Shown one piece after another: positions 1 to 64,000 of a stretch of 64,000 nt of DNA (positions are counted from its first letter, which is position 1; every line of letters starts with the position of its first letter). Below the pieces are notes generated by a model. That model saw nothing but the letters and a program-made list of their open reading frames with translations. It was not told where the DNA came from and did not search any database. This DNA is from a virus (taxonomy: Duplodnaviria > Heunggongvirae > Uroviricota > Caudoviricetes): the IMG/VR virus record IMGVR_UViG_3300032303_001313, positions 17,172 through 81,171 of that record; one strand, 5' to 3'. A program made the position numbers and the translations under genes.

Positions 1-1446
1 GTATTTTCAGATACTTTTGAGGGTGGAGCAGTTCCTATGGATGTGCTAAATAGCCTTCCTCCAAACGTCAAACAAGCCATCATCAACAAAGAAAAGCAGA
101 TTCCACTTGACAATGAAAGATTATCTGTTTTTCATTACAAAAAAGACGATTGGCAAATATGGGCAAATCCCATGATTTATGCCATTCTAGATGATATTGT
201 CATGTTGGAAAAAATGAGACTTGCAGATATGTCTGCATTAGACGGCGCTATTTCTAATATCAGACTATGGACGCTTGGTAACTTAGAACACCAAATTCTA
301 CCAAATAGACCAGCAATCAATAAACTACGAGATATTCTTGCCAGTAATGTTGGCGGCGGCACGATGGAATTAGTTTGGGGGCCAGAACTATCCTTCACAG
401 AGTCCAGCAGCGAAGTATACAAATTCCTTGGTTCTGAAAAGTATACTTCCGTACTAAACAGTATTTATGCTGGAATGGGTGTTCCGCCAACTTTAACTGG
501 TATGGCTACTAACGGCGGTGGATTCACTAACAACTTTATATCTCTTAAGACTCTTGTAGAAAGACTGCAATACGGTCGTGATCACTTAACAAAGTTTTGG
601 GAAAAAGAAATAGAACTAGTTCGTCAGGCTATGGGTTTTAGATACAAGGCTTATGTACAGTTTGATCAAATGACTTTATCCGACGAGGCTGCTGAAAAGG
701 CTCTACTAATTCAACTAGCAGATAGAGACATTATCAGTCAAGAAACCGTTCTTGAAAGATTTAAGGAAATCCCACAAATCGAAAAGATTAGATTACAAAG
801 AGAATATAAAACTAGAGAAGATGGCGATTCTCCAGATAAGGCTAGCCCATTCCATAATGCTAATCATAAAAAAGATTTGGAAAAGATTGGTCTACAGTCT
901 GGCACACTCATACCTCAAGATGTTGGATTAGAAACTAGCGTACCAAAAAATCTACTTACAGAACAACTCAAAAAGCCAACACCAAAGAGCGGATTACCAA
1001 ACGCCAAAAAGGCGGGAAAGAAAAATGGTCGCCCCGCTAATAAGAAAGATTCTACAAAAAGAAAGACTAGAACGGAGAAGCCTAGAAGCAAACCGGCTGT
1101 TGCTGATTTTGTATACTGGGCAGAAGAAAGTTGGAAAGAAATTTCTGATGTTCTTACTAATGCTTACTTACAATCTAAATCTAAAAAGAACTTAAGACAA
1201 CTCACAAAAGCCGAAGTAAAAGAACTTGAAACACTCAAAATAGATGTAATTACTAATGCCGAGGTAATGTCTACGGTAGACGCAAATAGTATCACAGATA
1301 TTTTGTGTAAAAATAAGAAGACCCCTAAAAATTTCTCAAAAATTCTAGCACAGGAAAACATAAATCTAGAATCTATGAATATAGACAAGTATAGAATGAG
1401 AGTCTTGAGCCTGTACATTCAAAATCAATTAGAGGGTGAAGAATAA
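1..1446 (+). CDS. Portal protein (5' partial; frame is open from base 1)
   Basis: Frame is open upstream of the ATG at 37 (VFSDTFEGGAVPM). It is first in the order portal-protease-decoration-capsid, has a helical core (W..P...ILDD...LEKMRLAD), and ends in a Lys-rich low-complexity C-terminal extension. Confidence 0.75.
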   Translation, partial: VFSDTFEGGAVPMDVLNSLPPNVKQAIINKEKQIPLDNERLSVFHYKKDDWQIWANPMIYAILDDIVMLEKMRLADMSALDGAISNIRLWTLGNLEHQILPNRPAINKLRDILASNVGGGTMELVWGPELSFTESSSEVYKFLGSEKYTSVLNSIYAGMGVPPTLTGMATNGGGFTNNFISLKTLVERLQYGRDHLTKFWEKEIELVRQAMGFRYKAYVQFDQMTLSDEAAEKALLIQLADRDIISQETVLERFKEIPQIEKIRLQREYKTREDGDSPDKASPFHNANHKKDLEKIGLQSGTLIPQDVGLETSVPKNLLTEQLKKPTPKSGLPNAKKAGKKNGRPANKKDSTKRKTRTEKPRSKPAVADFVYWAEESWKEISDVLTNAYLQSKSKKNLRQLTKAEVKELETLKIDVITNAEVMSTVDANSITDILCKNKKTPKNFSKILAQENINLESMNIDKYRMRVLSLYIQNQLEGEE

Positions 1447-1841
1447 TGTGTGCAGCCGAATACAATCTCAATATTGATCAAGGTTCATCATACAATCTTA
1501 CTCTTGTGTACAAAGACAAAGACAAGAATGTAATACCAATTACTAATTGGTGTGCAAGAATGATTATTACTACTAGTGATAACCAAGTTATTACTTACAA
1601 ATCCGGCACATCTAATAGCGAATACAAAATGTATATAGAGGGGGTTAACGGTAAAATTGTACTTATGCTCCCCGCCTTAACAACAAATAATTTCACTTTC
1701 AAAAGTGCAAAATATGATCTTGAACTTGAATCTGATGATGTTTTCTATACTAGCGGTGGTCAATATGTCACTAGAATTATGTATGGAAGTATCAATATTC
1801 AGAAACGAAATAGTAAACTATCTATCAACATGGAGTGCTAA
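1446..1841 (+). CDS. Small beta-sandwich virion protein (LtfC/p132/gp6-like fibre attachment)
   Basis: YNLNIDQGSSYNLTLVYKD...AKYDLELES...RIMYGSINI pattern is typical of this phage family. It directly precedes a fibre gene and has a TAATG overlap with the portal. Confidence 0.55.
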   Translation: MCAAEYNLNIDQGSSYNLTLVYKDKDKNVIPITNWCARMIITTSDNQVITYKSGTSNSEYKMYIEGVNGKIVLMLPALTTNNFTFKSAKYDLELESDDVFYTSGGQYVTRIMYGSINIQKRNSKLSINMEC

Positions 1842-4800
1842 ATGAGCAACTATACAATAGAAGTTATTGAACAGTCTAATAGCCTAGATGTGGTAGAAGG
1901 TACTAGTGTTGCATTAGAAATTATTTCTTCTGACAATTTTATTACATTTGATACGCCTAGCGGTTATCCATTAGATGCAACTAGCGGAATTCTTCCAGTT
2001 AATAGAATGGCGTCTGGATATCCACTTTCGTATATTCCACAATCTAATACTCTGGTTTATGTTAGTGGCGATCAAATAATCAGCGGCGTTAAGTATTTTG
2101 CTGATAGTATTGTATCATCCGGTTCGTTTTCTCTAAAATCTCAACCAACTGCTTCTGGTGCAACACATTTTCCTGTTTTTATTAATGATCCATCAAGTTT
2201 ACCACGACTTGTTTACACCAGAACTGCAAACGAAATTAAGTCTGATCTTGGTATTAGTAATGTACAAAACTTAGCACTATCTGGAATTAACTTTACTGCG
2301 GGAAGTGGTATTGTTGGTGGCGGTAATTTATCTAGTCATAGAAGTTTTGATATTGGTCAAGGTGATGGAATATCCGTAGGTGCTGATAGCATTTCTGTCG
2401 ATTCAACCGTAATAAGATCAACTAACATAGATCAAATAGTAAGTGGTGTTAAAACATTCTCAACAAGCGGCGTAGTTTTAACGTCGCCAACCGGATCGTT
2501 TAAGAAAGACTTAGTACTTAGAGGCGTTGCTGGATCATCATCAAATAATAATATTGTAGTAACCCCCGTTTCTACTCTTGTTGGTAATAGAATTTATTCT
2601 CTACCAGACGTTGGTGCTGATGCCGACTTTGTTATGACTGCTGGTGGTCAAACTATAACCGGCCCCAAAGCATTTACAAACTCACTAATTTTTAATAGTG
2701 GATCATTTCAGTCTCTTAAAGTCGGAATTACTGATGTTTCAATAAGCGGACATACTCACACTTCTAGTAATATAACTAATTTTGCTTCTAGCGTAAGTGG
2801 ATTACTTCCAGTAACAAATTTACTACCTAGTGGCGGAATAGGTATAACTCAAAGCGGAACAATTTTTACAATATCAACAACTGGAACATTTGGATTAACT
2901 CAAAGTCAGGTTGATGATAGAGTAAATACAATAGTGAGTGGAGTTTACGCCCCTCTTAATAGTCCAACTTTTACTGGTACAATTAGTGGTATTAGTAAAA
3001 GCATGGTTGGTTTAAGTAATGTTGATAACACAAATGATGTTAATAAACCAGTAAGTACAGCACAAGCAACAGCAAATAGTGGAGTTCAAGCGTTCTCTAT
3101 TCAGCGAAGTAATCATACTGGTACTCAAACATCGTCTACTATTAGTGATTTCAATACTAGTGTTAGCGGCTTAGTTAATGGAATATATGCCCCTTTAAGT
3201 AGTCCTAGTTTTGCTGGAGTTCCGACGGCCCCAACAGCAAGTAGCGGTACAAATACTACTCAAATTGCTAGTACAGCATTCGTTAGAACAGAAATAAGTA
3301 ATCTAATTTCTGCTGCACCATCAGCATTGGATACTTTGAATGAATTATCGGCAGCACTAGGCAATGATCCTAATTTTGCAACTACTATTACTAACAACTT
3401 GGCAAGTAAGGCAAACTTAAGCGGGGCTACATTCACTGGAAGTGTTAGCGGCCCAAGCGGAAACTTTACTTCGTTAAAAGTTAATAACGTAGATGTTAGT
3501 TCTGTTGGTCATACCCATATATCATCAAACATAACAGATTTTAACAGCAGTGTGAGTGGATTACTTCCTGTAAGAAATGTTCTTGGTTCTGGATTTATTA
3601 GTGTTTCTGCTGTAAGTGGAAATTTTACAGTATCAACAACAGGACTTCAGCCTAGTGGAAACTATAGCGTTGTTGGTCACTCTCATACTTCTAACGACAT
3701 TACTAATTTTAACAGTAGCGTTAGTGGACTATTAACTCCCTATCAATTAGTTTTGACTAATCCAGTTACTGGCGTTGGGTCTAGTGGATACTTAAGTAGA
3801 TGGACTAGTAGTAGCAATATTAGTAGTGGAATTATTTTTGATAATGGAACTAATGTTGGTATTGGAACAACCACACCAACAGCCCAATTACAAGTTGTTG
3901 GAACAGGTTTATTTACTAATATTGATATCAATGGTTCAGTACTTGCTGGATCAGCCGCACTTACTGTAAATGGTGGAATTTTAACCCAAGGAGCATTTGT
4001 ACGTAGTTCTTCATTTACTATATATGGAGACAATACTACACAAATTTATAAACCAGATGCTTCTACTCTTGGATATGCTGTTTCTTCTACCGGATTAAAG
4101 CATTCATTTGGTTATAATAATGCTGGTACACACACTCCTTGGGCAGTTATAACATCTAGCGGAGTGGGTATCGGCACTACAACTCCAAGCGGCCAAATTC
4201 ATGTTGTTGGAACGGGAATATTTAGTAGTGGTATTTTAGCGGGTTCTGGATCACAAACTTCTCCATCTTATTCATTCTTAGGAAATACAAATACAGGATT
4301 CTATAATCCTGCAACTAATGCTCTTAGTCTAACAACTAGCGGTGTTAATAGGTTGTATATTGATCCTATTGGAAGTGTTGGTATTGGCGGTTCTCCACAA
4401 GCAGGATTTAAGTTAGATGTTATAGGAGGAGATTCAATTTTTAGGGGAGCAGTTAGTTCAAATAGTTACTTTTATGGTTATTCAATAGACTACTCGGTTG
4501 TACGATATCAGTTTAGTAATTCTCTTGCTGGTGGTGGTGCTAATCGTAGTTTTGCTTGTATTGGAGGGGGAACATTTGGTGTTGGGTTTACTGCTCCTAG
4601 CGGCAGAGTTGCTATTAGTGGTGGAGTTGCTATAGGGTCAAACTTTAATTTCACTCCCCCAACAGATGGTTTAATTGTACAGGGTAATATTGGAATAGGA
4701 ACAACAACCCCGAGCGGTCAGTTGCACGTTGTAGGTACTGGTATCTTTTCTTCTGGCCTTAGTGTTGGTTCAACTACTAATCCACGGACTGTCTATATTA

Positions 4801-5351
4801 GTGGAGCAATACCACTACAAGGTGAATTACTAAGACTTCAAAACGGTTCATCTGCAAACAATACTTACCTTGATGTAGGAGTTGGTACTGCGGGCAACTT
4901 TGATGATCACATTATTTTCTATAGGGGTACTGGAACTGGTGCAAATACAAGAATTTTTGGTATAGATAGCAGCAATAGACTTGTTGGATTCGTAAATTGG
5001 ACGATGTTTGGAAATCAAACCATTTCATCGTACAATAATGGTAATAGTCTTATTAGAATGCAAAATTTGACCACTAACGATATGGAAATTAGTGCTGTTA
5101 GTGGAATAGCATTCCAAAGTTCTCAGTCTACAAGAATGAGGATGGATCAAAGTGGTAATTTTGGATTAGGAACAACTACTCCAACATCAGCATTAGATAT
5201 AAACTCAAATTCTTTCAGAGTAAGAACAGCAAAAACTCCAGCAAGTGCAACAGATACTGGTAATGCTGGAGATATTTGTTGGGATAGTAATTATATCTAT
5301 ATTTGCGTTACTACAAATACTTGGAAAAGATCAGCAATAACAACATGGTAA
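1842..5351 (+). CDS. Long fibre protein (mosaic tail/head fibre)
   Basis: Recognisable fibre motifs: GHTH/GHSH repeats, APL.SP.F.G.PTAPTA..GTNTTQIA.TAFV, APSALDTLNELSAALGNDPNFATT, repeated (V/I)GIGTTTP, and C-terminal TPASATDTG..GDICWDSNYIYIC..TNTWKR. Confidence 0.85.
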   Translation: MSNYTIEVIEQSNSLDVVEGTSVALEIISSDNFITFDTPSGYPLDATSGILPVNRMASGYPLSYIPQSNTLVYVSGDQIISGVKYFADSIVSSGSFSLKSQPTASGATHFPVFINDPSSLPRLVYTRTANEIKSDLGISNVQNLALSGINFTAGSGIVGGGNLSSHRSFDIGQGDGISVGADSISVDSTVIRSTNIDQIVSGVKTFSTSGVVLTSPTGSFKKDLVLRGVAGSSSNNNIVVTPVSTLVGNRIYSLPDVGADADFVMTAGGQTITGPKAFTNSLIFNSGSFQSLKVGITDVSISGHTHTSSNITNFASSVSGLLPVTNLLPSGGIGITQSGTIFTISTTGTFGLTQSQVDDRVNTIVSGVYAPLNSPTFTGTISGISKSMVGLSNVDNTNDVNKPVSTAQATANSGVQAFSIQRSNHTGTQTSSTISDFNTSVSGLVNGIYAPLSSPSFAGVPTAPTASSGTNTTQIASTAFVRTEISNLISAAPSALDTLNELSAALGNDPNFATTITNNLASKANLSGATFTGSVSGPSGNFTSLKVNNVDVSSVGHTHISSNITDFNSSVSGLLPVRNVLGSGFISVSAVSGNFTVSTTGLQPSGNYSVVGHSHTSNDITNFNSSVSGLLTPYQLVLTNPVTGVGSSGYLSRWTSSSNISSGIIFDNGTNVGIGTTTPTAQLQVVGTGLFTNIDINGSVLAGSAALTVNGGILTQGAFVRSSSFTIYGDNTTQIYKPDASTLGYAVSSTGLKHSFGYNNAGTHTPWAVITSSGVGIGTTTPSGQIHVVGTGIFSSGILAGSGSQTSPSYSFLGNTNTGFYNPATNALSLTTSGVNRLYIDPIGSVGIGGSPQAGFKLDVIGGDSIFRGAVSSNSYFYGYSIDYSVVRYQFSNSLAGGGANRSFACIGGGTFGVGFTAPSGRVAISGGVAIGSNFNFTPPTDGLIVQGNIGIGTTTPSGQLHVVGTGIFSSGLSVGSTTNPRTVYISGAIPLQGELLRLQNGSSANNTYLDVGVGTAGNFDDHIIFYRGTGTGANTRIFGIDSSNRLVGFVNWTMFGNQTISSYNNGNSLIRMQNLTTNDMEISAVSGIAFQSSQSTRMRMDQSGNFGLGTTTPTSALDINSNSFRVRTAKTPASATDTGNAGDICWDSNYIYICVTTNTWKRSAITTW

Positions 5352-5364
5352 TAAGGAGAAAATT

Positions 5365-5724
5365 ATGAGTATTCTAGATAGTGATTCAGAAATCCTTATT
5401 GATAAAACAATTATAGTTGCTAGTAATATCAAAGAGGCTACTAAGCAAACTTTTCAAATCATGGTAAATGCTTTCAATACTGGATCAAAAATGTTTTGGA
5501 ATAATCCAGATGCAACCCCTTTAGAAATAGCACAAGCACTTGGATCAGATGCAAGAGAAGTATTTGAATTACATTATGCTTTAGGATTATTAGTAAACAG
5601 TATAAAACCAGAAAGAATACAAGAAGGTTGGGGAGTTATAGGCCAATTTACAATGAATGAAGATGGTACTGTTACTATTATTGAGCCTACTACAACTACC
5701 ACTACAACTCCAGAACCAACCTAA
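5365..5724 (+). CDS. Hypothetical protein with C-terminal Thr tract; possible fibre chaperone/accessory
   Basis: AGGAGA RBS upstream; lies immediately after the fibre gene; ends EPTTTTTTTPEPT. Confidence 0.55.
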   Translation: MSILDSDSEILIDKTIIVASNIKEATKQTFQIMVNAFNTGSKMFWNNPDATPLEIAQALGSDAREVFELHYALGLLVNSIKPERIQEGWGVIGQFTMNEDGTVTIIEPTTTTTTTPEPT

Positions 5725-5772
5725 CCTCCCGTTAATTTAATTATACCTTTTGTACGCAAAGAATAACATTTT

Positions 5773-5779
5773 GTGTATA
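5773..5779 (+). promoter_or_regulatory. GTGTATA motif, putative late promoter
   Basis: The same 7-mer occurs in five intergenic gaps, about 30-45 nt upstream of structural-gene starts. Confidence 0.55.
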
Positions 5780-5808
5780 TTACCTACGAGAGACACAACG
5801 AGGAATTT

Positions 5809-7209
5809 ATGAAAGTATATGCACAAGAAATAGCAGACGGTTTATCTGAACGCATTCTAAAAGATGTTTCAGTTGCTTACTGTTCGCAAGCAATACTAAG
5901 TAAAGAGACTAACACTCTCAAACAATTACTAGATAAGGTTAAGGCCGCTAGTAATCCAAATCAGATTGATTTATATTATCTTAGATCAATTCTGGTTTCT
6001 ACTGGGTGGAATAAAAACGATGACGTTTTCGATCCACAGGAAACGTGGGCGGCTCGTACCACTCCAGAAGACAAACAATTCAACTTAATGCATAATGAAA
6101 ATGACATTATAGGACATATTACTGGATGCTATGTAATCGATAAAGATGGTAATAGAATCAATGCTGGAGAAGATGACTCCGCACCATCTGATTTCGATAT
6201 AGTTACCGAGGCTGTTATTTACAACAGTTGGACAAGTCCAGAAAACAGAGAGAGGATGGATAGGATAATCGCAGAAATTGGAGAAGGCAAATGGTTTGTT
6301 TCGATGGAATGCTTATTCTCCGGTTTTGATTATTCTGTAAAAGACTCATCTGGAAAAACTAAAATAGTCGCAAGAAATGAAGAATCAGCATTTTTAACTA
6401 AGCATTTACGAGCATACGGCGGAACTGGCGAATATGAAGGTTATCAAATTGGTAGAGCATTAAGAAGTATCTCTTTTTCTGGTAAAGGTTTAGTAACTAA
6501 GCCAGCAAATCCAAAGAGTATAATTCTTGATTCTAGCAAGGCCGGTTCTACTGAAAATGAAGAAACTATTTCCAATGTCTCAGAAGGAGAAGTTAATATG
6601 ACAGATACTAACGAAGGCACTCAGTTGGACAATGCCACAGTAGCAGATACTGCTATAGTGTCAACTGACAACACAAATGTCGAAAGTAATGTTTCAGAAC
6701 TAGAAGCAGCACTTGCTGCAAAAGAAACAGAACTCCAGACATATGCTTCCAAAGTCGCTTCATTAGAGGAAACACTTGCTAATCTACAAAAAGAGTTAGC
6801 AGCCACTAATAAAGAAATGACAGATATGAAAAAGAAAGACAAAGATCGCGGCAGAAAAGAAAAATTAAGTTATGCCGGATTTGAAGGTGAAGAACTTGAA
6901 CAGGCTCTTTCACTTTACGATTCTCTAGCAGATGACGCCTTTGAGGCAGTTGTCGCAATGCTTGAAAAACAAATTGCAAAGGTAAAGCAGGCTAATCAGC
7001 CCGTCTCTGATACTAGTGCAAATGTTTCAACAGAAGAAGTTGCAAAAGAAGGGAACGCTTCGGTTTCCGAAGAATCTCAAGCACAACTTTTTACAGAAGT
7101 TAAATCAACAGAAGCCACTCTAGTAGACGCTTCTGATGAAAAAGATGAAGTAGAAGCCACCAGAGCAAGTGTGGCAGAGTGGCTAACAAAAAACGTTTTA
7201 CGCAAGTGA
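5809..7209 (+). CDS. Prohead maturation protease fused to coiled-coil scaffold
   Basis: Position between portal and capsid. N-terminal domain has NKNDDVF, FNLMH...IIGH and WFVSMEC motifs, followed by an acidic coiled coil. Start is placed at ATG 5809 (GAGG RBS) rather than 5773. Confidence 0.75.
   Translation: MKVYAQEIADGLSERILKDVSVAYCSQAILSKETNTLKQLLDKVKAASNPNQIDLYYLRSILVSTGWNKNDDVFDPQETWAARTTPEDKQFNLMHNENDIIGHITGCYVIDKDGNRINAGEDDSAPSDFDIVTEAVIYNSWTSPENRERMDRIIAEIGEGKWFVSMECLFSGFDYSVKDSSGKTKIVARNEESAFLTKHLRAYGGTGEYEGYQIGRALRSISFSGKGLVTKPANPKSIILDSSKAGSTENEETISNVSEGEVNMTDTNEGTQLDNATVADTAIVSTDNTNVESNVSELEAALAAKETELQTYASKVASLEETLANLQKELAATNKEMTDMKKKDKDRGRKEKLSYAGFEGEELEQALSLYDSLADDAFEAVVAMLEKQIAKVKQANQPVSDTSANVSTEEVAKEGNASVSEESQAQLFTEVKSTEATLVDASDEKDEVEATRASVAEWLTKNVLRK
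6598..7209 (+). CDS. Nested in-frame scaffold protein (internal start)
   Basis: AGGAGA at 6585-6590, 7-nt spacer, in-frame ATG at 6598 at the protease/coiled-coil boundary. Confidence 0.6.
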   Translation: MTDTNEGTQLDNATVADTAIVSTDNTNVESNVSELEAALAAKETELQTYASKVASLEETLANLQKELAATNKEMTDMKKKDKDRGRKEKLSYAGFEGEELEQALSLYDSLADDAFEAVVAMLEKQIAKVKQANQPVSDTSANVSTEEVAKEGNASVSEESQAQLFTEVKSTEATLVDASDEKDEVEATRASVAEWLTKNVLRK

Positions 7210-7226
7210 TATAAAGGAGAATAACT

Positions 7227-7676
7227 ATGGCCCTAAAAGCAGATAGATATGAGTTTCAGACTGATATCAGTTTCTTCTACAACGCTGGAACCGCTACTCG
7301 CGGCGGTGTTGTAGTTCATGATACTACGGCGGGTTCGGGAGCAGCAATGGATCAAGGTGTTAACCTTGTTCGATATGCTACATCGGGCGTTCCAGTTGGC
7401 GTTCTATTAAATGATGTAGTAAATAAGGATTTAACCCGTACTCACCTTAATGAATATAAGAATGAGGTTCAGAGGGGTGGCAAGGTTACAGTACTCCGCA
7501 AGGGTTATGTTGTAACTAACAACGTCACTGGAACACCTAGTGCCGGTGCAACAGCCTATCGCTGCACAGTAACTGCTGGAAATTTCAGCACAGTTGCTAG
7601 CGGTAATGTCGTTGGTGGATTCATGACCAGCAAAGACGCTGATGGTTATGCAAAAGTAGAAGTCAACCTACCCTGA
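7227..7676 (+). CDS. Head decoration / capsid cement protein
   Basis: 149-aa Gly/Val-rich beta protein directly before the major capsid gene, ending GYAKVEVNLP; strong RBS. Confidence 0.7.
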   Translation: MALKADRYEFQTDISFFYNAGTATRGGVVVHDTTAGSGAAMDQGVNLVRYATSGVPVGVLLNDVVNKDLTRTHLNEYKNEVQRGGKVTVLRKGYVVTNNVTGTPSAGATAYRCTVTAGNFSTVASGNVVGGFMTSKDADGYAKVEVNLP

Positions 7677-7706
7677 GAATAGAAAAATAAACAAGGAGAA
7701 CTAAAA

Positions 7707-8708
7707 ATGCCCACAAATGAAAGACCTAGCGATGATTTTATCGCTCTCCTACGAAAGACGGGGGATGGCGATGCTAATGTAGCCGTTGCTGCTCAGAGAG
7801 AGATGGCAAAGGCTTTAGAACTTCCTCTTCGAAAAGGTGTTCTAGTTGGAAATATTCTTGGTAATATTTTCCAATCATTTACAGTTGAAGCCGGTGCATC
7901 AACTGAATGGCCCACAGACCTTATCGCTCCCGGTCTAGAGGGCGAGCATGTGGCCTATACCAATCCCGGCCACGGTAGAATTCCAGAAAGATCAGTAGAA
8001 AGTGATTATGTGTCGATTCCGACATATGCTATCACTTCGTCTGTTGACTATCTGCTCCGATTCGCCCGTGATGCAAGATGGGACGTTGCTGCAAGAGCAA
8101 TGCAGATTTTCGATGCCGGTTTCGTAAAGAAGATGAATGACGATGGATGGCATACACTTCTTGCCGCTGGTGTTGACCGTAATATCCTCGTTTTCGACGC
8201 TGACGCTACATCAGGACTTTTCTCAAAGAGACTAGTTTCGCTTATGCAGACCGTTATGCGTAGAAACTCGGGTGGTAATTCGGCCTCAACTGGCCGTGGT
8301 CGCCTTACGGATTTATATCTATCGCCAGAAGGTTTAGAAGATATCCGTAATTGGGGATTTGATCAACTTGACGATGCTACTCGTCGTGATGTTTATAATG
8401 CCGATCCAAATAGTCCTCCATCTATTTTCGGTGTTAGATTACATGACCTAGACGAACTAGGTGAAGGTCAGCAATACCAAACATTCGTCACAAGCGATCT
8501 TGGTGGTGCAGTTCAAGCCTCAGACCTTGAACTAGTAGTTGGTCTTGATCAATCGATGAACGATAGTTTCATCATGCCTATTAAGCAACCCTTACAGGTA
8601 TTCGAAGACCCAACTCTACATCGTCAGCAAAGAGTTGGTTATTACGGTTGGGCAGAGATGGGCTTCGGCGTTCTCGACAATCGTAGAACCATTCTTGGCT
8701 CGTTCTGA
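7707..8708 (+). CDS. Major capsid protein (HK97 fold)
   Basis: 333 aa; position in the head module; strong RBS; C-terminal ...GYYGWAEMGFGVLDNRR; followed by a terminator. Confidence 0.85.
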   Translation: MPTNERPSDDFIALLRKTGDGDANVAVAAQREMAKALELPLRKGVLVGNILGNIFQSFTVEAGASTEWPTDLIAPGLEGEHVAYTNPGHGRIPERSVESDYVSIPTYAITSSVDYLLRFARDARWDVAARAMQIFDAGFVKKMNDDGWHTLLAAGVDRNILVFDADATSGLFSKRLVSLMQTVMRRNSGGNSASTGRGRLTDLYLSPEGLEDIRNWGFDQLDDATRRDVYNADPNSPPSIFGVRLHDLDELGEGQQYQTFVTSDLGGAVQASDLELVVGLDQSMNDSFIMPIKQPLQVFEDPTLHRQQRVGYYGWAEMGFGVLDNRRTILGSF

Positions 8709-8731
8709 TTTGTAATCAGGGCAACATAATT

Positions 8732-8766
8732 AAAGCCATCCTCATCGTGTATGGGGGTGGCTTTTT
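8732..8766 (+). terminator. Intrinsic terminator after the capsid gene
   Basis: aaagccatcctcat-cgtgt-atgggggtggctttt: stem with G-U pairs followed by a T run. Confidence 0.8.
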
Positions 8767-8773
8767 GTGTATA
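8767..8773 (+). promoter_or_regulatory. GTGTATA motif, putative late promoter
   Basis: Immediately after the capsid terminator and upstream of ATG 8817. Confidence 0.55.
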
Positions 8774-8816
8774 AAGTGATAGATAACGTTATTCTAGGAT
8801 GAAATAGGAGATAAAT

Positions 8817-9506
8817 ATGGCCGCACTATCGGATTACCTTGAGTCTGGTTTACTAAGTCATATCTTTAGAAACACAGCACTAACCAGACCTTCTACAATT
8901 GCTATTGCTTTAACAAGTGGTGTACCAATTGATTCTAATAATGGATCAACTATACCAGAACTACCATCGGGTGTTTTAAATGGTGGTAATTTTGTATCTA
9001 CTAACTATTCTCGTATTAATCTAGGTTCGCCAGCCTCAAGTGGTGATAATACTTGGAATTCTGTTGGCGTTGATAATACAACCGCATATAGCGTTTCTGG
9101 AACTAAGCAAAATGGATCAATGGGTTATTTTTACCCACTTTATTTGAGTGACTCAGCCGCTGCTACTGCCGGTGGAGTTGGTGCAACAACCGTAACGGTG
9201 AGTTTTAGTAAGGAATTCCCCTCAGTAAACTTCTATTCACCACAAAATCTATTCCAATCTGGAGTTAACGTAAAGTCTAACTATACAGATTATGAAGGTA
9301 ATGGATTCATCAGAAATAAGAATCAATTAGTATTCAATACCGCCCTTACTGAATGGGGTTGGGTTTCTGGCATTGCTATACTAGATAGTGCCACTATTGG
9401 ATCGGGCAATCTTCTAATGTATGCACCGCTATCAAATCCACGCTATGTTTATATCGGGGATAATATCAGATTCGATGCCAACTCATTAGAAATAAGCCTC
9501 AAATGA
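8817..9506 (+). CDS. Virion structural protein (mycobacteriophage gp80-like fibre-associated family) with internal insertion
   Basis: LSDYLE..LL.HIFR....TRP..I.IAL at the N-terminus; WG.VSGIAILD.AT.GSGNL.MYA.L...R.V..GD..RF...L.I.L at the C-terminus. Confidence 0.65.
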   Translation: MAALSDYLESGLLSHIFRNTALTRPSTIAIALTSGVPIDSNNGSTIPELPSGVLNGGNFVSTNYSRINLGSPASSGDNTWNSVGVDNTTAYSVSGTKQNGSMGYFYPLYLSDSAAATAGGVGATTVTVSFSKEFPSVNFYSPQNLFQSGVNVKSNYTDYEGNGFIRNKNQLVFNTALTEWGWVSGIAILDSATIGSGNLLMYAPLSNPRYVYIGDNIRFDANSLEISLK

Positions 9507-12500
9507 TCTTAAACAAGTCTGAACTTGTTGCTAATATAAATCAAGATATATCTGATCAAGCATACGGGCAAATCTCCCCATATGATATCAGACATAATCT
9601 GCTTGATATTATAGACTCTATTCATAACCTTACGGGCGATAAGGATTTATTTGCTGCCAATTTTGCTACTATTCCATCCGGCAATACTCAGGTGGGACAA
9701 TTAGCACTAGACTTAATCAAGACTCCCGAATCTAATAATAGTTTCAATACTGCCATTGGATATTCATCACTAAAGTCTAGTTATATTGCTTCTAAGAATA
9801 CGGCGGTTGGTGCTTATGCCCTATCTTGCAATGTTTATGGGGAAGGTAATTCTGCACTTGGTTATCACGCTCTTGCTGGAAATACTGTTGGAAATCTAAA
9901 TGTTGGTATTGGTAGTTTTGCTTTAAACAACAATAAGAGTGGCAATGGTAATATTGCTATCGGTCATGGGGCTGGATATTTTGTTGAAAAGGATGCCAGT
10001 TATAAGTTTTATTTAGCATCACATCCAGTTGATAATAACTACATATGCTCAAATCCAAGTGGTACTGGATTAATACCTCTGTTGTATGGAGATTTATCTG
10101 CAAATATATTAGGTATTGGAGTTAAAACCCTACACAATTTTGGTTCTCTACAAACTGGTGGAGATATCACACCTTCTGGCAACAACATTCTAAACCTAGG
10201 ACATTCTTCATATAAATGGAGAAATTTATTCCTATCTAGTTCTTTACTACTTGGTGATCAAGCATCCTTACTAACAGATAACTCAAGCAATATTCGTGTT
10301 AGTGGATCGCTTGTACCATTAACTAACAATATTTCTACTTTAGGATCGCCCGGTAGAAATTGGATTGCTGGATACTTTACAAACTTGACAGTCGAAGGTA
10401 CTGCGAGTATAAACAATCTAATATCATTAAATACTCAAGCATATTCTAACAAAAATCTTTACTTAGGCGTTAATAGTGGAATTAGTGGAATATATATTGA
10501 TTCTGCTCTTATTGGCGGTGGTTTATACTTAAAGTCAAGTACTAGTAAAGAATATTCTATAACATTTTATCCGGTCGCTTCTGGATTACAATCTTTTAGT
10601 GGAGATAATAGGGCTACTTGGAGAAGTAATGTAAGTTTCCAAATTCCAGAGTCTGGTTATGTAAGATCGGATAGTATACTGTCTTACGATCCAAATTCTT
10701 ATGGATTATTCTTTAATAGTGGAATAACATACTTTTCTCGTAAAGATGTTCTATCTGTAGTTCCAACAAGTAGTGGCGGTCATCTTGCTGGTATCGGTAA
10801 TGTCAATTTTATCTCTAACTCTGGACAGAATACTAACTATACATTATCAGTCTTGTCATTAGAATCTGGAGTTAATGTTAGTCAAAGATTCCTTAGTGGA
10901 GCAAAAGTTAGACAAAAAGATAATCTAAACTCAAATAAAGATAAATTACGCGGATTCGAAATCAAGTATATTGATGACGCTTATATTACAGTAGGAAGTA
11001 ATACAGATAGATTAGTAATTGGTTCATACGACAATACCTCTAAGTTTATCAACGGTGTTGTTCTTATGAAGAATTCTGATGATGGTTCAGTTTTTAGTGT
11101 TACAAATATACCGTCAGTAACAGAAAATATAGTACCAAATACAATCTTCAATGCTAGGTCTAAAAATGATTGCATAGGCCGATTTTCCTCTGAAAACAAT
11201 GGATTTTTTAAGTCTAGCATTCAGTTGCTAACAAATCTAAATTGTGAGTTAAGCGGCGTAGAGTTGGCCTATTTGAACAGAAGCGGCGTTTGCGACTTAA
11301 CAATGTTCAAAGATTCTGGAAGAATCATATATGCCAGACTTAAAGATCAGCAAATAGGCTTTTTATCAAGTGGAGTAACTAATTCTACAATTACGATTGG
11401 TCATAGCGGAATGGCTCAGTTGCCTTCTATTTCGTTAAAAGATAGTTCTTTTGTTTCTAGTACAACAATTACTGGAACGGTTGGTTATGGTAAGATTTAC
11501 AATACCCAAGATATTAAGCCATATTGTAACCAATCAAATTCTTTATTCTACATTGATGCTTCTGGCAACACTTTCAACCTAGTGGTTAATAAACTAGATA
11601 ACGTTGACGGTAGGGCGGTATACACAGATAATAACAACAATACATTCGCTGGTTATTTGTCCCCGTCTGGTCGCAAGATTAGCGGGTCGATTTTTTCCAA
11701 TACTACTTTTGGTAGTCAAGCACTCTATTCTATAAAATCTGGTTCTGGTAACTTAGCCATTGGTCATAATAGTCTTTATCATCTTGAAAGTGGCATAAAT
11801 AATATAGTTATCGGTAGAGAGTCCGGTAGTGGATTATTAGCATCAAACAAAAACATCATTCTAGGTAATCTAGCATTTAATAGAGCGGGTGCTTTAAGAT
11901 CAACTACTGACAACATTATCATCGGTAATGGTATAGGTTCTAGCCATTCTGGTTCATTTAACTTCGTCGTTGGAAACAAATCCGACGTTATTTTATTAGA
12001 AGGTAAGTTGGGGCCAGAAAATTCTGACAAGAGATTAGTTATGCCAAACGATGGCAAACTCTATCTTAACAATTTAGATAATACAGAAGGTTTATCTTTA
12101 AGAGCAAATATTATAGAAGTCATTGATAGTGGCGGTAGTAATTATCCAGAAAACTCATTGAATTTCTTATTCAGTGGAAATAATACCGCCACCTTATTAA
12201 CTCTTGATCATAATAGCAACCCTATGAGCAATAGCGTTTCTTACGCTGCTCCATCAACAGTTCGCCCGTTCGCAGAACTAAAGGGTGATTTGAAACTAAG
12301 AGGTTCAATAAGATTCAGTGATGGTACATCTCTTGAATCTTCTAGTGGTATTGCTATTGCTACAAACTTAGCCAATAGTGGAATTTCATTAGCAAATATT
12401 GCAAATAGTGGAGTTAACGTCCTTAATAGTATAATGATTGAGGGCTATATGCCAAATGGTATGGCCGCACCTTCTGTAGCATCATCACCAACTAGTGGAT

Positions 12501-12676
12501 TATTAGTAACCAAAAACTCTGCTTGGTCAAACTCTGCATCACTATTCATTTTTAATAGAGATACTACTTCTATAATTCATTCTGGAGCATATGTCGTTGC
12601 TGCTAGAATAAACGGGGAATACAAACCAATTTGGGTAAGCAGAGACAATGCCGACAGTTGTTGCTGCGACGATTAG
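9503..12676 (+). CDS. Large fibre/spike protein with YadA-head-like repeats
   Basis: Two arrays of ~14-aa N(T/S)A(I/V)G..AL repeats; N-terminus shared with ORF 16372; ends SCCCDD. Confidence 0.65.
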   Translation: MILNKSELVANINQDISDQAYGQISPYDIRHNLLDIIDSIHNLTGDKDLFAANFATIPSGNTQVGQLALDLIKTPESNNSFNTAIGYSSLKSSYIASKNTAVGAYALSCNVYGEGNSALGYHALAGNTVGNLNVGIGSFALNNNKSGNGNIAIGHGAGYFVEKDASYKFYLASHPVDNNYICSNPSGTGLIPLLYGDLSANILGIGVKTLHNFGSLQTGGDITPSGNNILNLGHSSYKWRNLFLSSSLLLGDQASLLTDNSSNIRVSGSLVPLTNNISTLGSPGRNWIAGYFTNLTVEGTASINNLISLNTQAYSNKNLYLGVNSGISGIYIDSALIGGGLYLKSSTSKEYSITFYPVASGLQSFSGDNRATWRSNVSFQIPESGYVRSDSILSYDPNSYGLFFNSGITYFSRKDVLSVVPTSSGGHLAGIGNVNFISNSGQNTNYTLSVLSLESGVNVSQRFLSGAKVRQKDNLNSNKDKLRGFEIKYIDDAYITVGSNTDRLVIGSYDNTSKFINGVVLMKNSDDGSVFSVTNIPSVTENIVPNTIFNARSKNDCIGRFSSENNGFFKSSIQLLTNLNCELSGVELAYLNRSGVCDLTMFKDSGRIIYARLKDQQIGFLSSGVTNSTITIGHSGMAQLPSISLKDSSFVSSTTITGTVGYGKIYNTQDIKPYCNQSNSLFYIDASGNTFNLVVNKLDNVDGRAVYTDNNNNTFAGYLSPSGRKISGSIFSNTTFGSQALYSIKSGSGNLAIGHNSLYHLESGINNIVIGRESGSGLLASNKNIILGNLAFNRAGALRSTTDNIIIGNGIGSSHSGSFNFVVGNKSDVILLEGKLGPENSDKRLVMPNDGKLYLNNLDNTEGLSLRANIIEVIDSGGSNYPENSLNFLFSGNNTATLLTLDHNSNPMSNSVSYAAPSTVRPFAELKGDLKLRGSIRFSDGTSLESSSGIAIATNLANSGISLANIANSGVNVLNSIMIEGYMPNGMAAPSVASSPTSGLLVTKNSAWSNSASLFIFNRDTTSIIHSGAYVVAARINGEYKPIWVSRDNADSCCCDD

Positions 12677-12687
12677 GATGAGTAATC

Positions 12688-13098
12688 ATGGGAAAACCAA
12701 ATATAAACTATTTCAAACTCAAAAATATCTACTCTATTTTTACAAACACAACTACAACAAGTCCACCAGTAGAGTATGATTTAGATTTTTTTGTACTTCC
12801 ATCTGGTAATGCTCAACAACCAAATCAACCAACTCTTCCTACTAAGCCACTAAGTAATTGTTTTGTTAAAGTGGCCGATATTGCAGTAAATAATGCCGGT
12901 TGTGATGCTGTACAAATTGAGTTGTCAGATATGATTAATAATTCTTTTGCTATTAGTGGTAGTGGCCTCTATTTTAACTGTTGCGATAAGATTAGTCAAG
13001 ACTACAGTGCTTATATTAATTTGTACTCGTTAGATAGAACTTTATTACAAAGACAACTATTTGCTATAAACACTAACTATGTAGATAATTTGTGTTAA
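12688..13098 (+). CDS. Hypothetical protein (short Thr tract, Cys residues)
   Basis: ORF fills the gap between the fibre and mucin-like genes in the same orientation. Confidence 0.55.
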   Translation: MGKPNINYFKLKNIYSIFTNTTTTSPPVEYDLDFFVLPSGNAQQPNQPTLPTKPLSNCFVKVADIAVNNAGCDAVQIELSDMINNSFAISGSGLYFNCCDKISQDYSAYINLYSLDRTLLQRQLFAINTNYVDNLC

Positions 13099-13099
13099 T

Positions 13100-15133
13100 A
13101 TGTCAAACTATTATGGTTCAATAAATCTTCCTATTGGTTCAAAGTACTCAGTAGATGGATTACTATTAAGAGTAATTCATACTGGAGGATATTTTGACCT
13201 TAAAATGGTTCATACTCAAGACGTTGCGTTAAATAATGGGCAGACGTTTATAACTACGACAGAAAAAAGTACTCTTAATCAAACCATTACGATTAAAGGT
13301 TTTCAACTACTATGGACTAATTTCAATGTAGTGTTGCAGAATACAATACAAGTCACAACTGGTTTGTATATGGAGGATAAGGTTCTTAATACATCTAATG
13401 TTTCTACTATTGATAACGATAGTATAAACTTGCTATCTTATGAAGATGTAACTCTTAACCTGTTTAACAAGAAATTAATAATCACATTTGATAGTTTGTA
13501 TAATAAGCCTAAAAATTGTTGCTATAGTTTTGCTTCATTTAATATTGTTCCAGTTACTACGACTACTACTTCAACAACTACAACTACTACAACAACAACT
13601 AGCACTACCACAACAACTACAACTACCTCAACAACCCCATGCCCATGTTCTAACGATACTCTTGATTGTGTGTCAATTTGTATTGCTAGATGTGCAAGTA
13701 TGGGAATGTCTTATTTAGATTCTGTAACAATTCCATGCGATTGTGATAGTGGAGATAAAGATTGTTATTGTTCTTGTTTTGGAACAACTACTACGGTAGC
13801 ACCAACTACTACTACAACTACACCTGTTCCAACAACTGTACCGCCGACAACCACTACTACAGTAGCACCAACAACTACTACAACTACTACTACGGCTGCT
13901 CCTACAACAACTACTACTACAACTACAGCAGCACCGACAACTACGACTACTACTACAACTGTAGCACCAACAACAACTACGACTACAACTACTACGGCTG
14001 CTCCACTTAACTGTTACTATTGTGATCCACAAAATGGGTGTGTGCCAGTATTCATACCAAATCCCACAGTATCTAATTGTGCAGCATATGGTATGTATAG
14101 TAGTAGTTCTGAGTGCGATGATTGTGCTATTGAAGTATACTGTGATTCAGAGAATGGTTGCATTAATTCTGGAACATTTTCTAAAAAATCGGACAACCCA
14201 AATGGCAAATATGCTTCAAGTTCATCTGATTTTTCACTTTGTAACTATTGTTATAAAGATTATTCGTGCGTTAATTATTCATGTATTGAAATTGGGTTAT
14301 TTTATTGGCATGAAGGCCCGAAGTTTGTTACCGGCATAGTAGATGGTCAGCCGGGAGAGATAAACGTTCCATTAGAAGCCTGTAAGATTATTTGTACCAC
14401 AACAACAACGACTACCACTACTACGACAACTACAACGACTACTACGACAACAACAACTACTACAACTACAACGACTCCAGCCCCCACTACAACAACTACA
14501 ACAACTACTACTTTACCACCACCCACAACTACTACCACAACGACTCCAGCACCAACTACAACTCCATCGCCAACTACAACTCCACCACCTACAACAACGA
14601 CTCCAGCACCAATTGATCCATGTGCAACATCTGGATTATGTCAAGTTGGAGAGAATCTTGGCGTTCCAGTATGTTGTCCATGTGGATCAAGTTATGTTAA
14701 TGGAATGTGTTGTCCAGCAGACGCTGGCGATTGTGAGCCTCCAGACAACCCTTGGCTTCCACCAATTCCTTGTGGCCCATGCAATACTTCTAATTGTGAA
14801 GTATGCTCAGACGGGGTATGTAGGGATAAATGTAATTCTAGTAAATGTTATGGTTGTAATGGTAATGGAGATTGTGTTTACCAATGCGACAGATGTAGTA
14901 CTTGTATAGGAGGTCAATGCGTAGGTTGTGGAGAAGGCGAAGTATGTTGTCCAACCATTAATATAGAAACTAATACTGGGTGCTGGGTTGAATCAGAATT
15001 AATAATAGAAGCACTTATTGGGCCATGTCAAGAAGGTCTAACTTGTTGCCCAGATGGTAATTGTCCATTCCCGAATTATGTTTGCTGTGCGTGGGGAGGT
15101 TGTGCAATGACACCATGTGACTGTCTAATTTGA
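13100..15133 (+). CDS. Mucin-like Thr/Pro-tract protein with three Cys-rich modules
   Basis: Three poly-Thr tracts with mixed ACN codons alternate with Cys-dense modules. No signal peptide visible. Confidence 0.8.
   Translation: MSNYYGSINLPIGSKYSVDGLLLRVIHTGGYFDLKMVHTQDVALNNGQTFITTTEKSTLNQTITIKGFQLLWTNFNVVLQNTIQVTTGLYMEDKVLNTSNVSTIDNDSINLLSYEDVTLNLFNKKLIITFDSLYNKPKNCCYSFASFNIVPVTTTTTSTTTTTTTTTSTTTTTTTTSTTPCPCSNDTLDCVSICIARCASMGMSYLDSVTIPCDCDSGDKDCYCSCFGTTTTVAPTTTTTTPVPTTVPPTTTTTVAPTTTTTTTTAAPTTTTTTTTAAPTTTTTTTTVAPTTTTTTTTTAAPLNCYYCDPQNGCVPVFIPNPTVSNCAAYGMYSSSSECDDCAIEVYCDSENGCINSGTFSKKSDNPNGKYASSSSDFSLCNYCYKDYSCVNYSCIEIGLFYWHEGPKFVTGIVDGQPGEINVPLEACKIICTTTTTTTTTTTTTTTTTTTTTTTTTTTPAPTTTTTTTTTLPPPTTTTTTTPAPTTTPSPTTTPPPTTTTPAPIDPCATSGLCQVGENLGVPVCCPCGSSYVNGMCCPADAGDCEPPDNPWLPPIPCGPCNTSNCEVCSDGVCRDKCNSSKCYGCNGNGDCVYQCDRCSTCIGGQCVGCGEGEVCCPTINIETNTGCWVESELIIEALIGPCQEGLTCCPDGNCPFPNYVCCAWGGCAMTPCDCLI
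13555..13635 (+). repeat. Thr-codon tract 1
   Basis: Run of ACA/ACT/ACC/ACG codons. Confidence 0.9.
13784..14000 (+). repeat. Thr tract 2 with (V/A)AP/VP spacers
   Basis: Repeated T(4-9)-(A/V)-A-P units. Confidence 0.9.
14396..14610 (+). repeat. Thr/Pro tract 3
   Basis: Long uninterrupted Thr run followed by PAP/PPP spacers. Confidence 0.9.
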
Positions 15134-15140
15134 TTTAAAA

Positions 15141-15149
15141 TGCTATAAT
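15141..15149 (+). promoter_or_regulatory. Extended -10 sigma70-type element TGCTATAAT
   Basis: Perfect TGnTATAAT upstream of ORF 15189; no good -35 element at 17 bp. Confidence 0.45.
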
Positions 15150-15188
15150 TAAAGTAGTAAAATTATTTTTTTAAAGAAAGGACTTAAT

Positions 15189-15788
15189 ATGAAACTGAAA
15201 TCAATTGCAACTATTCAACCACCACCATATTCGGATAATACTGGTAAAGTTATTACCCCGAATCTAATTACACTAGATAGTATAGATTTAGTAATAATAG
15301 ATAATACCAAAAACAAAACTGTTATTGCTCAAATCTTACCAATATCTATTACTACTGTAATTTGGAAAGGGGCAGATTACGATTTAATAGGAGATTGGAC
15401 TAAATCTCAGGTAGAAAAGAAACTAGAAGAGTTGATGGGAGATAATCCATCTAAATTCTTACGCTCTCTCTATCCCAAAACCCTAGAAGAAAATCCAAAC
15501 CACCCCGGCACTCAATTATCCAAAATGATTAAGAGTGTTGGTATCCAAATGACAGATAGTTGTTCTTGCAAGCGTCACGCCCTTGAAATGAATGAAAATG
15601 GTAACGATTGGTGCGAAGCAAACATGGATACTATTGTTGGATGGCTTAGAGATGAAGCAAAGACCCGTGGATTGCCATTTATGGACGCTTTAGGAAAAAT
15701 ACTAGTCGGTAGGGCTATTAAAAAGTCTCGTAAGTTATTAGCAAATGAGCCAGTTCCAGATAATGACGAGGAATTAGACACTATTTAG
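15189..15788 (+). CDS. Two-domain hypothetical protein with C-terminal CSC...WCE domain
   Basis: AAGGA RBS. N-terminal domain ends W.G.DYD.IGDWT...VE..L.EL; C-terminal domain PGTQL....CSC......M...G.DWCE.NMDTIVGWLRDEA..RGLPF. Confidence 0.7.
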   Translation: MKLKSIATIQPPPYSDNTGKVITPNLITLDSIDLVIIDNTKNKTVIAQILPISITTVIWKGADYDLIGDWTKSQVEKKLEELMGDNPSKFLRSLYPKTLEENPNHPGTQLSKMIKSVGIQMTDSCSCKRHALEMNENGNDWCEANMDTIVGWLRDEAKTRGLPFMDALGKILVGRAIKKSRKLLANEPVPDNDEELDTI

Positions 15789-15793
15789 TTTTG

Positions 15794-15800
15794 GTGTATA
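15794..15800 (+). promoter_or_regulatory. GTGTATA motif, putative late promoter
   Basis: Intergenic, upstream of ATG 15838. Confidence 0.55.
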
Positions 15801-15837
15801 CTACTCTAGATAAACTACCTTAAAATGGGGACGTACT

Positions 15838-16359
15838 ATGTCTTGGCAAACTCAGATACCACTAATAGTCAGACATTTGATAAACGACCTAGAACAGAAT
15901 AAGTACAAATATTCTGACGAGAGGTTGGAAACGTCTATTTTAGTATCTGCTCAGTTAATATCAATCGAAACAGATTTTATCAATGTATATTCTATTGATA
16001 TTGCTAATAACAATCTTTCGCCAGACCCAACTCACGAACCAATTGATAACGCTTTTATTAACTTAACAGCACTAAAATCGGCTTGTATTATAGTTGGTAG
16101 CGAACTCAAAACAGAAGCATCTAATGCAATTTCTATCAAAGACGGGCCTTCGGCTATAGATTTAAGGGGAGTAGCCTCTACCCTATCTATGCTTTACAAA
16201 GACTTAACTGACAAATACAACAAACTTTTACTAGATTATCGTGCTGGTAATAGTATTGCGGGACACGCTATTCTTAGCCCTTATAGTCCCGCTAGTGATT
16301 ATGTCGCAAGAACTTATAGCAATTTCGATCCAAGAGGCGGCGGTTACTTTAGGTATTAA
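15838..16359 (+). CDS. Head-tail adaptor (gp6/gp15-like neck protein)
   Basis: 173 aa, predicted helical; VRHLIND....Y.YSDERL start resembles connector proteins; position after the capsid region. Confidence 0.55.
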   Translation: MSWQTQIPLIVRHLINDLEQNKYKYSDERLETSILVSAQLISIETDFINVYSIDIANNNLSPDPTHEPIDNAFINLTALKSACIIVGSELKTEASNAISIKDGPSAIDLRGVASTLSMLYKDLTDKYNKLLLDYRAGNSIAGHAILSPYSPASDYVARTYSNFDPRGGGYFRY

Positions 16360-16371
16360 TGGAGGTTTGAG

Positions 16372-17277
16372 ATGACTGTTAGATCAAAAGATGGGTTAAC
16401 TAGTACAATTGGGGCAAGAATTCCAGATAATAATGCTGGTTTAATTTCAGCATCAGATGTTAGAAATTCTATGCTAGATATTGTAGACTCAATTAATCAA
16501 GTTGTTGCAAGTGGAAATTTCAACTCAGAAACACCATTCGTAAACCCTACTAGATTCAAAAGTATGGTTTACATGGAATCTGGAGTAAACTTCCCGAATG
16601 GTGGAGGTACTCAGTATGTACCATATCCCGGCCCGAGCGGAATTTCTCACAATAATCTTTCTAATTTAGATGTTGGCGATCCTCACGCCCAATATTTACC
16701 AACAAATGGAACTAGACGCATGACCAATAATTTTGGTCTAGGTCAATACTGGATCAATTCTAGCGGTAGTGCTGACCCGTCCAGTACTGGAAGAGGATTA
16801 AGATTTGCATTTACTGCTTCTCCTAGCGACGAAGAGGCTCAAGTTGGAAGCGGTACATCTTTTAGATTTCTAAGAGATAATTCTAGACTAAATTCAGCAC
16901 GGGGAGCAGCAAAGGCTTGGATTAACTTTGATGCTAGTGGATCGATGGTTGTTAGAGATGCTTATAACGTATCCGGTATTCAAAGATTGGATGCTGGAAA
17001 ATTCAAGATTATTTTCAACTCTGGAGTTTTTGCTAACAACAACTATGTTGCTATTGGGTCTAGTAACTCGACTTCTAGTAGCGGCAGTAGAGAAGACTTT
17101 TCAAACAATACTGTAGGTATTGTGCTTAGAGAAGGAAATGATGCATCTGCACTAAGATCGCTTACTTTCGTAGTTAGGGACGATGGTGGTCAATACGTTA
17201 ATGCTAAGATGAATGATTTAGTAGTATTTGGTACTGAACCAAATGGAGTTTCACCCACTGTTAACATTATTCCATGA
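16372..17277 (+). CDS. Short fibre/virion protein
   Basis: N-terminus is paralogous to ORF 9503; SHNNLSNL..GDPHAQYL motif; C-terminal AKAWINFD......RDAYNVSGI.....GKFKI.F fibre-tip domain. Confidence 0.65.
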   Translation: MTVRSKDGLTSTIGARIPDNNAGLISASDVRNSMLDIVDSINQVVASGNFNSETPFVNPTRFKSMVYMESGVNFPNGGGTQYVPYPGPSGISHNNLSNLDVGDPHAQYLPTNGTRRMTNNFGLGQYWINSSGSADPSSTGRGLRFAFTASPSDEEAQVGSGTSFRFLRDNSRLNSARGAAKAWINFDASGSMVVRDAYNVSGIQRLDAGKFKIIFNSGVFANNNYVAIGSSNSTSSSGSREDFSNNTVGIVLREGNDASALRSLTFVVRDDGGQYVNAKMNDLVVFGTEPNGVSPTVNIIP

Positions 17278-19028
17278 TTAACCTCTACGATAGAATAAAA
17301 GAGTCTACTTATACTATCGGAACCGGCGACATATCACTATATGGGGCCGTCAGGGGATTTTCTACATTTTCATCAGTATATTCTAATAGTGGAGAGTTAT
17401 TTTACGCCATTACTGATGGTACTAACTATGAAATTGGTTCTGGCCTATATCTTTCTTCTCCAAACGCTATAAAGCGTTATCCATTTAAGTCTAGTAATAG
17501 CAACAATCTTGTTAACTTTACTGAGGGATTTAAAGAGGTTTATGTAACTTGTCCAGCGACCAACTTAGTATTTAATACGTCTGGCATTTCTACTACACCA
17601 AGAAATAGCGGAGTAGCATTTTGGCAGTCAGAAAATTCAGTATCTTATAGCGATAAGTTGGTATTCAATTCTAGTCTAGGTAGATTGGGCGTAAATAACA
17701 CTAACCCATCATTTGCAGTAGATGTTGGTGGAAATTTAGCAAGTTCGCAGATTAGATCATCTGGTTTTGTTGTTGGTAAGTCTGGAGTCTTTTTCCCGTC
17801 TGGAAATAACGGAGTATCTTCTTATTCTGGAGGTAGACAGTTAGTTCATTTTGAAACAAACCAGTTAGTATCTCCACTAACTAATGTTTTACAGTTGAGC
17901 GGCGTAGTAAATCAACACATTTCTCTCAAACAGCAAAACGCCAACATGGTATTTGCTGGCCCTTCTGGCGGTTGTGGAAGCCCGCCCTGTAATCCAAACT
18001 TCCCATCTTTTAGATATCTTGTAGAAGATGATATCCCTGATTTATCTCATCTATATGGGGTTTTATCAAAGACTATTTGTGATGGAAGATTGTCTTTAAG
18101 TTCTACAGAATCTGTATTTAGTGGATCAGGAACAATACTTCACTACGCCCCACATAATGGTAATCAAATTACTTTATACAACGGTCAGCAATGGCAAACT
18201 CTTGCATTCTCAAGTCAAGTAGTAGTTAACTTTACTTCTTTATCCGCAAATACGATATATGACGTTTTTGCTTATATTGATAATGATGTATTAACTTTTG
18301 AAACAGTACCTTGGATTATGTTCAATTCAAATTGGGAAAGTTTAGAACTTACTCCAGAAGTTTCTAAGAGGTCTATTAATCTTGTTAAGTTTCAAGGTAT
18401 ATTGTCAAAAACGGGAGATAGTACTAAAAGATATATAGGTTCTTTTAAAACAACTAGTGTCGGCTTTGCAGATACGAATATTTTAAGATTAATCTATAAT
18501 CAGTATAACAAAGTAAATAAAATCGTTTTTTCTAATTTAGATTATGATGGAGAAGTCAGTTTTGAGTGGACATACACTTCTACTGGAGGTGTTAGATATA
18601 TACCATACATTCAGCCAGTTGAAATACTAAACGGTTATGATTCTTATGTAGATTTAAAAGCAGTTCTGAATGCTTATGTTTCGTCAATAAACACAGAATA
18701 TGTATTAGGTATAGTCAGAAGTCCAGAAATTTATTATCATGCAGAATCTAGTAATTATGGCGATATAATTGAATTCATAAATAATAGTGGATTTACTACA
18801 CAATATAGTTCAGTAATACTTATAGGTTCTGATGGCTATATTACGACCGATAATATTTCTGGCACATATATAGATAATATCAAAAAAACATTACAGGCTT
18901 CTATTTATTATAAGCCATTGGGATATGAAAAATTTTATGCTACTGAAATAACGCTAGCAGGCTCACCAATTATGTCGCATGACAGCACTCAAGGTACTTA
19001 TGGCATTATGGGAACATATTCATGTTAG
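17274..19028 (+). CDS. Fibre protein
   Basis: N-terminal DRIKES.YT.GTG...L.GAV.GF.TF...YAITDG..YEIG.G; FAGP.....P.FR.LV..DIP; CDGRLSL...HYAPHNGNQI.LYNG...ANT.YDVF modules common in phage fibres. Confidence 0.7.
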   Translation: MINLYDRIKESTYTIGTGDISLYGAVRGFSTFSSVYSNSGELFYAITDGTNYEIGSGLYLSSPNAIKRYPFKSSNSNNLVNFTEGFKEVYVTCPATNLVFNTSGISTTPRNSGVAFWQSENSVSYSDKLVFNSSLGRLGVNNTNPSFAVDVGGNLASSQIRSSGFVVGKSGVFFPSGNNGVSSYSGGRQLVHFETNQLVSPLTNVLQLSGVVNQHISLKQQNANMVFAGPSGGCGSPPCNPNFPSFRYLVEDDIPDLSHLYGVLSKTICDGRLSLSSTESVFSGSGTILHYAPHNGNQITLYNGQQWQTLAFSSQVVVNFTSLSANTIYDVFAYIDNDVLTFETVPWIMFNSNWESLELTPEVSKRSINLVKFQGILSKTGDSTKRYIGSFKTTSVGFADTNILRLIYNQYNKVNKIVFSNLDYDGEVSFEWTYTSTGGVRYIPYIQPVEILNGYDSYVDLKAVLNAYVSSINTEYVLGIVRSPEIYYHAESSNYGDIIEFINNSGFTTQYSSVILIGSDGYITTDNISGTYIDNIKKTLQASIYYKPLGYEKFYATEITLAGSPIMSHDSTQGTYGIMGTYSC

Positions 19029-19540
19029 AAAAACTGTTAGAACAAATTGAAGCAGTAATACCAGTTAAAGCCATTGTATCATACAGCAATTCGGTTAGTA
19101 TAGAATATTTTGATAATAATCAGCCAGACCAAGATGAATTAACAGAAATCAATAATATCTTAGCATCTTGGCCTTTGGAAAAGGTTAAACTTCAAAAAAT
19201 TCAACAACTAGATAATGTCTGGAAATCAGTAATGAAATCTGGATGGACTACTCCCTCTGGATATAAACTTGGTATTGATGTTCAAGACATTGCGTTATTT
19301 AACGGAGTGTTCGTATTAGCAAAAGAGGCTAGTTCTATTGGTATTAATGATCCCATAACCATAATTGATTTAGATGGAGTTCCTCACTCATTATCCTTAC
19401 AAAATTTGACAGTATTAATGTTACAATATGGTCAAGCCCGTTCCGCGATAAGTGGTCAATATACATCTATTAAACAGGCAATTACATCAGCAACGTCAAT
19501 TGAAGATGTTAACTCTATAAACCTAACAATAGGAGCGTAA
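19022..19540 (+). CDS. Fibre assembly chaperone-like protein (DUF4376-like)
   Basis: Follows a fibre gene; C-terminal ...K.AI.SATSIEDVNSI helix pattern. Confidence 0.55.
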   Translation: MLEKLLEQIEAVIPVKAIVSYSNSVSIEYFDNNQPDQDELTEINNILASWPLEKVKLQKIQQLDNVWKSVMKSGWTTPSGYKLGIDVQDIALFNGVFVLAKEASSIGINDPITIIDLDGVPHSLSLQNLTVLMLQYGQARSAISGQYTSIKQAITSATSIEDVNSINLTIGA

Positions 19541-19541
19541 T

Positions 19542-20024
19542 ATGCCCGTTAATGTACCAGAAAGCGTTTTCGATAAATATTATGATGTAATAGACTCAAC
19601 ATTCGAAATCTTCGGAGTTATGTGCCAATTGGTGTATATTGATAAAATGGAAGAAATTGTATATACGCCAAATAATAATATTCCAGAAAAAAACTCAATC
19701 AATGTACATAGATTAAGAGACACGGACTTTGATAGAGGAAACAAAACAATTAGAGAAGTAGAAGTGCTTTCAGATATTAAATTAAAAGTTTATTGGAATC
19801 CTAAAGAATGGGTAAATGTAACTAAAGATGTAGTTATACCGGACAATTCAATCCAAACTATAGGTTTCATGAAAGATTTACCAAGAGTTCTAAAAGCAAA
19901 ATCTTTAATAGTACATAAAGGTATATCTGATTACAAAGAAATGAGATTCCAACGGTCAGGAGAATTTGTTCCTGTTGGACTCAGACAAGATAGATACTTC
20001 GCTTGCCTTTGGAACAGAATATGA
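19542..20024 (+). CDS. Head closure / head-tail joining protein
   Basis: 160-aa beta-rich protein, first of three neck/tail-completion genes before the tail tube. Confidence 0.5.
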   Translation: MPVNVPESVFDKYYDVIDSTFEIFGVMCQLVYIDKMEEIVYTPNNNIPEKNSINVHRLRDTDFDRGNKTIREVEVLSDIKLKVYWNPKEWVNVTKDVVIPDNSIQTIGFMKDLPRVLKAKSLIVHKGISDYKEMRFQRSGEFVPVGLRQDRYFACLWNRI

Positions 20025-20653
20025 CAATAAGTATTGGTTTATCAAATACTGTGCCAGAAATAGAGAGCATGATTCTTGAATCTATAGCAGAATCTATCAA
20101 TAAGGAAATTAAGGGCGATTTAGGGAAAATTCAACTAGAATTGAGTAATAACCTAATTCCTAAATGGATTAATGCTCAACCAGAATTAACTGCTCTTAAA
20201 AATGGCGAACTTACTGGAGCGTTTGGAATAACAGACAATACGTTATCAATAGCACAATCTATTGTTGATGCTGTATCTTCGTCTGTAAAAATATCATTCA
20301 AACAATTTAATAAGAAGTTAACAAGCGGCGGCTTAGATATAGAAATACAAACAGAAAACTTTAGTAATCTCTTAAGCCTCCCACAAGGTCATACAATATA
20401 TTCTGGTGGAGATTTACATTGGTTAGATTGGATGCTAACTAAAGGTGATGAAATTATTATTATTGGTTATGAATATAATCCACAAACAGGTCTTGGTAGA
20501 ACAAAACTTGGTAATATGGTAACTGGTGGCGGGTTTAGAGTACCTCCACAATACTCAGGCACATTAACGAATAATTTTGTAACAAGAGCCTTATTAAGTT
20601 CTGATGCTGAATCTGATATTACTAAACTTATTAAGAAAACATTAGGTGTATAA
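20021..20653 (+). CDS. Neck/tail-completion protein (HK97 gp10-like position)
   Basis: Start reassigned to the ATGA overlap at 20021; synteny; LHWLDWML..G...I motif. Confidence 0.45.
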   Translation: MTISIGLSNTVPEIESMILESIAESINKEIKGDLGKIQLELSNNLIPKWINAQPELTALKNGELTGAFGITDNTLSIAQSIVDAVSSSVKISFKQFNKKLTSGGLDIEIQTENFSNLLSLPQGHTIYSGGDLHWLDWMLTKGDEIIIIGYEYNPQTGLGRTKLGNMVTGGGFRVPPQYSGTLTNNFVTRALLSSDAESDITKLIKKTLGV

Positions 20654-21621
20654 TGTCATATTTTAGTCTTAAAGGAATTAATAGTGTATTTGACACCACT
20701 TTAAATAATGAGTTACAAGATAATCTTGTTGAGTTTTTAGAATGGTCTTTGCTTGAGAAGGGTAACTATATGAATGTTACTCTTGGTGAATTATCTCCAG
20801 ATGGCAAAGATTACAGTAAACTAAGAATCTCCTCAAATACATCTTATCCGAGCGGCAAGGCTTGGGAGAGTTTTAGATCAAATTGGGTTTGGCAGAGCGG
20901 GATTACTTACAGTCCTCCACCAATAGTTAGTACAAATAATACCATACCCGGTATATCTGGAGTATATGTAAACAACACTTTTTATCCATCTTCTACTTCT
21001 GGAACTTATGCTCATAAGGTTGACTACTATAATGGAAGGGTAATATTTAACAATCCTATTCCAACTGGTAGTATAGTTAAAGCAGAATATAGTTATAGAT
21101 ACATAAACGTATCTTATGCAAATACATTGCCTTGGTTATCGGAAGTGCAGTATTCATCCTTAAACTTGGGAAAAGACTTTGATACTCTTAATAAGGGTAA
21201 ATACGATATTACTCAAGAAGCCCGAACGCAACTTCCAATGATAGCATTAGAAATAGTGCCACGAAGAACAATGAAGGGGTATCAACTTGGTGGCGGTCAA
21301 ATAGTTGAAACTGATGTTCTTTTCCACTGTTTAGCAGAAGATGAATTTACCCGAAACAAATTGGTAGATATTATCTCATTTCAGAATGATAAAACTATTT
21401 TTATGTTTGATAGTAACAAAATATCACAAAGCGGAGCATTTCCTCTAAATTACCAAGGAATTCCAACTTCTGGAGCATTGAGATATCCAGATTTAGTCTC
21501 AAATTTTTGCAGGGGTAGATTAAGGCTTAAAAATGCCTCTGTTCAAAAAATGCAGTTAATAAGCAATTTTTACATTGGCATAGTCAGATTAACCCTAGAA
21601 ACAATTGAAACATCAATCTAA
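20653..21621 (+). CDS. Tail terminator-like protein with inserted beta domain
   Basis: Directly before the tail tube. C-terminal QLP.IALE......GYQLGGG...DVLFH..AE..F.RNKLVDII. Insert KVDYYNGRVIFNNP...V.AEYSY. Confidence 0.5.
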   Translation: MSYFSLKGINSVFDTTLNNELQDNLVEFLEWSLLEKGNYMNVTLGELSPDGKDYSKLRISSNTSYPSGKAWESFRSNWVWQSGITYSPPPIVSTNNTIPGISGVYVNNTFYPSSTSGTYAHKVDYYNGRVIFNNPIPTGSIVKAEYSYRYINVSYANTLPWLSEVQYSSLNLGKDFDTLNKGKYDITQEARTQLPMIALEIVPRRTMKGYQLGGGQIVETDVLFHCLAEDEFTRNKLVDIISFQNDKTIFMFDSNKISQSGAFPLNYQGIPTSGALRYPDLVSNFCRGRLRLKNASVQKMQLISNFYIGIVRLTLETIETSI

Positions 21622-21626
21622 AATCA

Positions 21627-21633
21627 GTGTATA
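21627..21633 (+). promoter_or_regulatory. GTGTATA motif, putative late promoter
   Basis: Intergenic, upstream of tail tube ATG 21672. Confidence 0.55.
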
Positions 21634-21671
21634 AGTAATCAGTGCTTACCATCTTTTAATAGGAGAGAATT

Positions 21672-22844
21672 ATGCCCAATAACAGAATTTTCTACGCTTG
21701 CCAAGCAGTAGCGTTAGAGCCACTTTATCCAAGCGGCGGAACCTTAGTTCCTTTAAACAGCGGCTTAGTCGTGCTTCACGGCGTTCAAAGCGTTGGACTA
21801 AATACAACATTCAATCTAGAACAAGTTTTCGAATTAGGTCAAATTAGTATCTACGAAAACATCGAAAACGTACCAGACGTTGAAATGACATTAGAAAAGG
21901 TGCTTGATGGATATCCAATCATGTATCACGTTGCTACATCTGGTGTGGCCCAAGAAGGTCTTTCGTCAACGGCTAGAGCGACTCTAGTTGCTAGATCAAA
22001 ACAGCGAACAAATGCTTATCTTGGTATTTATCCAGAAGAAAGAGATACAATTGCCGGTTCTGGTGCTAGCGTAGAAGTTCAAATGACGGGAATGTATGTT
22101 AGCAGTATCGGCTACACATTACCAGTTGAAGGTAACTGTACTGAATCTGTGACCCTAGTTGGTAATCATAAGGGTTGGTCAAGCACTACTAATAAGTTCG
22201 TTACGGCAGTATCTAATCAGTTATTATTCAATGGCGGAACTGATATTCCAAAAACATTACAATATGCTGGAACTGGAAACTTAGGTGGCGTTCAAAGAAG
22301 AGAAAATGTCGATATTAAAAATTCAATTTTCCCAATGTCGATTTATGGAGTTACTCAATCAGCCACATCTGGAAATGCTTTCAACGCTTCAACTAGTGGC
22401 AATAGAATACACGTTCAAAACTTTAGTATTAATTGCGATTTAAGTAGAGAAAGTATTCAAGAACTTGGAAGAAAATCGCCTTATTATCGATTTGCTAACT
22501 TCCCAGTAGAAGTAACATCTGAAATTGAAGTTATTGCTGAATCTGGAGACTTTATCAATGCTTATGAAACTGGTGATACTTCAAAATTCGCTATTGGTAC
22601 TGTAAATTATGGTAATAACACATCAGAAGAAACTATTGTAGTCAAATTACACGACGGAACCGTATTCGATCTAGGAAGAAAGAATAGATTAGCATCTGTT
22701 AATTACGGTGGGGCCGATGCTGGCGGTGGTAATGCTACAATGACATATAGTTATACTACATTTAACGATCTAACTGTTACACATCCTCAAGACCCAGCAA
22801 GTGCTACTAGTGCAAGTTACGCATTTTCATATAACGGACAGTAA
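21672..22844 (+). CDS. Major tail (tube) protein
   Basis: Own promoter motif and strong RBS; GVQSVG..TTFNLEQVFELGQ..IYEN and IQELGRK.PY.R...FPVEVTSEIE motifs; lies between terminator protein and tape measure. Confidence 0.75.
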   Translation: MPNNRIFYACQAVALEPLYPSGGTLVPLNSGLVVLHGVQSVGLNTTFNLEQVFELGQISIYENIENVPDVEMTLEKVLDGYPIMYHVATSGVAQEGLSSTARATLVARSKQRTNAYLGIYPEERDTIAGSGASVEVQMTGMYVSSIGYTLPVEGNCTESVTLVGNHKGWSSTTNKFVTAVSNQLLFNGGTDIPKTLQYAGTGNLGGVQRRENVDIKNSIFPMSIYGVTQSATSGNAFNASTSGNRIHVQNFSINCDLSRESIQELGRKSPYYRFANFPVEVTSEIEVIAESGDFINAYETGDTSKFAIGTVNYGNNTSEETIVVKLHDGTVFDLGRKNRLASVNYGGADAGGGNATMTYSYTTFNDLTVTHPQDPASATSASYAFSYNGQ

Positions 22845-22885
22845 TAGTTAACAACTTTTAAGGATTTACAAGGACACAATACAGT

Positions 22886-22937
22886 ATGCTCCCGCTTGTG
22901 AGAATTCTTTATGAAGCATCATGAGCGGGAGTATTTT
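22886..22937 (+). terminator. Long hairpin (16 bp) plus T-rich tail; terminator/attenuator overlapping the start of ORF 22911
   Basis: atgctcccgcttgtga (22886-22901) pairs with tcatgagcgggagtat (22919-22934) using 3 G-U pairs; followed by tttgtttct. Confidence 0.55.
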
Positions 22938-23954
22938 GTTTCTATGGTTAGATCGGGGAAAGTGATAATATCACACAACGGAGTAAGGTTACAAGTTGTG
23001 CCGATTACTGTAGATCAGAACTTTGAATCCTGTCAGGTGTATAAAGATGCGTATGAAAAATCATATCTAGATGATATAATGACAGAGGATGAAGTTCACA
23101 GGTGGATGCTGGAAAATGAATTATGGACAATTTTCGATGACAAGAAAGAAGATGGCTTAAAAAAGGATATTGAAAGACTAAAAATAGAAATCTACAACGC
23201 TAGAGATAATGATAAATTAATCAAAAGTATACGAGCATATCTCAGGGCTGGCGAAACTCAGTTGACAAAGCACGTTAATAAGAAATACTTGTATTATCAA
23301 AATACTTGCGAAGGTATTGCTTCTGCTGAACGTTTGGCTTGGATCATAAAAAATACTACCTATTACGACAACAAATTGTATGAGTTTAACGAGGTTTCTC
23401 TACAGTACGTTATCGATGAATGGCAGTCAAATTTTTTAAGTGATTCAGTTTGTAGAGACTTAGCAAGAAATGATCCTTGGAAATCATTATGGGTTACTAG
23501 GGATAATTCTGGTATTTCTTTATTCTGCAACCCGCCCAGCACCGAATTAACTCACAATCAAAAGAACCTCTTAATATGGTCACAAATGTATGATAATATT
23601 CAAGAGTCGATGGAATGTCCTAGTAAAAATGTAATAGAAGATGATGATATGTTAGACGGTTGGTTTATAATACAGGGTCAGAAACGAGAGAAAGAAAGAT
23701 CAGAACGAGAGTTTGAGTCTGAAACTAAAAACGAAAAAATCAAAAATGCTGGAGAAGTATTCGTTGTAACAGAAAATCAAGACAAAATAAATAAAATCAA
23801 TTCAATGAATGATCCATTTATTAAGTCTATTAAGAAGCAAAGAGAAAATGTTGTAAAATCGCATGGATATGTAGAAGAACAACACTTACCGGATCAAAGA
23901 AGAAATATACAGATGGCGGCTACTAATTTAATGAGAGGAAAAATAGGAGGATAA
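22911..23954 (+). CDS. Hypothetical protein, tail assembly chaperone region
   Basis: Charged helical protein between tube and tape measure; D.IIEDDD.LDGW motif. Confidence 0.55.
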   Translation: MKHHEREYFVSMVRSGKVIISHNGVRLQVVPITVDQNFESCQVYKDAYEKSYLDDIMTEDEVHRWMLENELWTIFDDKKEDGLKKDIERLKIEIYNARDNDKLIKSIRAYLRAGETQLTKHVNKKYLYYQNTCEGIASAERLAWIIKNTTYYDNKLYEFNEVSLQYVIDEWQSNFLSDSVCRDLARNDPWKSLWVTRDNSGISLFCNPPSTELTHNQKNLLIWSQMYDNIQESMECPSKNVIEDDDMLDGWFIIQGQKREKERSEREFESETKNEKIKNAGEVFVVTENQDKINKINSMNDPFIKSIKKQRENVVKSHGYVEEQHLPDQRRNIQMAATNLMRGKIGG

Positions 23955-23955
23955 C

Positions 23956-24285
23956 ATGGAAGACTACAGAAAAATAAGAGAATCAAAGTACAAAGCAGAT
24001 TCTAAAGATAGATTATCTAAGATTCTCAAAAAGAAGATTCAGACCACAATGATTGGGGCTTTAAGCACAATTGAAGAGAATTTTGGATTCTTATGGAATA
24101 ATGAATCTGGACAATCTCTTTCAAAAGACCAATTAGCACTCAAAGAGTTGTATAACAAGGTAAGGTCAGAGATTTTAGATAGAGGTAATAGTCAAGCAAG
24201 AAATATTGATGCTGAGTTGGCTCAATATGAAGTCGAATGGACAAGATATCAGATGAAGATGCCCGTAATTAACCCTAATAAATAA
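23956..24285 (+). CDS. Hypothetical protein (tail assembly region)
   Basis: GGAGG RBS; helical 109 aa. Confidence 0.6.
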   Translation: MEDYRKIRESKYKADSKDRLSKILKKKIQTTMIGALSTIEENFGFLWNNESGQSLSKDQLALKELYNKVRSEILDRGNSQARNIDAELAQYEVEWTRYQMKMPVINPNK

Positions 24286-24297
24286 GTGGAGGAAGAT

Positions 24298-25167
24298 ATG
24301 TTACAGGAAAAGGAAAAAGTTGTAGAAGTTAAAAGAGATGATAATTCTGCTGTAAAGGTCGTTGTTAAACGCCCTTCTAATGCTCTTATTTCTCAAGCAC
24401 AAAGAGTCGGGGCCAAGGCTTGGACTGATTGCGTGCGTGACGGAATTATGACAAAGAAAGAACTTGAAAAGTTCATGAAAGAGCAGGGTATTTGGGACGA
24501 AGGCAAGGACGAAGAACAACAGAAGATTATCCAAGAAATTGCTAATCTAGAAAGATCGCTTTACGTTAGCGGTAATGGTGGCAAGAAACTTAGGACTTCT
24601 GAGGGTAAGAAAATCGCCATTGATATGAGAGTCAAGCGTAATCAACTCAGAGACTTAATTGCTGACAAAATGAGTCTAGAGCAAAATACCGCCGAATCTA
24701 TTTCAGATAATGTCAGATTTGACTATTTAGTAGCAAATTCGGCCTATTATGAAAATGGTCAGAAAGTGTATAGAGATTTAGATGAATATAAGGAAAGGTC
24801 TGATGATGTGATGGCTTTTACTGTCGCTTCTACCCTAGCGGGCATGATGTATGCGGTAGATAAGGACTTTGAGGCCAAATTACCAGAAAATAAGTTCCTT
24901 AAGATGTTCAACTTTGTTAACGAAGACTTAAGCCTCGTTAATGATAACGGGGAAACTGTAGATACCGATGGTCGCAGAATCGATAGTAATGGATATTGGC
25001 TCAACGATCAAGGACAAAGAATAGACAAAGATGGTAATGTTCTTGACGAGAATGGTAACTACGTTCCTAGTCTAACCTATGTAGATGACGAAGGTAAGGT
25101 AATCAACGCAGAAGAACCAGAAGAAAAACCAACAAAGAAAAAGAAGTCAGCAGCAACGGAAAGTTAA
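24298..25167 (+). CDS. Tail assembly chaperone-like protein with heptad D-x-x-G repeats
   Basis: Start reassigned to ATG 24298 (GGAGG RBS); immediately precedes the tape measure. Confidence 0.55.
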   Translation: MLQEKEKVVEVKRDDNSAVKVVVKRPSNALISQAQRVGAKAWTDCVRDGIMTKKELEKFMKEQGIWDEGKDEEQQKIIQEIANLERSLYVSGNGGKKLRTSEGKKIAIDMRVKRNQLRDLIADKMSLEQNTAESISDNVRFDYLVANSAYYENGQKVYRDLDEYKERSDDVMAFTVASTLAGMMYAVDKDFEAKLPENKFLKMFNFVNEDLSLVNDNGETVDTDGRRIDSNGYWLNDQGQRIDKDGNVLDENGNYVPSLTYVDDEGKVINAEEPEEKPTKKKKSAATES

Positions 25168-25203
25168 TAGATAGAAGTTGTGCGGCATCAGTAAAGGAGA
25201 ATT

Positions 25204-28200
25204 ATGTCCCGATTCGTACTGACTGCACAATTACAGTTACAAGCACCAAGCAACGTCAGGCAAGTTGTACAACAAATACAAAGCCAGTTGCAAGGCGTTG
25301 TCGTTAATGTACAGGTTCAAAATGCAACCCAAGCACAACGACAAATCCAGCAAGTAACTCAATCTACTAATCAAGCAACTACGGCGGCAGAACGTATGGG
25401 TAGAGCATTTGCTTTATCTGTTAGACGTTTTGCCGCTTTTTCTATTGCTACTAGAGGTGTTGGTTTATTCACTAGTAGTTTAGGTGATGCTGTTCAAAGT
25501 GCTATTGATTTTGAAAGACAATTGATTAAAGTTAGTCAGGTTACTGGTAAAAGCGTTTCTCAATTAAGAGGACTTACAAAACAAATTAGTAACCTTGCTA
25601 CTAATCTTGGTGTAGCATCATCTGATTTACTTAATGTATCTACTATATTAGCACAGGCCGGTTTGAGTGCAGAAGATACAGCCGCCGCTCTTAAGACTCT
25701 TGCTAAAGCAGCACTCGCTCCTAACTTCGACAGTATGAGTGAAACGGCAGAAGGTGCTATTGCTATTTTAGCACAGTTTAAAGAGGGCGTTGGAGCATTA
25801 GAAAAGCAACTTGGTTCTATTAATGCTGTTGCTGGCGCTTTTGCTGTTGAAGCCAGCGACTTAATTGACGTTGTTCGTAGAACTGGTGGTGTGTTCAAAT
25901 CTTCTGGTGGTAATCTTAATGAACTTTTAGCGTTATTCACTAGCGTTAGAGCCACAACCCGAGAAAGTGCTGAAAGTATTGGTACGGGTTTAAGAACTAT
26001 CTTTACTCGTATTCAGCGACCAAAAACTATTGAATATCTAAAACAGTTTGGTGTACAACTAACTGATTTGAATGGTAAGTTCGTTGGGCCTTATGAGGCT
26101 GTTAAGAGATTAAGCGAAGCATTGTCTGGATTAAGTGAAGGTGATATTACCTTTATTGGAATTGCAGAAGAGTTGGGTGGATTTAGACAGATTGGTAAGG
26201 TACTTCCACTTTTACAACAGTTTAGTACTGCACAATCAGCACTTAATGTTGCTATGAAGGCTGGAGATTCTCTTACACAAGACGCTGCTTCTGCACAAGC
26301 CGCCCTTGCTATTAGAGTTATGAAAGTTAAAGAAGAGTTTCTTGCACTAATTCGTAGCGTAACTGAAACTTCAACCTTCCAAGTAATGGCTAATACTGCT
26401 CTTACTTTAGCATCTGCACTAGTTAAGATTGGCGATGCTATTAAACCTCTTTTACCAATGCTTGGTGCTTTAGCCGCTATTAGACTTGTTAGAGGTATGG
26501 GTAACTTCTTTGGAGGAATTGGGCAGGGTATTACTTCTGGAAGAACATATAACTCTGGTGGTAAAGTACTTGGTTTTGCTAGGGGCGGATTAGTTCCCGG
26601 TTCTGGAAATAGTGATACTGTTCCAGCGATGTTAAGTCCCGGTGAGTTTGTTATACGAAAGAGTAGTGTTAGCAAACTTGGCACTAGTAATCTTGAGGCT
26701 ATGAATAGTAATAAATATGCTGCTGGCGGAATAGCAAAATGGCAAGATATCAAAGGTAAGAATCCTTCACTAACTGATAATCAAGCACAAAGAATAGCAA
26801 ATGGAACACTTACTTTAGACAGAGCATTATCTGGCCCCAAAAAGCAGGGTAGAGACAAATTAAAAACTGCATACTTAAAAGATAATACTGTCGGTGGACT
26901 ATTCTTACAAAAAGGTGATGGTGGAACTAAAGGTATTGATAAAATACTAAAAGGTGAAGAAATTAGTGGATTCCCCGGCGTAAAAAGAGTAAAGGGGAAT
27001 ATAACTACTGCTCTACTTAGTGATAAACCTAAATCATCTCTTCGTGCAGAAATAGAGCCAGCAATTGTGAGAGCAGTTGAAGCGGCTTCTGTAAATACAA
27101 TGAAGGCGTTGGAGATTCCTCCACTAGATATAGACGAAAAGAAAGCGTCTCAGAATGCAGTAAAACGTATAGACGTAGGTTCTATAGAGGGTCACATCTT
27201 TGAAGCATTTATATCAGCAATGTCTGGAGCAAACATATCAGACACCGGCGCACCATTCGACTTCGTTAATCTAAATCCGCAGTCTAGAAAAAAACTCAAG
27301 AATATTTTTGATGGGTCTGTTGAAGGAAGATTGTTAGACGCAAAAAGAACACAAAGTTCAGACAGCGTTGTGTCTGGTACTAATTCTATATCTAACAAAG
27401 TAATTTCTGCGATGAAAGACCCGAGATTATTGTCTCGCGACGATTTCATTATGAAACACTTTGGTGGAGTCATTCAAAAATTCTCACAAGGCGGAACTCC
27501 AGAGTTATATCATAGAGGAACAACACCATATAGTATTGACGATATGAAAGAAGCCGCCAAGCGTAATGGCATGACATTTGCTCAATTAAAAGCGATGTTA
27601 GATGAAAGAGAAAAAGGTGGATGGCAGGACTTCATTATACCTTGGAATGAAGTATCAAAGAAATTTGGTTTGTATCCATATCAACCCGGTTCGCCAGCAA
27701 TGGCTGCTGCTGTTAATGCTAAAATAAATAAAGAAGACAGAATTGATGCGTGGAAGAAAAAACAAGGAATGATGACTAGTGAATATGAGGGGCAAAGTAA
27801 GGAACAAAAAATGTTCCTTTCTAGAAGACGTAAGTTTGCTACGGGTGGCGGGGTTGGTACTGACACAATTCCTGCCCTATTAACTCCCGGCGAATTCGTT
27901 ATCAACAAATCTTCTGCTGAAAGTATTGGTTATGGTAATCTAAACAGAATGAATAAAGTTGGTAAATATGCAAAGGGAGGCACTGTAGGTAAGCCACAAA
28001 GACTTTTCGTTGGTGGAGTTGCCGGAAAGCATATTGAAAGAGTTGCTGGATATAGAGAATTAACAGGAGTAGATGACGCTGTTAAAACAATGGAATCTAT
28101 TGTAAAAGGTCTTGGCCCAGCAATGAAAAGTGCTATTATGGATAGTTTTGCTGGGATTGAATCTGTAAAAGGTGGAGATAGAACTAAATTTAGAGGAAAC

Positions 28201-31200
28201 AAAGTTAGTGAAGATACTCGCGGTCAAGCCCTGTTCAATAATGGTGCTACGGGGATGGCTTTACAGTTCAAGGGTAAAAAGGCGGCAGCAAATACTAATA
28301 CAATTGCTCATGAAACAGGACATTTAGCAGATTATGCTTTAGGTGGCAAAAGAAAACTGACTAGTAAAACGCAGGGAACTTTCCAATTCGATTTAGTTGA
28401 GAAAGTTAAACCCCAAATAGAATCAGCACTCAAAGACGCAGGCTATAGTGCTAAACAGATCAAAACATATTTTGCTAGTAATGCAGAATTGTTTGCAGAA
28501 TTTTTTGCAAAGTCTAGTCCAGCAGTTAGGGCGATAATTACTTCTACTACCGATTCTAAAGTCGGAATGGCGAAACTAGCAAAGCACTTAAATCAAGTTG
28601 GACATACTTTTGCTGGTTTACAGGCTTCTGATATTTCTGTTACTCCACTATCAAGAAAACCAACCAAAGCAAGCACTATAGGAATGTCTACTGCTGATGT
28701 TTTAGCAGCAGCAAAGGCTCAATCGCGTGGAGGTACTATGCCTTCTGGTGTAGGAAAGTCTAATCCTAATCCATCTTCTACTGGCTTTAGCCCTTTAATG
28801 GGGGTTTCTATTGCTAGTAGTATGGCAACTCAATTTTTACCAGCATTAGAGGATAGTAGTGGGTCATTAGTCAAACTATCACACGATATACTTAATTTAG
28901 TTACTACAGTTGCTTCTGTAGGTTTTGCTTTAGAATCTTTTGGACTTAAGTTAAGTGGTGGAAAAATGCTTGACTTTTTCTCAGGAAAAGGTATTGCGTT
29001 TAAATCATCATCAATGATGAAAGGCTTAATGGATGCTGGATTGAGTAAAGGTTTTGCTACAAATATTACACTTGCTACAAAAGCATTATCAACAATTGTT
29101 GGCCCAATTACAGCAGTTGTTGGCGCTCTTTGGATTGCTAAAAAAACAACTGATATGTTTGTAGAAGCGTTATTCGGAAATGCTCAAAAAAGAAAAGAGG
29201 CTGCTATACAAAAAGGTGATATATCCGAAGCAGGAAAACAAGCCAAGATACAGTCTGATAGGTCAACTTATGGAACTGGAATATTTGGCGGCGCTGCTGT
29301 AGGTACAATATTGGGAGGATTGGTTGGTGGTATTGTGGGAGCATTTGGTGGCCCAATTGGAACTGCTATAGGCATTAAAGTTGGTGCAAGCGTTGGTACT
29401 ATAATTGGCGGTAGTTTATCAGCAGTATTTGGAGGAAATTTTGCAGACGAGGCCGCAACTACTGCTATGGCTTTTGCTGCAAACAGTAAAGCCTCACAAG
29501 ATTTAGCAAAAGCACAAAATGATGCTGCGTTAGCATCTGAAAAGTTTAAAAATGGAGCAATTTCTGCTGATGAATATCTAAGTAAATTTTCATTGTCTGT
29601 AAATTCTATTAATGAAAGTAGAAAATACGCAAATGATGTAGTAGCACAAAGTACTAATAACAAATCAGAATATGGTAGTGGAAAAATATTAAGAAATCTA
29701 GGTGCATACTTAGGTGGCGGTTTGTTTGGGATGGAAACTGCCGACACAAGAAATAAGAGACTTTCACAGGAAGGCGTAGACGTTGTAAAATCTCAAAGAG
29801 AAAATGAGTCAAAATTATTTGATTCTAGTACTGAGGCTAGAAACGCTGTAATTAGAAACACAATTGCTAGAGGCGGTTCTATAAGTGACGCTCAAAGAAA
29901 GATTAAAGAGCAAACTGGATTTGATTCAGAAGATATGAGAAGAAGGGCTTCTAGTTTAGGACTAAAAGCAGAAAAAGCAAGACAATCTGGAGATGTTAAA
30001 CTTGCAAGCGAGTTAGATGCTCAATCTAAGGGGATATTTGCTCAAGCAAATCAGTTAGAAGATTCATTCATTAATCTTGAAAAAGAAGTAAAACGACAAA
30101 TTGATCTATATAATGCACTAAATTTAGGTCTTAGATCAGCGTCTGCAACATCTTCTGCTCTATCTACTGTAATGGGTAGATTTTCTAGTAGCCTAGACGT
30201 TGGGGGTTCACAATTTGTAAATGAGGTTCAGTTTTTACAGGAATCTTTAAGTAGTGCCGCTCAAGCAATAGATCAAAATGACATCAAAAATGCCATGAAA
30301 ACAGTCTCTACAGACTTAAAGAATCTTGGCGTTGGTGATCAGTATATTTCTAAGTTTGAAAACAATATTTTAGCATTTACTACGGCTCAACAGAACTACA
30401 ATAAAGCATTTGATAACATCAAAAAGTCTATGGCTGAGAAAGACTTTAAGGGTATGTCTGCTGACTCCTTAAAGACTGAATTTGCTAATGAATTAACAAA
30501 AGATATACCGGCAGAAGGTGCAAAGGCTTTAAAAGCCACAATAATGAGCCTTGACTTGTCGGATGAAGATGTTAATAAAGTCATTGCTGGAGACTTAAGC
30601 GTATTTGGCGACAAATTAACAGAAGCACAAAAGAAAATGCTTGATGATGTGCAAAAGATTGCACAAGATAGAGCAAAGGCCGAACAGGTTTTAATCGACT
30701 TTACAAAGAAACGTATTGAATCAGAACGGAATTTCGTTGCAGCACAACAGGAAGCAATTTCCTTATTCATGGAAGGCAGAGATTTACAAGCAAAATATGG
30801 AGGAACTGCTGTATCTAATAAGGAAAAGAGAGATGCAATTTTAGCAAAATCTAATATTGAATCTGGAAGATTGGGTCTTACAAATCTAAATGCTGGCGAT
30901 GCTGGAGACTTAAGAAGACGTAATGCAGAACTAAGACAGAATTTCGCTGCTATTGAAGGTAGACGAGCGTTGTCTGGCGGTATGAGTGGAATAAGTGGAG
31001 TAGGTGCTGATGAATTACAAAAGGATTTAGACAAAGCATATAAAACACAGATAGAAACCATTCGTAATCTCATTAGATTAGAAGAAGAACAACTTAAGAT
31101 TACAGAGGAAAAGAACAAACTTGAAAAAGACTCTTTAGAATCCTTAGTTAAGGGAGATATTGAGGAATTTTTCAAGAAACAGGCTTCTGTTGGTGCTACT

Positions 31201-32136
31201 GCCGCTATTGCTAGTGGCGATAAGAGATTAATGAGATTTTATGGAGCAGACGCTCTTGGTGCAGCATCTTTAGATATTAAGAGGCAGCAAGAGGCTGGAG
31301 TACAAGATTTATATGGTAGAAAACTGGCTGGAGTTGGTGGATTAGCAGAGTCTTCCGCTAATGCTGCACTATCTGCTAGAGGCGTTACAGATATGAGAGC
31401 AGCACAAATGATGGCTGGCACTACGGCTGGAGAAGAGGCTAGTAAGGCTAGACTTAGAGAATTAGGTGGATTACTAGGCGAAACTGGTCAACTTGGAGCA
31501 GATATGGCAGAAATGCAAGTTAATACTGCTACAATAAATGTAAATAGTGCTAATATCAAGTTTAACGAGACTATGGAAAGAGGCAATCGTGCTGCCCAAG
31601 AAGCACTTGATATAGAAAATAAGACCGCATTTAAGTCTAGGGGCGGAATGATCTATGCAAGTAGGGGTATATTTGTCCCTCGCGGAACTGATACTGTACC
31701 GGCCATGTTAACTCCCGGCGAGTTTGTAATCAATAGAGCCGCAGTACAAAGAGGTAATAATTTACAACTATTACAAGCCATGAATAATGGTGCAGGAAGT
31801 GTATCTAATGGTAGCGGTGCAGCACTAATGGCCCGAGGCGGTGTTGTTAGATATAGAAGTGGCGGAAGTTCTGATCCAGAACAACCGGGCAATATGTCTA
31901 AGTTTACAACAGCATTAGAGAATTTCAATAGAGATTTAGCCAAAAATGTTGAATCGCTTAAGGGTATAACTATTAGTATCAAACTAGATTCTACAAATGT
32001 TAATGTGAACCTAAATGATGGTGGTCTATTGAAGGCTTTAACATCCCAAGTGAAATCTGAACTATTCGGTGCTATTGAGAAAGAGTTTAGAGTTTCAGAA
32101 GGTGGAAATCTCAGAAGAAATACCGGTATAGTATGA
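25204..32136 (+). CDS. Tape measure protein (TP901-like core) with inserted domains
   Basis: A..FE.QL.KV.QVTG...L...I..LA...GVAS..L TP901-type core; long Ala/Gln helical regions; Gly-zipper hydrophobic segment; three DT(V/I)PA(M/L)L(S/T)PGEFVI repeats. Confidence 0.9.
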   Translation: MSRFVLTAQLQLQAPSNVRQVVQQIQSQLQGVVVNVQVQNATQAQRQIQQVTQSTNQATTAAERMGRAFALSVRRFAAFSIATRGVGLFTSSLGDAVQSAIDFERQLIKVSQVTGKSVSQLRGLTKQISNLATNLGVASSDLLNVSTILAQAGLSAEDTAAALKTLAKAALAPNFDSMSETAEGAIAILAQFKEGVGALEKQLGSINAVAGAFAVEASDLIDVVRRTGGVFKSSGGNLNELLALFTSVRATTRESAESIGTGLRTIFTRIQRPKTIEYLKQFGVQLTDLNGKFVGPYEAVKRLSEALSGLSEGDITFIGIAEELGGFRQIGKVLPLLQQFSTAQSALNVAMKAGDSLTQDAASAQAALAIRVMKVKEEFLALIRSVTETSTFQVMANTALTLASALVKIGDAIKPLLPMLGALAAIRLVRGMGNFFGGIGQGITSGRTYNSGGKVLGFARGGLVPGSGNSDTVPAMLSPGEFVIRKSSVSKLGTSNLEAMNSNKYAAGGIAKWQDIKGKNPSLTDNQAQRIANGTLTLDRALSGPKKQGRDKLKTAYLKDNTVGGLFLQKGDGGTKGIDKILKGEEISGFPGVKRVKGNITTALLSDKPKSSLRAEIEPAIVRAVEAASVNTMKALEIPPLDIDEKKASQNAVKRIDVGSIEGHIFEAFISAMSGANISDTGAPFDFVNLNPQSRKKLKNIFDGSVEGRLLDAKRTQSSDSVVSGTNSISNKVISAMKDPRLLSRDDFIMKHFGGVIQKFSQGGTPELYHRGTTPYSIDDMKEAAKRNGMTFAQLKAMLDEREKGGWQDFIIPWNEVSKKFGLYPYQPGSPAMAAAVNAKINKEDRIDAWKKKQGMMTSEYEGQSKEQKMFLSRRRKFATGGGVGTDTIPALLTPGEFVINKSSAESIGYGNLNRMNKVGKYAKGGTVGKPQRLFVGGVAGKHIERVAGYRELTGVDDAVKTMESIVKGLGPAMKSAIMDSFAGIESVKGGDRTKFRGNKVSEDTRGQALFNNGATGMALQFKGKKAAANTNTIAHETGHLADYALGGKRKLTSKTQGTFQFDLVEKVKPQIESALKDAGYSAKQIKTYFASNAELFAEFFAKSSPAVRAIITSTTDSKVGMAKLAKHLNQVGHTFAGLQASDISVTPLSRKPTKASTIGMSTADVLAAAKAQSRGGTMPSGVGKSNPNPSSTGFSPLMGVSIASSMATQFLPALEDSSGSLVKLSHDILNLVTTVASVGFALESFGLKLSGGKMLDFFSGKGIAFKSSSMMKGLMDAGLSKGFATNITLATKALSTIVGPITAVVGALWIAKKTTDMFVEALFGNAQKRKEAAIQKGDISEAGKQAKIQSDRSTYGTGIFGGAAVGTILGGLVGGIVGAFGGPIGTAIGIKVGASVGTIIGGSLSAVFGGNFADEAATTAMAFAANSKASQDLAKAQNDAALASEKFKNGAISADEYLSKFSLSVNSINESRKYANDVVAQSTNNKSEYGSGKILRNLGAYLGGGLFGMETADTRNKRLSQEGVDVVKSQRENESKLFDSSTEARNAVIRNTIARGGSISDAQRKIKEQTGFDSEDMRRRASSLGLKAEKARQSGDVKLASELDAQSKGIFAQANQLEDSFINLEKEVKRQIDLYNALNLGLRSASATSSALSTVMGRFSSSLDVGGSQFVNEVQFLQESLSSAAQAIDQNDIKNAMKTVSTDLKNLGVGDQYISKFENNILAFTTAQQNYNKAFDNIKKSMAEKDFKGMSADSLKTEFANELTKDIPAEGAKALKATIMSLDLSDEDVNKVIAGDLSVFGDKLTEAQKKMLDDVQKIAQDRAKAEQVLIDFTKKRIESERNFVAAQQEAISLFMEGRDLQAKYGGTAVSNKEKRDAILAKSNIESGRLGLTNLNAGDAGDLRRRNAELRQNFAAIEGRRALSGGMSGISGVGADELQKDLDKAYKTQIETIRNLIRLEEEQLKITEEKNKLEKDSLESLVKGDIEEFFKKQASVGATAAIASGDKRLMRFYGADALGAASLDIKRQQEAGVQDLYGRKLAGVGGLAESSANAALSARGVTDMRAAQMMAGTTAGEEASKARLRELGGLLGETGQLGADMAEMQVNTATINVNSANIKFNETMERGNRAAQEALDIENKTAFKSRGGMIYASRGIFVPRGTDTVPAMLTPGEFVINRAAVQRGNNLQLLQAMNNGAGSVSNGSGAALMARGGVVRYRSGGSSDPEQPGNMSKFTTALENFNRDLAKNVESLKGITISIKLDSTNVNVNLNDGGLLKALTSQVKSELFGAIEKEFRVSEGGNLRRNTGIV

Positions 32137-35100
32137 CCTGTTTAGTTTGTAATATAGACAATAGAACTAGATTTTCAACAGGTAGTAAACTGTCGGCCAC
32201 AGTTTCTGTTGATAATGGTTTAAGAGCAAGATTGTCTGCAATAAGTAAAGTAACTCCTAAGAACGGTGTTACTAGAGGATGCAAAGCCAATATCAGTTGC
32301 GTATCAAGCCTTGATTCTACTCCAAATGTTACTTTTGGGCCTAAAGAAGAATTATCCCACTTTGTAAATCTAGGCATTAAAGCATCTCCAGTTTGTAGTA
32401 TTCTTGGTAATGCTAGAAATAAGTCAGAATCTTCTCTTACAAATAAAGTGCCTGTTGATAAGTTTGTTGGTAAACCAAACTTCTACGCATCTTCAAAACT
32501 ATATCCAATTGGTGATATTTCCTTTAAGAACAAACTTTATAACACCAACATTGATGTACTTAATGGTCAATCAAATTCTATAAATTTGTATAGTAATATC
32601 GATGAAGGCGTTTTCGTTGGAGATTACACAGAAAATAGTAAGGTTGGTACATTATTATCTGATGATAGTCAATCTCTTATATTCCCAAGCGAAGTATTTC
32701 AGTCTGGCGACTTACAATATAAATTTAGAGTAACATATCCATTTGCTAATCCGGCTAATAGTTATCTTGCATTAAGAGCGTCGGCCTCTCTAGATGACTA
32801 CTCAGCCAGAAAGCCCCAAGGCTATAAAATCTATGATGTTCAGTTACAAGACCCTAGTGGAAACCTAATTGTACAATATGAAGATATTGATGTAAGGGGC
32901 GATAACAATTTTACAACATATCTATCTCAATCCAAAATTAACAAGGCTAATCAGCCAACTTGGAATTCAGATTTTCCATACATGGATTCTGGAAATCCTC
33001 TTAATTTACAATCACAACCATATTCGCTTACGTTAAACATTGGATATATTTGCGACCAATTTCCATTCGATCCTAAGTTCGATTTAGGATACGAACGTTC
33101 TTGTATTATTTCTAGCGGAACCCCTCACCCATTTAGATCATTATCTATTTCCGCAATTGAGATTGGAAACAGCGGCGGGGTTGGAGTAATCAAAAACAAT
33201 TATCTCAACTTTTTCTCTCAAGTAACTAATCAACCAAACTTACTATCAAGAAACCTATTACCAACTAGGTTGTTAGTTTCTAGTTTTGATAATGGTATTT
33301 ATCCGCAATCAACTAGTTTATGGACAGATTCTGTTGTTACTAATGCTAACGACAGTAACTCTTATTCATTACTTAACAAGATTAGAACTAATAGTAATAA
33401 CGAATTCATCACTCTTGACTATACTAATATTCAAAATAGTGGTAGATTAATCCTTAAGTTTGATACTAAGCCAGAACCTCCGTCTTACGACAAGTATGTT
33501 GGTGGTTCATTCTCTTTTGGTAATGATGGGTTTGAAAACGCCGACTTTGTAAATTATCTAGCAGATGATAACTTTTTCAATATCGAAAAGATTGAACTCA
33601 AAATAACAGCAAAGAAATCTGTTGGATCGGTTGATTATCCTATTGATGTGGTTGGATATAGTGATGACAAAATACTTTGCGTTACAAGTCCAGTGGGCGG
33701 ATTTTTGCAGAATAGCGGCACTTATGAATATGATCGTAATAATGTAGTAAACGCTTCTGGATTTAATAGCACCGCATTCTCAATTTCTAATACTGCTATT
33801 TCTGATCAGTCTCAGTATTTTAACGGCGATGCTTCTTATTATGGCGATCATTATGTTCTTAGTAGTGCAATTGTTAACTCTACTTCATTCACAGAGTATA
33901 CAGTTCCACTACAAATAACAGAGAACCCATTTTCTGTTGGATATAACAACTATTCATCTAGTTCATTTTTTGAGAACTTGTTTTTAGATATTGCCCCCAT
34001 TCCAAGCGGAGCATCTATATCAAATGTAAAACTTGTTGTATATTACAAACCATCAAATGGTTTGATGATGTACGGATTTGGAAGTCCAAATAATAAAGTA
34101 TCTGGTAGAAAAACACTAACTTTAGTACCGGGATCAAATGTTGGTGGAAATAGGATAAACACTATAGTTTATCCCGATACAAAATTTATTGGATTTTCAA
34201 ACCCGCTTGATATTAAAACTAATTATGCAAGAAGGTGGCGCGGCGTTGATGGAAATGTTGTGATTAGTGGCGATTTTAATCCATCTATTTATGATCTTTC
34301 ATTCAATCACAAGTCTGCAAATACCCCATTCCTTACCTCGTATATTGATTTTTCTAACGCTAGCGGAACTGGTATTTACGATCATAGAAATACATATGTA
34401 GGTAAATCAGTCATTAATCTCAATAAACTCTCTACTTTAGGGTGGAGATTTTCATCTAGTCAGTTGTTTGATAATAGTCCTACTACCGCATATACTTCTA
34501 TCTCATGGTCTAATCAAAGAAGAATATATGACTCATTTGATAATGTAGTTAGAACTTCTTCTGGCTCTCAGATAGAACTGTTCTCTTTAAATAACACTTC
34601 TCTTGCTAGTGGATTTGCACTTTATTTTAGGTATTGTCCAGATAAGGTTTCTACTAATGATTTTAACAATCATACTATTTTATCTTACGAAAATGGTAGT
34701 GATTGGAGTATGGCGTTAGTATCAGAAAATGGAAATTTGAAGTTTAATGTAAAAAAGTCTGATAATTCTATTGTAACTATTATTGATACTCAAGCATTAA
34801 ACTTATACGCTTTACCAGTACCAATCTTAATAACTTACAATAATGACAATACAAAAACATTTAAGTTATATACTGAAAATGATTTACTCTCAGGATTCAC
34901 AAATCTCCGTGCATCTTCTGCTAGCGGCATAATTCCAAAAAGTCTATCAAACTCATCCTTACGCATTGGGTACTCCGGTGCATATGGTGGCACGATTATT
35001 CCAATGTTCGTTACCGAAATTGGATGCTCTAATGGTTATTGCAATATAACTCAAAGTTCGACTAATCCTAGTTTGAAACAGACAACTGCTGCTGAATTCT

Positions 35101-38100
35101 TCAATTCATTTAGAATGCAGTATGCATCCACAAATGGAAACAACGTAAGATCAAATTTACATTCTTATATAGATGATGATATTTCTTTGTGGAAACTTGG
35201 CGACTTCAAAGTTTGTGATTTTTCACCAGATTTTAGTTTCTTCACTAAGAGTGATGGCAAAGACTATTTAGGTTTTAATCTAAAGCATCATGGTTCTGGA
35301 TACTCGCAAGTAGCAACTTTACCGCTACCAAGTAGTGTTAATCTATCTGGCGTGGCTTATCACTCTCAATTAGAAAGTGATTTTTTAAGATTCAATTTAT
35401 CCAATATTCCTTCTGTTGATTCTGGAAGATTTTATGCCGCTGCTCCAAGAATCTGTAAGACATTACCAAAGGGTTATCAGTTTAATGACGAAGCCATTTG
35501 TGTTGATACCATAGTTGAACACGAAACATATAATGATTTATTGTGGTCAGATGGTAAGGTTGGCCCAAAACTAATAGTTAGCCTGTACTCACCAACCTTA
35601 AATGATCCTAATCGTCCAAGTAAAGATTTTGGACTTATTAGTAGATCAACCCATTATCTTGAACCTTCTGGTTGTATTAGAAAATTAACTAGTAAGTTCA
35701 CATTTAATGATTTATTAGATACATCTGAACCTTGGGCGTCTTTTGATAAGGAAATATACTCACAAGAATTCAAAGAGAGATTTTTCACAAAAGATATTGA
35801 TAGTATGTTCTTACAGTATGATTTAGTTTATCCATCTGGAAAACCATTTACTTCTAATGTTAAGATTCATAGTGCTAATGTAAGACTAGATGATGCTATT
35901 ATCCATCTAGAAGAGAATAATAATTCTCTAAATATGTTCAACAGCGGCGATGCTTATCAATTAAAACAACTAAACCTATTTTCCCTATTTAATAGTGGAA
36001 CTGTTAGTAATTCTGGTTTCCACTTATACGTTAACGGTAGCGTTCCATCAACTTCGTCATTAAATGTATTCATCAATAGTAGTGGATATTTTGTAAACCC
36101 ACAAACTGTTAATCTATATACAGCATCAATAGGTAAAACTTATGAATCATTAGGAATATATGCCAGTGGAGCATTAAGAGTAGAGGCAAGTCTACCACTA
36201 ATTGCAAGCGGGTTTATACATACCAATAACAATAATCTCAATATTTATACTTTAGGCCCGAATGCAAACGAAGGCTCAATATCAGAGTTCGTTGGTCTTA
36301 GAGTTCTGGCTTCCAATTCATTAGTTGATTATTATCCAGAATCTAGTATGTCTCTGTCTATTGCTGGAGAGGAACTTGCTAGTACAAATGCATTTTCTAT
36401 ACTATATGTGGGCGGTATAGGAACAATTGGGTATAGTAATAATGACATTTCGTTATTTACCCTTAATTACCCCATTTCTTCTAAGTTAGCCGACAATAGT
36501 GCGTCGATAAATTGGACAAATCTAAATACCGGCTCAAATATAATGGCTAGTGATAATTCTTACGCTTATGTAGACTCTGACGATAATATTCGTGGGGTAG
36601 ATTTAGTATGTCAAGGTAATTGTTCATCTATAGGAGCGTGTGTAGAGATTCCTGTAGAAATTCATGGTATTAAGTGGTATGATCCCCCAATCTGTGTAGA
36701 CGGTGGAATATTCAGAGCAAAGAATACATATACTAATCTTTCTTATCCAAGCGGGTCATTTAGGCATACATTTGAATCTAAACAAGATAGTTTAATTACT
36801 GAAACCGGCGACTTTATTATTGCAAATAACAATGATATTATTACTATAAATATTCCATCATCATCTGTATATGATCCCATGCCATATAGTGGTCATTTCT
36901 ATGGTATTAAGAAGTATACTGGTTTAGCCCCTAATCTACCATATTTTGTTACTATAACTGGCAGAACCGGATCAGAAAAACCTATAGATATTCCTACTGA
37001 AATAGTCGAAATTGAATATAACAAGTATGAAAGTGACGATCCAAATGTTGATTATAATGGATTAAAAGTTCTACCCCCCAATTACAATCAAAATGATTAT
37101 TTTGGTAAATCTGTTGCTTCTAAAGAAAATGTATTAGCAGTAGGCTCACCATTTAGATCGCTTCCATATGAAAACGGATCATTACAAAATGCCGGTGCTG
37201 TTTTCTTATACAAGAGAAATGATAGACCAGAAGGGTATGAGTGGCCCCTAAATAATTACAAATCAGATTGGTCGCTTGATCAAGTTATTACTTTACCATC
37301 GGGCTTAATCAAAGACTATTCTATTTCATCACAAATAGAAGTCCCCGGATTACCATTCTTAGCCACACAAACAAAGTGGTTTGTTGGTCAAGAAGGTAGA
37401 CAATTTGGACATTCTATTGACTTATCGATCAATAAAGAAAATTCTAAACAAATACTAGTCGTTGGAGGCCCAAGTGCAAAATGGACTCCTAGAGAGTTTG
37501 ATAATAGCACTCCTTCTGGAGTTGGTATTGGTTTAATGATCTTTACTGACGAGTTTGAGCCAGTTATACCGGCCCCAACTTTTGGTAATCCATTCAGAGT
37601 CATTACATACCAAAATGTATTAGACGCTATCAACGGTAAAGACTTAGTATTTAACTATTTCTCTAATCCTAGAGTAAAATTTGACACTAAACTAATAATT
37701 TGTCAACCAATTGCTGATAGTACAGATATAGTCTCTCCACCGTTTCCAGATAAGCCAGACTTCATAACTCTAAAGTCAATCAGTAGAAACTATGGATATG
37801 GCAACGATCCAAATAAAACTTCAAAGATTGTAAATGATATGAAATCAGCATTCTTTGAAGCATTTCCTAATAGTATTCCTCCAATCTTAGGACTATATGT
37901 AGACAATAGTAATTCTTTAGGAAGAGAAGCACTAGAGCCAGCAATTGATCAATTTATTGACTTCTACAAGAGTTATAGTTTTTCTGGAGGATTGGTGGAC
38001 TCATTTGGAGTTAGATCGTCTGGTCAAGTTATAGAATACACTCCAGATTCATATGATGCAGAAAACTGGATTGAAATGTCTAAGACTATTCTATCAGAGG

Positions 38101-41100
38101 TTTTAGATACTGGTAATCTTGTCAATAATGATCAAATGAGATTCATTAGTAATACTGTCGGAACATTCAATAGTAACTTGGGCGATTTTAATCTACCTCC
38201 AGAGAGTGGTGGAAAAGTATATGTATTTGAAAAAGAAAGCGGTCATTGGAACCTAATACAAGAGATAAATTCACCTAATGTTACATATTCTACTCCAGAT
38301 CGTTTCGGACACTCGGTAAGTATTAGTGATAATGGCGAAGTAATTGCTATTGGTTCTCCATATATTAATCAAGCCGTTACTATTCTTGAAAGAAAAGATG
38401 TTAAGAAATCTTACTATCAACAACTTCAATCGTGGGTTGATAATAATAGACCTGACAAATATGGATCATATGAATCGTCTGACGAACTATACTTAGCCTT
38501 AGATGCTACAGATAAGTTCTTATCTCGTAAAGAGTTAAACATTGAAGAATATCAAACTGTTCACACTTTTGATTATTCTAATATGCAGCCACAAGGTAAT
38601 TGGTCATTTATTCCAAATGCCGTCGCCCCAACGTCTAGATTAGGATATAGTGTTGACGTTAATGAGGATGGAAGCGTAGTGGTTGCAAGTGCGCCAACAG
38701 ATAGTCTTAATCCATACAATGACGCAGACGTTTACTACAATTTCAATAATACATATACTGGTAAATTATATAGAACAGGATATAACAACCCAAATTCGTC
38801 AGGAGTTCCTACCGGTACTGTAAATAGTACTTGGTCATCTAGCGTAAATGCTGGATCAATTCACGTTTTTGAATCAAGAAAGTATTACCCGCACAATACA
38901 GTAATTGAATATGGAAGGTTTGGAAACCTCCATGAAATGATTAGCGATAATACTCCAGATTCTGGACACTTTGGATATTTATCACAAATCTTTGAAGATA
39001 AAAACTTCACTAAGACCGAATTCTCTGATTCTGAAATTCCAACAGAAGCAGGGTTGGCTTTCATTATCACTCCCGCCGTTGATGCAATTACAAATAGCGA
39101 TGAAGTATTCGACAATATTTCTAATTGGTTAGCGTTGGGCGATAGAAACCTTGTATTAGTAGCAAATGATCCAATTTGGGAAGCGGGTGGTAAGTATCAA
39201 AAATCAAATGAAATACTTAACACACTATTGTCTAAATTGAATTCTCGCATGAGAATTGTGCCAGCAAGAACTTCTTATGAGTCTTTATCAACTGGATACA
39301 ATGATTTCAACAACATTCTACCGTCTTTCATCCCACAAGGATCAACACCTACATATGTACAAAGATTGCAGTTAAGAGGAAGCGGTGTTGCTGATGTTAA
39401 GATGTATTTTGGATATACTGATCAAATGTCTTGTGCAGAAGTCACTGATTGTTCGCCCGATCCAGTTAAAGTACAAATTCAAACCAAGTGCGAGATGCCT
39501 TTACGAAATTATGGCGATTTACGCGCTAAGTGGAACGAATCTTGTTGCACAAATGGAGGCATTTTAATATATGAACGTAATTGGCCCCTAGTATTTGGAT
39601 CATACGCTCCAGAATGTGGCGATACTTCATTCTCACCTAACCCATTAAAGAATTTCGAACCAGTTCCACTATTAGCAGCGGCTGAAAAGGTTCAAAATAC
39701 AGTAGTCTATCCTGCGGTTCCTGCACAATTCAAAGCATTCCCCAAATATGATACTATAGATTTGGGTCAGACATACTATGAATTTGGTAGCCCAATTGAT
39801 GATGACGCTTCTTTTGTTTACAATTCTGGCAATCAAGCATCACTAAATATTACTAATACATTAAGTTCCGAACTATTCTATAGACTATCTGAGGGTATTT
39901 TACAAGCCAGAGCAATTCCAAAGATTGATATAACTCCATATATCGACAAACAACTTGTATCAGACACTACTAATTACATAGTAGAACAGAAATATAATGA
40001 TTCATCTTCTGTAATTGTAATTGCTGGAAATGCAACAGAATCAGAAGATGTTCTTTACTCTGGTGCTGGCGATCAAAATGTCAAATTATACGTTAACCTT
40101 GTATCAAAAACAAGTAGTCAGAAGGGTTATTCTGATATTGCTAAACTTTACGGCGAGTTCAAATCGTCAAATCCAAAGTCTATACTAAAGACAGTATTTA
40201 CTCAGAACGGCAACTATGTCACCGAAAATCTAAATCCAAATCAGTTAAATAGTACCTATAACGTCGCTTGGATTGCTGGTATAAGTAGTCAGCCATCCAA
40301 TGAAGACGTAGAATTCATAACAAATTGGCTATCTCTTGGTAATAAGAAATTAGTGATAACTTGCGACAACGTTAGTGATGACGCTTCTGTTAGACTAGCA
40401 AGTTCTCTCCACGCTCAAGAATTATGTGAGAGACTAAATCTAAACATTAAAGTTGTTAAACTCCCCATTCTTGATACATACATAGAGAAGTCTGTTGGAA
40501 CAGTTTCTATAAATCAAGATCATCAAGCGGGTGGTTCGTTATTCCTAAAACCAAACCGCATTCTTTCGTTCCAAAATTTATCTCAATTCTATCCATTATC
40601 TGCTGGCGATTCTGTTATCTCAGTAGCATATAATTCTGAGAAAATATATGATGATGTTGTTAGAGAAAATGTAAACAGATATTGGGATACCAACGCCGGT
40701 ATTGCTAGGATAACTATCCCAACAATTCAAGGTTCTGGATACAAGTTATTTTTTACCGCCCTCTCTGATAATTTATCGCAAATAATTCCTCTAGATGTAT
40801 TTGTAGATAATGCTACTGTTGCACCTTCGTTATCTCCAGATATAGGCTCATTGTCTATTTTTGAGTTGGATAAAGACGGAGTTCAATTTATTTCTAAAGA
40901 GTTAAGTACCAGCGTTCCAAACATTAGATTGCAGGGTTCAGAAACTAAGTCTGTTAATATACAGGCTAATTCTGACTCAGTAAATGTATATATTTCTTCT
41001 GCTATACCAAGAGCGGCAGAACAATCTGCATTTATTCCTACTACTATGAAATTAGTTGGTGTTTCTGGAGTTAACATTCCAATTCATGAGAAAATTGCTC

Positions 41101-43061
41101 TATCTTCTATACAAGTTCAAAATGGGCAGTTTGATTATGTGAAAATCAGCGATGAACAACCAGAATATTCCGAGACAATAGAGGTTGTTAGATCAATCAG
41201 CACTGATAACTCAAAGTATTGTGCTAACGGATGTGAATTCTTAGGTAATCAATTAATAGAAGACGGCCCAGTTATTGCTGCACAAGAAATAGAGATAATG
41301 TCTCCATTTAATGCGGGTGTAGCAAGATCAAGAATCACTGTCATTACTGACTCTAGCATATTGCAGGGTAGATTTGTCGCTGACGAGGACGGTAGTATTC
41401 CACAAGAAACCTACGCTTTCATAAGAAGTCTTTATCCCAATACAGAATTCCCATCTACTATAATGGGCCGACAATTTAATGTATATAACAAGATAGTTTC
41501 TCCAGAGAGAGGAAGTCCATCTAAATACTTCCAAAAAGCACAACTATCTGGAATAAACAATAGATTTGGAGGAAGTGGAACTTTAACCGCCCCGCTTAAT
41601 CAATATGAAGCAAACTATTTACCGCAATATATAAGTAGACCAGACGTTCCTTGGAAAGATGAAACCGATGAAGATAGAATCAATGAGATTAAGAACCATT
41701 TCATTAGCGGTTTCCTAAGTAGCCAGATTAATCATGCATCTACTGCTAAATTTAGTGGCATTATAGATGGAACAATGTATACTGACGCCTCAGTTGCTGG
41801 AGGACTACCACAACTAGTTAAAGATAAAGGATATGATTATCTAGAATTACCATCTGGATACTTGGGCGATTTATTCGGATATGCAGTATGCGTAAGAGGA
41901 AATAAGATCGTTGTTGGTTCTCCATTCTCAGGATTTGATACCGAAACAATTACTCCTTGGAATAGTGGCATCAATCTTTTCTTAGGTAACGATGGCGGTG
42001 CTGGTGCTGCTTATATGTTCGAAAAATCTGGAGAATTATCTTGGTCTTGTGTCCGCAAATTCAGACCAGATTCTCTAATGGGTCAAGTTAGTGGAGTTAA
42101 TTCTGATCAATTCGGACGATCAATAGATATGCAATATGACACATTAGTAATTGGATCGCCAAATCATGATTATGCTAACTTCTATAATATTGAGTATAGC
42201 GATGGGGCTTTTGCTAAAAAGAATTTCAATCCACAGTTTGATACTCCACATAGAACAATATCTGATGGTGGACTCTTAAACACAAGAGATGAAGTAGAAG
42301 ACTTATTCTATAATAATTTTGGGGCAATTTACCTATATGAAAATAAGATAGTTGATTGGGAGAATAAGAAGCAATCATGGAAACTTATAGAGAAATCAGT
42401 CGCCAATCCTCCAGCAAGCGGGGTTAAATATGGTCAAAATGTATGCTTAAGTAGACCTAGAAGATCAGATGCTGATTACTCAATATTTGGAGGATCAACA
42501 CAGTCTGGTTGTGTTTATATTCAAGATATTATGCTTAGAAAGCAATCTCCTTCTCTAAGAAACAATAACGCTTGGATAGACGCTAAAGTATTTGGAGATG
42601 GAGATGGTGTTGTAAATCTAAGATTCAGTAATAGTGGTAATTACTATTATGGAAGCGGTAATATTCTACCAAATTCCAAGGGTGAGATATTCCTAGAGGT
42701 TTCTGGACAAGACCCGTCTACGAAGGGTTTTATCGCTCACCACCCCTATATTGAGTCCGTATTAGGCTATTATCAATATGGTAAATTATTAGATGGTGGA
42801 ATGAACCTTTATACTAGCGGAATGCCACTATCGCCAACTGCCCAATTACCCCTCATTTTAGATGCTGAAAAATCTTCATATGTGTATAGTAGTGTAGGAA
42901 TGTTCAACGACGGTGTTATTGGCGTAGCGTCCAATTCTGGCTTAAATCTGTTTAATTACACAGAAAGCGGAGTTGTAGTAGGCTCATCTGGCCTAACATT
43001 AGTCACTAGCGGGACATGGAATTCATCGGAATCTCTGAATTTAAGAATTAGAGGGAAATAA
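32133..43061 (+). CDS. Giant virion protein with LamG-like domain and FG-GAP (integrin-alpha-type) propeller blades
   Basis: 3642 aa directly after the tape measure. FG.S(V/I).....(V/I)(A/V)(V/I)G(S/G)P blades at about 37095, 37400, 38300, 38640, 41870 and 42110. Confidence 0.7.
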   Translation: MTCLVCNIDNRTRFSTGSKLSATVSVDNGLRARLSAISKVTPKNGVTRGCKANISCVSSLDSTPNVTFGPKEELSHFVNLGIKASPVCSILGNARNKSESSLTNKVPVDKFVGKPNFYASSKLYPIGDISFKNKLYNTNIDVLNGQSNSINLYSNIDEGVFVGDYTENSKVGTLLSDDSQSLIFPSEVFQSGDLQYKFRVTYPFANPANSYLALRASASLDDYSARKPQGYKIYDVQLQDPSGNLIVQYEDIDVRGDNNFTTYLSQSKINKANQPTWNSDFPYMDSGNPLNLQSQPYSLTLNIGYICDQFPFDPKFDLGYERSCIISSGTPHPFRSLSISAIEIGNSGGVGVIKNNYLNFFSQVTNQPNLLSRNLLPTRLLVSSFDNGIYPQSTSLWTDSVVTNANDSNSYSLLNKIRTNSNNEFITLDYTNIQNSGRLILKFDTKPEPPSYDKYVGGSFSFGNDGFENADFVNYLADDNFFNIEKIELKITAKKSVGSVDYPIDVVGYSDDKILCVTSPVGGFLQNSGTYEYDRNNVVNASGFNSTAFSISNTAISDQSQYFNGDASYYGDHYVLSSAIVNSTSFTEYTVPLQITENPFSVGYNNYSSSSFFENLFLDIAPIPSGASISNVKLVVYYKPSNGLMMYGFGSPNNKVSGRKTLTLVPGSNVGGNRINTIVYPDTKFIGFSNPLDIKTNYARRWRGVDGNVVISGDFNPSIYDLSFNHKSANTPFLTSYIDFSNASGTGIYDHRNTYVGKSVINLNKLSTLGWRFSSSQLFDNSPTTAYTSISWSNQRRIYDSFDNVVRTSSGSQIELFSLNNTSLASGFALYFRYCPDKVSTNDFNNHTILSYENGSDWSMALVSENGNLKFNVKKSDNSIVTIIDTQALNLYALPVPILITYNNDNTKTFKLYTENDLLSGFTNLRASSASGIIPKSLSNSSLRIGYSGAYGGTIIPMFVTEIGCSNGYCNITQSSTNPSLKQTTAAEFFNSFRMQYASTNGNNVRSNLHSYIDDDISLWKLGDFKVCDFSPDFSFFTKSDGKDYLGFNLKHHGSGYSQVATLPLPSSVNLSGVAYHSQLESDFLRFNLSNIPSVDSGRFYAAAPRICKTLPKGYQFNDEAICVDTIVEHETYNDLLWSDGKVGPKLIVSLYSPTLNDPNRPSKDFGLISRSTHYLEPSGCIRKLTSKFTFNDLLDTSEPWASFDKEIYSQEFKERFFTKDIDSMFLQYDLVYPSGKPFTSNVKIHSANVRLDDAIIHLEENNNSLNMFNSGDAYQLKQLNLFSLFNSGTVSNSGFHLYVNGSVPSTSSLNVFINSSGYFVNPQTVNLYTASIGKTYESLGIYASGALRVEASLPLIASGFIHTNNNNLNIYTLGPNANEGSISEFVGLRVLASNSLVDYYPESSMSLSIAGEELASTNAFSILYVGGIGTIGYSNNDISLFTLNYPISSKLADNSASINWTNLNTGSNIMASDNSYAYVDSDDNIRGVDLVCQGNCSSIGACVEIPVEIHGIKWYDPPICVDGGIFRAKNTYTNLSYPSGSFRHTFESKQDSLITETGDFIIANNNDIITINIPSSSVYDPMPYSGHFYGIKKYTGLAPNLPYFVTITGRTGSEKPIDIPTEIVEIEYNKYESDDPNVDYNGLKVLPPNYNQNDYFGKSVASKENVLAVGSPFRSLPYENGSLQNAGAVFLYKRNDRPEGYEWPLNNYKSDWSLDQVITLPSGLIKDYSISSQIEVPGLPFLATQTKWFVGQEGRQFGHSIDLSINKENSKQILVVGGPSAKWTPREFDNSTPSGVGIGLMIFTDEFEPVIPAPTFGNPFRVITYQNVLDAINGKDLVFNYFSNPRVKFDTKLIICQPIADSTDIVSPPFPDKPDFITLKSISRNYGYGNDPNKTSKIVNDMKSAFFEAFPNSIPPILGLYVDNSNSLGREALEPAIDQFIDFYKSYSFSGGLVDSFGVRSSGQVIEYTPDSYDAENWIEMSKTILSEVLDTGNLVNNDQMRFISNTVGTFNSNLGDFNLPPESGGKVYVFEKESGHWNLIQEINSPNVTYSTPDRFGHSVSISDNGEVIAIGSPYINQAVTILERKDVKKSYYQQLQSWVDNNRPDKYGSYESSDELYLALDATDKFLSRKELNIEEYQTVHTFDYSNMQPQGNWSFIPNAVAPTSRLGYSVDVNEDGSVVVASAPTDSLNPYNDADVYYNFNNTYTGKLYRTGYNNPNSSGVPTGTVNSTWSSSVNAGSIHVFESRKYYPHNTVIEYGRFGNLHEMISDNTPDSGHFGYLSQIFEDKNFTKTEFSDSEIPTEAGLAFIITPAVDAITNSDEVFDNISNWLALGDRNLVLVANDPIWEAGGKYQKSNEILNTLLSKLNSRMRIVPARTSYESLSTGYNDFNNILPSFIPQGSTPTYVQRLQLRGSGVADVKMYFGYTDQMSCAEVTDCSPDPVKVQIQTKCEMPLRNYGDLRAKWNESCCTNGGILIYERNWPLVFGSYAPECGDTSFSPNPLKNFEPVPLLAAAEKVQNTVVYPAVPAQFKAFPKYDTIDLGQTYYEFGSPIDDDASFVYNSGNQASLNITNTLSSELFYRLSEGILQARAIPKIDITPYIDKQLVSDTTNYIVEQKYNDSSSVIVIAGNATESEDVLYSGAGDQNVKLYVNLVSKTSSQKGYSDIAKLYGEFKSSNPKSILKTVFTQNGNYVTENLNPNQLNSTYNVAWIAGISSQPSNEDVEFITNWLSLGNKKLVITCDNVSDDASVRLASSLHAQELCERLNLNIKVVKLPILDTYIEKSVGTVSINQDHQAGGSLFLKPNRILSFQNLSQFYPLSAGDSVISVAYNSEKIYDDVVRENVNRYWDTNAGIARITIPTIQGSGYKLFFTALSDNLSQIIPLDVFVDNATVAPSLSPDIGSLSIFELDKDGVQFISKELSTSVPNIRLQGSETKSVNIQANSDSVNVYISSAIPRAAEQSAFIPTTMKLVGVSGVNIPIHEKIALSSIQVQNGQFDYVKISDEQPEYSETIEVVRSISTDNSKYCANGCEFLGNQLIEDGPVIAAQEIEIMSPFNAGVARSRITVITDSSILQGRFVADEDGSIPQETYAFIRSLYPNTEFPSTIMGRQFNVYNKIVSPERGSPSKYFQKAQLSGINNRFGGSGTLTAPLNQYEANYLPQYISRPDVPWKDETDEDRINEIKNHFISGFLSSQINHASTAKFSGIIDGTMYTDASVAGGLPQLVKDKGYDYLELPSGYLGDLFGYAVCVRGNKIVVGSPFSGFDTETITPWNSGINLFLGNDGGAGAAYMFEKSGELSWSCVRKFRPDSLMGQVSGVNSDQFGRSIDMQYDTLVIGSPNHDYANFYNIEYSDGAFAKKNFNPQFDTPHRTISDGGLLNTRDEVEDLFYNNFGAIYLYENKIVDWENKKQSWKLIEKSVANPPASGVKYGQNVCLSRPRRSDADYSIFGGSTQSGCVYIQDIMLRKQSPSLRNNNAWIDAKVFGDGDGVVNLRFSNSGNYYYGSGNILPNSKGEIFLEVSGQDPSTKGFIAHHPYIESVLGYYQYGKLLDGGMNLYTSGMPLSPTAQLPLILDAEKSSYVYSSVGMFNDGVIGVASNSGLNLFNYTESGVVVGSSGLTLVTSGTWNSSESLNLRIRGK

Positions 43062-44932
43062 TGCTAGTAATTCATCGTAAGAATTCGTCTGGTGTACAAC
43101 CGTGTGTTATACGTCCAGTGCCGCTAATTTCTATCAACCATAATGTACTTAGAAATAAGGCTGGTGTACTTGGGAGTTTTTATGACATTACGTTAACAGG
43201 CACTATTATTTCTGACGAAGGTTCGCCCTATTACATTATTGGAGATGAATCTAAGGGTAAAAGTAATAGCGATGTTAGCACTTCTTATTCTCATGTTTAT
43301 ACTAGACCATCGCACGAAACGGTTCCTGTCGGTCACGCAATGACCTCAATTATTGCTAAACAAAATCTTTTGAGAGAACTCTTTGTATTAGATGGTCAGA
43401 AGTTTGAGTTGCTTCCTGCTAAATTAGATACTGGTATTAATGAGACATACGATATTGTAGGTCTTGAAGATGAACCAGTTTTAATATTCTATCCTACAGT
43501 TCAAAACGTAAACTTTGAAGAAGGTATCTATGTAAATACTTGCAAATATACAATTACGTTAAGAGCGGAAGTACTTTTAGATAAGTCTGAAAAGATTATC
43601 GCTGACGGCTTGATTAATTCCACATTCACTCCTAGTGGTAATAATAATGTTGTAACTACTAATAGTGATCGTATGAGTTTAACTGGATTACTAGCACAAA
43701 GCGGATTTGTTGAAGACTATAACGAAAGTTGGTCTATTGAAGTTGACGAGGGTAAAGGTACAACTAATACTTCTCAGTCCCTTACATCTAACTCATTGTC
43801 TTTACCATCTGGACATATAACATCTCTAAGAACATATAGGTTGACTAGAAATGTTACTGCTACTGGTAGAACTATGTATTATGAAGAGGGCGGAAATACT
43901 AAACGTAAAGAGGCTTGGGAACAAGCACAGAAATATGTTTATGCCTCTGTCTTAAAAGACAATGACAATATTTCAACTAATAACTCTACTGGTTATGAGC
44001 AATTTCCAGAATATTCTATTGGGCAGTATTTTGGTAGTGGGTTTTTAAACATCGCTAAAGATTCATGGGGCGGTTACAATCATTTAAGAACAGAATCTAT
44101 CGATGTAACAAATGGCACATTCACACTAAATGATACATGGTTATTATCTAGTGGAAATGCTTATGAAGATTATCGTTTTTCAACATCTAAAGGTTCTGAT
44201 AATGGACTACATAGAGTTAGTATAGAAGGTACAATCAAAGGATTATCAAGCGCCCATGCTGGATCAACTCAATATGGTGGGTCAAATACTGCACCTCCAT
44301 CATTTGGAAATCCTCCACTAAACACTCAATATCAAAATGCTCTTTATAAGTGGCATCAAGTTAGTAATACTGGACAGTATGGGCCTAATTGTTACCTCTA
44401 TAGACGAGCCAATAATATAGTACATCAGCAACTAAACCATATTCCACTATCAATTAGTTTGGGAACTAATGAGTTCACTGGTGAAATTACATATAGTATT
44501 GACTATGATTCTCGTCCAACAAATATTGTGAGCGGAGCGTTGTCTGAAAATATAACTTGTAATGATACTTATCCCGGCGACATTTTTGCTATTATACCAG
44601 TTATTGGTCGTGAAACTGGCCCAGTATTACAATACATTGGCGGTAGAACAGAATACAAACGGGACTTAACAATAGAATTAGTGATGGACAGATATTACTC
44701 GTCTGGTAATGCTGGTACTCTGACAAATAGGCTAAGACAAATTGGTATTTTATCAAAGCCTAGTCTAAACGAACCATTTAAGAGTCAGATAGGTTCTATT
44801 ATTCATGCTTATAGTCCTATTCAAGAGCAGGGAATTAGAAAATATTATGTTGCTCCACCAGTGGAAAGTTGGGATTATAGAACAGGAAGATATTCATTAC
44901 AACTTAACTGGACGTATGAGTTAAATCGATGA
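43061..44932 (+). CDS. Tail-tip/hub structural protein
   Basis: 623 aa with alternating beta strands (ESWSIEV, GTFTLNDTW, GEITYSIDYD); position after the tape measure region. Confidence 0.5.
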   Translation: MLVIHRKNSSGVQPCVIRPVPLISINHNVLRNKAGVLGSFYDITLTGTIISDEGSPYYIIGDESKGKSNSDVSTSYSHVYTRPSHETVPVGHAMTSIIAKQNLLRELFVLDGQKFELLPAKLDTGINETYDIVGLEDEPVLIFYPTVQNVNFEEGIYVNTCKYTITLRAEVLLDKSEKIIADGLINSTFTPSGNNNVVTTNSDRMSLTGLLAQSGFVEDYNESWSIEVDEGKGTTNTSQSLTSNSLSLPSGHITSLRTYRLTRNVTATGRTMYYEEGGNTKRKEAWEQAQKYVYASVLKDNDNISTNNSTGYEQFPEYSIGQYFGSGFLNIAKDSWGGYNHLRTESIDVTNGTFTLNDTWLLSSGNAYEDYRFSTSKGSDNGLHRVSIEGTIKGLSSAHAGSTQYGGSNTAPPSFGNPPLNTQYQNALYKWHQVSNTGQYGPNCYLYRRANNIVHQQLNHIPLSISLGTNEFTGEITYSIDYDSRPTNIVSGALSENITCNDTYPGDIFAIIPVIGRETGPVLQYIGGRTEYKRDLTIELVMDRYYSSGNAGTLTNRLRQIGILSKPSLNEPFKSQIGSIIHAYSPIQEQGIRKYYVAPPVESWDYRTGRYSLQLNWTYELNR

Positions 44933-45258
44933 CTTCTAATACTTCATCAGAACGAAAAAATCTTTCTGAATTTGTATCAAATATTAGTACTGAATTAACT
45001 AGTGGTATTATAGGACTTACTAATGGATTATCCTATAATCCAAGTGAATTGAATACAAATGTTATAGCACCTACAAGATTGACTTTTAATGCACTTGGAG
45101 TTTCTAATGGTTTACAATCAGCATTAGATGGAATTACTGATTTTACAGCCTATAATCCTTATATACATCATCAAAATAATGTAACCGTCAATGTAATGCA
45201 GAACTTGGTTGTAGCATCTAATAGATTTGAAATTTATAGCAGGCAATATAGAGGATAA
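44929..45258 (+). CDS. Hypothetical protein
   Basis: ATGA overlap with the upstream stop; fills the gap in the operon. Confidence 0.5.
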   Translation: MTSNTSSERKNLSEFVSNISTELTSGIIGLTNGLSYNPSELNTNVIAPTRLTFNALGVSNGLQSALDGITDFTAYNPYIHHQNNVTVNVMQNLVVASNRFEIYSRQYRG

Positions 45259-45259
45259 T

Positions 45260-48200
45260 ATGCCAGACAATGTACCATCAACAAATAGTTTGACTAATAA
45301 CATTTACGGAAATAGTTCTTCTGCATCTGTACAAAGTGGTATAGATGGTAATAGTGTTATGCCCGCTAGTGGATATTACGGTAATAATTGGCCCTCTCGT
45401 AGTGGTGCTGTAATTCCACAAGGAGTTTCTGCCGGTGGATGGACTGTTGATCCAACTACTCCAAACACTTTTGATAGAGGATATAAACAGCAAACTTTTC
45501 TTGGAGCATCTATTCGTAATTTTAGTATGAATGGTGGGTTTGGAGATAGTAGTTCTACTTTATCAATGGAATTAATAGCAGACGAATATAACAAGTCTGA
45601 TGGAAATGGCATAGGTTACGGTGACGATCCATATCATAATGGAGTAAATGATAACTTTGTTCCTCCAATTGCTGGTTCTCCTGTATTTTTTAAGTTCGGC
45701 CCCAATCTAGCAACTGTTGAAGAAGCATATAGAAACACATTTGACAAGACTTATCGTTACAACACTATAGGTAACAGAACGATAGTTTCTGCTGCACCGT
45801 TTGATAAAGAAAACTTTACTTCGTTAGCAAATAATCAGTATGTTAATTTAGAATCAAATACTGTAGTAGATTTTAGTGCATACTTGAATAACCCATCAAG
45901 GGGTGCTGACCATATAACATTTGGTGGCATTCTTCAATCGTATGTTCAAAATCGTGGCCCCGGCGGTAATCCTCTATATTCAGTACAAGTTACTGATCCT
46001 AGAGAAATTCTTTCTAACGTAGTTTTAGTTCTTAATAACTACGCAGGCACAGTATTCAATACTCAAAATGTGTTTAATATCTATGGATTTTTAGAACACA
46101 ATATGACTGCCGCCACTTCTGGAGCATTACAATCACAATTCCGAGACTACAATGTTCTTACTAAGTATGTCAATCCAACTAACGGATTTATTTCTTATAG
46201 TGGTTCTAAGGACGCTTTAGCACCATTAGATTGTTGGTTCAAGCAAGGAATGCCTCTATTTGGATCATCTGGTAATTATCAATCTTTTCCACTTACAGGA
46301 ACCGGATTTTCTAGAAGAGGGCCGCAGGGTATTCCTTACTATAGAGTAGCACAAGCAGTAAATGCTTTAATGTCTATTGACTACACTCTTCCAACTGAAT
46401 ACAAAAATCGCGGCTTTGGTAAAGTGATTAATTTCCGAGGTTATAACTATGTTGTAGATTTCGGCGGATTACCAACATTACCATCAATGTACTATCTAGA
46501 TTTTGATCAAGTTAATTTGCTTGATTTAGCATTAGAGATTTGTGAAGTTACTAGCAGAGATTTGTTTGTATCATTACTTCCCGTTATAAATCATCCAGCC
46601 TGTCAGTTTCTATACAATAATCAAGGTTCAAATCAAGACACTTTAATTGCTGGAATTATTAGATTAGACAGCATTGATAGATCACACGCCCCCGTATATG
46701 GTGCAATTAAAAGATATATTGATAGTTTATCTGCATCTGGAATAACTGTAGAAAATCAAGACGTTGGATATGAACTATCTAATGTAACTACTGATAAGTT
46801 CGTTGTTGGGGCGCAAGAAGTAGATATGTATTGTTTTTCATCTAATGGCGATAGAGATACATCAGATGTAAGAACTAAACGTTCTGGAAAAGATGCCGAA
46901 AGTGAGAATTGGAAACAATGGACTTTAGACAAACAATTAGAACAGCAAATTTTACCATACTATGGAACACTTGGACAAAACGCCGTAACTATTCCTAAAG
47001 GGTGGGGAGCATATCAACAAATTTTACTTGATAGCACCGGATTGAATGCTAAAGGTGTTGGTGCTTATTACGTTGCTACAGAAATGGAATTAAGATGTGC
47101 ATCAGTTTCTTATGAATGTTGGAAAAATTTCTTACAACAATATAATGACATTTATTTAGAATCAATTGAAGATAATGATTCTGTGGAAGGTTCTGCACTA
47201 GATCAAACACCGCAACTACCCGGTATTAACTTACCAGTTGCTCCTAATATCTCTAATAACTATGCAGTTACGGTTCCAAGATCAGTATTTGAAACATATG
47301 CTGATCAACCATTCGGTAAAGACAAACTACCAAAAAGTCCATGTAACCCACCTTATGGGTATCCACTTTATTACAAACGTATGACAAAGATTGGTATTCC
47401 AGAGGGCGGATTAACTAAACTACAAGCCCGTATTACTGGACTATTAACAGCAAGCGCACAAATTAGGGGTGCAGATGCTGATAGTTATCAAGAGATAAAG
47501 AATAATCTTTTGAAAGACTTAGAATATATTGTGCAAGAATATGGAAGTTTAACTCCGCAAGAAAAAGATTTTTACAATGCTCTTTCTACTCAACTTGCAT
47601 TACCAAATCCAGACTTTTCTATACTTAATAACATAGAAGAATCTCTTCATAAGGTTAATGCAATATTCCCTAGACTTGCTAAAAAGGGTACAGAAAACGC
47701 CCTTAAAGTATATCAATTCTTAAAGAAGATTGCAGATGAAAATCTAGGCAAGAAGTTCTTAGTTAGAATACCAAATAAAGTCAATTTCAATTATGAGAAT
47801 AACGTTGCTTGGAATGGTAGTGCGGCTGCTGGGAAGTATAAAACAGGCCCGTTTGGATTCAGACCGCGATCTATAAGTGCTAATCCTGGCGATGACTTTT
47901 CTGCTTCATTCTTAAGTGGATATAGAAGTAAAAGCAGTAAAAATATGTTTTCGTTTCTATCAAACAGCACTGATGCTAACCAGAATTCTTATATTGGCGC
48001 TTTAAAATCCAACTTTAATCCCGTATCAGAAAAATTTGAGTTTAATTATGCACCCTCTAATATAGGTGGATATTTACCATTTGATTTATATGCTAACACA
48101 TTAACATTTCAACAAATATCATCTTTACCAGTAGCAGCAGTTCCAAGGGCTGTTAGCCAAGGTTTAGTTCCGCAGGATATTACAAATTTCCTAGATGAAA

Positions 48201-49984
48201 ACGGTAGAATTTCACCATATGTTAGATTTGATAATAGTCAATATTTATCATTTGGTAGTATCAATAGCGAAGATTTTACACAACAATTGATTACACCTAG
48301 TGGTATGATTCCAGACCTATGCGAATTTTTGGATAATACTGGTGATGATACAACTCTTGATTTTGTTAATATGGATGCGGATCGTCCAGATAATAATAAT
48401 ACTTCTAAACAGTGTGCATTCGTCAAATGTTCGCTAGATGAAAAGTTTTATATGCCGCCCAAAACATCAGTAAATCGTATTAATATTTATGGAGATACAA
48501 ACTGTACACCTAAAATAGTAAGACCTAAAAAAATATTCATTCCTTGTTCTGGTTGGAGAGATGGAATTGTTGGACAAACTCCACTAGTTGATGGAACTGG
48601 GGTATATGTAGATTCTTACAGATATTTAGAAAGTCATTATGTTGCAAATGATGCCATAATAACTGCTGCAAGTAGACTAACATTTAATAAGCAGTTTTAT
48701 CCAGTACTAAATTCATATTTAGTTAAAACAGAAATTTCTGATTTAGATACCAATTATGTTTACGCTTTGATTACATTACCAAATAAGATAATTCCAACAA
48801 AAGACGCTAGATATAGAGACTCTATTAATCAGAAACATAATGGATACCAAGTTAAGCATTATTTAACTATGGATGTTGTCAAGGGGCTTCCAGAATTTAA
48901 TTATCCTCCATATGTGAAAAAAGCAGCCGAAACAAATATTCTTGGAAATGATGCAAGATGCACAACTTTTCCAGCACAAATAAGAAGTATAGCATGGCTC
49001 GCTTCTAAAAAGGCGAAAGAAAATCTACAATTTGGATTATCATATAGTGTCGATATGGTTGCTCCATCACCAGTAATTCCAGATTTAGTTGTACTACCGC
49101 TTATTTCTCAAGAAAGATGTTATGGCCCGTGGGTTTCTTCGCAAGTTGATCCTCAAGGGACTGCATATTCCAATATTGGTGGTAGAGTAGAATTCATAAA
49201 AGATGAGAATCTTTCTCCTTGGAATTATGCTGGATATGAATTAATGCATAAGGCGGGTGTTCTACAGGCACAGTTTGCTAATAGTCTATTATTATTTTCA
49301 GAACGCGGTGGATTTAGTTACCCCGGATTGCCAACAACTTCGTTAGGTACTACGCTATTGTCTGATGGGCCTTTAGTAACAAATATATCTGTAGATATGT
49401 CAGACGGTGGCGTGAAAACAACATATAAGATGGATTTGTATACTTCTAGTTTTGGTAAACTACAAAAGCAAAAGCAGGATATGATTTCCAAAATTAGTAG
49501 AGAAAGACAAAAATTAAGAGATGAACGTAATGCACTTGTTCGTAAAGGTATTGGTAAAGCCCAAACAAACGTCAATACTATTGGGGAGATTAATCTATAT
49601 GGTAATGATGGCGTAAAACCTTCACAAACTTATTCTTCGCAAAACATTGTGGCTTCTGTGCTACAATATGAATCATCTTCATATGTACCCGCTATTCAAT
49701 CGTCTGAAACATATCCAAGCAAAGATAATGTACATTCTGCATCAATGAAAACTGATAATGAAATTACAGATATGATGAACACATTTGATGATGAAATACA
49801 AAGAAATGTAGCAGAATACAACGCCGGTTCTGCTTCAATGTCGGATATGTATCTACCTTATTCAAACGAGCCATATCACCCAAATATGGCTAATATACAA
49901 TATAGGGACTATAGGGCCACCAATAGACTTTATGAAACACCAGATTTCTTAATTGATGATGATAATATAACTCCACCAGTATGA
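45260..49984 (+). CDS. Large tail-tip/baseplate-hub-like protein
   Basis: Start at ATG 45260 (GAGGA RBS). QTFLGASIR.F...GFG.SSSTL...L N-terminus and VTNISVD....G.KTTY.M..Y C-terminus resemble hub proteins. Confidence 0.5.
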   Translation: MPDNVPSTNSLTNNIYGNSSSASVQSGIDGNSVMPASGYYGNNWPSRSGAVIPQGVSAGGWTVDPTTPNTFDRGYKQQTFLGASIRNFSMNGGFGDSSSTLSMELIADEYNKSDGNGIGYGDDPYHNGVNDNFVPPIAGSPVFFKFGPNLATVEEAYRNTFDKTYRYNTIGNRTIVSAAPFDKENFTSLANNQYVNLESNTVVDFSAYLNNPSRGADHITFGGILQSYVQNRGPGGNPLYSVQVTDPREILSNVVLVLNNYAGTVFNTQNVFNIYGFLEHNMTAATSGALQSQFRDYNVLTKYVNPTNGFISYSGSKDALAPLDCWFKQGMPLFGSSGNYQSFPLTGTGFSRRGPQGIPYYRVAQAVNALMSIDYTLPTEYKNRGFGKVINFRGYNYVVDFGGLPTLPSMYYLDFDQVNLLDLALEICEVTSRDLFVSLLPVINHPACQFLYNNQGSNQDTLIAGIIRLDSIDRSHAPVYGAIKRYIDSLSASGITVENQDVGYELSNVTTDKFVVGAQEVDMYCFSSNGDRDTSDVRTKRSGKDAESENWKQWTLDKQLEQQILPYYGTLGQNAVTIPKGWGAYQQILLDSTGLNAKGVGAYYVATEMELRCASVSYECWKNFLQQYNDIYLESIEDNDSVEGSALDQTPQLPGINLPVAPNISNNYAVTVPRSVFETYADQPFGKDKLPKSPCNPPYGYPLYYKRMTKIGIPEGGLTKLQARITGLLTASAQIRGADADSYQEIKNNLLKDLEYIVQEYGSLTPQEKDFYNALSTQLALPNPDFSILNNIEESLHKVNAIFPRLAKKGTENALKVYQFLKKIADENLGKKFLVRIPNKVNFNYENNVAWNGSAAAGKYKTGPFGFRPRSISANPGDDFSASFLSGYRSKSSKNMFSFLSNSTDANQNSYIGALKSNFNPVSEKFEFNYAPSNIGGYLPFDLYANTLTFQQISSLPVAAVPRAVSQGLVPQDITNFLDENGRISPYVRFDNSQYLSFGSINSEDFTQQLITPSGMIPDLCEFLDNTGDDTTLDFVNMDADRPDNNNTSKQCAFVKCSLDEKFYMPPKTSVNRINIYGDTNCTPKIVRPKKIFIPCSGWRDGIVGQTPLVDGTGVYVDSYRYLESHYVANDAIITAASRLTFNKQFYPVLNSYLVKTEISDLDTNYVYALITLPNKIIPTKDARYRDSINQKHNGYQVKHYLTMDVVKGLPEFNYPPYVKKAAETNILGNDARCTTFPAQIRSIAWLASKKAKENLQFGLSYSVDMVAPSPVIPDLVVLPLISQERCYGPWVSSQVDPQGTAYSNIGGRVEFIKDENLSPWNYAGYELMHKAGVLQAQFANSLLLFSERGGFSYPGLPTTSLGTTLLSDGPLVTNISVDMSDGGVKTTYKMDLYTSSFGKLQKQKQDMISKISRERQKLRDERNALVRKGIGKAQTNVNTIGEINLYGNDGVKPSQTYSSQNIVASVLQYESSSYVPAIQSSETYPSKDNVHSASMKTDNEITDMMNTFDDEIQRNVAEYNAGSASMSDMYLPYSNEPYHPNMANIQYRDYRATNRLYETPDFLIDDDNITPPV

Positions 49985-49993
49985 GGAATTAAA

Positions 49994-52900
49994 ATGTCGA
50001 TGTTTTCTAGACCGGGATCATCTGTTACTTACAATTACCATTCGTATATAACGGATAATACAACCCTACACAATATAGGATTAGCCTCCTATACTAGAAA
50101 TACATTGGATAAATTTGGAATGGAGCAAAGAAACGGTCAAACTCAACCATCTCTTAATAAAGATATTGCAGAGTATTTTGGTGGAGAAAATACTTTTCAA
50201 AATGTTAAAAGGGGATTATTGGGCGATCTTGCTACTCTCAGCATAATGAAGTTCGACAAAGAAAATCGTAACTACTTTTTGGCTACTAATAATGGACAGT
50301 CAGATGCTAGCAATATATTTTGGAGTCCTAGCGGTGACGGAGCCATTGTTGCTATTAGTCTTAAAGATTTTCAAGAGAAGTTCGATTCATATCAAAAAGG
50401 TTTCATTTCTGATCCAGTTCAAAAAGAGCGAATAAAAGAAGTATGGACAAATATTCAGACTAGTCTATCTGGATGTATTACTTTCAATATGAGTTATAAT
50501 ACTCTCGCCTGTCAACAAACATCAAACGTAAGATTATACTTTCAATCTGCTGGCAAATCAAAAAATGATAGAGGGATTGCATACAATGGCCCGCCAGTAA
50601 TTGCCGCTGTTCCATCCTCTGCAACTGGAAGACAATATTCTAACAACGGTCAGCAATCTACCCCTCCCGGCGTGTATCCTGCACCGTTTGAGGGCGGTGC
50701 TAACAACCCTCTAAACGCCGTGGCTGGCCCGTTAAAGGTTAATTATGACCCATCAACTGGAAAGTTTGAATCTGGAACCGTGCAGACTCTTGTTAGAGTT
50801 CTAACAGATATTGATGGAGTTCCATTAAAAGACAATCCTCCAGATGTAGATGCGGTTGATATAAGTCAGTATTACGAAGGAGAATTCTCATCTGAATTCA
50901 AAGTCGGATACGGCATGGTTGTTAGTGTTGAGAATGGTAATCCTCACTTATTTGGCCCCAATACTGCTTCTGCTTGTGGCCCGTCTAAGAAAGAAAAGAT
51001 TCTACTTGTTAATAGAACCCCGCGATCTTATGCAAAGGGAGAGATTGTACTAGCAAGTTTAATCAACGGCGAATGGATTCCTATGGGATTTGGTTTGCCT
51101 AAAACGGTTTCAAAGAAGTTTGATACTAAATGGTCGCAAATTCAGAAGTATATAGTTGATGCAAAATCGTTCTTTAGGGATCAAAGCGATACTAAAGATA
51201 TATTGTCAGCAGAATATGAAAACATTGTAAGGTTCAAGTTCTATTCGTCTTTGGCTACATCAACAATTATGCAGTCTCAAGGACAACATAACAATCTAGA
51301 TAGATTAGCAGTTCTTAACTTATTGCAACCCAGCGAAGGAAATTACTCTATATCTGCTGGGGCAATTATGGTAAATGTTACAAATCTAGAAAGTATTCCT
51401 AATTATGCATTTAATATGAATACTATTCCTAGTACTGGATATCTTCCTATATTTGACGCTGATGTTATAAAAAATACTTTAGGTGGCAATAATACTAAAA
51501 ATCAGTTAACTTATACAAACATATCTCATACAGACCCGGATGTTGATAATGATATTTGGGCCGGGAAAGTTAAATCAAGTTGGGGTATGTATTTCCCAGA
51601 CGGTTATGCTTCTTCAACTGTAAATCGTGTTAAGACGAATAAAGGTATCAATAGTAAGTTTCAAACAATTCCTAATGGAACAACTATTCCTATTTATAAT
51701 GGTGGAACGCTTGATTTTTCTGCTTCTGCAAACGATCAGTTTTCAATTTTAGATAGTCAGTTATATCATTTACCAGCACAGTTTGCATTGAATGCCTCTG
51801 GTAATCAAAGTTTATATTTACCGTTATTGTGGGGTTGGCAGTCTAAAGATGGATCATATTGTAATAATTTATTGTCATATATGAATGACCCAATAAAAGG
51901 AGATTATTTATCTACTAGTATTGGTCAAGATGCTTATGCACTTGCTCCATTAAATGCTACCTCTGTTCAATTTACTCCATTATCTATAGGTTTAACATTA
52001 TGTAGTACACAAGTAGTAGGATCAAAATATAATAGATTGGCTATGCATCTTGATTTTGATAATAGAAATGCTAGTAATCTTGGTAAAGCGTGGATTAGAT
52101 TAAAATCTCCGGGGCTTGGATTTTTAATAGGTACTGACGATGCAACCAGAGGAAATATAGGTTTTTCTGATAGACTGCTCAAAATTAATCCTAATGGATT
52201 AGTTACTATCGATGCTCCAGATAGAGGCGGTGCTACTAAACCTGACGGCGATCCCGAGATTCTACCAAAATTAAGCACTGGAGTAGGACATTCTAATGTA
52301 GTCGGAGTCATTGGTTCTATGGCTACTATAAACTTGCCCGCTGGAGGTCAGTTAAGTCTAAAAACAAACAACAACTTTGGATTAACTGCATGGAGCATGA
52401 TTACTCAGGCTAATGGTGGTATGTCGTGGGTATTTACTGGAACTCAATTGTTTGGTAATGACACTGGTGGACAAAGTAGAAAATATGATAATGTATCGTG
52501 GGGTGCTAGTGACGAGAAAATAAACGCTTTTGGTACAACATCACTTAGATGTAAGATTTATGACCATTGCCCCAATACTATTTATGATGCTAGATATTTC
52601 TGTCCATTACAATTCAATGGTAAAGAAACTAGTTTAGAATTTGACATTCCCGGTACTAATTCAACAACCCCACTACCAGTTAATACTGTAGTGAATAGTT
52701 CTATACCAAATATTGTAACTGTTAAGAATTCTATTAGAAAGAATATGTTACTTACTGGCGGTGGATTCTATTACATTAGAAATGTTATTGGTGCTAATGA
52801 AATAGAAATAGTTAATGGTGGAGAAGGATTTAGTGTTAATGATACTTTCCAATTCCCCGGATTAGAAAGTGCTTACTTTATAGTCACAGAAGTAGGAGAA

Positions 52901-53371
52901 AATGGAAAGATAGCATCTGCATCGGTTAATACAAATAAGACTATAGATAATCAGATTTTGGGTATAAAAGCATATGGTAGATTTGGATGGTCTACTGGCA
53001 ATCCATTTAGAAATAGAATTGCTGCTACCAACTTTACTAGAAGTGATACTTCCGCTCCATACGAGCAACCAGAAATATATCTAAAATCTGGCAGGGTAAT
53101 AGAAAGGGTCGAAGTAGACAGAATAAATCAGCATGGAACTGAAATCATTCTTACCCCTCCAGATAACAATGGAAATGGGGATACAGTGGGACACGTTTTA
53201 GCATCAAAAACATCTAATTTCAATCTTGGTACAAATTCCACTGGAAAGTATGATATTTTCTTCTTTTTCGTAAATGACATCCAAAATTACCCGGAAAATT
53301 CTATGGGAGTCAGTGCTGCTATCGGGGATGTTTTTGCTCAGTATGTAAAACTAGAAATGAGTGCAACTTAA
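49994..53371 (+). CDS. Large virion structural protein (tail tip/central fibre)
   Basis: GAGGA RBS; C-terminal I.NGG.GF.V.D...G...F.VT.V...G.I motif seen in phage tail proteins. Confidence 0.5.
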   Translation: MSMFSRPGSSVTYNYHSYITDNTTLHNIGLASYTRNTLDKFGMEQRNGQTQPSLNKDIAEYFGGENTFQNVKRGLLGDLATLSIMKFDKENRNYFLATNNGQSDASNIFWSPSGDGAIVAISLKDFQEKFDSYQKGFISDPVQKERIKEVWTNIQTSLSGCITFNMSYNTLACQQTSNVRLYFQSAGKSKNDRGIAYNGPPVIAAVPSSATGRQYSNNGQQSTPPGVYPAPFEGGANNPLNAVAGPLKVNYDPSTGKFESGTVQTLVRVLTDIDGVPLKDNPPDVDAVDISQYYEGEFSSEFKVGYGMVVSVENGNPHLFGPNTASACGPSKKEKILLVNRTPRSYAKGEIVLASLINGEWIPMGFGLPKTVSKKFDTKWSQIQKYIVDAKSFFRDQSDTKDILSAEYENIVRFKFYSSLATSTIMQSQGQHNNLDRLAVLNLLQPSEGNYSISAGAIMVNVTNLESIPNYAFNMNTIPSTGYLPIFDADVIKNTLGGNNTKNQLTYTNISHTDPDVDNDIWAGKVKSSWGMYFPDGYASSTVNRVKTNKGINSKFQTIPNGTTIPIYNGGTLDFSASANDQFSILDSQLYHLPAQFALNASGNQSLYLPLLWGWQSKDGSYCNNLLSYMNDPIKGDYLSTSIGQDAYALAPLNATSVQFTPLSIGLTLCSTQVVGSKYNRLAMHLDFDNRNASNLGKAWIRLKSPGLGFLIGTDDATRGNIGFSDRLLKINPNGLVTIDAPDRGGATKPDGDPEILPKLSTGVGHSNVVGVIGSMATINLPAGGQLSLKTNNNFGLTAWSMITQANGGMSWVFTGTQLFGNDTGGQSRKYDNVSWGASDEKINAFGTTSLRCKIYDHCPNTIYDARYFCPLQFNGKETSLEFDIPGTNSTTPLPVNTVVNSSIPNIVTVKNSIRKNMLLTGGGFYYIRNVIGANEIEIVNGGEGFSVNDTFQFPGLESAYFIVTEVGENGKIASASVNTNKTIDNQILGIKAYGRFGWSTGNPFRNRIAATNFTRSDTSAPYEQPEIYLKSGRVIERVEVDRINQHGTEIILTPPDNNGNGDTVGHVLASKTSNFNLGTNSTGKYDIFFFFVNDIQNYPENSMGVSAAIGDVFAQYVKLEMSAT

Positions 53372-53376
53372 TAAAC

Positions 53377-53383
53377 GTGTATA
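53377..53383 (+). promoter_or_regulatory. GTGTATA motif, putative late promoter
   Basis: Intergenic, upstream of ATG 53420. Confidence 0.55.
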
Positions 53384-53419
53384 TTAGGTTGTGTAATCAA
53401 CGATTAAAGGGAGATTTTT

Positions 53420-54157
53420 ATGGCTGAAATCAAATTCTATGCTAATATTTTGGGTGATACAAATGGTACTCTAATTGAGCATACCCTTGGGTCTGGCATT
53501 GGTTTCTACGGTTCATCTTTCGGTATTTCAGTACCAGTTGGGTCGCAGCAACAGTCAACCTATGTTACTAATGCTAATGGCACTACGGAAGGTGCTAGAT
53601 TAAACAATACCTCTATGGTTACAAGTGGAACTCTATCTGAGGCCGGAAGAGTTTCAATTAATGGTGGAGAATCAAAAAGTCTAAATAATCTACCAAACTA
53701 TCTATGTCCACTAAATATTCGTTTTTCACACAATACTCCAGTAAGAGTACAGAATTGTAAACTTCGTATATTCGACCGTAATAACATAGCAAATGCCGCA
53801 AGCGGTGTCACAACTTGGGTTTATGAAGCCCGCCACCCATCTACAAATCAAACAGTAACCAGCCTAGGATTCCGAGCAAATAAAGATAACACAGCAAGCG
53901 AAGGTTACAGATGGGCAGAGTTTGATTTATCTGCTGCTGGTCAAGATATGTCGTTTACAAATTCTCCCGGCGTAAGTGGTCTAAATACAGACAATACAGA
54001 CGCTTCGCTTACTCAGGGAACTTTAGGATGGCAATCAAATAGTGGAATCAATCTTGTTTCAACTCGCCACGATTGGTATGTAGCACTAAGTTCGCAACCA
54101 GAAAGCATCGGGGCTAAAACTAATTACGGACTCTACTTTACGGTGGAATACCTATGA
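53420..54157 (+). CDS. Putative virion structural protein
   Basis: Late-type motif and GGGAG RBS upstream; Gly/Ser/Thr-rich beta protein. Confidence 0.55.
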   Translation: MAEIKFYANILGDTNGTLIEHTLGSGIGFYGSSFGISVPVGSQQQSTYVTNANGTTEGARLNNTSMVTSGTLSEAGRVSINGGESKSLNNLPNYLCPLNIRFSHNTPVRVQNCKLRIFDRNNIANAASGVTTWVYEARHPSTNQTVTSLGFRANKDNTASEGYRWAEFDLSAAGQDMSFTNSPGVSGLNTDNTDASLTQGTLGWQSNSGINLVSTRHDWYVALSSQPESIGAKTNYGLYFTVEYL

Positions 54158-54249
54158 AAGACCCTATTAACAAATTCATATTCATAATGAGTTCAATAGG
54201 GGTTATTATTGGTTCTTTTATTAGTTGGTTTTTGCTATACATGAAATGA
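54154..54249 (+). CDS. 31-aa single-pass membrane peptide (not in ORF track)
   Basis: ATGA overlap with the upstream stop; MKDPINKFIFIMSSIGVIIGSFISWFLLYMK. Confidence 0.45.
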   Translation: MKDPINKFIFIMSSIGVIIGSFISWFLLYMK

Positions 54250-54273
54250 AAAAAGGGGCGGTTTCCCGCCCCT
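54249..54273 (-). terminator. Intrinsic terminator of the minus-strand operon
   Basis: On the - strand: AGGGGCGG-GAAA-CCGCCCCT followed by a T run; sits at the convergence of the two transcription units. Confidence 0.85.
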
Positions 54274-54302
54274 ACAATCATCCATGCTTTCCTTTTGTGT
54301 TC

Positions 54303-54626
54303 TCAATCCGTCGCTCCAAGCGACCGTAAAATCCTTGCCGCTTTTAGTAGATCGACGTTGATAGCACCACCGTTCTCGTCCCGCACTTGTAGACGCGATT
54401 TACCGTCCGATCCAGAAATGATCGCCCAGCCGTAGATACCTTCCTTACTACGAGCGCCAACCCATGCACTATCTCCTTCAACAGCCAACGTAATATGTTG
54501 ACCGCTTCTGCCAAAGAAAACGTACTTGTTATCACCGCTGGCATCAATAGCCAAAGGTGAAGGCCAAGCCGCCGCTATACATAGAGAACATAAAACCGAA
54601 AGAACGCAAGCGTAAACGGTTCTCAT
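54303..54626 (-). CDS. Small exported protein (signal peptide)
   Basis: AGGAG RBS supports the second Met (54626); MRTVYACVLSVLCSLCIAAAW is a signal-peptide-like N-terminus. Confidence 0.6.
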   Translation of the reverse strand: MRTVYACVLSVLCSLCIAAAWPSPLAIDASGDNKYVFFGRSGQHITLAVEGDSAWVGARSKEGIYGWAIISGSDGKSRLQVRDENGGAINVDLLKAARILRSLGATD

Positions 54627-54661
54627 TTGAAAACTCCTTATGTTAAAAACTGAATCGAATC

Positions 54662-54997
54662 TCATTCTGCTTTCTCAGTCTTAGGGTTCCACTTGACCCA
54701 ACCGTTATGCTCTAGCCACTTTCCTTCTGCATCCTTACGTTTGGGGAACAAGCCGCCACCCTTCTTATGAACACCGAATGATAGTCTAGCACCACACTTT
54801 GTACAGCGTAGTTCATAATACTGATTATCATCTACTGTTCTTACAACAAAGCGGATATCTTCCGATCCACACTTTCCGCAAGTAGTTTCCTCAAAAACCT
54901 CTTGGAATCTACTTAGTTCCGTGAATAAATCCTTCTGTGACTCACCCTCTAATTCTCCGCTTAATCTACCATTCTTACTTGTATATGTAATTTTCAT
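54662..54997 (-). CDS. Zinc-ribbon protein
   Basis: CGKC...ELRCTKC (two CxxC pairs). Confidence 0.7.
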   Translation of the reverse strand: MKITYTSKNGRLSGELEGESQKDLFTELSRFQEVFEETTCGKCGSEDIRFVVRTVDDNQYYELRCTKCGARLSFGVHKKGGGLFPKRKDAEGKWLEHNGWVKWNPKTEKAE

Positions 54998-55740
54998 TTA
55001 CGCCACTCCTGTTGATAACCTGTTACTTCTTTTGGAATTGAATTCTTATCACGCTGATAGTCGTTTAGTTTATCAATGATTTCACTAGCGACCTTTTTAG
55101 AAACCTTTTTCCTACTATCTACACCGCAAATTATAAATAGTTTCTCTCCATCGATGTTGAGTTGCTTACACTTAACATCAATATAGTTGAATTGTGCATC
55201 ACTTATTCCAGACTGATCGTTATATTCTCCCTCGCTAGCACTTGTAGCGTTGGAAATTGATCGAACAATCTTTGCGGTATCTTTCTTAGTCAGTTCTTCC
55301 GCAGCAACACCCTTAATCTTTAGAGCCTTTCTTAATGCTCTGGCTTCTGCTCTAGTGCTAGCAATAGCGACGGCATATGCACAGAAATTATCATCTGTGT
55401 TACCTTCCCAAGAGTCTGCAACTTCTGCGTATCTAATACCGCCCTCAAATTCTACAGTAAAGACTACTGTTGCTCTACCATGATGATCGTCACGCTGAAC
55501 TGGGAACACCTGTGTAGGGCCGCTGTAGACGATTCTGCCTAGCGTTAATTCAGCAACACGCCTTAGACCCGCTACAAGGGGATGACCATCAACAATCTCT
55601 GATGCGTCAAAAAGACTCATGGCATAATCATGCCACTCTGGACTTAGCATATGCGGAGCATCTACCATAACAACGTTCTTTACTGAGGTATCTGTATTGC
55701 TAGGTGTTTCTAATTGTACATCATTGAATAAATTACTCAT
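54994..55740 (-). CDS. Rad52/Sak-like single-strand annealing protein
   Basis: GLRRVAE...RATV.FTVEF.......AD.......A.AIASTRAEARALRKAL core plus C-terminal ISDAQ..YI helix. Confidence 0.55.
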   Translation of the reverse strand: MSNLFNDVQLETPSNTDTSVKNVVMVDAPHMLSPEWHDYAMSLFDASEIVDGHPLVAGLRRVAELTLGRIVYSGPTQVFPVQRDDHHGRATVVFTVEFEGGIRYAEVADSWEGNTDDNFCAYAVAIASTRAEARALRKALKIKGVAAEELTKKDTAKIVRSISNATSASEGEYNDQSGISDAQFNYIDVKCKQLNIDGEKLFIICGVDSRKKVSKKVASEIIDKLNDYQRDKNSIPKEVTGYQQEWRK

Positions 55741-56504
55741 ATCTCTATTTCTATATACCTTTCTGATTTTGCAGGAAACGATTTCTCTATTATACTCAAA
55801 CGTTTTAGAATGTCAAGTCTCAACTTTTCCCTGTCTGCTAAACACACAGAATCCGACAAGTTTTTAATTCTTATGATTACCATACCTTTACTCAAAATCA
55901 AACCCGTCTTTTGTGTGTCTGCTTTAATTTGCTTTTGTAATTTCTCTTCTCCCCATATGGGCAAGAAGTGAGAAGGCCCGTCTACCTCTATGATAGTCTT
56001 GAGGGCAGGAATGTACATATCCAACTCCATATCTTGGTTTTGGATCAGTTGCTTTTTATGATACTGAACAGTGTACCCGCCCTTTGTAATTTCTTCATAA
56101 ATGAATTTCTCAAGTTTGGAACCTTCTTTACCAGCAATTTGTATGCTCTTGATAGCGGCGGTCATCATTTTGTCTTTATCAATATCAGACATATTTTCCC
56201 AACGGGTTTTAGATTGCTGGACTCTAGCATCATATATTTCTTGGGACATATTATCCCAATAGTTCTTTAGCCCCGAACTAATCTTTAATTTCTCTTCTTG
56301 TGTTCTTTCTTTACCATCTGTTGGATGCTTTGCTGTGCCATTTTCAATAGCATTCTTTTGGGCTTCACTTTTAGTTTTAAGTACAACCCCTTGCTTTATT
56401 AAAATACGTCTAATTCTATTTGGATAGGTATTGAATTTCTCAGCAATTTCATATGTACTTTTATCTTGTTCTGTGTACATAGTAACGACTTGGTTTATAT
56501 TCAT
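55737..56504 (-). CDS. HTH/NUMOD3 plus Vsr-like (DUF559-type) endonuclease; possible homing endonuclease
   Basis: N-terminal HTH (STYEIAEKFNTYPNRIRRIL), HPT.GK.RT.EEK.KIS motif, C-terminal ELDMYIP....IEVDGPSHF. Confidence 0.7.
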   Translation of the reverse strand: MNINQVVTMYTEQDKSTYEIAEKFNTYPNRIRRILIKQGVVLKTKSEAQKNAIENGTAKHPTDGKERTQEEKLKISSGLKNYWDNMSQEIYDARVQQSKTRWENMSDIDKDKMMTAAIKSIQIAGKEGSKLEKFIYEEITKGGYTVQYHKKQLIQNQDMELDMYIPALKTIIEVDGPSHFLPIWGEEKLQKQIKADTQKTGLILSKGMVIIRIKNLSDSVCLADREKLRLDILKRLSIIEKSFPAKSERYIEIEI

Positions 56505-56938
56505 TGTATTTCCTGTAAGGCTAAGTTATCAAAATTCTCTGAAATTCCTAAGACATTTAAGCCCGTAAGTCTATATATTTGTTTTGCTTCACGTTCTGAT
56601 CTAGCGTAGACTTTGATGTTAGAATTCTGTAATAACATTACAAAGTCGAGAGCATTATCTATTTTTTCCCACCCATTATAATAGACAATGTTTATCTTAT
56701 TTACAACCTTGAGTGCTGTAGCCAACGAGCGTAAAGATGTTACTATTAAAGTCCCGCTAAAACTCCACAACTCAGTAGAGTTAAACATACCGCACTTTGT
56801 TTGATCTGGATTGAATGCAATATTGTCATAGAAAATACTAATATCCTTGACATTGGCTGCATTTTTTTCTACGAACTTATTGATCTGAGTTAACTGATCA
56901 GTATCCATGAGATTTGAAATGTAGATTCCTAGATTCAT
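56501..56938 (-). CDS. Hypothetical protein, possibly a partial GT-like Rossmann domain
   Basis: Coupled by ATGA overlaps within the glyco cluster; alternating beta/alpha pattern. Confidence 0.5.
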   Translation of the reverse strand: MNLGIYISNLMDTDQLTQINKFVEKNAANVKDISIFYDNIAFNPDQTKCGMFNSTELWSFSGTLIVTSLRSLATALKVVNKINIVYYNGWEKIDNALDFVMLLQNSNIKVYARSEREAKQIYRLTGLNVLGISENFDNLALQEIQ

Positions 56939-57768
56939 TTTAATATTTCCTCTATGATTTTTACTCTATTTTTATAGGTATGGTATTTTGCCAATCCCAA
57001 AGCCGATATCTCTATACTTTTTCTAAAATCTTCTTCATTAAGGGCAGTTTTTATTTTTTCTAACATTTCATTCTCTGTATGATAAATTAAGCAATTAACT
57101 TTATCCCTTAGTCCTAATATCTCATAATGTCTATTATAACTTGTTAGTAAGCACGTTCCGCATCCAATAGTCTCAAAGTTTCTATAATTAATGTCAATAG
57201 ATATATTTGCGTTAAAATGTATCTTATATGAATTGATAGACTTTACCATACTATCACCAAGAACAAAAATATCTTTGCGTATACCAAATTGTCTGTCAAT
57301 AGAATCTATCAAATATCCACGATTATTTATATTGCCACAAAAACCGATATTATGTTCCTTTTTGACTGATAATGGTTTGATCATATCATCGTCATAACAG
57401 TTTGGAAACCATACGCTATTATCGGTAAGAAATTCTGGTGTCGATTGTAATATGAGATCATACTTACCATTTTTGAATGTTTCTAGATAACTATTCAAAC
57501 CTTTACAGTGAGCATCTATAGCCCATATAAACTTTGTGGTTTTAGCCGAACTTAAATCTGGAACCCATCCGGTTTCATCATAGTTTTCGATGTTTATAAT
57601 CAAATCATACGAATTCCAATCCGGCGTGTCTTGATAGTTGCTATGTCCCAACCCCCAAACAGATGCTTCGTGTCCATGAAATTCAAATGCTCTTTTTAGA
57701 GACATACATTCTCTATACTCAACATTTTCCTTGTGTCTACTGTGTTCTTGTATAATTATTGTTTTCAT
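56935..57768 (-). CDS. Glycosyltransferase, CgeB-like GT-B family
   Basis: IGFCGN...R; YKI.FN.....DINYRNFE..GCGTCLLT motif. Confidence 0.8.
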   Translation of the reverse strand: MKTIIIQEHSRHKENVEYRECMSLKRAFEFHGHEASVWGLGHSNYQDTPDWNSYDLIINIENYDETGWVPDLSSAKTTKFIWAIDAHCKGLNSYLETFKNGKYDLILQSTPEFLTDNSVWFPNCYDDDMIKPLSVKKEHNIGFCGNINNRGYLIDSIDRQFGIRKDIFVLGDSMVKSINSYKIHFNANISIDINYRNFETIGCGTCLLTSYNRHYEILGLRDKVNCLIYHTENEMLEKIKTALNEEDFRKSIEISALGLAKYHTYKNRVKIIEEILK

Positions 57769-57770
57769 TG

Positions 57771-58376
57771 TTAATTAAGTAAGGAGTTATTAATAAATAT
57801 AGATTCTTTTATATATCTTTTGGGGGGATTTTCTGACTCTCTTATCACCTCTGTATATCCAAAAGATTCTATTTTTTTTATACAAGAAAGGGTATCTTGT
57901 ATTGTGAACATATTACCAAGCCAGTGATGCCATTCTATACATACTTGATCAACATTTAGAGATTTAAGTGAGTCTATACATGAATATTCTGATCCTTCAA
58001 TATCCATCTTTAAAATTGATATATCATATTGACTAAGTATGTCATTTAATAACACCGTATCAAATGTTGATCCACCTCCGCTGTCTATAATTGAAGAGGC
58101 TTCTCCACCTATGCATATTTGTTGATTTACTCCATATAAGGCTTTATCTATATAGATGTATCTATTTTTAAACTGTTCTGGTATATTCTTTACACTGTTT
58201 TTGGATGCGTCAGTTGGATCGATCCCAATTATTTTAATAGTATCATCTAATTCTAATAATCCTAGATCAAATGTTATATCGTGAGCCAAGCCTGCGGATA
58301 AAATAAAACTATTCTTCCGTATTAAACTCGTATCTATTATCCAACCTCCCCAGCCAGACCCTATTTTTGTGAGCAT
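57771..58376 (-). CDS. FkbM-family methyltransferase
   Basis: ILSAG...DITFD, IIGIDPT, ILKMDIEGSEY, QVCIEWH. Confidence 0.8.
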   Translation of the reverse strand: MLTKIGSGWGGWIIDTSLIRKNSFILSAGLAHDITFDLGLLELDDTIKIIGIDPTDASKNSVKNIPEQFKNRYIYIDKALYGVNQQICIGGEASSIIDSGGGSTFDTVLLNDILSQYDISILKMDIEGSEYSCIDSLKSLNVDQVCIEWHHWLGNMFTIQDTLSCIKKIESFGYTEVIRESENPPKRYIKESIFINNSLLN

Positions 58377-58378
58377 AA

Positions 58379-58999
58379 TTATTCAGATTTTCTAACAAAA
58401 AATGTGTTTCCACCAGTTTCTGCATACTTAACGTAGTTTATATTATCCATAAATTCGTTAAGAGTAATAATATCCATACTATGTTCTACGCATATTAATG
58501 ATGGTCTATTTTTTGTCCAATCATTTGATGATAATACTTCTATATCTACACCTTCAACATCTATTGATAAAAAATCGACGCTATCACAATTTTTCAGTAT
58601 ATTATTCAATGTTATAGTATTGATTTTGACTACTTCTTTATACTTATCCCCATGCCTATTGGTAATATGTTCTTTAAAGTCTTTAGACATAGTTGAGACT
58701 GATCCATCTATACCACTAGAATATAGATAAAAATCTAGTTCAGTTTCTATATTAAAACATCCATAGTTTAGCAATTCTATATTGTGGTTGTATTGATAAA
58801 TTCTTTTTAGGCTTTCGAAATATTCTGGATGCGGTTCTACCAATATTCCAGACCAAGATTTGCTTTCTATTAGATATCTTGAATTAGAATATGTTATACC
58901 ATCCATAGCACCAATATCTACTAAAAATCCATTTTTTTTATCTCCAAAAAACTGAGATAATATTGTTTCTTCGCCATACTGAGAATAGAAATTATGCAT
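58379..58999 (-). CDS. FkbM-family methyltransferase
   Basis: YSQYGEE, GFLVDIGA.DG.TYSNS, WSGILVEP, DFLSIDVEG. Confidence 0.9.
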   Translation of the reverse strand: MHNFYSQYGEETILSQFFGDKKNGFLVDIGAMDGITYSNSRYLIESKSWSGILVEPHPEYFESLKRIYQYNHNIELLNYGCFNIETELDFYLYSSGIDGSVSTMSKDFKEHITNRHGDKYKEVVKINTITLNNILKNCDSVDFLSIDVEGVDIEVLSSNDWTKNRPSLICVEHSMDIITLNEFMDNINYVKYAETGGNTFFVRKSE

Positions 59000-59013
59000 A
59001 ATTTATCTTTCTA

Positions 59014-59652
59014 TTAGTTGAATTGCGGAATATCATTTTCATTATATACTTGTCCAACAAAATATGATCCGGTTCGTTGGATAGCATTAATTGGAAAAGG
59101 TTTTAGTTCAAAGAATTCGTCATGAACCATAGCCCTATCTTTAACAGACGGATAAATCATTTCTTTAAGAAAATTTTGATCAACTTGATATTGATTATCA
59201 TACTCTCTCTTATCATAGTCTTCTATCATCTTTGAAATCCCTTTTATGATACCATTTCTACATCCCCATGCACATCCGAGTATTTCGATCCTATGATATG
59301 GGTGATCTCTCATTATATGAAAGTCTTTGTCACTATTGAGCCATTCTTCTACTGCTGCCTTTTCTCTATAATTTAGTCTACTATCAGTATCTCTACAAAT
59401 ATAAATGTCATCAGAATCTGCACCCAAAAATCTCCACATCATACCGTTCCAACCAGTATCATTCATAAGTTGAATTTCAGCATCTAGAGACTTAAGTTGT
59501 TCAATAATATCTATAGGGACATCATTTCCAACATAGAATCTACACTTCCAATCTGGATATATTGTCTTTGCTAATTCTGCATTCTTTACAGCCCCAATTG
59601 TATATTTTGGATTATTTCCCCATAATGAGAAACATATTATTTTATTAGTCAT
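59014..59652 (-). CDS. Putative GT-A glycosyltransferase
   Basis: FSLWG....Y..GA..N.....IYPDW..RFY; MMWRFL; RDTDSR (DxD-like); FHIMRDHP.H. Confidence 0.65.
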   Translation of the reverse strand: MTNKIICFSLWGNNPKYTIGAVKNAELAKTIYPDWKCRFYVGNDVPIDIIEQLKSLDAEIQLMNDTGWNGMMWRFLGADSDDIYICRDTDSRLNYREKAAVEEWLNSDKDFHIMRDHPYHRIEILGCAWGCRNGIIKGISKMIEDYDKREYDNQYQVDQNFLKEMIYPSVKDRAMVHDEFFELKPFPINAIQRTGSYFVGQVYNENDIPQFN

Positions 59653-60355
59653 TTGTTATCCTATCTTTTGGAAATCCAAGTTCTTTTCTTTTCTGAAAAA
59701 CTAATCCATCTCTACCAGAATAATATAGTGTTTTTTGAGCAGCAAAATCAAAATCTCCAGAATTGATATTACCCTCTCTTGAATAATGTTCATGTGATAT
59801 AATCACATTATTCATATATTTTACTTTATTAAGCCTATAAACTTCTTGCGTAAATTCATCATCGCAGTATAGACTTTTATAGTCTGGATGATAAATATAT
59901 CCAAAGTAATCATATAGTTTTTTACCCATTATCGATAGTGTAATTAGATTACTTTTTGTATACCCATCATTAAAGTGTAAGCATCCATCTGTGTCGGGAA
60001 ATGTTTGCTCCATATTAGTGACTATGATATCATCCCAGTTATATTTTATTGGTATCATATCATCGGACAAGCATATCACAATATCAAATTTTTTATCTTT
60101 TATGTGATCATTTATAGCACTAATTTTATTGGTATTCCTATCAAAGTTTAAACTTACATCTAACTTTGTATTAGATTTGAATAATTTTAATATTTCATAT
60201 AACATTTCTGGATTATTCATTGTTTTATCTTCATAGTCACAATTGATATTAAAATGAATTTCTCTCTTGTCGCTATGTTTATCAATATATTTCTTAACAC
60301 AATTTAGAAACTTTTCTGGTCTTCCTAGTGTTGGAAATTGTACTAACATCTTCAT
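59645..60355 (-). CDS. GT2-like glycosyltransferase
   Basis: FPT.GRP.KF, KISAIN, DIVICLSDDM, YCDDEF, H.H pattern. Confidence 0.75.
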   Translation of the reverse strand: MKMLVQFPTLGRPEKFLNCVKKYIDKHSDKREIHFNINCDYEDKTMNNPEMLYEILKLFKSNTKLDVSLNFDRNTNKISAINDHIKDKKFDIVICLSDDMIPIKYNWDDIIVTNMEQTFPDTDGCLHFNDGYTKSNLITLSIMGKKLYDYFGYIYHPDYKSLYCDDEFTQEVYRLNKVKYMNNVIISHEHYSREGNINSGDFDFAAQKTLYYSGRDGLVFQKRKELGFPKDRITND

Positions 60356-61161
60356 ATTTCACCTATCTTATTTTCAATCTTTTGAACTAAATCATTACAA
60401 GACAAGAAAGACATTAGCGATTTAGTTCTATTTAGACAAGTATGCTTCTTCTTGACTGATGATAGGAATTTCTCGCCCTTGAAAATATTGCTTAATAGAT
60501 CGGTGTCTTTTTGAACATCAAAGATTGTCTTTACATCGCTATAGATAGCGTCAAAAGATACTTGCGAGCCTATGTAAGACTTACTGAATACTATTTGATC
60601 ATAACATTTGAATATGGAGTTGAGTCCAAAGATTGGTAGTACAAAATCTACCTTATTATGCAATTCTGGCACTGTGGTTGTGAAGTGGTATGTACCATCT
60701 TGTTCAACCAATTGATCTTCTGAGTCTATGAAAATTAACTTGTCGATCTTGAAGTTTGCTTTAGTTCTATTAACAAATATATCTGCGGCGGGCAGAAGGT
60801 TTAAAAACTTGAACTTATACTGACTTGCCCAAGAAACATACCCGTAGTATGATGCTATTATACCGTTTGACTCTAGGCTGTCAACCACTTCTTTTACTTT
60901 GCTGGCATCTTTTTCTTCAATACCGCTTAAGCAAATTACTAGTTTGATCTTGGTATCTTTGATGTAAGAAACAATATCTCTAGAAAGGTGAGTAAAGTGG
61001 GTTATGAATATATCGGGCTTTACAATATCAAAGTTATCATAAGCACTCTTATTTGGATCATAAATTGCTGATATATTGTCCTCAACCGTATTTAGAGAAC
61101 CATTAAGATATAATGCTTCTGTATTCCAATAAGAACTGTAGTTAGAAATTAAGAATTTCAT
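60352..61161 (-). CDS. Hypothetical protein, possible degenerate GT-B
   Basis: AAGGA RBS; KPDIFITH and C-terminal HT..NR motif resemble GT-B proteins. Confidence 0.45.
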   Translation of the reverse strand: MKFLISNYSSYWNTEALYLNGSLNTVEDNISAIYDPNKSAYDNFDIVKPDIFITHFTHLSRDIVSYIKDTKIKLVICLSGIEEKDASKVKEVVDSLESNGIIASYYGYVSWASQYKFKFLNLLPAADIFVNRTKANFKIDKLIFIDSEDQLVEQDGTYHFTTTVPELHNKVDFVLPIFGLNSIFKCYDQIVFSKSYIGSQVSFDAIYSDVKTIFDVQKDTDLLSNIFKGEKFLSSVKKKHTCLNRTKSLMSFLSCNDLVQKIENKIGEI

Positions 61162-61861
61162 GGTTTTCCTTTATATGATGATATGTCTTTATGTTGTTTA
61201 TTTTATGGATTTGGTGGGTATTTTCTATACAATGTATATCGTGCTTTTTCAACAAATCGTTAATAGCCTCAAAAACAAACTTCTTCTTGCTGTCATTGTG
61301 ACTTAAAAACTTACGCATATCCTCAATACTTTCGTATCCGTTAACAAAGAATACTTCTGACCATGTTTGGTAAGCCCCAAAAGAAAAATACTGGGCTTTG
61401 TTTTCATCGTCAATATTGATGCCTATTTCCAAGTTTTCTATAGGATTCTTTTCCATCAGTACGCAGTTTTTAGAAGTATCAACGCATAGAAGTGCTTTAT
61501 GACTGATTAGTAGATTTCCGTCCATAAATAGGATTTTGTCATTTAAGGTATTGTTAATGGATAATCTTGCACCTTCGCATGAATTACAAGAATTAAACAT
61601 CTGATTTTCTACTATACGAATATTTAGTTTAGAGTATTTAGCCCTTATATACTTTGTAATCTTATCAGCATCAAAACCTACACATAAAACGATTTCATAT
61701 TGACTGAAAGCCTTTTTGATAGCACTTATCTGTAAGTCTAAAAGGTGATTATCTTTAATCTTTATCAAAGACGTAGGCCCGTAAGACTTCATTCTATATC
61801 CGGGTAGATCGCATAGTATTGCTACCGTGATCAAATCGTTATTTATTTTCTTTCGATTCAC
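61142..61861 (-). CDS. Nucleotidyltransferase (LicC/MobA/NTP_transf-like)
   Basis: G.RMKSYGP.SLI.I....LLD.QI; LCVGF.A; EN......NS; LFMDG.L. GTG start at 61861 preferred over TTG 61882. Confidence 0.7.
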   Translation of the reverse strand: MNRKKINNDLITVAILCDLPGYRMKSYGPTSLIKIKDNHLLDLQISAIKKAFSQYEIVLCVGFDADKITKYIRAKYSKLNIRIVENQMFNSCNSCEGARLSINNTLNDKILFMDGNLLISHKALLCVDTSKNCVLMEKNPIENLEIGINIDDENKAQYFSFGAYQTWSEVFFVNGYESIEDMRKFLSHNDSKKKFVFEAINDLLKKHDIHCIENTHQIHKINNIKTYHHIKENHEILNF

Positions 61862-62609
61862 AGTTTTCTTCCAAATTGACAAAAAGGTTAAAATTCTTTA
61901 CACTTTCAACCATTTGCGGGAATATAGCATCATATTCAAAATACAGTGCTGGATACATCATTTTGAAGGCTAGGCTTGAAATTGCTGTTAATTTATTGTA
62001 GGTGAATATAAGCCCGCCCCTTAGTTCGTCATTTACATACTCATTAATCTTGTGCAAGAATAAGTTGATATTATCTATGTTTTCTATATTGCAATTTATA
62101 TGGTTAGTACTATCGTTTCCCATTATATGGTTAGTAATGCAGACATCTTTTTGCAAATACATAGCAACTTCTGTGTTCTTATTGTTTTGAAAGTGGTGTA
62201 ATACATCATATCTTTCAGAAGATGTTGCAGATAAAGGGAATAGGATTAAGAAACGTAGTTTGTTTTCTGGATAGTCTATATTCTTAATTACTTGAGCAAT
62301 ATGGTTGATATTTTCCTTACTACAATCTTCTAGGTGAACAATAATATCGAATGATAAACTTGATTGCTGTTTTGCTAATTCAAGGTCTTTCACTCCATTA
62401 TTCCACGTTGGTAGTCTGTATAGGTTGCATAATCTTTTGATTACATAGAACTTATGAGTATCATCGTAAGCAGCAACAACTTGATTCTCTTTTTTCAAGA
62501 ACTTTTCAAGCCTATTAGCATCACACCCAGTTTGTGTATCGCCCTCATATTGGGCAAATATACAATTTTTGCAACTAGTTTCAACTATTTCTTGAGGCGT
62601 AGATTTCAT
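61839..62609 (-). CDS. Hypothetical protein with N-terminal Cys cluster
   Basis: CKNC...C...C motif followed by an alpha/beta domain. Confidence 0.55.
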   Translation of the reverse strand: MKSTPQEIVETSCKNCIFAQYEGDTQTGCDANRLEKFLKKENQVVAAYDDTHKFYVIKRLCNLYRLPTWNNGVKDLELAKQQSSLSFDIIVHLEDCSKENINHIAQVIKNIDYPENKLRFLILFPLSATSSERYDVLHHFQNNKNTEVAMYLQKDVCITNHIMGNDSTNHINCNIENIDNINLFLHKINEYVNDELRGGLIFTYNKLTAISSLAFKMMYPALYFEYDAIFPQMVESVKNFNLFVNLEENCESKENK

Positions 62610-62997
62610 ACAACGCTCCTTTTAGTGTAACCTTATCAATCTGTAATCCTAATGCTAAAAGTTTGTCTGTGAGGTCTTTAACATCATGAATGGATTTTCT
62701 GGCGTATAATGCTTGATTTAATTCTTCTATCTTTACTAATCTATTTATCAAATCCCTACTTAAACAGTTTGCATCGACTCCGCTGATAAATACTTTACCA
62801 TTAAGTCTCAAGAGTTTGCGTACTTTCGCAAGACTGTCTTGCAATCTATTATAAGGTATTTGTTCTAAAGTCCCCGGTAGTAGTATCGATTCTACTGAAT
62901 TATCTGGAATATCAATATCGATACCAGATTCATCTATAATAATAGGGTTATGACCGTCAACACAGTCTTGAATATCGGTTAGAAAGTGGATTTTCAT
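62581..62997 (-). CDS. Truncated class I SAM methyltransferase-like protein
   Basis: IPDNSVESI.....LE......L.....LLR.NG.V.I motif; lacks a clear motif I. Confidence 0.6.
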   Translation of the reverse strand: MKIHFLTDIQDCVDGHNPIIIDESGIDIDIPDNSVESILLPGTLEQIPYNRLQDSLAKVRKLLRLNGKVFISGVDANCLSRDLINRLVKIEELNQALYARKSIHDVKDLTDKLLALGLQIDKVTLKGALYEIYASRNS

Positions 62998-63986
62998 TTT
63001 GATGATACCTCGTATACTTGATTAAAAACATTATTCCAATTGTCTACAAAGTTCTGAATATTGAACTTACTTAGTATTGTTTCTCTTGCCTTATTACCAA
63101 TATTAACTCTTAATTCTGGATCATTAAGTAGAGTATCTATGTATTTTCTTAACTCACCTTCATCATTTGAGATAAAGCCGTTAACACCATTCTTGATTAT
63201 TTCTGGAATCATACAGGTTGCGGTAGAAACTACAGCACAACCACATGACATAGCCTCTAATAATGAGGTTGGTATTGGGCTTAATGTTGAACTATTAAAG
63301 TAAACTAAGCATGAATTATATTCATCTACTAATTCTAACACAGAAGAGGCTGGTTTTGATAGACCTTCTGTTTCTCCAACAACCCTTACTTTTAATCCTT
63401 CTGTAACTCTTTTCCAACCATTAAAGTTAAGACAATAATCACGATTAATGAAATCATTTGCAATAGTCAAAACCGATCCATTTTTATCACTATCATTTGG
63501 GGCGAATAAGTTATGATCTACTCCGTGATGGATTACCTCTCCTATTAAACCCCAAGACTTTTGAGAATATTCAGATATAAATATGTTAACATCGCCAAGC
63601 ATTTGACGCATACTATTTATCTGCTCAATATTCATTACGTTTGGGGTTGGCAGAGTATGTTCTAAACAAATAATTGGTAAGTTTAGTCTATTGTTTATGT
63701 CTTTGGCTACTTGAAACTGACCAAACTTACTTTGTACTAATATGAAATCATAATCTAAGTAATTACATAGTTGATTTTGTGGTAGTATATGATAGTTACT
63801 TGGAACTGGCGTTTGAGCAAAATTCCATTCTTTCATCCCTTTTATATTCAGAGAATAGAAATTATGACCAGTTTTGCACAACTCTGTTTCATACCTTTCA
63901 TGAGTTGGAAAGGTGAGAATATTGTATTTAGAACGCGGTTGACGATTTGTAATGTCTATGATACGTTCTACGCTATTGTTATACAT
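62994..63986 (-). CDS. GT4-family glycosyltransferase (GT-B)
   Basis: HGVD...F; P.SLLEAMSCG..VVST..C.IPEII..G.NG; F.I..F...W..VF. Confidence 0.9.
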   Translation of the reverse strand: MYNNSVERIIDITNRQPRSKYNILTFPTHERYETELCKTGHNFYSLNIKGMKEWNFAQTPVPSNYHILPQNQLCNYLDYDFILVQSKFGQFQVAKDINNRLNLPIICLEHTLPTPNVMNIEQINSMRQMLGDVNIFISEYSQKSWGLIGEVIHHGVDHNLFAPNDSDKNGSVLTIANDFINRDYCLNFNGWKRVTEGLKVRVVGETEGLSKPASSVLELVDEYNSCLVYFNSSTLSPIPTSLLEAMSCGCAVVSTATCMIPEIIKNGVNGFISNDEGELRKYIDTLLNDPELRVNIGNKARETILSKFNIQNFVDNWNNVFNQVYEVSSK

Positions 63987-64000
63987 TCAACATTTCCTTC

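Follow-up and report, generated by a model that had tools for sequence, protein, structure and literature searches.

Excess of Ser-Gly dipeptides in the fibre-like proteins of an uncultured phage: a possible structural element of fibre repeats and turns

The tail genes of the phage analysed here, which is uncultured and has a genome of 145 kb, raise the question of why its fibre-like proteins carry so many Ser-Gly (SG) dipeptides, and whether the serine of these pairs serves the protein fold or a modification. The first-pass annotation had proposed that SG is the acceptor sequon of a phage-encoded O-glycosylation system, which would use the cluster of glycosyltransferase (GT) genes nearby. We have followed up this proposal in the window (the whole stretch of 64,000 nucleotides that was analysed), in the rest of the genome and in related loci. 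The features concerned are listed below; O/E is the ratio of observed to expected SG, and z is from within-protein shuffles.

1842..5351, + strand: tail fibre with conserved collar/PTR domain, 1169 aa; 43 SG, 17 GS; O/E 1.99, z 5.4
8817..9506, + strand: fibre/tail adaptor-like protein, 229 aa; 8 SG, 3.1 expected
9503..12676, + strand: spike or trimeric fibre, 1057 aa; 36 SG, 15 GS; O/E 2.39, z 6.2
13100..15133, + strand: Thr-rich protein (23% Thr, fT 0.232) in the head/neck operon; 3 SG, 3.0 expected
16372..17277, + strand: fibre-like protein, 301 aa, phrog_11355 (tail fibre); 9 SG, 4.1 expected
17274..19028, + strand: virion protein, 584 aa; 14 SG, 12 of them before residue 290 (N-terminal half)
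25204..32136, + strand: tape measure (matched by tape-measure PHROGs), 2310 aa, used as control; 22 SG, 20.9 expected
32133..43061, + strand: giant tail protein with FG-GAP repeats (Pfam FG-GAP_2), 3642 aa; 62 SG, 35 GS; O/E 1.96, z 6.0
45227..53371, + strand: two large distal tail proteins, 1585 and 1125 aa; no SG excess
56501..63986, − strand: glycan cassette with CgeB-like GT, two FkbM methyltransferases, GT-A, DUF6564 and a 330-aa GT4 (Pfam, PHROGs)

We observed that six proteins pooled (fibre 1842, adaptor 8817, spike 9503, the proteins at 16372 and 17274, and the 3642-aa protein) contain 172 SG against 82.4 expected from shuffles (O/E 2.09, z 11.5), and that, of the 400 dipeptides, none deviates nearly as much as SG in this pool. 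The reverse pair, GS, was at chance (O/E 0.99). None of NG (0.74), DG (0.92) and TG (0.79) was enriched, so the SG claim survived the check for a generic β-turn preference. When residues were shuffled only inside blocks of 15, 30 or 60 aa, z was 10.6 to 11.8 for SG and about 0 for GS, which rules out regional composition as the cause. Even without selection of proteins, the whole virion module (1842-54157) gave 254 SG against 151 expected (1.68), with GS at 0.83. Long internal duplications were rejected as a source, as self-BLAST found none and only short motifs repeat; these motifs explain at most about 8 of the 43 SG of fibre 1842. All the earlier hand counts of SG and GS were reproduced exactly, the two fibre motifs named earlier (TASSGTNTT and GTTTPSGQ) are present in the sequence, and SG stayed significant in both kinds of shuffle. 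The SG surplus in the fibre-like proteins is real, at about twice the level of chance.

Fibre 1842 is matched by tail-fibre PHROGs over residues 369-548 and by Pfam PTR. Some of its SG pairs lie inside short repeats (F-N-S-S-V-S-G-L-L four times, G-T-T-T-P-S-G-Q twice), and its C-terminal repeat can be aligned with the Bd2133 fibre of Bdellovibrio, a solved structure in which SG is kept. The AlphaFold model of adaptor 8817 (pLDDT 89) has as its top fold match the phage GP4 fibre-tail adaptor (8jou), with SG pairs located in helices, strands and loops of this predicted model; 73 adaptor homologues pooled gave O/E 2.74 for SG and 0.88 for GS. The model of spike 9503 (pLDDT 69) resembles the Bd2133 and Bd3182 fibres and T4 gp34, and a profile of this protein found no match among PDB sequences. 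The spike ends in an N-S-G repeat of about 11 residues.

The earlier view that SG marks surface-exposed proteins and spares internal ones held in part: the fibre-like proteins are rich, and the tape measure and the capsid (2 SG, 2.0 expected) are not, but neither are the two large distal tail proteins (O/E 1.06 for 45227-49984 and 0.53 for 49994-53371), for which no family match was found in Pfam or PHROGs. The portal ORF has 2 SG, the GT4 none, and the 390-aa protein at 21672, earlier called the tube, has 7. Judged by its composition, the Thr-rich protein at 13100 is a more conventional candidate acceptor of O-glycans, without SG enrichment; a homologue is present at just 3 of 80 related loci.

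A mild bias of SG over GS is a general feature of proteins: 933 ordinary bacterial and prophage ORFs gave O/E 1.2 for SG and 0.9-1.05 for GS. The asymmetry on which the earlier argument relied is real here, with the caveat that its mild form is universal. None of the 58 control proteins with at least five expected SG reached O/E 2.0. T4 fibres and outer baseplate proteins pooled gave 1.01; 71 prophage fibres gave 1.35 (maximum 1.85; GS 1.11), with NG (0.99) and DG (1.34) both above the values of this phage; and 120 metagenomic fibres gave 1.59 (GS 0.77). With a size of 2.0-2.9, the excess lies above every control set. That it is generic to all fibres was ruled out by T4, the prophage fibres, Pelagibacter phage HTVC112P and Methylophilales phage Venkman. 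Among well-studied fibres not reported to be glycosylated, T4 and the prophage set showed no comparable excess, and literature searches found no description of an SG bias in phage fibres.

The surroundings of SG are distinctive. Hydrophobic residues make up 51% of position −3 and 43-48% of positions +2 to +4, against a background of 33%, and Pro stands at −1 in 23 cases where 7.5 are expected. Charged residues are depleted: Glu at +2, +3, +4 and +6 (it is mildly enriched at −1, 9 vs 5.4) and Asp at −3, −2 and +3. In the predicted models of adaptor 8817 and spike 9503, SG is 64% in coil, 14% in strands and 7% in helices, the same spread as that of other x-Gly pairs, and many pairs lie within inter-strand links of 2-4 residues (for example, at 406, 605, 876 and 891 of the spike model). 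Since SG occurs in several secondary-structure contexts, no single structural motif explains all the sites.

Ser before a retained Gly is conserved in 62% of cases, other Ser in 38%. A following Gly brings no such gain to Thr, Asn or Asp, and the commonest replacement of the Ser of SG is Thr. SG-poor lineages were compared at 19 conserved SG columns, where they have SG, GG, TG, KG, DG or x-N/D, with Gly as the second residue in 54%. The presence of these other turn pairs suggests that the columns are generic turn positions. In the deposited sequence of Bd2133, one repeat reads S-G-N where its sister repeats read T-G or A-G. In an 823-aa protein of a relative, 32 SG and a single GS occur in a V-S-G/A-S-G repeat of 7/11 residues.

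Among the relatives, the trait depends on the clade and on the protein module. Homologues of spike 9503 range from O/E 0.58 to 3.26, and an adaptor can be 3-fold enriched beside a non-enriched spike. Two related genomes, G006 and G007, have no SG excess in adaptor and spike, and their partial homologues of the 3642-aa protein reach only 1.67 and 1.30, respectively. Homologues of the 17274 protein are SG-rich in G015, G017 and G018, whatever the GT4 status of the genome; in the two genomes that lack GT4, 14 SG stand against 4.4 expected (G017) and 23 against 11.8 (G018). A tblastn search of 50,697 phage records with the capsid, GT4 and CgeB-like proteins returned no cultured relative.

The glycan cassette adjoins the tail genes and runs past the window, where it includes 369-aa and 563-aa GT1-family proteins. 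Its tally is four GT1/GT4 enzymes, one CgeB-like GT, one GT-A and two FkbM methyltransferases, and no hydrophobic segment of transmembrane grade was found in any of its proteins. A cassette lies at the same position in every relative examined, including the SG-poor G006 and G007, both of which have GTs in it. The two GT1-family proteins are conserved in nearly all relatives; the remaining content is hypervariable between conserved flanks. As the cassette is present in SG-rich and SG-poor relatives alike, its co-occurrence with the bias cannot discriminate between explanations. In a first sample the GT4 was found in seven SG-rich genomes and was absent from two SG-poor ones; G017 and G018, SG-rich without it, broke this pattern, and the 330-aa GT4 was rejected as an SG-specific enzyme. 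The idea that SG bias would vary together with the GT set thus failed. Searches of the 145-kb genome gave no match to GT14 (Branch family, PF02485; control genomes do match), to GT9-like heptosyltransferases (PF01075) or to the catalytic domain of GT41 (OGT type, PF13844).

Before any reading at the protein level, the DNA itself has to be considered. The genome avoids AGCT (3 occurrences vs about 390-480 expected), CCWGG (3 vs 97) and GGWCC (1 vs 97), and 33 of the 64 hexamer palindromes occur at most once. Because of this extreme restriction-site avoidance, PG (O/E 0.15) and GP (0.38) are depleted; Pro codons before Gly are CCC/CCG in 98%, CCT in 2% and CCA in 0%. Similarly, KG, EG and QG are lowered because NNA|GGN is avoided. 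Restriction-site avoidance therefore visibly reshapes the dipeptides of a phage proteome, and sequon arguments built on dipeptides must allow for it.

Could the SG excess, then, be a by-product of site avoidance, codon-pair bias and AT pressure, without selection on the protein? The freed x-Gly positions must be refilled, but the codons of N, D, T, A and V are equally unconstrained and these residues are not enriched before Gly, and a PG deficit of about 23 falls short of the SG surplus, about 90. Moreover, SG is just as abundant in relatives without avoidance of AGCT or GGWCC, and T4 is similarly AT-rich without an excess. AT pressure was also discarded on the weak correlation with GC (rho about −0.4), the SG-poorest spikes having the same GC (34-37%) as the rich ones. 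The SG-coding pentamers AGCGG, AGTGG and TCTGG are overwhelmingly in coding frame 0 and have no strand skew, which rules out a DNA motif or a Chi-like element. A codon artefact was set aside as well: the surplus of AGC/AGT and the deficit of TCA before GGN are codon-pair effects of the whole genome, seen also outside the SG-rich proteins. We concluded that the excess acts on the protein and not on the DNA; the comparisons with relatives, T4, reading frame and GC have largely refuted the DNA-level explanation, which we consider very improbable. The codons also touch on another proposal, namely that SG has some other Ser-dependent or chemical role: a different hydroxyl modification, or selection for chemically stable turns that suit long-lived virions in water, Ser-Gly taking the place of deamidation-prone Asn-Gly and isomerisation-prone Asp-Gly. 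NG and DG are indeed lower here than in prophage fibres and SG is higher, homologues often carry N or D at SG columns, and AGY, one transition away from AAY (Asn), encodes 59% of the Ser in SG vs 29% elsewhere. However, AGY is preferred before GGN throughout the genome, for which codon-pair and restriction-site constraints account; the combined deficit of NG and DG (about 17 pairs) is far below the SG surplus; and the genome analysis found no candidate enzyme. We judge this proposal to be unlikely.

Glycosylation would make SG the acceptor Ser of a cytoplasmic phage system, with the adjacent cassette building a glycan coat on the fibre-like proteins. The position-conserved cassette beside the tail genes holds at least five GTs as well as sugar methyltransferases, all soluble, without flippase or polyprenyl-phosphate transferase; hence an acceptor would probably be cytoplasmic. 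The conserved GT1 pair with its hypervariable remainder resembles conserved initiators followed by variable elongation. The extreme restriction-site avoidance suggests that the DNA is not sugar-modified, which might make protein a plausible target, and the specific conservation of the Ser, with Thr as its main substitute, and the lack of NG, DG and TG enrichment are consistent with an acceptor. Against this, G006 and G007 are SG-poor with their GTs in place, and G017 and G018 have SG-rich proteins without GT4. Several SG sites fall in predicted helices, strands or coiled-repeat units, and the large distal tail proteins show no enrichment. The motif also occurs, SG included, in the sequence deposited for the solved Bd2133 fibre. 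No GT14, GT9 or GT41 enzyme was found in the genome, and a virion protein set with over 250 target sites would be modified at unusual density. The soluble cassette does lie beside the tail genes, but nothing ties it to SG. The case for glycosylation is circumstantial, and we regard this explanation, neither proven nor refuted, as doubtful. In its fullest form, a large family of aquatic phages, all uncultured, would possess a general, cytoplasmic O-glycosylation, in which the conserved 369-aa and 563-aa GT1 proteins initiate on SG turns of the fibre, spike and adaptor proteins and the hypervariable cassette elongates to phage-specific glycans, giving a variable coat on the host-recognition apparatus; this picture, too, is rather improbable. 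If the SG serines did accept glycans, a second mode of glycosylating phage virions, and a widespread one, would come into view; its sequon would be simple and its glycan locus hypervariable, with consequences for host recognition, for the stability of virions in water and for how metagenomic phage genomes are read.

The explanation that we favour, at about an even chance of being correct, is that Ser-Gly is a selected, protein-level structural element of trimeric fibre, spike and adaptor modules in this clade, the selective reason probably being folding or packing instead of modification. SG would sit at tight turns beside β-strands, where the flanks are hydrophobic at −3 and from +2 through +4 and −1 is often Pro; it also occupies fixed positions in short repeats (F-N-S-S-V-S-G-L-L, T-P-S-G-Q, the N-S-G of the spike, the V-S-G/A-S-G of the relative). 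There the small Ser and the flexible Gly may permit close packing or chain reversal. This structural role is suggested because the excess is specific to the coding frame, modular, and found in turn and repeat contexts, with other turn pairs at the aligned columns; because the Bd2133 repeat keeps SG and the spike and fibre resemble known trimeric fibres; and because a mild SG-over-GS bias is general in ordinary ORFs and in prophage and metagenomic fibres. Against it, the excess tops every control, with T4 fibres at 1.01; NG and DG, the pairs classically found in turns, show no enrichment; and Ser-specific conservation with Thr replacement would also fit the need for a hydroxyl. If structural, SG would be a mark of fibre-module composition that is specific to the clade and reappears in several lineages of uncultured phages. 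Its value would be smaller but real, as it could help to recognise fibre-type proteins that lack homologues.

Finally, we compared these proteins with known systems. In the glycosaminoglycan xylosylation of eukaryotes, the sequon is Ser-Gly surrounded by acidic residues and the enzyme is a GT14 xylosyltransferase. The likeness is confined to the dipeptide: acidic residues are depleted around the SG of this phage and no GT14/Branch enzyme was found in the genome, so the analogy drawn earlier fails in its defining features. In bacteria, the autotransporter heptosyltransferases TibC/AAH act on Ser in strand-loop-strand units of AIDA-I/TibA. The concept is similar, with a cytoplasmic enzyme acting on many turn Ser of a repetitive, β-rich surface protein and no strict linear sequon; the difference is that this genome lacks a GT9-type heptosyltransferase. 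In mycobacteriophages (Che8-type), phage-encoded GTs adjoin the structural genes and virions are glycosylated, the reported targets being capsid and tail tube. Here also GTs adjoin the virion module; however, SG is at chance in the capsid, and the cassette far exceeds theirs in size and is hypervariable. The tight β-turns or β-bulges of trimeric fibres (Bd2133, PDB 8ond; T4 gp34, PDB 4uxg), in which a small polar residue precedes Gly between two strands, differ in that Ser is used almost exclusively and conserved here, NG and DG show no enrichment, SG is denser (O/E 2-3) than in T4 (1.0) and prophage fibres (1.35), and some SG lie in predicted helices or 7/11-residue repeats. They agree in that SG is mostly in short coil links with hydrophobic strand flanks, and in that the aligned positions of relatives are other x-Gly or x-Asn/Asp turn pairs.

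The sequence examined is part of a single virus record of 145,171 bp (GC ∼36%). We found no relative of this phage among cultured phages; a capsid protein 76–83% identical to its own is encoded by more than 600 IMG/VR contigs. The relevant features are the following.

1842–5351, plus strand: fibre (1169 aa) with a widespread collar/PTR domain
8817–9506, plus strand: adaptor-like protein (229 aa)
9503–12676, plus strand: spike (1057 aa)
16372–17277, plus strand: 301-aa protein (16372 protein)
17274–19028, plus strand: 584-aa protein (17274 protein)
32133–43061, plus strand: giant FG-GAP-repeat protein (3642 aa)
Also in this virion module, plus strand: portal ORF, capsid protein, 2310-aa tape measure and more large tail proteins
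56501–63986 and beyond the window, minus strand, converging on the virion module: glycan cassette with a CgeB-like glycosyltransferase, two FkbM methyltransferases, a GT-A and a 330-aa GT4
Just outside the window: GT1-family proteins of 369 and 563 aa
Genome 104887–110061, minus strand, outside the window and far from the main virion module: second fibre-like cluster with an Ig-domain protein, a 430-aa protein with an Mtd_N-type domain and small SG-rich ORFs

The first-pass annotation had counted Ser-Gly (SG) by hand and reported its enrichment in the six proteins listed individually in the virion module. All of these counts were exact on recount, and the excess remained significant after within-protein shuffling (z = 5.4, 6.2 and 6.0 for the fibre, spike and giant protein, respectively). 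In the six proteins pooled, we observed 172 SG against 82.4 expected (observed/expected, O/E, 2.09; z 11.5), and SG was the top outlier among all 400 dipeptides. GS was at 0.99, and there was no co-enrichment of NG (0.74), DG (0.92) or TG (0.79). As the z value for SG stayed at 10.6 to 11.8 when residues were shuffled inside blocks of 15 to 60, regional composition is not the cause. Over the entire virion module, with proteins unselected, O/E was 1.68 for SG and 0.83 for GS, and outside the window the 430-aa protein of the second cluster had 15 SG against 5.1 expected. Another GT4 gene (111439–112512) lies ∼1.4 kb from that cluster. The statistical observation is confirmed, and is stronger than the hand counts could reveal. 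The proposed division between exposed and internal proteins stood only in part: the tape measure, capsid and portal were indeed flat, but so were two large distal tail proteins (45227–49984, 1585 aa, O/E 1.06; 49994–53371, 1125 aa, O/E 0.53).

Next, we compared these values with controls. A slight SG over GS asymmetry was general, being 1.16–1.23 against 0.86–1.05 in ordinary ORFs from bacteria and prophages (n = 933). Prophage tail fibres with the collar domain (n = 71) gave SG 1.35 and GS 1.11, with a top SG value of 1.85; metagenomic fibres (n = 120) gave 1.59 and 0.77, and the long and short fibres, whiskers and outer baseplate proteins of T4 gave 1.01 and 1.03. For Pelagibacter phage HTVC112P and Methylophilales phage Venkman, the fibres had SG values of 0.5 to 1.65, with Thr-Gly frequent in its place. 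HTVC112P is a marine phage in culture. Its tail fibre shares an N-terminal domain with the spike and is rich in Thr-Gly (21) but not in Ser-Gly; a glycosyltransferase gene comes directly after the fibre gene, and an FkbM methyltransferase is encoded elsewhere in the genome. Of 58 control proteins for which five or more SG were expected, none attained an O/E of 2.0, while five proteins of the focal genome had values of 1.96 to 2.95. Therefore, the SG excess is real and is no generic trait of phage fibres.

Among spike homologues, SG O/E formed a continuous range from 0.58 to 3.26, and correlated much better with closeness to the focal phage (rho 0.69) than with GC content (rho ∼−0.4). At 19 columns where SG is conserved in the SG-rich lineages, the SG-poor lineages have SG, GG, TG, KG, DG or x-Asn/Asp, all of them ordinary turn pairs. 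One group of relatives had a three-fold SG enrichment in the adaptor and a flat spike, and the N-terminal domain of the 17274 protein was SG-rich in all lineages examined. An 823-aa protein of the relative G016 (L256:15168–17636), with no homologue in the focal genome, contains 32 SG and 1 GS in a 7/11-residue repeat of V-S-G-E-L and A-S-G-A-L units; the end of the focal spike is a similar repeat of ∼11 residues. The SG trait is clade- and module-specific, not genome-wide.

To measure conservation, we aligned 43 adaptors and, likewise, 39 spikes. Ser was kept in 62% of cases where the next Gly was kept, against 38% before other kept residues, and no such gain was seen for Thr, Asn or Asp before Gly. 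The Ser of SG was replaced most often by Thr (25%), Asp (12%) and Asn (10%). Hydrophobic residues were frequent nearby (51% at −3 and 43–48% at +2 to +4; background 33%), Pro at −1 was enriched three-fold and charged residues were depleted. In AlphaFold models of the adaptor (pLDDT 89) and spike (pLDDT 69), 64% of SG are predicted in coil, often in inter-strand links of 2–4 residues, 14% in strands and 7% in helices; other x-Gly pairs are distributed no differently.

The cassette proteins are all soluble, and neither a flippase nor a polyprenyl-phosphate transferase was found among them, which makes a cytoplasmic acceptor plausible. When 62 related contigs were compared, the genes on either side of the cassette proved conserved and its own content hypervariable; an HNH/homing-endonuclease-like gene (phrog_559; 55737–56504) lies at its conserved edge. 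The focal CgeB-like/FkbM/GT-A module was common to only one other of these contigs; in G010 we found an epimerase, a GT2, a double nucleotidyltransferase, an aldolase and a TylF-type methyltransferase, and in G007 RgpF- and DUF5672-type proteins. The 369-aa and 563-aa GT1 proteins were nearly universal. As we found no relative lacking a cassette, the proposed test of co-occurrence with SG bias cannot discriminate at the cassette level. No single glycosyltransferase correlates with the bias either. The full-length 330-aa GT4 is missing in two SG-poor relatives (G006 and G007) and present in seven SG-rich genomes; this candidate was rejected because G017 and G018 lack it, yet their 17274 homologues are SG-rich (14 against 4.4 and 23 against 11.8 expected). 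The analogy drawn with eukaryotic xylosylation also failed: that site is defined by acidic flanks, which are absent around the phage SG. No GT14, GT9 or GT41 enzyme is encoded in the genome. A 23%-Thr protein of the head/neck operon (13100–15133), with homologues in just 3 of the 80 related loci, shows no SG excess. Should virion proteins be targets of the cassette, this Thr-rich protein would make a more conventional acceptor.

The focal genome shows extreme avoidance of restriction-type palindromes. In the whole 145 kb, AGCT occurs 3 times against ∼390–480 expected, GCGC 23 against ∼150, CCWGG 3 and GGWCC 1 against 97 each, and 33 of 64 hexamer palindromes are present at most once. CCWGG avoidance is family-wide; that of AGCT and GGWCC is confined to the focal genome (4.5–5.4 and ∼0.5 per kb, respectively, in related loci). 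Site avoidance accounts for the marked shortage of Pro-Gly (O/E 0.15) and of Gly-Pro (0.38), as CCWGG or GGWCC sites would arise wherever CCA or CCT precedes GGN, or GGA or GGT precedes CCN; Pro codons before Gly are 98% CCC (65%) or CCG (33%), with CCT at 2% and CCA at 0%. NNA is avoided before GGN for every amino acid, which lowers Lys-Gly, Glu-Gly and Gln-Gly. Codon usage at SG, where 59% of the Ser codons are AGY (29% elsewhere) and 2% are TCA (25% elsewhere), belongs to this genome-wide codon-pair effect. It is nevertheless hardly credible that the SG excess is a by-product of such constraints: codons of Asn, Asp, Thr, Ala and Val are equally free, yet these residues are not enriched before Gly, relatives without AGCT or GGWCC avoidance are just as SG-rich, and the trait correlates weakly with GC content. 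Most SG-coding pentamers are in coding frame 0, and they are not skewed towards either strand; the excess is at the protein level, not the DNA level.

At that level, Ser-Gly may be a structural element of fibre turns and repeats, the reading we favour, although in our judgement it could fall either way. That SG is an O-glycosylation sequon, as first proposed, we consider unlikely, and the evidence neither supports it nor rules it out. The specific conservation of Ser with Thr as main substitute, and the lack of NG or DG enrichment, count for glycosylation, as do a conserved soluble glycan cassette adjoining the tail genes and the heavy restriction-site avoidance, which suggests a DNA free of sugar modification. 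However, the bias correlates with no glycosyltransferase, cassettes are also found in SG-poor relatives, SG also falls within helices, strands and repeat units, some large tail proteins show no enrichment, and a Bdellovibrio fibre of solved structure has the same motif, SG included, in its deposited sequence. Some other Ser-dependent role, or one in chemical stability, we regard as quite improbable.

The top fold match of the modelled adaptor, whose gene follows that of the capsid, was phage GP4's fibre-tail adaptor (8jou), and so the 'spike' is probably a fibre attached via this 229-aa protein. The spike resembles the Bdellovibrio fibres Bd2133 and Bd3182 and T4 gp34. The solved Bd2133 fibre aligns with a C-terminal repeat of the focal fibre; in the sequence deposited for it, one repeat retains S-G-N and sister repeats carry T-G or A-G.

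Follow-up and report, generated by a model that had tools for sequence, protein, structure and literature searches.

A Thr-rich and Cys-rich modular protein from a hypervariable slot of an uncultured phage genome, a probable accessory appendage of the virion

The gene g33, in the structural region of the 145-kb genome of an uncultured phage, encodes a 677-aa protein that is housed in a hypervariable accessory slot directly after the fibre-like gene g31. Its product is probably an accessory fibre or adhesin on the exterior of the virion, a dispensable protein that evolves by module swapping and not an essential building block. A virion appendage, as proposed in the initial annotation, is the best reading in view of the structural operon, the conserved N-terminal domain with variable distal modules, and the FN3 repeats of orthologues. 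The window is the whole stretch of 64,000 nucleotides that was analysed, and the features of the slot and its surroundings within it are the following.

9503 to 12676, plus strand: g31, a fibre-like virion protein of 1057 aa that ends in the Cys cluster SCCCDD (PHROG virion structural and tail spike families)
12688 to 13098, plus strand: g32, upstream gene of 136 aa (orthologue comparison)
13100 to 15133, plus strand: g33, the target gene, 677-aa modular protein (ORF call with ATG start, composition, no Pfam or PHROG family)
13100 to 13546, plus strand: conserved N-terminal beta-sandwich, aa 1-149, proposed virion anchor (phmmer, AF2 model)
13547 to 13639, plus strand: Thr-rich linker 1, aa 150-180, 24 Thr (composition, repeat and codon analysis)
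13640 to 13783, plus strand: Cys module 1, aa 181-228, 10 Cys (composition)
13784 to 14008, plus strand: Thr/Pro/Ala linker 2, aa 229-303, 50 Thr and 10 Pro (composition, repeat analysis)
14009 to 14395, plus strand: Cys module 2, aa 304-432, 14 Cys and two YCDxxNGC units (composition, motif scan)
14396 to 14611, plus strand: Thr/Pro linker 3, aa 433-504, 53 Thr and 14 Pro, with a run of 27 Thr (composition)
14612 to 15130, plus strand: Cys module 3, aa 505-677, 34 Cys and five CC pairs (composition, matches in orthologues)
15189 to 15788, plus strand: g34, a conserved gene of 199 aa (73-80% identity in relatives)

In the proposed mechanism, the N-terminal beta-sandwich would fix the protein to the particle and the three Thr/Pro tracts would act as extended hydrophilic spacers, with the three acidic Cys-rich modules held off the particle as small disulfide-stabilised domains. 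These modules may make weak surface contacts, probably with glycans or else with other polymers present on cells or particles. The slot after the fibre gene is probably a recombination hot spot, in which distal modules are swapped between phages.

The composition of the protein is unusual for this genome. It contains 157 Thr (23.2%), 60 Cys (8.9%), and 55 Pro. No other ORF among the 167 called exceeds both 20% Thr and 8% Cys; the Cys content of the other structural proteins is 0-1%. The ORF, its composition, and the N-domain model confirm the architecture first described, namely a globular N-domain, three Thr/Pro tracts (together about 178 aa with 127 Thr), and three Cys-dense modules. The CC pairs are present as well (six, at aa 140, 525, 537, 616, 649, and 662), but the YCDxxNGC repeat occurs in only two copies (aa 307 and 347) and not in three. 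A signal peptide appears to be absent, as had been stated: the N-terminus MSNYYGSINLPIGSKYSVDG, judged by eye, has no hydrophobic core. Searches of the whole protein against Pfam and PHROGs at E ≤ 0.01 returned no family.

The N-terminal domain defines a protein family. AF2 modelling of the first 150 aa with a 27-row alignment gave a confident all-beta fold of ten strands (pLDDT 92.5, pTM 0.84). A phmmer search with this domain over 1.84 billion representatives yielded 27 matches at E ≤ 1e-3, across which it is the sole conserved part, and its HMM has matches in 15 of 80 capsid-related loci. The target fits the family pattern of a beta-sandwich of about 150 aa with invariant G6, P11, G13, K15, G20, and H38, and a T/S/P linker lies at most 60 aa after the domain in 29 of 33 distinct family proteins. 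The family-typical Cys set comprises seven alignment columns, each with a Cys share of 70% or higher among the rows that are not gapped there; the target retains only C140 and C141 and has no Cys at aligned positions 3, 5, and 134 or in two further columns. It is thus an atypical member, as most of the family-typical N-domain Cys residues are missing.

Distal to this domain, the family members differ. They carry disulfide-type Cys modules, FN3, FGE-sulfatase (P0009 and P0017), or Laminin_G_3/ConA-like domains (P0010), and the FN3 repeats of the L011 orthologue match titin FN3 at E 1.3e-39. Neither Pfam nor PHROGs detected Ig-like or FN3 domains in the target, so this feature holds for the family and not for the target itself. 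The target has neither FN3 nor any other recognisable binding domain, an observation that speaks against a fibre or adhesin.

No library names the family, which is previously undescribed. Foldseek searches of the PDB with the N-domain fold gave no match at E ≤ 0.001 (best E 0.034), and the best VIA matches (Z 6.0) were generic sandwiches of the PLAT/C2 and CBM6/32/36 types. The best BFVD row, unnamed, reached E 7e-4 at a TM of 0.47 and does not represent a clear structural relative; the ESM Atlas gave no usable feature match, with all structural rows below TM 0.42. Relatives of the domain were not found in bacterial and archaeal genomes, tblastn of the target against 50,697 phage records gave no match (likewise for the capsid gene), and the whole protein had no relative among viral contigs. 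For the profile search of these contigs, an alignment of five sequences worked and one of 11 sequences was too divergent for use. A full-text search of literature outside subscription journals gave no account of this family or of any phage structural protein that is both poly-Thr and Cys-rich. The result is an annotation gap: the lineage is abundant, with at least 600 capsid-gene matches among the viral contigs, yet the family that occupies its most variable structural slot has no name in any library. In practice, the conserved anchor domain could become a display handle.

The genomic position suggests a structural role. The target is the third gene after the probable capsid gene (7707-8708), and the tape-measure gene (25204-32136) follows 13 genes further on. 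All three share one strand, and the target starts 1 nt past the stop codon of the preceding gene. Its placement in a head/neck operon is therefore reasonable: it is co-oriented with the structural genes and has the probable capsid gene on one side and the tail genes on the other. The variable slot starts immediately after g31. The comparison covered 34 related loci in which g31 is complete. In six of them, only 75-108 nt separate g31 from g35 and there is no cassette; the others have 1-6 ORFs between these genes. Comparison with these relatives, which lack the whole cassette, suggests that the target is dispensable for particle assembly.

The same loci bear on a function as the primary receptor-binding tail fibre, in which the Cys modules would be the host-specific tip. 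Hypervariable distal modules on a conserved N-domain also typify receptor-binding proteins. However, the six loci have no slot gene at all despite capsid genes that are 76-83% identical, the target is head-proximal in the operon, and the large proteins encoded past the tape measure, of 3642, 1585, and 1125 aa, suit the role better. We consider this function very unlikely and prefer an accessory fibre or adhesin.

The slot is distinguished by linkers and rapid divergence. T/S/P linkers of at least 20 aa were present in 25 of 46 distinct slot ORFs compared to 3 of 299 elsewhere, a contrast in which relatedness of the sequences overstates independence. Identity to five relatives is 70-93% for the flanking genes but falls to 41-44% for the N-domain; beyond this domain, the protein is unalignable or module-swapped. 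In one example, the near-identity of the L048 and L062 proteins to that of L058 ends at the third T-rich linker, past which the sequences are unrelated. Such comparisons show that distal modules have been exchanged between phages, with the break at least sometimes inside linker-coding DNA, and raise the question of low-complexity linker DNA as a junction for domain swapping.

Maintenance of the Thr tracts at the protein level, another early proposal, agrees with their codon usage. The target uses 75 ACT, 56 ACA, 16 ACG, and 10 ACC codons, and the respective shares (0.48/0.36/0.10/0.06) are like those of the whole genome (0.45/0.37/0.07/0.12). The relatives retain T/S/P-rich linkers that differ in sequence and length. 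Variation in tract length by slippage, which had also been suggested, is unsupported because the codons are mixed (the longest single-codon Thr run is 3), perfect tandem repeats reach no more than 23 nt, and a 3051-nt orthologue is identical across three separate contigs. Linker 2 contains an imperfect repeat of 33 nt (11 aa) in 4.4 copies with 77% matches.

The Cys modules have a narrower distribution than the N-domain. Module 1 has no counterpart in any relative and module 2 only in P0001 (33% over 92 aa, E 2.6e-7); counterparts of module 3 occur in the orthologues of L011 (48%, E 4e-23), L007 (35%), and L009 (32%). For modules 2 (aa 303-433) and 3 (aa 505-677), a word-indexed protein search returned nothing in the length band of 372-1185 aa, and neither of these two queries had relatives outside the target's phage group. 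Structure prediction, an early suggestion for checking the Cys modules, was partly informative for module 3: beta-hairpins were modelled with moderate quality (pLDDT 61.8 overall, 72-85 over the first 100 residues), but the fold search gave no match better than Z 2.5 or E 1.5. The sequence profile of this module had no match in the PDB, and in the ESM Atlas it scored 0.75, under lead level, with structural rows below TM 0.42.

Disulfide bonding is one possible chemistry for these modules. The target and its five closest relatives have 15 modules between them, each with an even Cys count. Family-wide, counts are even in 42 of 54 modules (binomial p 2.6e-5, a value that overstates independence for related sequences) and odd in the other 12. 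Even counts would fit disulfides. Phage virions assemble in the reducing cytoplasm; therefore, disulfides would need to form late or after lysis. How a cytoplasmically assembled particle gains disulfide-rich domains is a question raised by this protein.

The alternative is that the modules bind metal (zinc or iron-sulfur type), as expected of a cytoplasmic protein. Ten CxxC motifs in the target, its cytoplasmic synthesis, and the absent signal peptide are in line with this. On the other hand, many module counts are even yet not multiples of four (10, 14, 34, 6, 18, 26, and 46), His is not enriched (3 in 677 aa), and each Cys module searched against Pfam at E ≤ 10 returned zero families, zinc-finger families included. 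Metal binding appears improbable, and disulfide-stabilised domains are the preferred reading.

The target may also be no virion component at all and be released at lysis as a free binding or decoy protein. This would suit an accessory gene whose product is only predicted to be tied to the particle. The tight packing of the gene in the structural operon argues against it, as does the retention of the N-domain in 33 proteins with otherwise unrelated tips, a pattern for which a shared docking site is the best explanation. Furthermore, comparison across relatives shows co-variation between Cys-rich cassette proteins and the Cys cluster at the C-terminus of the upstream fibre, g31. A free protein thus has little to recommend it next to an appendage of the virion. 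The g31 Cys tail gives rise to a broader lead, which we regard as a long shot: the lineage would build a mucin-like glycoprotein brush of Cys-rich poly-Thr proteins, O-glycosylated in the cytoplasm by a phage deoxyhexose/methyl-sugar pathway and tethered via the Cys cluster to the distal C-terminus of g31. The latter would then be a universal socket for interchangeable sticky modules, with its Cys tail lost whenever the Cys-rich cassette is lost.

Glycosylation of the Thr tracts is plausible from the gene content of the genome, part of which lies in the following block.

54303 to 63986, minus strand: in-window part of a sugar-modification block that extends past the window, with two GT1-type glycosyltransferases (GTs), two FkbM methyltransferases, and DUF6564 (Pfam)

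The rest of the genome encodes three more GT1, one GT2, one FkbM, and a GDP-mannose 4,6-dehydratase, which gives totals of five GT1-type GTs and one GT2 over Pfam cut-offs and three FkbM methyltransferases. GT1 genes are conserved in relatives: four of five records have them in one comparison and 8 of 19 in another, where none of the six records with a completeness of 61% or more lacks them. With this equipment, the Thr tracts could be densely O-glycosylated in the cytoplasm by phage GTs to form a stiff mucin-like brush, and the target could be the main substrate of the GT cluster. There are precedents for such modifications: bacterial serine-rich repeat adhesins are described as glycosylated on Ser/Thr repeats in the cytoplasm by paired GTs (PMC8498110), and phage-encoded GTs are reported to glycosylate capsid and tail-tube subunits of mycobacteriophages (as cited in PMC12619734). 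However, the relative G006 has three GT1 genes with no cassette in the slot and no Thr-rich and Cys-rich ORF in the 78.5 kb examined, so that GT presence does not track the candidate substrate. The records with low-Cys cassettes (G012, G015, and G016) also retain GTs. The nearest GT genes are about 39 kb from the target on the opposite strand, interleaved with genes for SSB, Pol III alpha, a nuclease, and a dNMP kinase, and DNA or other GT substrates are therefore equally open. The initial annotation had named the target as the prime substrate of the GT cluster; this is unsupported because the cluster occurs throughout the lineage, also in a relative that has no such protein. Overall, a brush glycosylated by the phage is doubtful but deserves more credence than metal-binding modules. 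It raises the question of particle glycosylation by phages other than mycobacteriophages. The C-terminal T7 tail of g26 was rejected as a conserved GT substrate, as it is common to only one of seven relatives having the gene. Comparison of the GDP-mannose dehydratase for a host clue gave matches in many phyla at 47-51% and indicated no host.

Phages with known decoration proteins offer the closest likeness. T4 Hoc and T5 pb10 are described in the respective abstracts as dispensable decoration proteins with a capsid-binding domain and solvent-exposed Ig-like domains (PMC10385173, PMC5292684). Similarly, the target family combines one conserved, putative particle-binding domain with a variable string of exposed domains, including FN3 (Ig-like) in relatives. 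No sequence match to either protein was found, and no Hoc or pb10 chains were among the listed N-domain fold matches, the best of which in VIA were the generic beta-sandwiches at Z ≤ 6.0. The target differs in its proposed anchor, which is an N-terminal beta-sandwich, whereas the capsid-binding domain is alpha-helical in pb10 and C-terminal in Hoc, and its long poly-Thr/Ser spacers and Cys-rich tips are features in neither of the two abstracts (PMC10385173, PMC5292684). The family may thus represent a different route to an exchangeable phage outer layer, with a beta-sandwich anchor, poly-Thr/Ser stalks, and disulfide-type mini-domains in place of the Ig-like strings used elsewhere.

Serine-rich repeat adhesins of Gram-positive bacteria (Fap1, GspB, SraP, and PsrP) have stalks that, according to PMC8498110, are O-glycosylated in the cytoplasm by GtfA/GtfB. 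They share with the target a long stalk of hydroxy amino acids that projects a binding region. Unlike them, the target has no signal peptide (by eye), accessory Sec system, or cell-wall anchor; it is encoded in a phage structural operon with GTs that are distant and not adjacent, and its stalk is Thr/Pro-rich and not made of Ser-dipeptide repeats. According to work cited in PMC12619734, the glycans of mycobacteriophage virions are carried by capsid and tail-tube subunits at their C-termini. Phage-encoded GTs and virion proteins as a possible target are common to both cases; the candidate here is an accessory modular protein that may be modified.

Eukaryotic gel-forming mucins also alternate Pro/Thr/Ser-rich tracts with Cys-rich domains, but the target has no secretory signal. 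None of the VWD, C8, TIL, CysD, and CTCK/cystine-knot families was found in it by Pfam even at E ≤ 10, and the sole structural mucin "match", to MUC5AC, is non-significant (Foldseek E 2.8). The mucin resemblance is convergent composition only. Bacterial glycoside hydrolases and carbohydrate-binding modules have low-complexity Pro/Thr linkers between autonomous domains. These spacers are like those of the target, but they belong to secreted proteins and not to a phage particle.

The neighbouring gene g34 accompanies the cassette in most relatives and is missing where the cassette is missing. It was found in five of six loci with a readable stretch past the family gene; its absence in L024, which has a family gene, weakens g34 as a candidate for an obligate partner. 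For g32, a candidate paralogue of the target N-domain, hhalign gave a probability of 0.06 and the relationship was rejected. In relatives, the g32 orthologues are proteins of 311-460 aa in which the shared g32 N-terminal domain is joined to a T/S linker and a Cys module.

The gene at window positions 13100-15133 (plus strand) is a real and unusual gene, a single open reading frame (ORF) for 677 aa. Its product is acidic (pI 4.15) and contains 157 threonines (23.2%), 60 cysteines (8.9%), and 55 prolines. By composition count, three T/P tracts alternate with three Cys-rich modules, as the initial annotation had described.

aa 150-180, 229-303, and 433-504 (plus strand): T/P tracts
aa 181-228, 304-432, and 505-677 (plus strand): Cys-rich modules 1 to 3, with 10, 14, and 34 Cys, respectively

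Six CC pairs and ten CxxC motifs are present, and the YCDxxNGC unit, previously listed in three copies, occurs twice. Because the ORF, composition, and motif counts agree, that description is correct except for this copy number. The virus record that holds the window is 145,171 bp long (CheckV completeness 94%), and among its 167 called ORFs this is the only one rich in both Thr and Cys. Cysteine makes up 0-1% of the other structural proteins, and several structural proteins contain 13-15% Ser.

The record is that of a tailed phage, with a large terminase, a ClpP-type protease, a 2310-aa tape-measure protein, downstream proteins of 3642, 1585, and 1125 aa, and replication genes of bacterial type. 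The Thr/Cys-rich gene lies three genes past the probable capsid gene (7707-8708, plus strand). It is directly preceded by g31, which encodes a fibre-like protein of 1057 aa with a PHROG match to virion structural / tail spike proteins, and by the 136-aa g32, whose stop codon is 1 nt from its start. Promoter-like and terminator-like sites around the gene were at chance level, without excess. By eye, a similar N-terminal motif is found in g31 (9503-9640, ISPYDIRHNLLDIIDSI) and in the 301-aa downstream product g36 (16372-16500, ISASDVRNSMLDIVDSI), and may be an attachment motif shared by two different fibres. A 119-aa head-module protein (5365-5724, plus strand) ends in EPTTTTTTTPEPT; this Thr-rich tail is found in one (L016) of the seven relatives that have the gene.

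The capsid gene has at least 600 matching stretches in the viral contig collection, the best 80 of which are 76-83% identical, and no match among 50,697 deposited phage genomes; the lineage is abundant and has no cultured representative among those genomes. Orthologues of the Thr/Cys-rich gene occur in perfect synteny on five viral contigs. Flanking genes are 70-93% identical to those of the relatives, the N-terminal domain (N-domain, aa 1-149) is 41-44% identical, and the remainder is reshuffled. Module 3 is common to three relatives (48, 35, and 32% identity), module 2 is shared only with library protein P0001, and module 1 has no counterpart in any relative. Complete g31 genes were present in 34 of the best 80 capsid-gene matches, and in these loci the slot following g31 varies from nothing to over 6 kb, with a maximum of six ORFs. 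It is empty in six of the 34, where the downstream gene g35 begins only 75-108 nt past g31. Linkers rich in T/S/P and at least 20 aa long occur in 25 of 46 distinct slot ORFs vs 3 of 299 ORFs elsewhere. Loci L048 and L062 are near-identical to L058 up to the third T-rich linker and unrelated afterwards, which shows one exchange with its junction inside a linker. The best reading of the protein is a surface fibre of this lineage that is dispensable and evolves by module swapping. On this reading it would work like Hoc-type decoration proteins, although it belongs to no named family.

The g32 orthologues of the relatives, too, have a T/S linker together with a Cys module; four of them are 311-460 aa long, with up to 32 Cys in the module. 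The copy in the window (12688-13098, plus strand) consists of the 136-aa N-terminal domain alone and has apparently lost its distal part. Comparison ruled out g32 as a homologue of the N-domain discussed here.

Neither Pfam nor PHROGs contains a family for the protein. Searching exhaustively with aa 1-150, phmmer returned 27 proteins of 66-1026 aa, one of which (P0025) looks spurious, and a hidden Markov model of the N-domain matched in 15 of the best 80 capsid-related loci. Nearly all phmmer matches share a plan in which the N-domain is followed by a T/S/P linker and then by unrelated distal parts. We analyzed 33 distinct proteins, namely the one studied here, four viral-contig orthologues, twelve from capsid-related loci, and sixteen library proteins, leaving out P0025 and ten fragments of up to 247 aa. 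In 29 of the 33, a T/S/P linker lies no more than 60 aa past the N-domain. Distal parts include FN3 repeats in the L011 orthologue (aa 183-456; E 1.3e-39 vs titin FN3), FGE-sulfatase domains (P0009, P0017), and a ConA-like domain (P0010). The N-domain is predicted with high confidence to be a ten-strand beta-sandwich (pLDDT 92.5, pTM 0.84), for which fold searches found no clear structural relative. Two of the seven Cys positions conserved in the family N-domain are retained here, and by this measure the protein is an atypical member.

Cysteine counts are even in all 15 modules of the protein and its five closest relatives, and in 42 of 54 modules family-wide after exclusion of two ORFs cut by locus ends (binomial p 2.6e-5, with members treated as independent despite their relatedness). 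Because the counts are mostly even and many are not multiples of four, paired, disulfide-type use is favoured over all-Cys metal sites. Structure prediction, proposed earlier for the Cys modules, gave a model of moderate confidence for module 3 (pLDDT 61.8 overall, but 72-85 within the first 100 residues), and a search with it matched no known fold. Outside the window, in virus record G000, the phage encodes a protein of thioredoxin fold that has a WCHFC motif and an N-terminus resembling a signal or TM segment (L005:5957-6337, minus strand). It has the appearance of an exported thiol-disulfide oxidoreductase, a noteworthy find in a phage with Cys-rich surface proteins.

The C-terminal end of g31 is itself a Cys cluster, SCCCDD (12656-12673). 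Co-variation with the downstream cassette was scored in 45 related loci (L016-L095).

Cysteine in the g31 tail (at least 2 Cys in the last 12 aa) and in the first downstream protein (at least 3% Cys)
Tail rich, downstream rich: 17 loci
Tail poor, downstream poor: 21 loci
Tail poor, downstream rich: 5 loci
Tail rich, downstream poor: 2 loci

The two agree in 38 of 45 loci (Fisher p 3.1e-6). One tail Cys remains in all five loci with a poor tail and a rich downstream protein, and a contig end cuts the downstream ORF in both loci of the opposite kind. Mapped on the g31 tree, the independent contrasts number three when only well-supported branches are counted and five at most; none is opposite, and they are too few for a sign test. 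The cleanest is L024 (tail CSHCNN, 752-aa Cys-rich family protein) vs its sisters L050 and L052 (tail CPNFGN, no cassette). Since the g31 tail tracks the downstream Cys-rich protein, coupling of cassette proteins to the distal end of the g31 fibre is suggested.

Glycosylation of the protein, which the initial annotation had made the prime substrate of the glycosyltransferase (GT) cluster, is plausible but less likely than not. The sugar genes are as follows.

from about 54.3 kb onward, into L003 and L004 (minus strand): five GT1-type GTs, one GT2, and three FkbM methyltransferases
upstream of the terminase: GDP-mannose 4,6-dehydratase

GT1 genes occur in four of five records of the lineage and in 8 of 19 of a second set, among them each of the six with a completeness of 61% or more, and this rich, conserved toolkit counts for glycosylation. 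Precedents are described for cytoplasmic O-glycosylation of Ser/Thr-rich stalks (PMC8498110) and for phage virion glycosylation (as cited in PMC12619734). Record G006 has no cassette, and no Thr-rich, Cys-rich ORF in the 78.5 kb from terminase to GT block, yet retains three GT1 genes; the GTs therefore act on something else, for which other proteins of the virion, DNA, and the envelope of the host are candidates, and may or may not modify this protein in addition. The Ser-rich structural proteins could be the substrates implied by G006. DNA or nucleotide glycosylation may be an alternative role for some GT/FkbM genes because they are interleaved with genes for SSB, a split Pol III alpha, an exonuclease, a PD-(D/E)XK nuclease, a dNMP kinase, a primase, and DnaB. 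The likeness to mucins holds for composition and does not extend beyond it.

Thr codons are mixed, as had been noted: their usage is that of the remaining genome, and same-codon runs do not exceed three. Perfect tandem repeats reach at most 23 nt, and TRF found imperfect arrays only (70-85% matches). Because the codons are heterogeneous, hypermutable tracts, and with them the proposed change of tract length by slippage, are argued against; a 3051-nt orthologue is also identical across three contigs (L010, L011, and L015). Linker lengths do differ widely among diverged relatives. ACA accounts for 36% of the 157 Thr codons, and the phage encodes a tRNA-Thr(UGU), one of nine tRNA genes found together with a tmRNA gene (tag GETRFALAA) in G000 outside the window (L002:13-2875 and L005:5600-6777).
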